A stretch of 62,407 nucleotides of DNA, filler included, from Dugesia japonica (taxonomy: Eukaryota): the NCBI GenBank assembly GCA_001938525.1. It is 5 parts of 5 records of this genome, joined end to end, with 100 filler letters (N's around TTAATTAATTAA, not from the genome) between each part and the next. Parts side by side here need not be neighbours in the genome. Positions count along the whole stretch, not along the records: positions 1 to 9,426 come from MQRL01498610.1; positions 9,527 to 28,228 come from MQRL01620663.1; positions 28,329 to 41,042 come from MQRL01572044.1; positions 41,143 to 53,268 come from MQRL01641472.1; positions 53,369 to 62,407 come from MQRL01629698.1. One strand, given 5' to 3'. A program made the position numbers and the translations under genes. The notes beneath the pieces are model-generated. The model was not told the DNA's origin. It saw only the letters and a list, made by a program, of their open reading frames with translations, and searched no databases. This document shows positions 1-62,407 of this stretch, piece after piece. Each line of letters begins with the position of its first letter. Within the stretch, counting starts at the first letter, position 1.

Positions 1-656
1 TATGGAAAAATTAGTTTTTTCGTGTCTACATTAAACAGAAAATTATTTCCTAACTCTGCATTTATAAATTTTGCTAATTCATCATTTTGCTATTTAGACA
101 CACTTCCGATTGCTCGGTAGTATGTATGTGTTTGTGTGTTAATAATACATTTTGATTATGCTTGTATTTATTTAAAAATAAATTTTATTCTCAAGTTTTT
201 GCATTAATTAATTTCGATATTTTTTAAAAAATATTTTAAAATTTCTAATTTAAACTTGATAATTAATTAATTAATTATAATAAATTAATAAATAATTACT
301 GTTTCTTGGGTTTAGGTTTAGATGTTAAAATTCACTTGAAAATTTGTAAGCTTTTGAAAATCTTTGAAAGAAAATTTAAATGAATATTGATTATAATAAA
401 TATTGTATAATAAAAGTTAAGTAAAATTAATTAAATAATATTTAATTAAAATTAAAGTTTTTAAATTTTATTTCTGACAATAAATTTTTAAAAAATAAAT
501 AATTTCTAAAATAATTCTTTTAAAACTAAATTTTAGAATGTATAAATAAATAAACTTTCAAAGAAGTACTTTAATTTAATTTTTTAATAAAGTAAAATTT
601 TTAAAGATGTTTAATTTTCAAATATTAACGCAAAATAAAATAATGTGTAAATCAAG

Positions 657-922
657 CAGTGGTGGATTTACCTATAAACACGTGCTTATGGCATCAAGCA
701 ATATGGGACACCATCTTGCAAAGAGTATAGTATATCACCCTGGCGCCGTGAAATATTAAATATTTTTATCTTGTGTTCTTATGTTTAACTATATTTTTTG
801 CTTATAATGCGATTATTATATGTTTAACTATATTACATTAATATTATTAATTGACATTACAATTTAATTTCTGAATTTTGTAACGGGTGCACCAAATTTT
901 TTAAGGTCTTAATCCGGCATTG
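657..922. mobile_element. hAT-type MITE with 8-bp TSD
   Basis: Imperfect TIRs CAGTGGTGGATTTA / TAATCCGGCATTG; perfect 8-bp duplication AAATCAAG at 649-656 and 923-930. Confidence 0.85.
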
Positions 923-1795
923 AAATCAAGGATTAAAGAATGATGACTTTTACTAAAAATGTTTTTAAATGGTGATGTTATTATAGAAAGGAATAAATAT
1001 GATAAAGAATAAACATTCCAATATTATAAAATTGCATTAAGTTGGTTTTTAATGGGAAAATTTCTTTATATTTTAGGATCAATCGTAAAATCACCCTAAT
1101 AATTAATGGGAGATTAAAAATCGATTTTGTTATTTAAGTTTTCATATTGCTGATTGTTTTCATTACATACTTGTTTTTATTTATTAAATTTATCTATATT
1201 AACAAAATACAATAAACACTGAATATAATAATATCTAAACTAAAATTATAACCAAGAAAAATTAATCCAAGTTTTTATCCTATACAATAATTTGTAGCAA
1301 ATCAGATTTGTATTGACTGAGTTATTATACAGTACTTAAAATTTCTATATTAATTCAAGTTGCCTAATTTTTTTATTGCACAGTAATGATTTTTTAAAGA
1401 TATTAATATGTAATAACGTTTTTCATTTTTCAATAAAATTAGTTATAATATTTAAATAATATATGATTTTTAAACTAAATTGAATAAATTATTTCCCATT
1501 CAGACAATTCGAAGTGCACCTGCTTTAATAGTTTACAAATTCTCTTAAATTAAAAAACCATAATATATGGAAAATAAAAAAATGAATTTTAATTTCTAGT
1601 TGCTTGTATGAATTTATAGTCAATCATTTTATACATTGGTGAATCTAATAGTGAATATTTTTCAATCATGGAGTTTTTGTATTTTCAATTATCTCTTCTA
1701 ATTTTGTTAACTTAGAAAAATAATTAAACATTTGTAAGATAATTTAATTATTTATAATAATTTATAATGCGCGAGTTTTTACATATTTGTTGTAT

Positions 1796-2528
1796 AAGTG
1801 GTGCCTAAAAGATCGATCGCGATCTACCAGTAGATCACGGACCAGTTCTGAGTAGATCATTAGCCTATTAAAATATTTTTTTGATGCATGAAAATACATT
1901 TTCTAACTAGAGCATTGATGAACGAAACAAAATACAGAGCATCAAATTTGCAAAGTTATTTTGAAAAATCAAAAATTTAAAAATTTTTTTATTTGATATT
2001 CATTTAATTTTTCGTATGCTTACATTTTATGTTTTTTATGTGAAGAAATATAAATTATATATGTAAATTATTTTATAATTACCATTATTGTGAGAATAAT
2101 TGTTGGACTTAACCATTGATCGCATTTAAGATTTCATTAAAATAAAGAAAAAGCTTCGATCAAAATAAAATGTATTTGTAAAAAAGTTCAAATTTTCGAC
2201 AATAGTCTTCTTCAGGAACATGTTGGCTTCTTGATATATTGAATGCAATGGATCTTTGTTAAAAATAAATAAATAAATAAAAATTAAAATTTATAATTAA
2301 ATAAACCAATAAAATGTTGATAAAATCTAAAGAATTGAGTAACAAAGATCTATTGCATTAAATATATCAAGAANNNNNNNNNNNNNNNNNNNNNNNNNNN
2401 NNNNNNNNNNNNNNNNNNNNNNNNNNNNNNNNNNNNNNNNNNNNNNNNNNNNNCTTTATTTTAATGAAATGTAAATTATTATTTTAATTGATAAGTTGAT
2501 CGTGCGAAAAATTTAGTGGACAGTCCTG
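1796..2528. mobile_element. Degenerate hAT-like non-autonomous element containing the hammerhead repeat pair
   Basis: AGTGGTGCC...GATCGATCGCGATCTACCAGTAGATC left end and GATCGTGCG...GGACAGTCCTG right end resemble hAT MITE termini; no clean TSD. Confidence 0.45.
2186..2219 (-). ncRNA. Minimal type I hammerhead ribozyme motif (Penelope-associated type)
   Basis: Minus strand GUUC-CUGAAGA-A-GAC(UAUU)GUC-GAA-AAUU-U-GAAC: intact core, 4-bp stem I, 3-bp stem II, palindromic stem III. Confidence 0.8.
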
Positions 2529-4157
2529 TTTTATACAATCGTTATTATGTTAAAATATCTATCTTCTATTACATAATTAACTTTGTTTTCAATGCATTAT
2601 TTCCACCGTAGGATTAATTGGCTTTTTATGTTTCTTTTCAGTATTTTACTTCTAAACGATTGACGATATTATTACATAAAAAGTCATGAATAAATTTTTC
2701 GTTAATTTCATCCAGGGAAGAACTTCGTAACTTATTTTCCATGTTCATATGTCGATACATGTTTCCTCAATTTGTTTCGTATTCTTCGTTTATTGTGAAT
2801 CGTGATTACTTCAGATTTCTTAAATACTTTGTTGTAATCAATTAATTTTTATTTATTCTACTTTCTGATTTGTGTCGTCACATGATGTATCATGTTATTG
2901 GTTGACTTTGTATTCAATGTCGAATGATATTGAACTATTTTAATTTAATGACTTTACAATTATTTATTTTGAATTGTAAATAAAAATATGAAATATTGAA
3001 AAGAGCTAAAAGTGATTTTAAATTTTTTTATTTTCAATCAATTTTTAAATTAAAGTTTATTGTACTGCTCCAGTATGATCATATAATGGATTTATAGTTA
3101 ATAAACATAATTTTCTAAATGATATTTTAAAATTGTTTGTCATTTCAAAGACGAAAAATAATTTTGCTAAATTTTATTTAGAAAAAAGCAATCGTTTTAA
3201 AAATTTACAAATAATGAAATTGAAAATATTTTTAATATAATTAAAAGAGAAATTAGAATGTAAAAAATTCAAAATAGATCTAATTTTATTCATTTGGTAT
3301 CACAAATAAATAATTTATTACATTAAAGCGTTATACACAAAAAAAACTGAAACTAATCATTAGTAATTATTTGGAATTAAAATATGGCGACTAAAACATG
3401 TATTTATAATGATACTTTTATGTATAACATACCATTTATAAATGACTTAGTAATTTCTTGTTTAAAATGAAAATAAGAATGACTAATTTTTTTTTCTTAC
3501 AAAAATATTATCAAATCCGCTATTGGATAATATTACTATTACAAAAAATAGAGAATCGTAACTTTTTGCTTCTCTTTAAACGTATTTTCATTTTAGAAAA
3601 TATATAAATTAATATTGAAAAAATTTGATTCTTAAAATTAAATTAAAAAAAATTAAATTCCATTACTTTACTGTTTCTATCTCGAATTATTGGCATAAAA
3701 TTAAACACTTAATAATTTAATTATCTAAAAAATAGATAAATGAAATTCATTGTGTGTATGTAATGGCATGTTAGTAAAGCAATATTTTTCTCATCGTATT
3801 CACAGAAGGAAATCCAGCCTATAATTAGTGGGAAGATAGTTACAGTCTGTATATTTTGCAAAATTTCTACATTTTGTTTGATTTTACTTAATGACAAAAT
3901 CTGCTGATATACTTTAAGAGGTGATTATCACAATTTCTTTACACACTAGCATTAATCAGCATGCATTCAAGGTGATGATATATGCCCTTTCTATCTAGAT
4001 ATGCATCTCACCTCAGGCCAACTTTATATTGTGATAATAATTGTAATGCAATGCTGCAGATCGCAATCTAGTTGTCGTCAACTTCTATTGGTTTATGGAA
4101 ATGTTGACTTTTAAATGAATCTTCTTTTTTGTAATCGGATCATTAATACCCTAATTC

Positions 4158-4608
4158 ATGTCATTTCGATGTTTCAAATCCAAATCACCAATATATGGAA
4201 CAGTAAAAAATGATAAAAATAAATTAAAATCTCCTCTTGCTTGGGAAGAAAATGTATTGAAATCTCCTACGACCAATTTAGACGATGTAGTTATAAATAA
4301 TGATTCCTATCAACTACATCGAAGTGTGTCGGATTTAAGTTTATTTCGAATAATGGATAGTAATGGTAAGCAATCATACTCATCGATCGAGAACAAATCG
4401 AAAATGTTGACTGAATCTTTAGGAGTTTCATCGGATTTATCTCAACAATCATGGGGTTTTAATAGCCGAATAGAAGACATGAGTAATTGCAGCATGGAAC
4501 AACTAATAGATAATTGGTCGAAAACTAGTAGTTATTCTACCAATATTTCCGACTCACAAAAATTTATTTCTAATCTTATGAGTAAAAAAGCCTTTGATGC
4601 AGTTAAAG
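4158..4608 (+). CDS. Probable first coding exon of an unidentified Ser-rich protein
   Basis: About 150 open codons in very AT-rich DNA, ATG start, no TE motifs, candidate donor AAG|GTATTA at 4608/4609. Confidence 0.55.
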
Positions 4609-6477
4609 GTATTAATTTATGTTTGCTAATTTCTATGATTTGGAATTTTTAAAAAAAATCATTCATTCTAAATTAATGTTTAATATATTCCTTTAATATT
4701 TACCTATGTTAAATTATGAAATAATTAAATAAATTTTTGATAATTAGTTGTTAAGGAAATGATTTTTTCTATCTAGATATGGATATTTTAAAAAAAAAAC
4801 AAGATTTAAATACGATTCTTTAGAATCAATTGTACCTAAATTGAATTTATCTTTCTTTTGTTTCAATTTTTGAAAAAATAATTGCATTTGTAAAATCTCA
4901 TTAGACAACCATATAATCTATTTTAGTAGATGATAATTTTTGTTTAAATAATTTAGTATTATACGAAAGGATGAAATACCGGCATATTTAACAATTTACC
5001 TGAACCGGTGTTAACCAAAAGAAATCAATTAGTTAACTATTTTTTGATTTCAAATATAAATTTCTTTACTATTAGTTTCTACTAAATGATTTTGCAAAAT
5101 TTGTAAATTATTTCAAATTTTCATTTTATTTTTAAAGAATGAAATAATTAATCCATAGAAAATCAATCGTCTGTATTTATGAGTCATCTATTATTTATCT
5201 GAAATTTATTTTTTTTTGTTTTAACTGAATTTTTCAAATACAAAAAATTTTAAATAATTCTAATTATTAAAATAAAATCAGTGGAAAACCGTTACATTTG
5301 ATGTTAAATTTTATTTCTTTTATATGTATTTCAACTAAATTTCTAAAAAGAATGATTAATAATTCTATTTAGAAATTGTATTTTGATTGAAAATATATCG
5401 ATTCTAGTTAAATCGATATTTGAATTTATTTCGAATTTTGATTAAATAAATTTATTTTTGAAATTATTAGTTTAGAAAATTATCATAATAATGATAGACT
5501 CATTGTGATTGTTTGATTTAATAGAATTTTGGTATTTAATATTTTCGAATTATATTAATTTAAATAAAAATGAAAAACAACTGATTAAAAGTTTTAAATT
5601 GACAAAGTTAAAGAAAGGAATATTTTTAATATAACAATAGAAGTATAATTAAGTTTTGATTGACTTTTCCAATGTTTTGAGATTTTTCAATAGTTTTTTT
5701 TATTGATTTTTTGTAGTAAAGCAATAGTTTTTTTTTAAATGAAAGTTTATACATTCCAGCTAAAGTCTAAAAGAAAAATGGATTTTTCTAACTTTCCAAC
5801 TTTCTGTGATTTTATTTCTATCAAAATCAATTTCTAAGAATTTGTAAATATTTTTAATCGAACAATTTTCAATGATAAATTTATACTATTATTTAAATAT
5901 CGTTTAAAATTTATTTTATTAATTATTTTGATACAGTTTATTTTTTTATCAGATATGAATCCTTCTACCAAAATGTAACCTAATCTTATTATAATATAAA
6001 TATTTAACATTTATTATTGTAAATCTACAAATTATGGGAAAATAAAATATCTAAAATTTATTTTTAATTGAAAACCAAATGAATATTACATAATATTCGG
6101 AATAACTAAAATTTACTTGAGCCATTAAAATTATTTTACAAAATTTTTGTCGTTTGAGTGATTATAGAAATAATTTGATTTAACTGTGAGTCATTTAATG
6201 ATAAACATCAAGCAGGAGTCATACATAATAAGCGTCAAAAGTAATTAACTTTAATAAATTAATAAAATATAATTTATGGCTCGAACGTAAATAGAAAGAA
6301 TATTAAATTTCCTAAATAAAAATAAATTTAACTTTTTAATTCTATTTAAAAATACTAACATTAATTTGATTTTTTGGGTGTTGAAATGAGGCGATTTATA
6401 GTAATTATTGAATAATATTTGTTTTTTTACGGTAATTTGTAAAATAATATTGGTTTTAAATTGAACTAAATATTTTT

Positions 6478-6690
6478 GAATTCATTTAAAATAAAAGCTT
6501 CGATCAAAAAAATTTTTTTTGTTTTTGGAGATTGACTTTTTGAATCAATTCCTGACGAAGGCAAAGTCGAAATATCGAATCAATCTCAAAAAACAAAAAA
6601 AAAATTTATGATCGAAGCTTTTATTTTAAATGAATTCTGAGAAACGATCAATGGTTACGTCCAACAATTATTCTCGCAATAATTGCAATT
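6478..6690 (+). repeat. Hammerhead-bearing pLTR-like repeat (family A) with inverted partial duplication
   Basis: Perfect 29-bp inverted arms 6478-6506 / 6609-6637 extending imperfectly inward; 3' tail GATCAATGGTTACGTCCAACAATTATTCTCGCAATAAT shared with copies near 2083, 10630, 53565 and 54790. Confidence 0.85.
6548..6580 (+). ncRNA. Minimal hammerhead ribozyme motif
   Basis: AUUC-CUGACGA-A-GGC(AAA)GUC-GAA-AUAU-C-GAAU; predicted cleavage after C6576. Confidence 0.85.
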
Positions 6691-6958
6691 GTAAAACTAC
6701 TTTTATCAATTTTTTTTTTCATTAAAAAATTTCATATTACACTTGAAAATTCTGGAAATTCTTTCATATTTAATGTATTTCAAAAATATTTTACAATTAT
6801 ATTGATTTTATAATCACTATTTTTTCGCACTTATTTTAAAATATTGTATATTAATTATTTCACAGCGTCGGTTTTCAATTATTTTACCCGGACAAAGTTC
6901 ATCTCTCATTCAAATTCATACATTTTCTATTTCAATTTGATGAAACATTCATGTATAG

Positions 6959-7249
6959 CAGACCTCGGCAACCTTTTTTCATTACAGGTTTCGGACCAGT
7001 AGTATTTTAATTTTAAAACGGTTTTTTAATGAATAATAAGATGAAAGTTATTGAACAAATAATTATAATTTAGTTTTATTAATCTTTTTATAATTTTTTT
7101 AAATATACTTATTCTCCAAATTCACTTAATAATAATTATCTCACTCATGTAACTGTATAATGTAAATCTTATATTTTCTCAAAACTATTGTTTTGGGGAA
7201 CTCAAATTGGTAATTTCATGACCCACGAATCATATGTTGCTGACGCCTG
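6959..7249. mobile_element. hAT-type MITE
   Basis: TIRs CAGACCTCGGCAAC / GTTGCTGACGCCTG; decayed 8-bp TSD ATGTATAG / GTGTATGC. Confidence 0.6.
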
Positions 7250-9426
7250 GTGTATGCATGCATAGAACGTTCATTTTTATGTAATTGAAGATTGACTAGG
7301 CTATTGCTGTAAAACGGTCAAATTAAATTTTATTTATTGCTTTGTATTTATGTGTTTTTAAGAAAGTTTATATAGTTTTCATCGTATATGGTTTTTAATT
7401 GACTGACTTAATTTATGGATTTTATTTTTCAAAGTTGATTAAAATAGTAATTAATTCGATAGTAAAAAAATTGAAAACAACTATAAGAACTTATAATGTT
7501 AAGATTTTATGTCTGTTTGCGATTTACCCGATTTGTTTATCAATACTAAATTTGATATAAACTAAAGCAGTTCAGTAAAATCTATTGCGTAAAATTCACT
7601 GGTTAACTCTTTAAAGCATATGTGACACATTTTTCCCAGATAAGTTTTTTACTTCTGTAACTAAGTCACTTTTTAAATCTCGTAGAAATCAATCCACTAA
7701 GTTCTATAATGCTGCCCGTCTTGATTTTACTTTTTATTTAGCAATGCATATTTTTATAAATATAAAATTATTCGAATATTTCATCTTCTAGATCCTTTAT
7801 TTTTGTGAATTAACCAGGTTTTAAGACAAAAATAAAATGTTTCTTACGTAAAGTTTAAATTTTTGAATTAGCAGAAATAAAAATTTGTTTGGCAGTACAC
7901 TTTATAGATAACTAATTGTTCAAATTTAAGATGAATTTAACGTTTTTTTCGATAAAACCAATTTTCTCAGGTTTTAGGAAGTCAAATTTTTCTGACAAGT
8001 AGATGATAGGGAAAAATATGTTGACATCAATATAAAAAGCAGTAATATGAAACTAATTATAGTAGGAAAGTCGGTTAATTTTTATCGCTCTAAAAGAATA
8101 ATGGGATATATAAAGTATCGGTTTAATTATATAACTAAATAAATTGGCTTTTACAAAAAAAGATTGTGGGTGTGTATTATTGTAATATTAATTTATTTTT
8201 AGTAATATGATGAATATAGTTTAACAATAATTTTTTTGTTACTTGTGAATTTACTGAAGCAATTTATTGCATTGAAACTTTTAATATTAAAATAGTGTAT
8301 ATAAAATTATTTCCCCACAAATATAAATATAGTTTTTAGTAAGTCTATTATCAATTATAAGATCTAAAAAAATTATTTATACAATTGATTACAATTTTAT
8401 AGCATTTATATAATTGTGACTACAATTAACCAAAGAAAATTCAGAACAACCATATATAAAGGATTTCTAAAAGGTATATAAAAATCTATATATTACAGAA
8501 TACTCGATTAAAAATATAGCAGAAGAAGCAGAGATAAGTAACATATCTACAGACTCATTAATAAATAAAATCCAATTTAGATGATTGATAATGTAATTTT
8601 GGCTATCTAAAAATAAGACCTAAAGTATTCATTCAGATCTGGAGTTACAATATTGATCATTTATGCAACGTTATTTTTTGAAGATTGGCCCAGAGAAATG
8701 AAAATATGATTTGACCGAGGAAGTACAATGTATATATTCGAAAAGAGTTTATTATATATTTTTAACATTGCTCACTTTAAAATTTCATGTTTTGTTTTCA
8801 ATTTCTGTATTTATATTTGAGAAATTTTACTTAATTTTTTCGGAACCTTATAGTACTCAATAAATTATTAATGTTCCGTTATATAAATTTTAAAAATCTG
8901 TTAAAAATATTTTTTTTGTATTTTATTATTTAAAGTAGTTTTAAGAAAAAATTGTAGGACATATCTATTCATTTACAAATGAAAATAATTTAAATTTTCA
9001 GTCTCAGTCACTAAATTTCCTTCAGACTTAACTAGTAAAAGTAAAGAAAAGTTAAAATTTCGAAAAATAATATTTATCAAGATTTGTATTGTTTTTAAAT
9101 AATTTTTAAAAAAACCAAAATTAATTTGCAGTTTGAAAAGTTTAAATTTTTCAATAAGAAAAAAATTAAATATTTTAAATACATTTTCTAAGAATAATGA
9201 AAAATAAATTAATTTTCAACAAAGTTCATTCAATCAATTATCTAATAAAGTTTGATAATTAAGCAAATTTAGCAAAAATTTCATTTTACTGCCAATTCTT
9301 AATGCTAAGTCGTGCGTTAAAAATCCGATCCATTGTTTCCGAATTTCAAAAATGGCAATAAATGTAAAAAATATATTGCTTGGAAAATCGCAAATCTACA
9401 AGAATGAGTCATGAATTAATTATTAT

Positions 9427-9526
9427 NNNNNNNNNNNNNNNNNNNNNNNNNNNNNNNNNNNNNNNNNNNNTTAATTAATTAANNNNNNNNNNNNNNNNNN
9501 NNNNNNNNNNNNNNNNNNNNNNNNNN
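9427..9526. other. Artificial scaffold-joining spacer
   Basis: 44 N + TTAATTAATTAA (stops in all six frames) + 44 N = 100 bp; identical at four sites. Confidence 0.95.
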
Positions 9527-9737
9527 GTTTCCAATAATGACGCAGGATACCGCGAATTATGATTTTTTCGTCCGCCATTTTGTGAGCTTCTATGATAAAT
9601 TTTTATTTGAAATTAAATCTATAATAATTGACTTACTATATAAAAATAGGTAATACAATTTTTTTAAAATAACGCTGCCTTTTTGTAATTAAAATAGACA
9701 AAATAAAAAGTATCCGGGAACTTCTGACTCAACCTAG
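9527..9737 (-). mobile_element. mariner 5' end (TIR and transposase N-terminus), cut by the contig edge
   Basis: Minus strand TAGGTTGAGTCAGAAGTTCC TIR-like end, then MADEKIIIRGILRHYWK. Confidence 0.6.
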
Positions 9738-10629
9738 GATACTTAATTTCTGTCAGTAGTATATTTTTCAAAATTTAAATTTTGTAATAATTAGATTTTT
9801 TTGAAAAACAAATTATTGTGATATCTATACTGATATTAAATAAATAAATAAAATAAAAAAATAATTCTTGGTACCAAATTTTGATTTCAATGAAATTTTT
9901 AACTGTTTTTATTGATTAAATAGTTTATTTTAATATATAATAATATAATAATATTTATTATATATTATATTAGTTTATTTATACTTAAAAAATTTATGAG
10001 AATATACATATTTAATTAACTCAATAAAATTTTTTTCAATTTCTTTTTCATGTGGAAAATATTTATTTTATAATACATAAAATCTTAAGTTTTTATTAAT
10101 AAATAAAATTATATTAATGGAAATTAGGTGGTGAAAATAATTAATGTAAACACATTCTTCAAATTTTTAAATGCTGTCAACAGATTATTGGTTACAATAT
10201 TTTTTCTAACATGAATTTATTTCTAATTATCATGAAATTAATATTCGGTATTTTCAAAAAAAATCAAATGTTAATTTTAATAACTGTTTCACATCAAAGA
10301 TGTTTTAATTATTAAATTTATTACATTTAGTTTTTTTTAGTAATTTAATGCGAGATTAATTAAATTTATTAAATTATTTTCAATTGATAAATTATAATGA
10401 TATATTAATTCGAAAAATTTATTATACAATCATCCTTGCAGCAAAGTTCTTCAATAAATTCAAACATTAATAAATAATACATAAATACAATTGTTTGGGA
10501 ATTGTTCTTTTCTTCAAGAAGCTGAAATATTATTAATAATTTATTAAATTCGATTGTGTTTTTAGTTGTTTCTGCTATCAAACAAACACTGATTATTTTC
10601 TTCCAAAACTAATTCTAATTTTACAATTA

Positions 10630-10790
10630 GAATAATTGAGAAAATAATTTTTAGACTTAACCATTGATCGTATTTGAAATTTCATTAAATTAAAAGATTC
10701 CATCAAAATTCTGTTTTTTAAATATTTTTTTTTATAATTTTTGGTTGTTAGTATTTCGAATTTTCAACTTGTTTTCTTCATCGGGATTTA
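10630..10790 (-). repeat. Family A pLTR-like repeat with degenerate hammerhead
   Basis: Minus strand CCGAUGA-A...GAA-AAUU-C-GAAAUAC followed by the family tail (plus strand GACTTAACCATTGATCGTATTTG). Confidence 0.7.
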
Positions 10791-10979
10791 ACTTTTTGAT
10801 TTATTTAAGATTTACTATAGTATTAGAAAAATTTGGGGATTAATTTATTTTATTGAATTTTAGTTGGTTAATTTATTTAATTATTAAAAATTACTTTGAT
10901 TTTGGATTTATCTTCTTTAATTAGTAATTCGTCATGTTTCTTTCTGTGAAGTGTGAAAATGTAACATGTTCCTAGTGTT

Positions 10980-11760
10980 TTCCATTTTTTGTTTAAAAAT
11001 CTGTTAACTGATGAAACTGTTATTTGAGAAGAGACACAAATTAATAAGACCTCTATTATGATCCCTTGAATATATGTATATTCTCTGTATCTTTCAAAGA
11101 AGTCACGTACAGTATCAATGACATTTTCAGGACCTCCAATTGGAATTGATCCATACAGATTTTTTTATATCTAATGAACCAAATTCCCCATCACTCTTCC
11201 AGACATAATTTTTAATTCGTTCGATAAACTCCTATCTTCCATTTCGATGAATAAATTGAGGAATTATTGGATATTTCATTTTCTGTATTTTCTAATAATT
11301 GTAATTGACATTTACGGCTGTATATGGAAGCTTTAATCCTTGTAATGTTTGACAAGTCAGAAACTCTTGAATTTGCTTGTCGGTGAATGCATATCACAGT
11401 TGTACCAGATATTTTATTAAGATAATCAGAATTCGAATTTATTTTGATCTTGACTATATCTTCAGTTTTTGATTTCTCAGTTTGATTCCAAAGTTTTATT
11501 TATTTATTAAGAGAACATATTTCNTTTTATTTGCTAACATTTTCTTGATTTTCTTCATTTAGAGGAAAAGGTAGTGGTTTATTTTTAGCAGATTATTAAG
11601 CTCACTATCCAGCCTTTTACGACAAAAATTCATCCCTTAAAACTTTGTCGTTTAGACAAATCATCAGATTAGCAACATTTAAGGGCCTTCTAGAGTTTCT
11701 TTTAATTCTCAAACAAAAATGTATTAATTCTGTTGTGAATAATTGATTTAGGCTGTTAAG
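10980..11760 (-). mobile_element. Penelope-like element reverse transcriptase relic
   Basis: Minus-strand translation EFIERIKNYVWKSDGEFGSLDIK/NLYGSIP (1-nt frameshift near 11160) matches the PLE RT motif A pattern S(L/F)D(V/I)xxL(Y/F)xxIP; boundaries approximate. Confidence 0.7.
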
Positions 11761-12599
11761 AACTTTGATTCTGAACCAAAGTTTTTAGTAGGTCAACATT
11801 ATACAACTTTTGTATGTTAATAGCATCCCTAATATATATATATATATGGATTCACTTAAGACATTAACCATACTAAACATTTGTATATATAAAGAAGATT
11901 TGTTTAAATTAAATGTTTTAAGTGAATTCAGATGAAGTGAAATTAATATAACGCTTTTTACTAATACCAATCTTAGTTTTTAGAATTAAAATAGTACATT
12001 TTTTAAAACTAAATTTAGTTTTAGAAACCAAAGTTTTCTATACTTTAAGACAATGTTATGCAACCTTTTTTCGTTAGACAGAAATGAAGGAAAATATGCA
12101 TTAAATCTCTCAAATGAAATAATTCTTTTCTAATACATTTATTTTTCTTTTACAATTTTTTAATTTTATATGCGGCACCCAAACAATGTTACGTGACACA
12201 CATAAAGTGTCATAACACCACATCTACTGGACACTGCTGCAGTAAAGCAAAAGTTTACCAGTTTATGAAATTTCTCTTCCATTAGTATATTAGAAATTAA
12301 AACGAATATTTTTAAATAAAATTTATATTGATTTTCAGAACATATTTAAAGATTGCTTCTTAAACTAAAATCCAAAAACCAATAAAAGATAAAGATGAAA
12401 CTTAAAAAAGACATGGGCAAAAATTTTAATTTGAAAATTATACGAAAATAAAATACAATAAATTCATTTAAACAGACAAACGAAGAAATTGTAAAAGCGA
12501 CAGTTATTTGCAATACAAATAATTCGATGGCTAAAAATGACGTTTAAAAATATATTTACACACACACACACATATATATATATGCATTAAAAAATGAAT

Positions 12600-13170
12600 A
12601 ACTTTAAAATGTTCATCAACGGAAGTAGATCGATAAAATTCCCATGATCTCTTGCCGGAATTATAGAAATATGCTCAGTAGTTTTCAAGAAATACTCCTG
12701 ATCAATGGGAAAGTGTAATATATTAAAGAATCTGGATTTAACAATCATCTTCGAAGAACCAAAGCTCATTCTACAACCAATACTCCAGCAAGGATTGTTG
12801 TCCCAAAAATAAAAGGACGTAATATATCTTTGGTTGCAACTATAAATACACAAGGAATACTATTTAATCAAATAATTCCACAATCTAGTGAAAATTCCAA
12901 TATTTTTTGTGAATTTTTACAGTGAATTTTTAAGAAATTACAAGAACAAGGTCCTAAAGAAGTAGGGGTAATTTGTGATAATGCACAAAACAGAAACAAT
13001 TAAAATTCTTGCTAACAACACATCACATGGGTTAATATTTTCCAATGATGAACCCAATTGAAGTGGTATTCTGAAAAGTGGAGTTATATGCTCGGAATAT
13101 TCTCGCAGATCCCATAAGAAATGAACACTTAAAAGACGTGACCAAATTATCACTTGTAACATTTAATGAA
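12600..13170 (+). mobile_element. IS630/Tc1-like (DDE_3) transposase relic
   Basis: VIY-xESGFNNHLRRT...VPKIKGRNISLVATI...NSNIFCEFL...VICDNA...PMMNPIEVVF with stops and frameshifts. Confidence 0.8.
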
Positions 13171-26570: not shown

Positions 26571-28228
26571 TTAATATTCAAACAATTTTTTTATAAAAAA
26601 ATTTAATGATTTTTTATAAATTTTAAATAAAAATTGAAAATATTCTCTAAGATTTTAAGATAGTTAACACATCAAATTCTTCAAAAATCACAATGCAATA
26701 ATCTCAATCAAACGATCCTAACCCTTACAAAATTTTAAAGCCAACAAAACCCAAAAACAATTCCATATCATTTTAGTTACTCACAATTTACGATTTCTTT
26801 CATAATTTACTAAATTTTCATACTTAATTAAAATTTAAAAATTATCTTTAATATATGATACAATTTAATTAAAAATTTTTAACACTCTGAAGTATCTTAC
26901 AATTATAATTAAACACATAAACAAAATACTACAATTTCTTATTATTAATTTTACAGATTAGAAATCTAGCAANNNNNNNNNNNNNNNNNNNNNNNNNNNN
27001 NNNNNNNNNNNNNNNNNNNTTTTTTTGGAAGCATAAATTAATTTGCGACAGAATTTTAGAATTATAAAAGAAATTATTAGACTTTAAAGAGATTAATCAG
27101 TACATTAAATTTAAGATTTTACAATTTACATTTACCAGTAGTACGTAAAGTAAGTCGATTAAATATTTAATTGACTTTCTAATTGAACTAATGTATTTAA
27201 TTAGCTCACATGCGTATAATTTCCATCGATATAAAGGATGACGATTTAAAAACAAAATTTCACATTGCTTTGTTTTCTAGCCAACTACTAACTGTATCGT
27301 TTCATGGCGTACTGCTGTGCCCGTAAACTTACAATCAGTCTGTAATTGACATGATGCTAAAGCAAAAGCTAATGTCGGTTAAATATCCATTTATGATTTA
27401 TGATTTATATATATATATATATATATATATATCTCAGTCACAGCTGTCATTAGGTTCGCGGAGTGCGTCTAACCAGCTTTTGCTTAGTGATGGCATGTCA
27501 TATTAAGTAGGGATTATTTGCTAGAACAACTGGCGCTTTTAATAATCTTTTATTCTGAAATAAAATTCCAACGTACTATCAGTTCTTGGTCAGAAACATA
27601 AATCTGTTTACTCTTTATTTCTTTGAGGTAATGTAGTGATAACTTAATCAGTTTATACATGATTAGATATTGGAAATAATCTTCGTTGTTTATGGGAATA
27701 ATGTGAATGACAATGAAAATGAAAATAGAATCGGTCTAAACCANAAACCTACTATAAATTGAAAATTTTATTGACACGAAATATTACAAGGATAAATATA
27801 TATTAATAGAATATTAGTATACATATGGAATATTTCCAAAAATAACCCCTCAAAATCAAAAAAAATTTCCAAAAAAATAAAAATTCCAAAAATTGACCGG
27901 ATTTATTAAAAACTTATTTTCTGTAATAAGATATTTTCTGAAAATATTTTTGTAACTTTAATAAAAAAATTTTAAAGAAAAACATTTTTTGGAAACTTTT
28001 TTTGATCTAAATAGTAGTTTATTTTCATAATATTGAAAATATTTAATTTTTATCATTCAGAGAAAAATGACTAAAAAACTTTAAAAAGTGAATAATAATC
28101 CAAAATGTAACTTTCATATTAAACAAAAAAAATTATATTCTGTAAATATAATTTAATTTGTTTATTTCTTACATTGATATATATTTTTGAATTTATAAAA
28201 AAAAGAAACCTGTTTTTAATATAAACAT

Positions 28229-28328
28229 NNNNNNNNNNNNNNNNNNNNNNNNNNNNNNNNNNNNNNNNNNNNTTAATTAATTAANNNNNNNNNNNNNNNN
28301 NNNNNNNNNNNNNNNNNNNNNNNNNNNN
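28229..28328. other. Artificial scaffold-joining spacer
   Basis: 44 N + TTAATTAATTAA + 44 N. Confidence 0.95.
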
Positions 28329-28470
28329 ATATATATATAATTTTTTGTTATTGGATAAGTTTTGTTTTCTTATTCCACAGTTTAAAGTAAGTTTAATGAA
28401 ATATTAATTAAATAATAGAATTATTGTCATATTCCAATCATTTAATCATAATTATCATAATTACGTATAG

Positions 28471-28711
28471 AACATCTACTATGATACCAATTATTTGCTG
28501 TATGAGCAGTTTTTATGGAAGTTTTGCTGTATTTTCAATAATCGGACATATGGCCTATATAACTAACATAACAGATATTACAAAAGTGATCGAATCTGGC
28601 CCTGGACTTGCTTTTGTAGCATATCCACAAGCAATGGCTTTATTACCAGGAGGATCTATATGGTCTGTATTATTCTTTCTCACTCTACTAACATTAGGCA
28701 TGGATAGCATG
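28471..28711 (+). CDS. SLC6 sodium:neurotransmitter/amino-acid symporter exon (TM7-EL4-TM8)
   Basis: TAG|...|GTAATT; SSFYGSFAVFSIIGHMA...SGPGLAFVAYPQAMALLPGGSIWSVLFFLTLLTLGMDSM. Confidence 0.95.
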
Positions 28712-28937
28712 GTAATTTTCATAACTTGTTTTGTTATTCCTTCAATAATTTAATTACAACCAACAATAGTTCATTTTGTTTTGAACAACTATATTTTATA
28801 TATTATATTTCTTCGATTAAATGTTGCAACAAAAATTATATCATTAATGTAACACTAATATATTATAAAAATGAGAATGTTTGCTTTATTTGAAATATTA
28901 TTTGAAATTTTATGGAATATGCATTTTTAGTCATTAA

Positions 28938-30400
28938 TATTGAGTTGTGGAGTAAGTTGTTTCCTATTTTTCATCAAAGTAAAAAAAACAAAGTTAAGAC
29001 ATGCAAATTTTATTTTTAATAACATAAATATTGCCCATTTTTGTGGATAAACTATTATCAGCGTTGCGGTAATGTTACTATGCCCTTAAGATAAAAACTT
29101 TCTGGTTTTCCGGCGAAGATGTTCAAGCACTTTTTGATATTCTTCAAGAATGAAGTCGTTGTCTATCCAGATGATNTTGAAGAAATCCAAACAGATGGTA
29201 GTTCTCAGGAGCTATATCTGGCCAGTACAGAGGGTGCTGCATTATTTTCTTTTTTAAGTTTTTCAGTTTAGACTTTGTCGTCAAAGCAGGATGTCGTCTG
29301 GTGTTGTAATTGTGAGGTAATCTTATTTTTAAAATCTTTTGTTTAAAAGAGAAATTTAAATTATTGATGAAAAATTTAAATAAACAAATATTTNNNNNNN
29401 NNNNNNNNNNNNNNNNNNNNNNNNNNNNNNNNNNNNNNNNNNNNNNNNNNNNNNNNNNNNNNNNNNNNNNNNNNNNNNNNNNNNNNNNNNNNNNNNNNNN
29501 NNNNNNNNNNNNNNNNNNNNNNNNNNNNNNNNNNNNNNNNNNNNNNNNNNNNNNNNNNNNNNNNNNNNNNNNNNNNNNNNNNNNNNNNNNNNNNNNNNNN
29601 NNNNNNNNNNNNNNNNNNNNNNNNNNNNNNNNNNNNAAAATTGTTGGTTATAGTTTTTATCTTAATAAATCGTTGTAATGAATTTGAATTCTGATGCGAT
29701 GAGTTTTCAAAACTAAACTAACAGTAATTGTGAAAGACAACATTCTCCTTGCTTGCAAATTCTGGACGTTTCTTCGAAACGACCATTTTTAATTTGAGCA
29801 GTGTACTTTTTCGCTTTGATAATCTGACCAATCGGAAGCACCTCTTAATAAAGAATGCCCTCACCCACAATCCCATCAAATGCATAGCATCACTTTGGAA
29901 AGCTAATCAGGTTTAACAACTGACAGTGACGATTCACATGAACCGCACTATGATCAGCAATGCTTACTGTTATTATAAGCAACCAATTTCTCGTCCTTAG
30001 TTAATATCTGCTTAAGAATTGAATCCAATGAATGTATATCACAATACAATTTATTATGTTATTTTTTTGATAAATCATGTGGAGCCCATTTATACATTTA
30101 GTTTTTTACTTTCATAGTTTTTAACTACTTTGCAACTGTTGAATGTTCAACTCTCAAGCACTGTGCGATTGCTCGCGTCGGGATATGGCGGGTTGATTTT
30201 ATCTCGGCCAAGATTTCATCTTCATAAGGGGTCACAGGACAACTGGTGCGGGAACTGTTTCTAGACTGTGTACAGTTCACGCATCTCTTCTGTTGCCATT
30301 TTCAGAATAAAAACAATAAAGCATGTCGGTAATATTTCTTTCAATCTTCGGTTTGATAAGCTTCCTGCATTCTAAATATAGGATTAATTTAAAATTTTTT
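28938..30400 (-). mobile_element. Near full-length decayed mariner, interrupted at 29316-29723
   Basis: Minus strand KWAPHDL, ILTKDEKLVAYNN, KVMLCI*WD, KKRPEF...VVFHNY|NTRRH, HPLYWPDIAPENYHLF; TA + TTGAGTTGTGGAGTAAGT TIR at 28938; upper boundary approximate. Confidence 0.85.
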
Positions 30401-31362
30401 TGTTATGAAATTATATTACCGCTAAATATCAATTTAGTGGTAATTTAGTTTTGGGCTGATGGCGATTATTAATTTGTGTGTAAGTTCTATTATCAAAAGT
30501 TTTTAAATCGTTATATGTGAATAAATCAAGTGTAACAGTCGATTATTTAACTTGTAAATTTAAAATGAATTAATATTTTCGTTCTTTTATCTTTTGTTTC
30601 CATTGGATATTTAATTTTTTTTCAATTTTTAAACATGATTAAGATTTTTCTGCTCAGAACTTATATATTTTTTCTTTCATGCTGGTAGATTACTGCTTGC
30701 ATATATAATCTTTTAATAAAAGTATTTAATTTATCAAAAATAGTCGATTCATAAAAATATATTTAACTTTTATTATGTGAATTAGTTTACTTACTATGGA
30801 AATTGATTTGCCCATATTTTGCAAACTTGAAAGGTAATTTCATGTTATTAACATATACTAATAAAAATAAATATTCAAAGCATGATTTATGGAATGATTA
30901 AGTGCTTAAATATTATGCCGTAAGCTTCGTTGCATTTGAAAAATACTAACTATGCTACTTTATGTTCATTTCTTTTTCTGTGATGATTAATAAAAACTTT
31001 AATTTCTTTTTTAGTTTAACGATAACTTCTATTTTTATAATATTATAATAAACATTGAATAATAATTTTAAAATAATACGCTTTTATTATTTTGGAAACT
31101 ATTCGTAGCTTGAATATTTATTTATTTTTAAATGTGTTTTCAGAAATTGTTATTATATACTTAATTTTATAAATAATTTGTTTAATTGTTCTGTTAATCA
31201 TTAGATGGGATATAATAAATCCTCTGAATAACACAGTAGATAATTTTTATGAATTAACTTTGAGGACAATAGTGATAATAATCGAAATATTAAACCACCA
31301 AGTCTTAAATATAATTTCCTAATTATTTTACTATATTTTATTTCATCTTTTATCATTTACAG

Positions 31363-31494
31363 TTTGCCACCTATGAAACATTAATTCAAGGAATAGCTGA
31401 TGAATGCCCTAAGATTAAAGGTAAAATTCGCCATATATACACAGCCGGTGTGACTTTATTAATGATTTTATTTGGTTTACCGTTAACCACTAGA
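31363..31494 (+). CDS. SLC6 transporter exon (end of TM8 to TM9)
   Basis: TTTACAG|TTT GCC ACC...ACT AGA|GTAATT; FATYETLIQGIADECPK...LFGLPLTTR continues GMDSM|F in frame; missed by the ORF track. Confidence 0.92.
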
Positions 31495-31505
31495 GTAATT
31501 TTTAT

Positions 31506-31540
<35 letters not shown>

Positions 31541-32029
31541 ATGATGGATATAAATGAATTTATTGCACTTAAAAGTTAAATTTAAAATGTATAATAAGAT
31601 TTATAATTTCCTGTTTTCATACTAAAACATTTAGTAATAATAATTGCATTAAATATTACTTCCATTTATCATTTTTTTAGTAATGTAAACTCTTAGAATG
31701 GCTGGCTATTAAATTATAGATCTCTAATAGAGATCTATATAATATCTATAGATCTATAATTATAGATCAGTTCGCAAACTGTGTGCCACCAAATTTTTCC
31801 CTGTCTATATATTAGATACCTTTTATGAAAGTAGCATAATAAGACCACGATATTTTGATTTGGAGCACCGTAAAACTTTAGAAGATTTGATCTGGAGGAT
31901 GAGCCAAGATAGGAAAGGTCATTAGCCATAGACGATTGAGTTGAGGAAGGCCCTCTTATGATACTGGACTAGTCCGTAGAAAAGTTAACAGCCCGTAGAT
32001 CAATAATATTTGACCATCTAAAAGTAATT

Positions 32030-32340
32030 TGAAGAAGAAACCTTGAAATGAAATGGGTGCCTTATCTATTGACTGAAATGAATAAAATGCAACGATTATC
32101 CATCTGAAATTCGTTGCTTATTCAACACGACAAGGACAATTTTCTTAATCGGATTGTCACAGGTGATGAGTAATAGGTCCTGAGCGACAATCCTAAACGA
32201 AAATAGCTATGACTTTCACCCGGCCAAATTCCGAAATCAACTCTGAAACCGAACAATCACAGAAAAAAGATATTGCCTAGTGTTTGGTTTAGTGTACATA
32301 GAATGATTTACTTTGAACCACTGGCACTTGGCAAAAGAAA
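32030..32340 (+). mobile_element. mariner transposase fragment
   Basis: KWVPYLLTE...FLNRIVTGDE...KKILPSVWF. Confidence 0.85.
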
Positions 32341-33271
32341 TATAGTAGACTTCTTATTTAACTTTAAAGAATAATCCAAGCTATCTATTTTAAATTCACA
32401 CTCAAATTATTCTGATTTACCTCGCATACGTATTATTCAAACACTAACATTTAATAAATTTAATCAGTGTATATTTACTAAAATTAAACATACTGAAATT
32501 TAATTTTAGTATATGTTAACTCTTCCTCACAATTATTATTATCATTATTATTATTATTTATTGATTTATTTATTATTGATTTTTATTTTTATACTTCTCA
32601 ATTTTAATTATGAAGGCAAAATTTGAATAGCTTACTCTACTTCTACTACTACATATAGTTTTGTCAAAGGAAAAGTATTTTAAATTTAATGCACTTATTT
32701 TTAATATGGCTTGTTAGGGGTAGTAGCAATTAAAAAAAGAACTTTTCTCAGTATTGATTAATTAATTTTAAATTGTCTCTTACTTAACATTAACATTAAG
32801 CCATCAGAATTAATTATTAATTTTTTTAAGTGATCGTGTTTTTACTATTTGGACCAAACATTCCTAATCCGAGCATAGTGGATTTAAGTAACTTTTAAAT
32901 GTAGCGGTATACAATGGTTGTATTTGCCGCTTTTAAATATCATTTAAGTAGATGATTTTTAACTGCCGTAAATGCAATATTTCACATCAATATATCAATT
33001 ATCGTCATATTATAACAAATGACTAAAATTATTCTTAGGTCACCTTTCATGTATCTTAACTTATTATTAACATCAATCTTTTCATATAATCCTCTTAACT
33101 AGCAAGGATTGTATCGATGCGAATTAGAAATCTTAAATTGTCGAATTNNNNNNNNNNNNNNNNNNNNNNNNNNNNNNNNNNNNNNNNNNNNNNNNNNNNN
33201 NNNNNNNNNNNNNNNNNNNNNNNNNNNNNAATTCATGATAGAATTTTAATCTACTCGCGTTATTATCAATA

Positions 33272-36200
33272 TAGTTTATCATTTATAAAATTATATTAAT
33301 ATTTAAATTTGTTAATATTAAATGATATTGCTTGTTTAAATAATTCATTATTAATAAATAGTTTTTGTTTTAATAAATACTTATGGAAAGTTCAAGTCTT
33401 TTAANNNNNNNNNNNNNNNNNNNNNNNNNNNNNNNNNNNNNNNNNNNNNNNNNNAAAATAAGCGTACTGACGAGAAAAGAAAAGATGATCGGCAAAAAAG
33501 TTTTGTAAAGCTGTCATCTTCAACACAGGAATCGCTTTTACCAATACCAAGTTTTTTTTGAGGGTTCATCTGAAGCGGCTGAAGAATGGATTCAAACGAC
33601 CAAAGAATTTGCTGCGTTTAATCAAATGTAGTTATCATTCCCGTTTCATATATTAATGAGACGAGATGTGAAAGAATTATGGGTGGAAAAATGTAAAGAA
33701 GATGTAATTTGGATGAACAAGGTCTGCGAAAAATGGTTTTGTGAATCATTTGTGATTTCAGAGACACTAGTGGATAAAATAACTTTTTTGTCGAAGATCA
33801 AGCTAAACCCAACTGAAAAATATCGGAATTTTGAGTTAAGAGTAAGAAAAATAGTAAATGAAGTTTTGCTAGTAAAAAAACTCTAGATGAAATTGCAACA
33901 ATATTTGTAATTAATGGTAATTAATTTGTAAAGCGAAAAATTGAAAGAATCTTTTGTTCTTCAACCAGAACTTACTGATATTCAAACATGAGAATCAGCT
34001 AACAATTTGGATAAATTGAAACCGGCATATTCTGTTAATGTGGTAAAAAATCAGCTATGCAGATACAGTGAAGAAAGATGAGTATCAGTCAAAGTTTTCA
34101 AACGAATGAATACTCAAAACGATCCAAGTACAATTAGTCGACCAATTGTTTTGAAAGAGAATCAGTATTTTACAAATGAAATTCAGACCTTAGGACGGGC
34201 CCAAAACAATAGTTTCCCTCGATACTCGATGAAGTGTATAGCCAATAAGTTTTATTCTAAAGTCAAAGGAAAGAATCCTCCGCGCGAAGACATTTTTACA
34301 CCGGGAGCATGTTTCTGCTGTGGAATTACAAGATATAGAAGAATGAATTATCTATTAAAAGACAAATGTTTAATATGTGGAAAAGAAGGTCATAATTTTC
34401 GAGATTGCCCATTAATTCGAATAAGAAATTCTACATTTCCAAAGATATTATGTATTGCAGAAGAAGATGATATGTTATCTTACAGTGGTGAACAAATTGC
34501 GTTTATACACGATGTTTCTTTAGACGATGATAATAAAAAAAACGACCAGCAACCCACTGCATCCATCTCCTCAGTGAGGTTACAATAACAGAGAAAATAC
34601 TTCAAGATGAAAAATTGATGTTCGATGATAAAATGTTTCAGAAGAGAGATGGAAGAGAATGGAGTTTAATGCGTTGCAATGGATATGACATTGAGATGTT
34701 ATGGGATTCAGGAGCAGCAATATCAGTCATGAGTGTGGATATCTGGAGAAGAATTGGATTACTTGATCTATCGTCGTCACAAATTGTTCTATCATGAGTG
34801 TTTTCTGAAAAAGGAGAAAAAGGTATCGGGAAAACTAAACTGAAATTACAATGGAATGGGAACCTAAGAGAGAAAGAAGTAGTAATAGTTAGAAATATTT
34901 GTCCAAAATTTATTGGAGGTATTGATATGATGAAACTCTTCGGAATGAAAATCACTGAAGTTAATTTTATTAACTCAAACGATGGAAATCTATTTACCNA
35001 TAATACAGAAAAAGTGAAAAATGGCTTTAACACTTCAAATAATGTCAGCCAAGAAGTAAGAGAAATGATAGAAACTTACAAAAATATATTTATGTCATCA
35101 GAATTTTATCGTGGATATACGAAACTGATGCAACATCATATTGAAACGACAGGACCTCCCGAGAAGACAGCCAATGTACTTGGAAAATAAAATAGATGAA
35201 TTGTTAGAAAATCTTAAAAAATCAAATATTATAAGAAGTTTCAGAAGTCCATNGAATTCCCCATTGATAATTGTACCAAAGAAAGATGAGACGATAAGAA
35301 TGTGTATTGATTTTAGAAAATTGAATTAAATTACAGAAAAGTATTCGTTTCCAGTTCCAGATATTTAACTATTATTAGATACGCCTGAAAGATCAGTCTT
35401 ATTTTCTTCTTTAGATTTAAACAAGCATATTATCAAATTGAACTAAGCGAAGAATCAAAACTAAAGACGGCTTTTAGTACAAAGATAGGTCAATTTTATT
35501 TCAATCAAATGCTCTTTGGATTATGTACTGCACCAGAAACATTTCAAAGCTTGATGTATAAAATATTTGAAAGAATGTTGTACAAAGAAGTATTAGTATA
35601 TCTAGATGATATTTTAATATATGGTAAAACTAAGGAGGATCACAAAAAACGAGTTGGTAAAGTTTTTCAGCTACTATCGATGCGGGTTTTAAAATAAATC
35701 CAAGTAAATGTGTGTTCAATTCCAAGAAGCTGAAATTTTTAGGACCTACAATTAGCGCTAAAGATGTAGAGACAAATGATGAAACCATCAAAAGAATTCG
35801 AGAAGCCGTAACGCCAAAATGCGCCACGCAAATACGAGCGTTCTTAGAATTACTTGCAGCACCATTGTATGCATCGACGACAGGACAAGAAAAGAACATT
35901 GAATGGACATTGAATGAGGATAGTTTTCAATCTTTGAAGATAAAATTGTGTAGTGTTCCGATTTTGACTTTCCCAAATAATAGGGACGAAAAGATATTAG
36001 ATACTGATGCTAGTTTTGGAGCAATTGGAGGGGTTTTGAGTCAAATAAAGAATAATGGATTGGAACAGGTCATAGCATATGATTCTCGAATTTTAAACAA
36101 TCACGAAAAAGGATATTGCGTTACTCTCAAGGAATTGTTAGCTCTACATGAGTTTATGATGTATTTTAAATACTATTTGTATGGCAAGAAATTTAGAGCA

Positions 36201-37487
36201 AGAACGGATCATAAAGTATTGACTTTTATGAGGAAGACTTGTAAGCCCATTAGTTCTCAGTTTCAATCATGGATAATAAATCTAGCAGAATATAATTTTG
36301 AACTAGAATTCCGAAAAGGAGCAGTTCATGGAAATGCTGATGGACTTTCAAGGATAGGATAGAGTCTTTGTTCGCAATGTCAGACTATACATCAAGATGC
36401 CAAAGGGGAACGATCTCGAGTTAAAAGAATCAATACTTTAGACTAAACAAACTTTGATAGAAGCCATATTAAAGAATTACACTGGGCGAACAAAGAAATT
36501 TCTTATTCCAAGAACAGAATTTTAACCACTAGAACAGGTTATCATGGATATCGCTTACTTTCCAGGAGTGAAAACCAAAAATAAATATGTTCTCGTCATG
36601 GTTGGCAAGGTATAGTAAGTTGGCGTCTTTCGTAGCGTTAAGTAAACAGGATAAAACTTCGGTAGTTGAGGCAATAAAGGAAAACTGGATAAATAGTTTT
36701 GGTAAGTATTTGAAGGAAAGTTAATGCTGTCATTCGCAGTGAAGTTTGAGATTCAACAAGAATTTTCGTCCCCATATCAACATCAATCAAATGATTTAGC
36801 AGAAAGAAATATTAGAACACTTCGAGATATGATGGTAACAACGATAAAGAACGGCTGCACGGAATCAGGTTGGGGCAAATTACTTCCACGAATTCAGTTT
36901 GTAATAAATGCAACACAACAAAATTTTGACTGGTCCATCTCCTTTTGAAATTATCTTTGTAAGAAGGATAGTCTAACACGAATTACCACAAGAAGGAAAT
37001 CCGAAACACGAAGAAATGAAAAATCTGGCAGATGAAAATTTACAGAAAGCAGCTCAAAACTTATGCAAATACGAATGTGAAAAACGAACGCCCAGACATT
37101 TTGAAGAAGGGGAAAAAGTAATAGTGAAAGTAGAACCACACAAATTAAAGAAAAAAGGTTTCAGGTATGAGGGTCCTTACAAAATTATTAAATGTATAAA
37201 CCGACATCAGGTGCTTATAGATTTTTCAGGACAGCTTAAACCAAGAAGACTTGATTGGCTAAAAAAATTGAAAATCAAAATTAAAATGAGAGAGAGCAGT
37301 TATATATCATTTATAAAATGATATTAAGATTTAANNNNNNNNNNNNNNNNNNNNNNNNNNNNNNNNNNNNNNNNNNNNNNNNNNNNNNNNNNNNNNNNNN
37401 NNNNNNNNNNNNNNNNNNNNNNNNNNNNNNNNNNNNNNNNNNNNNNNNNNNNNNNNNNNNNNNNNNNNNNNNNNNNNNNNNNNNNNN
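33272..37487 (+). mobile_element. Near full-length decayed Ty3/gypsy element inside the SLC6 intron
   Basis: gag with two Zn knuckles (34106-34588), protease LWDSGAAISV, RT SPLIIVPKKD...MCIDFRKLN...VYLDDILI, RNaseH DTDASFGAIG...TDHK...NADGLSR, integrase SSPYQHQSN...YEGPYKI; purine tract near 37290; LTR-start similarity ATCATTTATAAAAT at about 33277 and 37305 (LTRs largely N). Confidence 0.93.
34537..34585 (+). promoter_or_regulatory. -1 programmed ribosomal frameshift signal (gag-pol)
   Basis: A AAA AAC in the gag frame, 7-nt spacer, hairpin AACC-CACTG...CAGTG-A-GGTT; the -1 frame is open into the protease ORF at 34615. Confidence 0.75.
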
Positions 37488-38926
37488 AAAACAACATGCG
37501 CACATTTCCAGCCACATAGAATTGGCTCACAGGAATTTAAAGAGTATCAGAAACAGACTGAAAGATTGTCAATGAAGATAGAAACGATATTACAACAGAT
37601 ACTACTTCTGTTTGATGACGAAGATGCTAAGTCTAGAACCCCAGTATAATCGTGGAATCAACCTGTTCGTTAATATCATTTTGAGTGTGCATACTTCTTT
37701 GTATCATGCCTTTTCAGAAATCTTTAAGCCAATTAAGACGACTCACTTCTAATATTCTGAATTGTTATTAAATTGGATAAAGAATCTTGTAAATACGACA
37801 ATTTTGGATTGACTTTTTTTGAAATTTGGTGTCTAACGTAAAAGTTACAAACAACTTAAGTGGTGCTCCATGCACAAAAAGTTACAAAATAAAATCGTGG
37901 ATTTACAGCAGACAAATTTAAAGCTGCCAGACAGGAACACCAAGTTAAAAGAACGGAATCGCACCCTAGATCAGTGGTGCCGAATGATATAATAAAATCA
38001 AATGCAGACAGAGTAAGCGCCTTGATTGCGAGGGATCGCACGTTGAGTCAGGTTTTGAAAACAAATTGCGAATCTGCCAGAGAAGAAGCTAAAGAATTAG
38101 ATGCATTGTGAACGGTGGTGTTTCAATAAATTTCTAATTGTTGTCACATCTTTACTTATCCCATGACTTAAATGATAAAGAAATAGATACTGGAAACAAA
38201 GAGAGAAACAGCTGTAGTCATAGAGAACCTGAAACTACAAGACGGGATACCGCATAGTCCTGCATAGACTCGGGGTAGATGGGACAATGTACGAGGCATT
38301 GTTAAATTTCTGCTGGCTTCAGAATGTCTACCCCTAGAAGATATTAAGATTGTATTGAAAAGAAGAACAACATAAGGAAGATCATTAAGAGAAAGGGCCC
38401 AAGATCAAGATAATAACATGAAAAACCTCGAAGCCCAAAAAATTGATTTGAAATACTATTTCTTGTTTATTGAAANNNNNNNNNNNNNNNNNNNNNNNNN
38501 NNNNNNNNNNNNNNNNAGTTATACTCTGATTGAGATATTTATTCGTTAATTATAATTGTACTCGATTTCTTGTTACTCAAGGGTTTTTTAAATTTTATCT
38601 TGTGCTTCATCTAAATAATTGGATAATTTTGAATTTAAAATACATCTTAACATAATTTCGGAAAACTTAATTTCGATTATCATAGTATTAATTTCAAATA
38701 TAATGAAGATTACTATGTTAAATTTTTATCCAATAAAATCTACAAGAATTTTTCTAAAATAAACTCAAGTAGATTCAAACAATTTCTGAATTACATTACA
38801 TATGTGCTATTTCTTTTTAAATAAACTTGATGAACAAAACTGGTTCTGATATAAACTATTTTTAAAAATATTTTTATTTTGAAATTATAAAATTCAAATT
38901 TCTAAAAATAAGCATAAATAATTAAG

Positions 38927-39026
38927 GCGGGAGCATATTTATTCCAAATTGTTGATTGGTATTCGACTCCTATTGCTGCTATTATAATTGCACTTTTTGA
39001 AAGTATCGCATTGGCTTTTTTCTATA
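38927..39026 (+). CDS. SLC6 transporter exon (TM10)
   Basis: TAAG|GCG GGA GCA TAT...TAT A|GTAAGC; AGAYLFQIVDWYSTPIAAIIIALFESIALAFFY matches GxYxFQLxDxY...E...Y; phase fits the previous exon. Confidence 0.9.
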
Positions 39027-39899
39027 GTAAGCTTATAATTTATTTTAAATATTTTATTGTTATTCTTATTAATTATTAACATGAATATGGTAATTTGTTA
39101 ATCAGTCATCAAAATTTATTTGTTGCGATATTTAAATTAAAACGGTACTTAAATTTTGTGATGTGTGATTTGTAGTGTTAATTTGTATCAGCAGCAAATA
39201 TTTAGTAAATCAATAATTTCCAAATTTAATAATTTTACACTATCTTAAATGTTGATAATCTTTAGTTTAATGACTAATTATATTTTATTATTTTCGCAGC
39301 AAAGTATGTATTATGTAATTTATGTACTTTATGAATTTACTATTGAGCCATCTTAAGTAAATTGATTTAATATTTGAATCATCTGGTTCGAGATATTCAA
39401 TAATTATCATTTCAGTTTTTTCTAAAACGATTGAAGTCTAAAACTTGTCAGGGGTTTTCTTAATTTNNNNNNNNNNNNNNNNNNNNNNNNNNNNNNNNNN
39501 NNNNNNNNNNNNNAAATGTTTTTCGTTTATTTGTTTAGATATGACAAGAAACAAAATATTACTTGTTTAATCACAATTAAATTATTGCTTAAACAGTTCT
39601 GTTTATATGTAAGGTTATTTTTTTCCACAGTTTGTCTAGTTTTTCTTATTCCTTTGTTAAAATCGAAGTTAGCGTTATCCAAAAAGTCATCCTTATCTGC
39701 TTTCGAATTTACTTCAATTCCTCTTTTCGTAATTTTTCGAAACCTGCGTTTATATTATTTCATTTACCTTCATTGTTTTCTGTTTCATTTGAGTTCATCC
39801 GACAACAAAATACCGTTGATATTAACTCTAACATATATCATTTAAACAATGATCATTTCTCACTCTCAATTTTATAGTGTTGTCTACCTGAGTGATATG

Positions 39900-40380
39900 T
39901 TTGAATAGAAAATTTACATTAAGTTGTGTGAAAAATAAAATTAATACTACAGAAGCACTTAAAATGATATAGAATGCATTCGGTGATCAATCACCGCCGA
40001 GAAAAACTGTATTCCGGTGGTATAAGTTCGTTAATCAATAGAATATGCATATTGTTTTGGTCGTCGACCAACATCAATAATTAAAGAAAGTTTCACAANN
40101 NNNNNNNNNNNNNNNNNNNNNNNNNNTCATTTGAATGTGAGAAAGCATCTTGGCATGTTAACTGAAGATGTTAGCATATCAGCCAGTTCAGTAGACGTAA
40201 TTCTAATTGATGTTTTAGGCTTGAAGCGTTTGACAGCAAAATTCATTCCAAAATCATTTAATCTTTTCAATAATCATTTGTGAGTTTTTCGTCAAACATT
40301 CAACAAATATTGCTTTTCAAGCACCTTATTCTGCAAATTTGTTGCCATGCGATTTTTTCCTGTCCATTCTATTAAATAAT
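39900..40380 (+). mobile_element. mariner relic
   Basis: CVKNKINTTEALKMI*NAFGDQS...VFRWYK and APYSANLLPCDFFL. Confidence 0.75.
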
Positions 40381-40559
40381 AGAGAAAACATTTAACACAT
40401 TGGACGCCGTGTGCAACAAATGTGTCTCACATTTATAAATATAGGCATAGTATTGCGTCTAACGTTTTGAAATTTTGATTTTTGATGAACAGTTTTATTT
40501 TACAATCATCACAGTTTAGAACTCGTGTAACATTTTCACTATAGTATAATGTATTAATA

Positions 40560-41042
40560 AATTAGTACTTTATTTTTGGGCATTTCCAAATATTTTCAAT
40601 TGTGAATCTAAAGCCAGATCAGGAAAATAAATTAAGGGAGTCGTAGAAATTAATCCAAATTTATCCTCATTTCGAAACACCCAAACAGAAGATTGACGTT
40701 TATTCTGAGATTTGTATGAGTAAATCCAAGATTCGTCACCACTCACAATGCTGTAGATATTCTTTGAGCTTCCGTTGTAAAACCTGGTCAAAGTTTTTCG
40801 GCACCAATTGACACAGCTATTTTCTGTTCATTGGTTAGCAGATGTAGGATCCAACAGAAACTAATTTTCTTACACCCAATTCTTCATGCAGGATCTTTTG
40901 CAATGAGGTCTTTGAAATTCCCAAGTAAGACTCCATCTCACGATATGTCGCATGTCAATCTTCCTTGATTAGCTGACGCAGAGCATAAATATTTTATTGG
41001 ATGGCTACTGTTCTTGGTGCATCATTTCTTCGGTCATGTGTG
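40560..41042 (-). mobile_element. mariner relic
   Basis: WILHLLTNEQK...NIYSIVSGDESWIYSY...RQSSVWVF...YFPDLA. Confidence 0.85.
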
Positions 41043-41142
41043 NNNNNNNNNNNNNNNNNNNNNNNNNNNNNNNNNNNNNNNNNNNNTTAATTAATTAANN
41101 NNNNNNNNNNNNNNNNNNNNNNNNNNNNNNNNNNNNNNNNNN
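41043..41142. other. Artificial scaffold-joining spacer
   Basis: 44 N + TTAATTAATTAA + 44 N. Confidence 0.95.
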
Positions 41143-41499
41143 TCATTATTTTTTATATTCATCGTATACATTCTGGTTCCTTTCGTCAAGATTATAACTA
41201 TTTATATTTTATTTATTATTTCCTGTATTGATTTTAGTATTGTCTTTATCTGATCTTCCAATATTTTTCAATGATTTTTTCCAGCAGTGTATTATAGTTT
41301 TTGCACTTAGTTAAGATAGATGCAATATAAGATTTATTAATATTATATAATTAATATTGTTATTTATTTAAATATGGAATATATTTACATTTTAATTTTT
41401 ATTACAAAAAATTATTTTAAACTATAAATAAAGAAAAATATAAAAAGAAAGGGTTTAAGATGTGTCATAAAAAAATTACTCAAACATTATAAATTTTTT

Positions 41500-42140
41500 G
41501 GCAGATTTGACTGGCGAAAAGTAAAATACATGCACCAGTTCAGAAGCTGGTGTACTACTTGGTGTGTTGCAATCCTTTTCACTCTTGTGTTTCCTCAGTT
41601 TCCTGGAAATCACTTTTTTTTAGAAATTAACGAAACACAGATTTACCTTCAAATTAAAGTGATAAATATACAACATTGCGATATAAAACTTAAGGATTTA
41701 AAGACATTTTTATTGGAAAATAGGAATAAGTTAGTGGACAATTCAATAATTTATGCCAAGGAAATTCGTGCTGATCTAGGAATTGTCATTGATCGTCAGC
41801 GTCGGTGCAAAAAAAGAAAAAGAATGATTTAAGAAGTATCACTGATTACTGAATTACTATATAAAACTGAATTGAGAAGTGAAATGTTTTTTTCATTAGA
41901 TAGGGTGATTCAAGAAATAAATTCGAGATTTCAACAGCTTTATGTTCTTGCTGAAAAATATGGATTTCTTGTTCCGTCTAAACTTTTTAACGAAGATTAC
42001 AATTGTGAGATACATGAGATACAATTTAATTTTAATAAATTGTGTATATTAAATTAATTGTAAGGAAGGTAAGATTTTGTCTTGTATAAGTGGCGGCAAT
42101 TTTAAGGATCACCCCAGCACATACCCTAGCCATGACACAG
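41500..42140 (+). mobile_element. hAT (Tip100/ZMYM1-like) transposase C-terminal relic
   Basis: LQIKVINI...LKTFLLENR...AKEI...RRCKKRKR...FFSLDRVIQEINSRFQQL...YGFL. Confidence 0.7.
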
Positions 42141-42288
42141 CTTCTGACAATCATTTTAAATTTAAGGAAACTTTCATTTTATTAAGTTTTACACAACAAT
42201 AGGGATTTCTGTTTTATTAACCTGACACCTGAGGTAATCTACACTTTTGTAAAAATATTATCAAATGTCTTGATTATACGTTTTTTAG

Positions 42289-42552
42289 GAGTGGAAAATT
42301 ATTATGTCACAATTTATCCTTTATCAAATCAATTACGATTTAAAGAAAATGAAACATTAGTTTGCGATATTAAACCATCAGTAAACGATTCACTAATACA
42401 ATTCATTTTAATCGGTCTATCGCAAAAAGATTATACAAGAACAGGTTTAATGATTAAAGTTCATTACAATTATTCTTTGATAAATTATAATATTTGTGTT
42501 ATTTGTGGAAATTTACCAAATATGAATAATTCAAGATGTTNNACATTGACTG
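42289..42552 (+). CDS. Candidate internal exon for an extracellular, possibly Ig-like domain
   Basis: TTTTTTAG|...|GTAATA, 264 bp, phase 1-1, open frame, four N-glycosylation sequons, TLVC...C spacing compatible with an Ig fold. Confidence 0.55.
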
Positions 42553-43906
42553 GTAATAAGAAAATATTTAACTTTTTTGTATTTTATAATTTCATACATG
42601 TTTTAATCACTTGTTTTTATCCTTGATTAAAAAAACCTTGAATTAAATTGAATTCTTGGGGCAACTTTGGGTATTATTTATTATATTAACGAATAAATAA
42701 AACAATTGAACCATGAATTATAATTTAAATAATAAATATGTATCAAGTCATTAAATATAAAATCCATAGATTTCATCAAAACGTTTTATTCATCATATTA
42801 ATAAAAATTCTGCATCAATATTTATCAAAGTATAGGCCCAGAAGAGGTATGGGCAACTTTTATTGGTCGGTGGTCAGTTAGAATTTTGGAGATGTTGTCA
42901 AGGGCTGTACAAACATGTAGGATTTATTTATGCATCAATTATTTGTAAATATATAATACTCATGTTGTTACGTAAATTAAAATAACATCCATTTCTCTTA
43001 TATTAATTAAAATTTATATTTTAATATTAGTAATGTACTTTTAAATAATAAATTAAATAAAATTAAATCGAATTTTAATTATTTTACCATCCTATTTAAA
43101 ATTTTAAATTAAATATCAAAGATACCAGCTTAATAATATGATACTTAACACTTTCTGTCAGCACAGTTCAAAAAGGTTTGCCTTGAAATTTGTCGTTGCC
43201 ATGCGAATTTGATTTGAAAGATTGTCATTGAAAACTTTAATTTGAGTTTTATTTTTGAAAATATACTGTTCATATATACAAGTTCTAGGAAATGTGACAA
43301 CATTTTTAGAGTATGACAATGAATTTATGGAAATGTTGATTGAGAAACATAACGCTTCTAAAACTGAACCAAAGATACTTCATAAAGTTTTCTTTTACTG
43401 AAGGTTTTTTTCGTAACTTGAAGCTGTTTAGCTTTGCAACAATTTATCCTTTACCTTTAAAAGCTCAAGTTAATTACTGTAATGAAAAATAAACATTATT
43501 TTATTTGAAATTAGAATCACAAAAATTCTAATAATTTTTCTTTCATTTTTTGCATATATTTAATAATGTTATGTGTTGGTCCATGGTTAGTTCATATTTA
43601 AACGTAAGATTTATGCTACTTTTCTTAAAATGTCATAAGGGTCTGTTCACTAAACGTTTCTTTAAAATCAACAGGCGGGTAGGGTCAAAAACATTGATAC
43701 AAATTTGTAATTTCATCTGAAGTTCTTTTATTTCTTTAGCAAAACACTCTGATTTAATGAATCAAAAAAATTAATTAAGATATTAAATTGGTAAGAAAAT
43801 AATGTCTGATTTTGACTTTTAAAGTTTTGAACTGAAATAACTCAAAGACAACTTAAATTTTTTAAATTTTTGTAATTATTATTAAAAAAATTATTATATA
43901 AAGATC

Positions 43907-46583
43907 TGTATTTATAAGGGAATAATTTCAGCCAATAGAAATCAAAATAAATTATTTTTATTGGTGACTAATTTTTATTTGTAATTGTTTTATTATAAAT
44001 GTTTTAGTTTTAATTGGAAAATACAAAATGTATGTAATTTAATTATCGTTAAAAGATGTACCTAACATGGTGGCAGATGTAAATACCGATTCTATAAATT
44101 TGGTTATTACCAAATGTGTTCTAGAGAGGAGATTATATCGATAAATTCATAAAACGTTGTGAATTGTATTTTGATGCTAAAGTTGAAATAACAAGATAGT
44201 TTAATCTCTTGTTNGTTAGATGCTGATTTTTTGGAAGAAAATGCAAAAGAAATGAAAACGGTTGAAGGATTTCCGGCTTGTTTACGTTTGACATTTGAGA
44301 AAATAAAGATTTTATCGAAAATTTGCAAAGTTTGATTAACTACAGGCGTGGAAATGAAGAGATTCAGGTTTATTCTAAAAATTTAAAAGATTTAGTAAAA
44401 AGATTATTTAAAAATAAAGATTTTTTTGAGGAAAATTGATAAAAAAAACGATGCTGACATATTGTTCAGATAACAAAAAAGTTGAAGAAGAAGTGACTTT
44501 GTGAAAACGACAAAATATAAAAGCAATAAAAGAAACAATAACGTTATTAGATTGAGTAAAGAAAACAGAGATCAAGTTGATGCAGTTAGAAGTTTCGCAA
44601 GAGTTACAAGTCAAAATTATTAGAAACATGTAAATCATTCAGTGAGTAGAATTGTAGATCAACGGAAAGAAAAACGAAATATTAAGTGTTGGTTATGCCA
44701 AATTATTTGTCATACTAAAACATATTATCAGAGAAAATTAGTAGTAGAGTGTTGAACTTGTTATATGTCGAGTCTATTCATATAGAAAACCAACAAAGCG
44801 CTTTAGTTTGGGAAAGGTTGGCCAAATTAGAAGATATGAGGTGTATTCAATGTGGTAATGGTAGACATAGTGAAGAAGAGTGCTGCACAAATTTAAAAAT
44901 GAAAAGAACAAATGATATGTAGGACGCACATATCTGATAAAACACAAAATAACGTAAAGCCTTACAGGCAACCAATGAACTTAGAGGCTAAAATTGAAGA
45001 AGCTATCCAGGACCTTTTATTATCCGAAAATGCAACTCCCCGTAGACGACACTACTGATTTGAGTTTGAAAAACAGAAACGAAGGACATAAGAATATATT
45101 TGATTTTTAGAAAATTGAATGCAGTAACGAAAAGATAAGCTTTTTCTATGCCTAACATTAATAACATGCCAGACAAGTTAGATTGAGAAAATTATTTCAG
45201 TTCAATATATTTGGAAAGTGCGTGCTATTAGGGAGAACTCGAAGACGAATTTCGAGAAAAAACAGCGTTTTCAACAAAGCATGGACAACATTGTTTTAAT
45301 AGAAAGCCATTTGAGATTGCAGCGGCAGTGGGAACATTTCAGAAGATGATGATAAAAGTGGTAGGCGGAAATAATGGAGCCATGGTATATCTTAATGACA
45401 CTCTGATATTTACGAACAATCAAAATTAGCAATATGAAGTAATTAACAGAGTTTTGACTGAAATAATGAAGGCCGGTTTATGAATTAATTCAGAAAATTG
45501 TCAGTTTCTTCTAAGCAAAATCAAATTTCTTGGGCACATAATTAGGAGAGCTAGTGTAAAAATTGATCCGTCTAAAATAGAAGCAATAAAAACATTTGGC
45601 AAACCTAACTTTGTGAAAAAGATGCTAAGTTTCTTTGGAATTTGAAATTACTACAGGAAGTTTATAGAAAACTACGCAAGAAAATCAAGGATCTTAGAAC
45701 AGTTTTGTCGCGGATCACACAGCAAGACGTTAGAATGGGCAGATGAATTAAACGATACTTTTGGGAGTCTGAAGAAAGCTCTAATAACAGCGCTAGTATT
45801 GTGTTTTGCAGACATAAACAAAGAATTTATATTAAATACAGATGCCAGTTTCGATAGAATTGGATCAGTATTGTGATAAAGAAATAAAAAAAAGAAGAGA
45901 AGGGGTTGTTGACTATGGATNGCACTTGTGATTTATTATGAAATGGATTACTGCATCACACGAAAATTATTTGCTGTGTACTATTTCTATATGCATTTCA
46001 AAAATTACTTATACAGTAGACGATTTACTATTAGAACATATCATAAAGCTCTAACGTAATAACGACGAAGAATCCAATTACATCACAATTCCAGACATGG
46101 ATTAGAGTCGACTGAAATCGTATTTGGAAAGAAAACTAGCAGAGAAAAGTCGTACAAGTCAGAAGTTTCAAAAAGATTTAAAGAAAACATTTCAAAAGTG
46201 ACTACCAATAGAAAATTCAAAGTTAGAAGTGATTTTCTCATCAAAGTAGAAACAATAAATAAAAGCTAATACAGATTAAATGTCCTTGTCGAATAATTGA
46301 GAAAATTCAGGAAAGACGGTATGCGGCATAAGAAGAAAATGGAAAGCGATTAGAGAGAAATGTGGAAAACTTAGAAAAGTTTCTTAAGAATTTAAGGGAA
46401 TATGAGAGGTATAAGGGAATAATTTCAACCAATAGAAATTAAGATAAATTATTCTTATTTGTGATTAATTTCTATTTGTAATTGTTTTACTACAAATGGT
46501 ATCGTTTTAATTTGAAATAAAAATTTGTGAAATTATTTTTTGTGATTTTCAAAATCAATTGCCGTTAGAAGATGTACTTAACA
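43907..46583 (+). mobile_element. Internally deleted Ty3/gypsy element with both LTRs
   Basis: 5' LTR about 43907-44067, PBS TGGTGGCAG at 44068, gag knuckles, RT (PYRQPMNLEAKIEE...MVYLNDTLI), RNaseH, integrase tail, 3' LTR about 46401-46583; same family as 20660-24846. Confidence 0.9.
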
Positions 46584-47424
46584 ATATTTATTTCGTATTT
46601 TTTTAATATTTCAAAAGATTTCGTCATTTCAATTGATAATTTCAAATATGTGAAAAAACCAAATTCATTTCAATTATTTTTANATTAATTTTACACTATA
46701 TTAGCTTTATGAGTGTATTATATTTGGTTTTTTTAAATTTTTGAGTTTTATTAGCTTATTAGGTATATTTGACTTAAAATATAAGGCTGGAATGTTCATT
46801 AGCTCTATGACTGTATTGAATAGAGTAATCAATATAGTAATCTTGATCAATTAGATAAATTTAATTTAATTTATTCATAATCTAATTTATTAAGCGAACA
46901 TTTTTTAATATAACAAACTCTAAAATCAAATAATACAGTCTTTCAGTCTATTAATTTAACTTAGTACACTCAATTAACTATATAAACCAATGAACACTAT
47001 AATTTAATACATATATTTAACCAGATCATTTAATAAATCCAATACATTTCATTAACCTAATACATACACAAAAATCTAACCAGATAATTTACAATCGCTA
47101 TTACCATTCAATGTATAATTAAACAAACACTCAATATACATATAATAACTCATATGACCCACTGACTTAATCGTTCAATAAAATTTATTCATTTAGGTCA
47201 TTTAGTTAACGCAACAAATTCATTAAGATTATTCAATTTGATTGGTTAGCTCATTCAATAAAGTTAATCTATATATTACATCTTATATATCAAATTCAAC
47301 CAATACATATGTTGGGCTGAAATAGAGCAAGAAAAATAAATCTAAACAGAACATAAGGAATAAAGGAGAAGCATAAAACTAAGAAATAAAGGAACAAATA
47401 GTTGAATAAAATGACAAATAAAGA

Positions 47425-47492
47425 AATAAATAATTATTAAACAATTCAAAAGATAATAAATAATTATTAAACAATTCAAAAGATAATAAATA
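47425..47492. repeat. 30-bp tandem repeat, about 2.3 copies
   Basis: AATAAATAATTATTAAACAATTCAAAAGAT repeated exactly. Confidence 0.9.
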
Positions 47493-48220
47493 CATACAAT
47501 TACAGAGCTAATAATATGATAATAAAAGGAACGAGAAAGAAAGATAAAAGAAAACAGAAAATAGTAGCGAGATTAAAACAAAAAGAGAATTTAATAAAAT
47601 AATAAATTAAATTAGAAGGAATGAAATGAAAATTGGTTGAATGATAAATAGAGAAAATAGAAAAAATAGAGAATAAATAATAAAATGAACAAGAGATAAC
47701 AAATGAAAGATTGAAAATGAAGCGGAAAGGAAAATTATGGACTGAATACTTAAAGAAAAACAGTATATAATTTATTTATAAAATATGAATGTTATAGAAA
47801 TTGTATTATATTAAAATGATAAATATACGAAAACAATATTGGAGTTATGAAATTATATATTAAATTGGTTTGAAAATATTATTGAAAAAATAAATACGTA
47901 AAAATAGATTAAAATAATTATAAATTTTATTTTGATACAGGATGATTATTATTATTATTATATTTAAAGAACATTATTATCAGAAATAGTAATTGAAAAT
48001 TAAAAGTAATTGAAGTAATTAAAATAAAATAATTGATGATTAGATCAATGTTCAAACTCGTCTTTCTAAATCTTTATTGAATGTTTTTAATTAATTTGAT
48101 TTATTAGAGAGATTGCATAATTGTTTACATAATCAGAATTTTTATGTATATTAAATTTGAAAAAAATGAAAAAAAGAATTAAATATTGTTTAAAAAATTG
48201 AATTTTCAAAAAAAGAATTA

Positions 48221-48270
48221 TTCTTGTATCCGAAGATGACAGTTATGCTTTCGAAACATGTAATGCAGAA
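48221..48270 (+). ncRNA. Degenerate hammerhead motif (third family)
   Basis: UGUAU-CCGAAGA-U-GACAG(UUAUG)CUUUC-GAA-ACAUGU-A-AUGCA; U4-to-C change and one stem II mismatch; 6-nt palindromic stem III. Confidence 0.6.
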
Positions 48271-50172
48271 ATATATATTGAAATGGCGTTTCAAAGTTTT
48301 NAAAAATAAAATTATTNTTATTATTTAAAGTAGTTAGTGGAATAAATTCTTGATATTATTAAAATAGATCAGAAAACGATGATTTAAAGTAGAAATGTTA
48401 TAATCATTATTCTTATTATTATCATAGAAAGATCGTATTATTAGAAAATGTAGAATGAAATTAAACATATTATTATTATATTATTATTTTTATAATTATT
48501 ATTATTATTAATATTATTGTGTTATTATTATTATCATTATAATTAAGTAAATTGAAACCAAATTATCGCAAATTATCATATAACTATTTATAATTGCTGC
48601 ATGTTAATATTATGATGTAGAAATATTATTATAATTAACTTAAATAATATTATCAATTATATTTTGATTATAAAAATCTTTAAAAATAACATTATAAAGT
48701 TACCTTTAAAATGAAATTTCATCATTTTATGATGAATCATTTTCCATTTAAAATCATCAAACTAAGCAGTGGTATTAACGAGCATTACAACATATAAAAA
48801 TTAGGCGCATGAATAAATTCGAATGAAAGAGTANTTGAGTGCTGCACATATCTGAAAAACAAAAGAAAAATTGAAAAAAAACAAGAACGTTCCGGAGGTT
48901 GCACAAGTTGGATGTTGGACGAGAGCTAATATGGAAATTATTTTATCGGAGAGTTACAAGTCACTGCTTTTCGAGTGATTGCTCGCAGTGAGCAACCTGA
49001 AACATAAATTATATAAAAAGAAAGCACAAAATCTATTTAAAAACCTAAAAAACAGAAATAGTCAAATTGATATCATTTTATCAAACTCTTTCCTTCTTGT
49101 TTAGTGCTTATTTTAGTCCTTTTTTTAGCAATAAGCAGTTCTTGTAGTTTAACCGCGTAACCGTTAAGGTAGTCTTTTTTGAAGTTTTCACTTCAAATCT
49201 TGCAAAACCCTGCAAAACATTATAAAAACAACATTGATTGGCTCCCCACCGTAAGGAAAACTCAGAAATTTCACTCCCAATGATCTCCCTGTGCAATGTA
49301 TTTAATGTGTTATCTTTAAATAAAATCAATATTTAAAGCGCTTCTCATTGTTCCTATTGTCTCTCACTTTATTATTTCTTAATTGCGTCTTCCCAATTAT
49401 GAGTTTATGGTTATTATCTATGTCGGCTAGATTATTTACCTTATAATCTCTTGAAAAACCTTGTGAATCAGAGCGCTCAGAATAAACTATTAAAAGAAAT
49501 TTGTCATTGTAACAATCAGCAAGCTAGAAGTAATTAAGATTCGCATCTATGAATAAAAATTCCGAAATCATCTACCAGTAAAGTTAAATGAGATCGAAAA
49601 AATGAGATTAAAAAAAGACGTTTGGTAGAATAAGTCAAAAAAAACATTTAATTGATAAAGAATTAAAATGAGTGGGGAAAAAGGCTGGTGCGAGATGAGA
49701 CGGGAAAGAACTCGATAAAATCAAGAGAAATAAAGATAATGAAACTAGAATGATGGTATAAACTTTAATACTATCTGGATCGGTGATATGATTGGTGATG
49801 ATCGCTGGAATCTGTAACTTATTTTATTTGTTGAATTAGTGTAGAATATTTATGATATCTTTTGATATAATATTTAGTTTGACATCATCTGTTTTATTGT
49901 AATATAATTTGATATATATTTTAATCTAATTTTTAATCGGATATAATTTAGTAAAATTTTAAGATAATGTTTTATCATGAACCAATTGAATAGATATTTT
50001 AATACATTGTTTTAGCTTAATAGAATTTGTTGTAATAGTTTTATTTTTTGCTTAGGATAATTTAATCTGGTGATTTCAATATAATGATTTTGAGATATGA
50101 GGAATAACATAATAACACGATTTTGATAAAGTATTTTTAATAATTGACATAAGATATGATAATTTTTACCAC

Positions 50173-50515
50173 TAGTAGATAGATATTAGCACACTGGATC
50201 AGTTACGTAATCATCTAAACTATACTGTGCTGAAAACTTGAGCATTTTGATTGGTCGATAAAAATACATCAAAAAGATTTCGATTTATGTTTGCTGAATT
50301 TATGGTCGAAAAGTTAAATTTTCGGACTTAAATTATTTATTTAAACTGCACTGCGACTGTGGTTGTAGTATTTCTATATATTATGTGTGTGTGCTTTGTT
50401 ATAATAATAATTAAAATAATGAATAATAATTAAAATAATAATAATTAAAACAATAATAATTAAAATATTTATAATAAAAAATAAAATTATAATAATAACA
50501 AATAATAATAAATAA
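50173..50515. repeat. About 340-bp direct repeat, copy 1 (copy 2 at 52923-53268)
   Basis: TAGTAGATAGATA...CACTGGATCAGTTACGTAAT...TTGATTGGTCGA...(TAA)-rich tail in both copies. Confidence 0.85.
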
Positions 50516-50859
50516 TGATAGTATATGGTATCAAAGCCTTATTTAAAAAACGAGTTAAAATAATAATTATTCAAAACATTATATGAAGACAGAATTAAAA
50601 TAATAATTATATAAAAGCAGAATTAAAATAAGAATTATTCAAAACATTAAATGGTAATTATCCTGTCCTACATAGCATATTATACAATCAGGGTAGCAAA
50701 ACAATATATTAAAATCATTACGTTATCTCATAAATGTTAAATCAAAACATTGCATTGAAAACAGTCTCAATTAAATCATAAGTAAAATATGATATTGAAA
50801 TCATTATATTGTATCATAAACATTAAATCAAAATATATATTAAAGCATTGTATTAGGAA

Positions 50860-52629
50860 CAGTGTAACCTCCTTAAACAGAACCCGGTTAAACAGAATTT
50901 TTCGCTTAAACATTACAAAATTTGGTCCCGTTTAATTGATTTTACTATGCTTGGTGTTATATCTGTTTTGTTTAAGCGAATTTGTTTAAACAGAACAATT
51001 ATTTATAATTTATTTAATTTTTCAAATTTTATTTTGCGATTTGTAAATTTAATAATTTTTGTATTTTTATTAATTTTATTTATTAATGTAGTAAAAATTA
51101 TAACAGCCACAATGTCAACAAAAAAGAAACAACTTTTAACTCTGAAAGAAAAATACGACATTCTATGTCAAATTGATACTAGAGTCAAACAAGCCAATTT
51201 AGCACGAAAGCATGAAGTCTATCCTTCTGTTATTTCTGCTTTGAAAAGCAACCNNGAATAACCGAAAATTGGAGATCAAGAATTTTAATTGTAACTTAAG
51301 ATGAATTGAACGTTCTAGAAAGCGTCACTCAATCACGTTTGGTGTTATCTCTGGAGAAGCTATGGAAGTGAATCAGTTAGTTGTTGAACGTTAGTTAATT
51401 GATCAGTGGTCTAAAATAAGGATGGGATATGAAGATAAGAATATATTTAATGGTGATGAGACGGGATTCTTTTTCAAAATGCCGTCAAATAAAACTATGA
51501 AATTTAAAGATATTTGTACTGGTAATAAAGTATCAAAAGAAAGATTAACAATTTTTCTTTGTGCTAGCATAACCAGTGAAAACCTCCAATGATTATAGGA
51601 AAATATTTAAATCCGTGGTTCTTTAAAAATAAAAACGTATAGAATTTTATTTACACCGCAAAAAATGCATAGATGACATCTTAAATTTTTAAAAAGGAGT
51701 TTATGAATTTTGATACTAAGCTGAGAAATGATAACAGAAAAATTTTGTTGCTCATTTATAATTACTCAGCACATCCGGATATAAATCATATTTTAACGAG
51801 CATTAAAATTGTATTTTTACCGTCTAATTCAACAAGCGTATTGCAGCCCATNGATGCGGAAATTATGAAGAATTTCAAAATGAATTATCGTAAGAGTTTG
51901 GCTATACAGTTAGTTAACAGTATTGATATGAACCAAGAATATAAAATTAATATTTTTGTTGGAATACAGATGATATCGGACTCTTGGTAAAGAGTTTCTA
52001 TTGAAAAAACTTCCAATTGCTTTCATAACGCAATTTTAAATCGGTAATAAAATTTTTCCGAAATTTCAAAGAATGCCGAATCGTTGGTTGAGAGAAAGAT
52101 ATACAATGAATAGAGTGTTATAGCTGAATTTTTTGAATCAAAACATGGTCTTGATAACTATTTCACAATTAATAATGATTTGGGAGTAATTGGACTCGAA
52201 TAAGAAACAAAACTAAAACATAATTCATCTGATATCTCTGAATTGGAAACGTATGAAATGAAGAATAAAATTAAAATTAGCGATGTTTTGCAAGTTATAA
52301 GAATTGTTAAGGAGCACTGTTTCAAGGAAAATAGCAAAGACTACGTCTATATCAATTTACTGAATATTGAGAATGATCTTAGAGACTAATTTCTTATGAA
52401 AAAGATAATACAGAGGAAAGTATTTGAATATTTTATTAAAAAATAAAATTATCCAGCCTTTATGCCTTTGAATTTTAAGTTAAAGTTGATTTTATGGTTT
52501 TTAATCTATGCTGTATTATGTAATACTTTTTTAATTTAGAATTCATTATTTTGCTTATATCGTTTAAACAGAACTTTCGCTTAAAAAATTTTCAGTCCCG
52601 ACTTTGTTCTGTTTAAGCAGGTGACACTG
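50860..52629 (+). mobile_element. Tigger/pogo transposon, decayed but with both TIRs
   Basis: TIRs CAGTGTAACCTCCTTAAACAGAAC / GTTCTGTTTAAGCAGGTGACACTG + TA; HTH_psq-like start MSTKKKQLLTLKEKYDIL, DDE_1 motifs NIFNGDETGFFF and FLPSNSTSVLQPxD. Confidence 0.93.
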
Positions 52630-52922
52630 TATTAATTAAATCATAAACAAATCATTATGGTACAAAAATTCCTTTTCGATAGGAAATACGGATTTTGTTT
52701 AATTAAGTTATCTAACCGTGATTAACTTCTTTATTATTCTGTAATTATTATCCTATCACTATTACTGTAGACAATTACAATATCAGATCAACATTGTAGC
52801 ATCTCGAAAACCTTATATTAAACATTTTAACATTGGTAGTTCATCAAATTAGGTCGTCAATATTATATCAAAACATTCCACTAACAACATTATACTATAA
52901 ACCTTATCTTATTTACATTATA

Positions 52923-53268
52923 AGTAGTAGTAGATAGATAGTAGCGCACTGGATCAGTTACGTAATTATCTAAACTATACTGTGCTGAAAAACTTTGCTN
53001 AAACACTGCGCTTAAAATTTGAGCATTTTGATTGGTCGAGTTTAGGTCGAAAAGTTCGAAAAGTTGAATTTGCAGAATTAAATTATTTATTTAAACTGCA
53101 ATGTGGTTGTGATTGTGGTATTTTTACATATTGTGTCTGTGCTTTTTTATAATAACAATAATTAAAATCATAAAAATAATAATTAAAATAATACTAATAA
53201 AAATATTTATAATAAAAAATAAAATTATAATAATAATAAATAATAACAAATAATAATAAATATTAATA
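52923..53268. repeat. About 340-bp direct repeat, copy 2
   Basis: Matches 50173-50515; begins AGTAGTAGTAG. Confidence 0.85.
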
Positions 53269-53368
53269 NNNNNNNNNNNNNNNNNNNNNNNNNNNNNNNN
53301 NNNNNNNNNNNNTTAATTAATTAANNNNNNNNNNNNNNNNNNNNNNNNNNNNNNNNNNNNNNNNNNNN
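53269..53368. other. Artificial scaffold-joining spacer
   Basis: 44 N + TTAATTAATTAA + 44 N. Confidence 0.95.
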
Positions 53369-53436
<68 letters not shown>

Positions 53437-54247
53437 TTATTAGTAAAATTATTAAACATAATTTATTTAAAATTTGTATGACAATTATACATTTAAAGAG
53501 TAGTCTGTTACACGCTTTAATGTAAAATTTTCGAATGAAAAAAATTTTATTTGTGACATAATTACAATTATTGCGAGAATAATTGTTGGAAGCCTTTTTT
53601 TATTTTAATGAAATCATTCATTGTGACCAATAGAATATTGCTTTACGTTAAAATTAAATATTTATTGAAATGATAATAAGATAAATTACGTAAAAATATA
53701 TTAAAATCATATATTATATCAAAAAGTATTTATATATAATGTCAGATTAAAACATATTAAGTGTTATCTCATCACAACCAGAATTATCTGTTTTGAGTTT
53801 CTCCTTGTTGCTTTGACTTTCATTATTTATATTTTTATCATTCGTGTGATATTTTTTCTATTTGTCAAATATTACTTTTGTAAATAGATTTTCCTTTATA
53901 ATTATTGATATTTTCATTGATTTGAAACAATAATTTGCAATTTCTAAACAATTTCATTCTTTTATTTGTTTTAATGCTTCATCTCTCACTTTTTGAATAA
54001 AGATCTTTCTTAGGTAAAAATAAATTTTATTTTCTAAGTAATTTTAAAATGAGAAATTGATAAGATAAATGTTTTAATTATTTTGTTAATTCAAACCAAT
54101 TAAATATTCCATACTGAGCCAAACAACAAGAAAATCAACTTCAATTTCTTAAATATATTTTCTAATTTCTATTCTAAAAAGAATTATTTAATTTTTACTT
54201 TAAAAAAAATATTTCAATATGTAAATATTTAAAATTTAAAATATTTA

Positions 54248-54679
54248 CAGTGGAACCTATCAAAAGTGATCACATCCACGTGGTGACCACCCTATTTTGG
54301 TGACCACCTCTATAACATTGAACTCTTCCAAAAGTATAATGAAAATCTTAAAGTTTAGCCTCAATATTCTTAAAAATAATTAATAAAAAGTGACAACTGC
54401 TAAAATATAATTTCTGTTAAATACAACAAATTTTAATTTAGAAATAGAACATTTATTTTGTTTAAATAAATTAGAGTTGGTGGAAATTTTAAAAAGTGAA
54501 TTATGGGAAAATTGAATGAAACACAGAAAAAAGAAATCACATTATTAAGTATTTATTCAAATAAACATTTTAATATTCATTTTGTGTTCTGATTTATTAA
54601 TAAATTTACTGTTTTTACCATAAATTGTAAAATGGTGACTACCTCCCAAAAAATGACCACTTCTTGAATAAAGTCACTG
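54248..54679. mobile_element. Tigger/pogo-type MITE
   Basis: TA-CAGTGGAACCT...GTCACTG-TA ends with repeated GGTGACCACC subterminal motifs. Confidence 0.75.
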
Positions 54680-54695
54680 TATCATTAAAAGTCAA

Positions 54696-54726
54696 TTCCT
54701 GACGAAGACAAAGTCGAAAATTCGAA
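54696..54726 (+). ncRNA. Minimal hammerhead ribozyme motif (family A)
   Basis: UUC-CUGACGA-A-GAC(AAA)GUC-GAA-AAUU-C-GAA, followed by the family A tail to about 54830. Confidence 0.85.
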
Positions 54727-55658
54727 ATACTATCAAAAACGAAAAAATAATTTTATCGAAGATTTTATTTTAATGAAACCTCAAATACGATCAATGGTTA
54801 ATTCCAACAATTATTCTCACAATAATTCTTGTTATTGTAAAATTAAAATATATAAATATTAATTTTGATCATGCTTGTTAAGTGAGTCTAAGATGCTCAC
54901 TGTTGAATTTAAAAGATTATTTGAATCCATGAAATTTTAGTAAAATTTAAAAATAAAGAATAAAATCTAGNTTTTTCAAAAAAATTAATTATGTCAAATA
55001 ATTCGCATTTCAACCGAATTTTCATAATTTTCAAAATTTTAATTTTATTTCATAATGTAAAATAGTGCAAACAATTTAAAATTTATTCCTAATTTTTTAA
55101 CAATACTTATTTTAAAATTTCAAAAAATCTAGTAATAAAATTTTTAATATAATAAACAAAAAAAGTATTTTAATATTTAAAATTTAATATGAAAAAAACA
55201 AAAAGTTTAACTTTAAATATAATTTTATCATATTTTTAATAATTTAATTTAAATTTTTTTCAAATTAATTTAGATAAATATTTCTTAAAGACAAACTTTA
55301 GTTGAAATGTCAAAAAATTTAACTCTATCTTGATCCATTACTACAATTCTATTATTTCTAATTTCATTAATTTGTCTTAATTTAATAATTAAAAACTACA
55401 AAAGTTCATATTTAATAAATAATTAATGTAATAAATAAATTCCTTAGAACAACCTTATGGAATACATTTTGAGTGATTTTAGATGTATGATTTTGAGTTT
55501 CTTTTTAGAAATTTTAATTTTAAAATTTTCATTTCAAAATTAATTTTCTAAAAACCGATTTCAAATTTAATGCTATAATTATTTAACAATGAAAATGAAT
55601 TTTAATCAGATTAATGTAAATTGTATTTCTATTTATAACAAGAATNANTTGAGCAATA

Positions 55659-55691
55659 GTTCCTGNAGAAGGCTTAGCCGAAATATTGAAT
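55659..55691 (+). ncRNA. Minimal hammerhead ribozyme motif (family B)
   Basis: GUUC-CUGnAGA-A-GGC(UUA)GCC-GAA-AUAU-U-GAAU. Confidence 0.72.
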
Positions 55692-56257
55692 CATCTATGA
55701 AAATAGAAAAACATCGTTTTGATCTTTACAATTGAAAATAAATTTTAATTATCGAAATTTGTTTTTCAAAATATTTGTTGTTATGAGAATCCATAAATTA
55801 GAATCGACATCAAAATATATCATAAAAACTTTTTCATAAAATAAATTTGAATTCTATATAAATGAAAAACCTAAAATTTACTGACGTGTAACATTTGGCT
55901 TTGGTGGTTTCTCTAATGGAGTTAAATTGTTAATAATCTCTTGGCATTCTTTTTTCACTTCGTCTGACAGATTTGGATTGTAAATACAATTCTGAATGAA
56001 TACAAAGAGACTATTGAGATTAATTAATATAATTAATTATTAATCAGTTGGTGCTTTGAAATTTAATAAAAACATGTATAAACATTTAAGGAGACTAAGA
56101 CTTCCGAATTTGACAATTAGCTATATTAACAATGAGTATGAATAATTAAATTTTACATATGAGAATTGACTTTAATTGACGATTATCCACAATTAAACAA
56201 TGACATTTTATTTTCCTTCAAAATTCATTAGATATTATATTTATATATGTATGTGTG

Positions 56258-57075
56258 TGTGGCGTGACAAAAAAATAACATATTGCTAAAATAACTAAAT
56301 ATCCACTTTTTGTTTGAGCACAAGTAAAAATTATATTTGACCTGGAAGTGTGTTTTATTATTTTCACAAGTTTTGATCAGTCAAGTATGTCGTAGTAGAA
56401 CAGCATTTTAATTTATATCTGTTTTTATTTTCAGTACGGAAAGGTCGGATACGAAAAATGATAAACGTATTAACAGTGAATTCCTTATGAAACTTAAAAA
56501 GTCAGTAACAGACATTTATNNNNNNNNNNNNNNNNNNNNNNNNNNNNNNNNNNNNNNNNNNNNNNNNNNNNNNNNNNNTCAGAAGTCAGACTATCAATAA
56601 ATGACGACAACCGCCTTGGCCGACCATGTACATCATTTAATGACGAAAACACAGTCAAAGTTTAAGATACAAGAAATAAAGACAGAAAATGGGAGTTTGT
56701 GCTGTTGCTGAAATGTCAAATATGGGCAGAGAAAGTGCTTGACGTATTTTAACGCAGGTGTTACACATTATGAAAGTTTGTGCAAATATGGTGCCTAAAG
56801 GGTTGTCCGATGAATAAAATGTTTGAACAGTAAAAATATCACTGTGCTTGAACATCCTTGAAACTCTCCTGATTTAGTGCCGTGAGATTTTTTCCTCTTC
56901 CCAAAAATAAAATTGGCACTTAAAAAACGCGTTTTGCAACAAGGACGACAGGGTTATTACACAGCAAGACGGTAAGCATCCTAAAGCATAGTTATGAATG
57001 GCGAAAGGAACTTGTACTCAATTTGTAAATAAATAAATTTACAGCATTAGTCTAGTTAGTTTGTAGGCTTATTTA
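56258..57075 (+). mobile_element. mariner relic
   Basis: INDDNRLGRPCTS...MKVCANMVPKGLS...LEHP*NSPDLVP*DFFLFPKIKLALK. Confidence 0.8.
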
Positions 57076-57509
57076 AAATTTATACAATCAAAACTAAATG
57101 AATCCAGAAAATTCATTCAAATCAAAGATATTAAAAATAAAAATATAATTTAAACAAATATAATTACTTATTTTTATTATTTTTGTATTCTAAATTCAAT
57201 TGAAATTAATTCTAAAAACTAATTTCGAAAAATTAACTAATTTTTAAAAAATTATTTAAATTTTAAAAGCTTAAATATAATCTTTTTAAAAAATAATAGG
57301 TCTCAGTATATCCTTCTTCTTGATTGTGATATATGACTGTGAGTTATAATATTTTTAAATTGATAGTTGATTGTATGCTTGAATGTATGAGTATTTCTAT
57401 GATGTATAGTGTTCAAACATTATGTAATCGATTCCTCAAACAATATATATTATTATAGTGTGTTACCTTGTATTATTAATATATATAATGAATTATTTAA
57501 TTGTACAGT

Positions 57510-57840
57510 CTAATATTGTAGAATTTCTTCAAGTTTGTCTACATTTNTTTTGATCCTTTTCCAATTCCTCATTGTTTGTTCTGTGCCCNGTCCGAAGTTT
57601 ATCAGTCCAGTACAGTAGCCTTTATCAATTCTCAAATTGTCTAAATTTGACTTNCTAATTATCTATTTATTTATCTATATGCACTCGCAAAACAAAATTA
57701 ATATCTAACTTCTTTGTGAATTCTCTCATTACATTTTATTTAAATGACTTCCAACAATCTACTCTCATATAGTTTGGGCAGCCGAATCTTAAAATCCACT
57801 TTTCGAAAATCATTTTCTTTATCGTTTCCTCAATCTTCTA
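57510..57840 (-). mobile_element. Ty3/gypsy integrase fragment
   Basis: EETIKKMIFEKWILRFGCPNYMRVDC..., same family as 25100-25975. Confidence 0.75.
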
Positions 57841-57992
57841 TTAAAATTAAAGCTGTCAAGATCTCATACTTAAAATACCGATATTATGTCTAGTATATAC
57901 TTTTTTTNNNNNNNNNNNNNNNNNNNNNNNNNNNNNNNNNNNNNNNNNNNNNNNNNNNNNNNNNNNNNNNNNNNNNNNNNNNNNNNNNNNNN

Positions 57993-58433
57993 AAATTATA
58001 ACAAAATCCGAAATTACCGATTTTTTTTATTACTATTATCGTTATAAAACTTATTATAATTACGATTACTAAAAAATATAATACGAAAATATAATTCATC
58101 AGATAATTACTAAAATTATACAATATAAGTTATAACTCATAAAATATTTANNNNNNNNNNNNNNNNNNNNNNNNNNNNNNNNNNNNNNNNNNNNNNNNNN
58201 TATCCTGTATAGATCCATATTTATCAACATACGTACCTTATAAATAACAGAGACAGGAAATCAGAAAATCTCAAAAAATTATAACAAAATCCGAAATTAC
58301 CGATTTTTTTTATTACTATTATCGTTATAAAACTTATTATAATTACGATTACTAAAAAATATAATACGAAAATATAATTCATCAGATAATTACTAAAATT
58401 ATACAATATAAGTTATAACTCATAAAATATTTA
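57993..58433. repeat. 158-bp exact direct duplication across a gap (57993-58150 = 58276-58433)
   Basis: Identical sequence on both sides of an N run; likely an assembly artefact. Confidence 0.8.
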
Positions 58434-59109
58434 GACTGTTATTTATTTTTTACTCTTTCAATATTTATAAAAAATAAATTGCTCTCAATTGTTTATTTGA
58501 TTTTAAACAAAATTCGTTTTTATTTGATTGTTTTATACTAAGTCTTGTCATCAATACTTAATAGGAAATAGGAATATAACTATCTTACTTTGACATGATC
58601 CAGAATCGTACCGTTTTTTCTTAGTAATTTGCACCCAAGTGGTTTTTTACTGATTATTTTCAATGTTCTATAAAAAAAAATTCATTCAATTCTTTAAAAT
58701 TTAACTTCTAAAATGAAGTATTTATGAAATATTAAAGTTCAAAAAATGATTAAAAGTAATTAAACTTTTATTCGCAAAGCCTATATTATTAATTTATTTC
58801 GATTAATTAACTTCATCAACCTAGGCATTTCAATATTTATATAATTATAAAATATAAGAAAATGATAAAATAAAACAAAGTTAATTAAAGAAATATTTCA
58901 GGCGAATAAACCGTAATGTAAGTTAACAAAAACTAAATGTTATCACTAAAGAGGTTTAATAAATTTATTTCATCTTTGTTCATTTATTATTTTAATATAT
59001 TAATTTATTATGAAGAAATATTTAATTTAAAACAAAATAATAGAATTAATTAATAATTTAAATTACGTAACTTTATAAATATTTTACGAAATAAAAAATT
59101 TTAAAAAAT

Positions 59110-59911
59110 AAATGACATTCTTGAAAAATGAAAATTTAGTACGAAATTTGTTCTACATTTTTTTATGTTAGATCAAAAGCAGCAGTGTGTGCAAGCTTCG
59201 TGCGGTGTTGGTCCGACCACAATCCTACTTTTACAAGAAACATAGTTACATGCGATGAAACGTCGTACTTCCAGTATGATCTATCAATAAAACGCCAAAC
59301 AGGGGAATGACTACGAAATAATGAGAGATAACCGGTTAAAATTAAATCGCCGAAGTCGAAAATTAAGACAATGATTATCACATTTTTTGATTCACGGAAA
59401 ATTATTCATCGTAAATTTGTTCCGCAAGGTAAAACAGTGACTGGATAATTTTACCGACAGTACATACAACGACTTTGAACAGAATTTGAATAAAAAGAGA
59501 CCGGATTATGCATATTCATGTGATTCATTCCTTTTGTATCAGAATGCGCCTACACATGTATCACTTACTTTTTCCCAATTTTTGGCGAAGAAAATGATTT
59601 CCGTAATCAAACATCCACCCTATTCACCCGATCTAGCTCCAAAAGAATACTTTAACTTTCCGAATCTCAAAACAGCCCTTAAAAGAAGTTGTTTTGATGA
59701 AATTTAGATGATTCAGGAAAATGTGACAAGACTTTTGAAATTTATTCCAAATAACGACTATCATGACGCCTTCCAGCGGTTGTATGAACGATTCAAGATA
59801 TGTATAGAGAGATAAGGGATGTAAGTTGAACTTAAAAAATAAAATTTGTTTTGTGTCATCATTTTTGGTTTCTATAAGATCAGTACCAAAACATTTTGAA
59901 TACACTGTGTA
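59110..59911 (+). mobile_element. mariner relic with 3' TIR
   Basis: IVTCDETSYFQYD...KTMIITFFDS...FVPQGKTV...HPPYSPDLAPKEYFNFPNLK; ends TTTTGAATACACTGTGTA. Confidence 0.9.
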
Positions 59912-60399
59912 TTTATTTTTAAATGTTTTTCAATAGAAATACTATATTTTGTTTTTACTTAAAATTGTCTCTGGAAAATTTGAAATTGATATATATATAT
60001 AAAAATTAATTAATACGTACACTTACAAAACAACAAACCAAATTGTTTCATCATCATTTATTGACAATAATTTTGTTAAATTCAAAATCAGTTGATTAAA
60101 CAGATCATGGGTGATCACCATTTGTAAGCCTTTATCTGAGCCCATTACACTACTTAGACAGAAGCAAGAGTTTTTTACAAATGCCATCTCATTTCCGCTT
60201 GTCATTTCAATTAATTTTTCAATCTGAAATTTTTTGAATTTGATTATTAAAATTTAATTAAAAAGTATAAAAACATAGAAATTTACAAAACTATATAAAA
60301 AAACAAAAACAATTTTAGTAAGTAGTTAAACGTGATAAAAATCTCCAGAACATATTATAAATAATCTATTGAAGCTTCCATTTTCAAGGTTTTCAACAA

Positions 60400-60579
60400 T
60401 TAAATTTTATGAGTGATCACATCTAGAATTCGAAATATTATGATTCTCTTCAAAAATTGTAAGTTTTCTTCACAGTTAAGCAGAAAATCACACATGTCAA
60501 TGCGCTGAACAAGATCTCTTTTTATGAATGCGTAGAATTCAAATATCGAGCTTTGAAACCTAACTGAGTCGCTTGAAAC
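60400..60579 (-). mobile_element. Small mariner fragment
   Basis: RDLVQRIDMCDFLLNCEENLQFLKRII resembles the segment preceding the first catalytic Asp. Confidence 0.55.
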
Positions 60580-60690
60580 TAGGGAGTGCAAAACCGGGAT
60601 CTAGGAATTCCGAAAACCGGGATCCCGGACCATTTTGAGCCGGTTTTCAATACCGGTTTTTGTTGGTTCAATTTAGGTTTTTTGGTTTTC
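60580..60690 (+). mobile_element. hAT-like terminus
   Basis: TAGGGAGTGCAAAACCGGGAT with repeated ACCGG/CCCGG subterminal motifs. Confidence 0.6.
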
Positions 60691-61220
60691 AAATAATATA
60701 GGTATTGAATGATACAACGTCCGTATTAATTTAATTAAAATTTATGGAACTGTTAGTCTGGCAATACACTAAATCTGACAAAACGTTTTTGATTATAACA
60801 GACAAAATGATTTGCCTAAACATAACCCAGACCCAATCAGACTAATTGTTTCACGTTAAATGGTTTCGTTCTGTTTTATATGTTGGTTTGATTTAATTTT
60901 ATAGAATGTAATAAACTACATATATAATAAACCGTTAATTATATACAGTTAAAGTAATAGTTTTTTTCTTTCACTTACTGTGTATTATGTGTTGCTAGTC
61001 GTACATTTTTTCGGCAAAAGTGAAAATGAGTTAGACTGAAAAATAAATGTGTTGTACTCAAAACAGACTGAAGTTGTACCTATTGAAGATTAGTATAAAG
61101 AATTATTAGAACTCATAATATCCGAGGACGAATATGAAGGTGAGCTTTTTTTAAAACAATTTAAAATATATAGAACTAAAACGCTTATTTAATTTGTTAT
61201 GCTATTTAGTGTTATACAAA

Positions 61221-62407
61221 TGTAGATATTAAATATTAAAATATTTAACAAGTTAAAATTATTTTTCATAAAATAGCAATATTAAAACAATTCAAATTCA
61301 TTTTAATATTNNNNNNNNNNNNNNNNNNNNNNNNNNNNNNNNNNNNNNNNNNNNNNNNNNATTTTAAATATTTAATAATTTGAATTTAGATATATTTAAA
61401 TATTATCATAATTTAAATATATCACATTCCTCCCTTTGCTTTATCCATATTGAGGATTCGGATTCCTTTTCATTCTTTCTGGATAACGTCTTCTGATATC
61501 GCTCTCAATTCGTCGGTCAGGTTGTACTGGTAAGTCTGTTTTCTGTTTGCTTCTTACTAATATTTGTGTGCTCCAGGACTTGTAGGAAAATTCATCTCTT
61601 GCTATTCTTTTGATTTGGTTGTAATTTCGTTGAATTAAAGTGTTTCTATTTTCATCAAGCAAAGTGTAAGTCCATTCATTAATTTTCTTTATTACTTTAA
61701 ATGGTCCAATATATCGCCTTTTATAACCAGCATGTACATTGTTTTTTATCAGAACTTTATCATCAATTTTAATTTCATCTCTCCACCGATATTTGTCANN
61801 NNNNNNNNNNNNNNNNNNNNNNNNNNNNNNNNNNNNNNNNNNNNNNNNNNNNNNNNNNTTCATAATATTTCTTTTTAATTGTTCTACATATTGATCAGAA
61901 TTCTTTGTGATGTTCGTTTCTCTCCTTCCAGCATTCCACATATCGATTCTAGGTTTCCTCCCAAATATTATTTCATACGGGATCGTGTTGTTGGTAATCC
62001 ATATTTTATTATTGGTAGCACTGTACACCAATCTTGAATTCGCATGTCTTCTAGTACTCCACTAATCATAGATTTCGCGGTTCTAAATAATCTTTCTACT
62101 AATCTGTTTTCTTGAGGGTAATATGGAGATAAAAATGTTTTCACAATTCCCAATTGCTTGCAATATTTCTGAAATGCACATGAACTAAAATTACTACCAC
62201 AGTCCNNNNNNNNNNNNNNNNNNNNNNNNNNNNNNNNNNNNNNNNNTATCCAAAGAGCTTCACATATATATTCAGTTGTTATTGTTCGTAATGGAATTAA
62301 ACATATAAACTATGAAAAATAATCCACAACTCAAAGAATATATTTATAACCATATTGCGTTGGTTTAAATGGTTCTGTAATATCTATTGCAATACTTTGA
62401 AATGGTT
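61221..62407 (-). mobile_element. Ty3/gypsy 3' part: integrase, PPT and 3' LTR
   Basis: SPYYPQENRLVERLFRT...PYEIIFGR...YIGPFKVI; PPT AAAGGGAGGAA (61437-61427) then TGTGATA LTR start at 61426; LTR end at 61221 tentative. Confidence 0.9.

Follow-up and report, generated by a model that had tools for sequence, protein, structure and literature searches.

The 62,407 nt of Dugesia japonica DNA analysed here (the window, in five pieces) contain scattered short stretches resembling hammerhead ribozymes, which raises the question whether these are genuine ribozyme sequences and what kind of element spread them.

Hammerhead motifs and chance expectation

Seven motif stretches were found by direct sequence check of the whole window. 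Their coordinates and strands agreed with the five clean and two degenerate motifs of the initial annotation, as did their occurrence on four of the five pieces; the pieces are genuine and separated by spacers of the form N44-12 nt-N44. For descriptor scans, a strict descriptor was used (3-bp stem I, CUGANGA, 0-2 extra nt, stem II of at least 3 bp, GAAA, palindrome, H, stem I'). It gave 4 matches in the whole window (2187-2218 minus, 6549-6579, 14623-14653 and 54696-54726) and 0 in 136 local dinucleotide shuffles. When one core mismatch was permitted, a fifth match appeared at 55660, with an N in the core, and 60 shuffles gave a mean of 0.2 matches and a maximum of 1. A relaxed descriptor, composed after the fact to let in 48221, gave 6 matches in the window and none across 186 shuffles. 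The stretch at 10755 carries U4C, has stems I and II broken and fits none of the descriptors, so it is identified through its homology to the 54696 copy (blastn, E 1.7e-25, 188 columns).

CUGANGA and GAAA boxes with helices I and II, open at helix I, are present in five motifs (one with N in the core). One nt between 9 and 10.1 and a G10.1-C11.1 pair occur in 6 of the 7 motifs, 10755 having G-U. In all seven, a palindromic 15-16 region (AAUU, AUAU or ACAUGU) replaces helix III, and H17 is U, C or A, never G. Across six motifs, 90.7% of cells were paired and 3 pairs were changed on both sides. Of 500 shuffles, 4 reached the observed level for cells paired and covariation score, and 190 did so for the count of double-changed pairs; these figures are not probabilities, because the rows share ancestry and also supplied the structure.

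The description of metazoan min-HHRs of Penelope-like elements (PLEs; Cervera and De la Pena 2014, PMC4209133) shares with these motifs the type I topology, the CUGANGA core, the palindromic helix III region, the non-G at 17, the one nt between 9 and 10.1 and G10.1-C11.1. Minimal pLTR hammerheads of animals have thus been in print since 2014, and the class is not new, as the initial annotation had said. Stem II differs, being 3 bp here and mostly 4-8 bp there, although one row of Fig. S3, that of C. briggsae, likewise has 3; the 4-nt palindromes AAUU and AUAU resemble the Drosophila variants in that source.

The Rfam search that had been suggested as a check matched no hammerhead family. Over the entire window it gave 0 matches at E up to 5, and over two 141-nt stretches 59 and 4 weak matches, none to a hammerhead family; a descriptor is therefore required. 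MicroRNA-like Rfam matches at 6500-6620 were rejected, as they lie far under the gathering scores and reflect an inverted repeat.

A chance origin in AT-rich DNA would be in keeping with the short stems (3-4 bp) and with the Rfam result, but neither the 136 nor the 186 shuffles returned a match, the motifs have a fixed position relative to a PLE ORF, and their occurrence in related loci (see below) is strand-biased. The shuffle and homology results refute this reading, to which we give virtually no credence. Judged by their sequence, the scattered motifs are genuine minimal hammerhead ribozyme sequences. Their density was given earlier as about one per 9 kb, which holds for 7 motifs per 60.6 kb of non-N sequence with both degenerate ones included; without these it is 5 per 60.6 kb (1 per 12 kb).

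Family A and a Penelope-like element

Four motifs (2186, 6548, 10755 and 54696) belong to a ~160-bp repeat, family A, with copies at 81-86% identity across ~145 aligned nt. Features of this family and of the associated ORF are:

2066-2185, minus: remainder of family A pLTR, 5' UTR and first 20 ORF codons (2125-2066); tblastn to P0001 aa 1-20, 65%; alignment
2186-2219, minus: family A minimal hammerhead, stem I 4 bp, stem II 3 bp, AAUU, H17 = U; descriptors
2228-2373, unstranded: fold-back inverted repeat directly upstream of the 2186 motif; self-blastn E 3e-9
6478-6545, minus: partial inverted family A copy lacking the hammerhead, adjoining the 6548 copy; self-blastn, folding
6548-6580, plus: family A minimal hammerhead, AUAU, H17 = C, predicted cut 6576/6577; descriptors
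6581-6699, plus: family A 5' UTR and ORF codons 2-19 (6645-6698); tblastn 83% to P0001 aa 2-19
10592-10754, minus: family A 5' UTR, ORF start (10673-10620) and terminal fold-back (10592-10648); self-blastn, tblastn
10755-10788, minus: degenerate family A hammerhead, U4C, stems broken, ~90 nt past the ORF stop; blastn, alignment
10877-11668, minus: decayed, internally deleted Penelope-like ORF, stop 10879-10877; protein search, tblastn
26418-26465, minus: family A fragment lacking the hammerhead; nhmmer E 0.003 and blastn
53557-53616, unstranded: family A 3'-end fragment (53592-53557 minus) with weak inverted junction; nhmmer E 9e-6, plus-strand piece E 0.09
54687-54850, plus: family A copy with motif 54696-54726 (AAUU, H17 = C, predicted cut 54723/54724), 5' UTR and ORF start near 54785; descriptor, alignment, read placement

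Both cut sites had been placed at these positions before, correctly as read from the sequence. The initial annotation had noted that the palindrome changes in sequence; the switch between AAUU and AUAU falls within family A.

P0001 is an intact 843-aa Penelope-like protein encoded by a single ORF, with RT plus a GIY-YIG endonuclease at the C-terminus; as a relative from outside the window, it alone represents the master element. The decayed ORF matches P0001 in pieces (aa 76-236; 418-508, the RT motif A region; 806-842, the GIY-YIG C-terminus). This relic emerged solely from a large protein search, and Pfam over 22 window ORFs gave no PLE domain. The first ~20 codons of P0001 come after all four family A motifs (tblastn), and the resulting order is ORF end, ~90 nt, hammerhead, ~60 nt and then the opening ~20 codons of that ORF. 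With an ORF end before the 10755 motif and an ORF start after all four, family A is the pLTR of a Penelope-like element, in which the motif sits sense to the ORF, according to sequence homology. The initial annotation had named Penelope pLTRs and retrozymes as the class: the pLTR part stands for family A, given protein homology on both sides and the min-HHR consensus, and the retrozyme part does not, given the lack of tandem arrays. Neither an intact element nor paired pLTRs around an ORF was found in the window.

For wider comparison, 79 related Penelope-like loci were scanned; they are distant (23-38% identity) and partly redundant. A sense-strand motif was found in 26 of them (28 matches) and many lie 40-450 nt past an ORF end; there were 3 antisense motifs, and 20 shuffles gave 0. 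The other 53 of the 79 loci gave no sense-strand motif, and many contigs stop near the ORF. The extra nt is present in 24 of the 28 motifs; only 1 of the 28 has stem II down to 3 bp.

P0001 bears DKT, an RWK-like KWK word and a CxCX5C linker, as read from its sequence. Two cysteines lie between GIY and YIG, in columns nearly invariant among 24 relatives, and are followed by two later histidines. One element used for comparison is PNL2_SM, where SM presumably stands for a planarian species. In Fig. S2 of Craig et al. 2021 (PMC8557442), the PNL2_SM and Nematis rows match P0001 by eye in the short cysteine linker and CCHH; PNL2_SM is placed in Nematis from the row order in the figure text, and its likeness to P0001 was judged by eye. 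Hydra clade PLEs in the same source likewise have DKT for DKG, an RWK motif resembled by KWK, the CxCX5C linker and a short element, but are described there as having no CCHH motif. Since P0001 keeps the GIY-YIG cysteines and the two histidines, its membership in the Hydra clade was ruled out.

Families B and C

The remaining motifs were assigned to family B (two motifs) and to motif C:

14314-14420, plus: family B partial direct repeat lacking the motif, then a start-like word (14412) known from family A; self-blastn
14542-14743, plus: family B repeat with intact motif 14623-14653 (AUAU, H17 = U); descriptor, self-blastn
48221-48270, plus: motif C, present once in the window, a degenerate minimal hammerhead with ACAUGU, H17 = A, U4C and one mismatch in stem II; relaxed descriptor
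55587-55691, plus: family B copy, 73% to 14542-14653, its motif at 55659-55691 having N in the core; descriptor, blastn

The repeat at 14314-14420 is 80% identical to 14643-14743 with a period of 329. At least three repeat families had been proposed; two are established within the window (A with four motifs, B with two), and 48221 is single-copy here. Six-frame searches with a full-length profile and an endonuclease profile (113 proteins), and tblastn with 289 queries, returned family A pieces only and no PLE ORF near B or C. Two resemblances noticed by eye, to a GIY-YIG word near 47260 and to a C-terminus ahead of 14623, were not confirmed. No tandem duplication above AT-rich noise was found around motif C. 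Its palindrome ACAUGU recurs in 5 of the 28 motifs of related PLE loci. By sequence, families B and C have the same hammerhead architecture as A, and they likely come from two other Penelope-like families. As a separate, post hoc observation, the same 8-nt start-like word lies at most 250 nt upstream of 14623 and of 48221; it occurs 8 times in the window, with 1.8 expected.

Origin of the copies and their meaning

We consider it very probable that the four family A motifs sit in the pLTR of an endonuclease-bearing PLE whose copies are likely 5'-truncated insertions, mostly past cutting, with B and C likely from two other PLE families. The element protein would bind an uncut tandem transcript and nick AT-rich DNA. 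Reverse transcription would begin in the ORF of the downstream repeat, ~55-65 nt in, and mostly halt soon past the ribozyme; solo repeats of ~160 bp would remain, with the cleavage site intact. The priming step is taken over by analogy from a Poseidon-clade lizard element, PAc of Anolis carolinensis (Frangieh et al. 2024, PMC11167929), which is described as priming internally, within the ORF, with uncut RNA as template. As that model has it, the copies here retain the cleavage site whole and end inside the ORF. According to the same text, PAc also has its hammerhead at the pLTR-ORF junction, genomic copies that end inside the ORF start, and no RNA-seq reads ending at the cut. It differs in that its ORF begins within stem II (here ~60 nt beyond the cut site) and priming lies 111-118 nt into the ORF (here copies end ~55-65 nt in); PAc belongs to another clade. 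All of 5' truncation, partial tandems, adjacent inverted copies and a tail into the ORF start were seen here, and the first three are reported for PLEs in PMC8557442.

The ribozyme would be selected in active master copies, where cutting may be weak or conditional and may proceed by a dimer of two pLTR motifs via the 4-nt palindrome or with help of the element protein. Protein-assisted cleavage is the published rival to dimer cleavage (PMC11167929). In PMC4209133, the min-HHR consensus goes with low dimer activity. By nearest-neighbour energies, a model that leaves out core contacts and Mg2+, each of the 4 motifs tested is predicted to have an active dimer 7-16 kcal/mol less favourable than the best alternative. 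These unfavourable energies weaken the dimer step, and dimer cleavage is put forward as a hypothesis.

For read placement, DNA and RNA runs were placed onto 54400-55640, which holds one reference copy of family A; owing to Ns near 55659, family B was covered over 55576-55640 only. In two DNA runs from different studies, 21,342 and 16,351 contigs matched, with a depth peak at ~54687-54850, the family A repeat. This pile-up bears out qualitatively the high repeat load behind the earlier suggestion of a very large ribozyme load, summed contig depth not being equal to copy number. Among the 40 of 133 variants listed, 54720 A>T and 54721 T>A were equally deep (93.2k/93.6k of ~272k and 55.2k/55.4k of ~152k): the changes co-occur, and both the AAUU and AUAU palindromes are present among genomic copies.

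The solo repeats might instead be a self-propagating, SINE-like mini-element of ~160 nt, whose transcription from the pLTR promoter would begin just upstream of the ribozyme and which the PLE protein would copy in trans, a possibility that we regard as doubtful. Contigs with mutually unlike sequence before 54687 numbered 616 and 461 in the two DNA runs; their similarity ends ~9 nt upstream of stem I (upstream agreement 0.46-0.47), with no common upstream sequence. Three of the four window copies likewise have at most ~12 nt upstream in common, and the unit retains the predicted priming region. With one reference copy, however, an identical picture would arise from clustering of 5' truncations or from rapid drift in an AT-rich 3' UTR, and the 10755 copy shows that longer insertions with ORF sequence exist. 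RNA reads (two runs, one oligo-dT, family A only) were also sparse, ran in both directions and in 97-98% continued into unlike flanks.

Non-LTR retrozymes, tandem self-cleaving units of ~150-330 nt spread via circular RNAs, resemble these repeats in their type I hammerhead, AT-rich non-coding units and proposed pLTR origin (PMC7229834; bioRxiv 10.64898/2026.07.22.740005, the preprint tracing them to pLTRs), and the family B period of 329 nt (14314 vs 14643) is within the range reported for animals. They are defined by tandem units each with a hammerhead, however, and none were seen in the window: Tandem Repeats Finder gave no two-motif array, unit B is at most a partial tandem whose upstream copy has no motif, and 54696 and 55659 are different families 964 nt apart. 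As the literature has retrozyme motifs as canonical type I and min-HHRs as PLE-type, and family A is linked to an ORF, this origin appears very unlikely. We find it highly improbable that some copies act as host-relevant ribozymes, cutting host transcripts in cis or pairing in trans via the palindrome. The core is kept in five motifs as far as readable (one with N) and related copies are transcribed within longer RNAs, but divergence between copies is 15-19%, and the core is damaged in 2 of 7. The predicted folds of monomers do not surpass those of shuffles (z -1.9 to +1.2), and the 6548 motif would be concealed in a long hairpin with 6478-6545 (z -6.7). Single min-HHRs showed no cleavage in PMC4209133, and RNA reads span the cut site with no pile-up of ends, which is weak evidence given depth and library type.

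The 5'-truncated pLTR reading brings mostly an annotation gain. At least two pLTR hammerhead families look uncatalogued, one of them tied to an intact Penelope-like protein. As in PMC4209133, the motifs occur mostly as single dispersed copies in several families per genome with thousands of copies; local density seems above what the genome counts given there imply, though a single flagged window does not amount to a genome estimate. That this is one of the densest animal hammerhead loads, with motifs in the tens of thousands (~one per 10 kb), mostly in the form of a ~160-nt ribozyme-headed mini-element copied in trans by a PNL2-like protein, with the very short ribozyme still selected and AAUU and AUAU subfamilies pairing only with their own kind, is unlikely; if true, it would offer a tractable system for demonstrating min-HHR cleavage in vivo. 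The in vivo role of these ribozymes is left open in the available parts of PMC4209133, PMC8557442 and PMC11167929, and a family of high copy number, with its two palindrome variants and in an RNA-data-rich organism, would be a convenient test case for it.

Hammerhead motifs and window content

The seven minimal hammerhead (min-HHR) stretches claimed in the initial annotation, referred to here by start coordinate, were all found at their positions when the window was re-read. A strict descriptor matched four motifs in the window vs. none in 136 local dinucleotide shuffles. With one core mismatch permitted, 55659 (N in the core) was added, at a shuffle mean of 0.2 (60 shuffles). A relaxed descriptor, drawn up after the fact, also matched 48221, with 0 matches in 186 shuffles. 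Motif 10755 matched none of the descriptors and is homologous to 54696 (E 1.7e-25). In a pair count over six motifs, the proposed pairs were intact in 90.7% of cells, vs. at most 42.6% in slid controls. Three pairs had changed on both sides in these few, related rows, and the number of double-changed pairs was reached in 190/500 shuffles. Rfam, previously proposed as a check, does not serve here, since it detected none of the window motifs.

Five pieces, separated by N44-12 nt-N44 spacers, make up the window, which has a G+C content of 25%. With its SNF and TSP1 exons and many decayed transposons, it has the appearance of AT-rich animal DNA. Transposon family names were assigned by eye, except for a Pfam DDE_3 match.

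Table. Host exons and transposon remnants in the window
28412-28750 and 31315-31554, plus: host exons, sodium:neurotransmitter symporter (SNF)
26056-26220, minus: host exon, thrombospondin type 1 domain (TSP1)
15870-18550, plus: BEL/Pao-like LTR retrotransposon ORF pieces, decayed (by eye)
20740-22150, 34080-37320 and 44030-46270, plus: gypsy-like remnants, decayed (by eye)
24290-25870 and 61440-62310, minus: gypsy-like remnants, decayed (by eye)
12590-13170, 29100-30300, 31750-32370, 40035-40830 and 56650-57000: Tc1/mariner-like transposase remnants (by eye)
59140-59710: Tc1/mariner-like transposase remnant (DDE_3 match at 59441-59704)
50860-52000: pogo-like pieces (by eye)
41430-42050: hAT-like piece (by eye)

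The gypsy-like stretches 20742-21986 and 44036-45782 are ~81-84% alike, and 24290-25870 contains an inverted pair.

Motif families and the Penelope-like ORF

Motifs 2186, 6548, 10755 and 54696 have ~150-165 nt in common from the motif onwards (81-86% identity) and form family A. Sequence comparison in the window gave three fragments of this family:

6478-6545: family A fragment without motif
26418-26465: family A fragment without motif
53557-53616: family A fragment without motif

Upstream of 10755, a minus-strand frame (11164-10880) matched only P0001 among 78 candidate proteins (E 1e-17), an intact 843-aa Penelope-like (PLE) protein with RT and GIY-YIG. P0001 aa 1-20 were found behind 2186 (65%) and 6548 (83%) and matched weakly behind 10755; the same N-terminal reading lies behind 54696. 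Because of this order of ORF end, hammerhead, 5' UTR and ORF start, family A is the pseudo-LTR (pLTR) of a Penelope-like element. The earlier assignment of the motifs to PLE pLTR hammerheads is confirmed, with family A and its P0001 homology around the motif as direct evidence.

An inverted partial family A copy adjoins 6548 (folding z -6.7), and fold-backs were found at 2228-2373 and 10592-10648; similar inverted structures are described for PLEs in PMC8557442. The hammerhead is missing from this inverted neighbour of 6548 (6478-6637); two TCAAT words suggest a deletion between them, but the copy may equally have begun only a few bases from the cut site. A 165-codon open frame (4155-4649, plus) that lies between copies 2186 and 6548 has no Pfam match and is likely a host exon.

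Family B comprises motifs 14623 and 55659, which are 73% alike over a ~110-nt stretch whose last part is the motif. A partial direct repeat without motif lies 329 nt upstream of 14623, and family B's upstream portion, too, is repetitive (summed depth 33,700 in X1, a DNA sequencing run). Motif 48221 (motif C) is single-copy within the window. PLE ORF homology was looked for in the window near B and C and not found; they are likely PLE members, judging by architecture, by the partial tandem and by a start-like word of 8 nt that they have in common with family A. In both family B copies (14623-14629, 55659-55667) one frame enters the motif with similar residues; at 14623, its stop is the UGA within the catalytic core. 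The family B ribozyme may overlap an ORF stop; protein homology in support of this frame was not found.

Copy load and transcripts of family A

Four sequencing runs, including two DNA runs from different studies, were compared with 54400-55640 at 80% likeness. The DNA runs gave 21,342 and 16,351 contigs. In X1, summed depth, which is not copy number, was 631,000 on the motif bin and 13 to a few hundred over the greater part of the flank downstream; the depth of a single-copy contig is 5.5-10. The peak extended from ~54687 to 54850, and before 54687, 616 and 461 contigs ran on into sequences unlike one another. Two changes converting AAUU to AUAU had equal depth (about a third) in both DNA runs, which would fit two palindromic subfamilies if the two changes are in phase. 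Assuming that overlapping contigs counted one site up to 31 times, family A would comprise several hundred to ~30,000 motifs, from which a number in the thousands is reasonably inferred.

Of the two RNA runs, one (1.59 billion letters) gave 63 reads and the other (1.75 billion) 175, in both directions. Only 1/238 was 99% identical to the locus, and 97-98% continued into unlike sequence. Some lay on an unrelated repeat (55239-55279), where reads of both runs had a common variant and one identical continuation and thus likely came from one other transcribed locus. Reads covered the cut site, and no pile-up of their ends was seen in the two runs. The reads fit passenger copies inside host transcripts and, given depth and library types, say little about cleavage.

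Relatives, propagation and activity

PMC4209133 defines min-HHRs by the extra nucleotide, G10.1-C11.1 and a palindrome, the same motif as in the window. It describes single dispersed copies, thousands per genome (S. mansoni ~2,000 plus 1,300; coelacanth 4,000; X. tropicalis 9,000), with PLE-linked rows from one planarian and two nematodes. For a coral, PMC7229834 reports >6,000 motifs of type I; it also sets canonical retrozyme motifs apart from minimal PLE-type ones. Retrozymes are traced back to pLTRs in bioRxiv 10.64898/2026.07.22.740005. The window motifs are members of an already published class. A search confined to papers gave no report on these particular families, which may be uncatalogued.

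Metagenome contigs contained 503 stretches matching an alignment of 24 proteins; the analysis covered the best 79 distinct loci among them (23-38% identity, partly redundant). In these best 79, the descriptor found 28 sense-strand motifs (26 loci) and 3 antisense motifs, with 0 in 20 shuffles. The extra nucleotide was present in 24/28 and a 3-bp stem II in only 1/28; palindromes, demanded by the descriptor, included AUAU (4) and ACAUGU (5). The U3-A8 core variant of PMC4209133 occurred in loci L008, L009, L040, L050 and L068, in L008 (the nearest of the 79 by identity, 38%) 161 nt behind the ORF.

P0001 resembles the Hydra clade (PMC8557442, section 11) in DKT, the KWK word and the CxCX5C linker, but was rejected as a member because its CCHH cysteines are kept. 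Compared by eye only, its motifs agree with the PNL2_SM row following the Nematis rows in the supplement (Fig. S2). P0001 and its relatives P0002-P0006, P0014 and P0019 combine Hydra-clade marks (DKT, CxCX5C) with intact CCHH, and this group possibly links the Nematis and Hydra clades.

In integrated copies the cut site is intact and flanked by sequence on either side, and the copy ends lie 55-65 nt into the ORF; we therefore infer a template that was uncut or re-ligated, not linear RNA cut at that site. By analogy, the most likely route for family A would be that of the lizard Poseidon element, for which PMC11167929 reports reverse transcription beginning inside the ORF start, normal insertion of ribozyme mutants, cleavage only with the element's protein and no RNA-seq reads ending at the cut site. 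Priming would occur in the downstream repeat, early termination of synthesis yielding ~160-bp solo repeats and longer or rearranged products copies such as 10755 and 6548. The ribozyme would likely be selected in master copies, cleaving either as a dimer via the palindrome or with protein help.

According to PMC4209133, single motifs are inactive and dimers weakly active. Monomer folding was no better than in shuffles, and the active dimer lay 7-16 kcal/mol above alternatives for 4/4 motifs in an energy model without core contacts. Most dispersed copies are likely inert, because they are 15-19% diverged, 2/7 motifs have core damage and no partner of the same family lies nearby. An unusually high hammerhead load is possible in this genome, as is a self-propagating mini-element.
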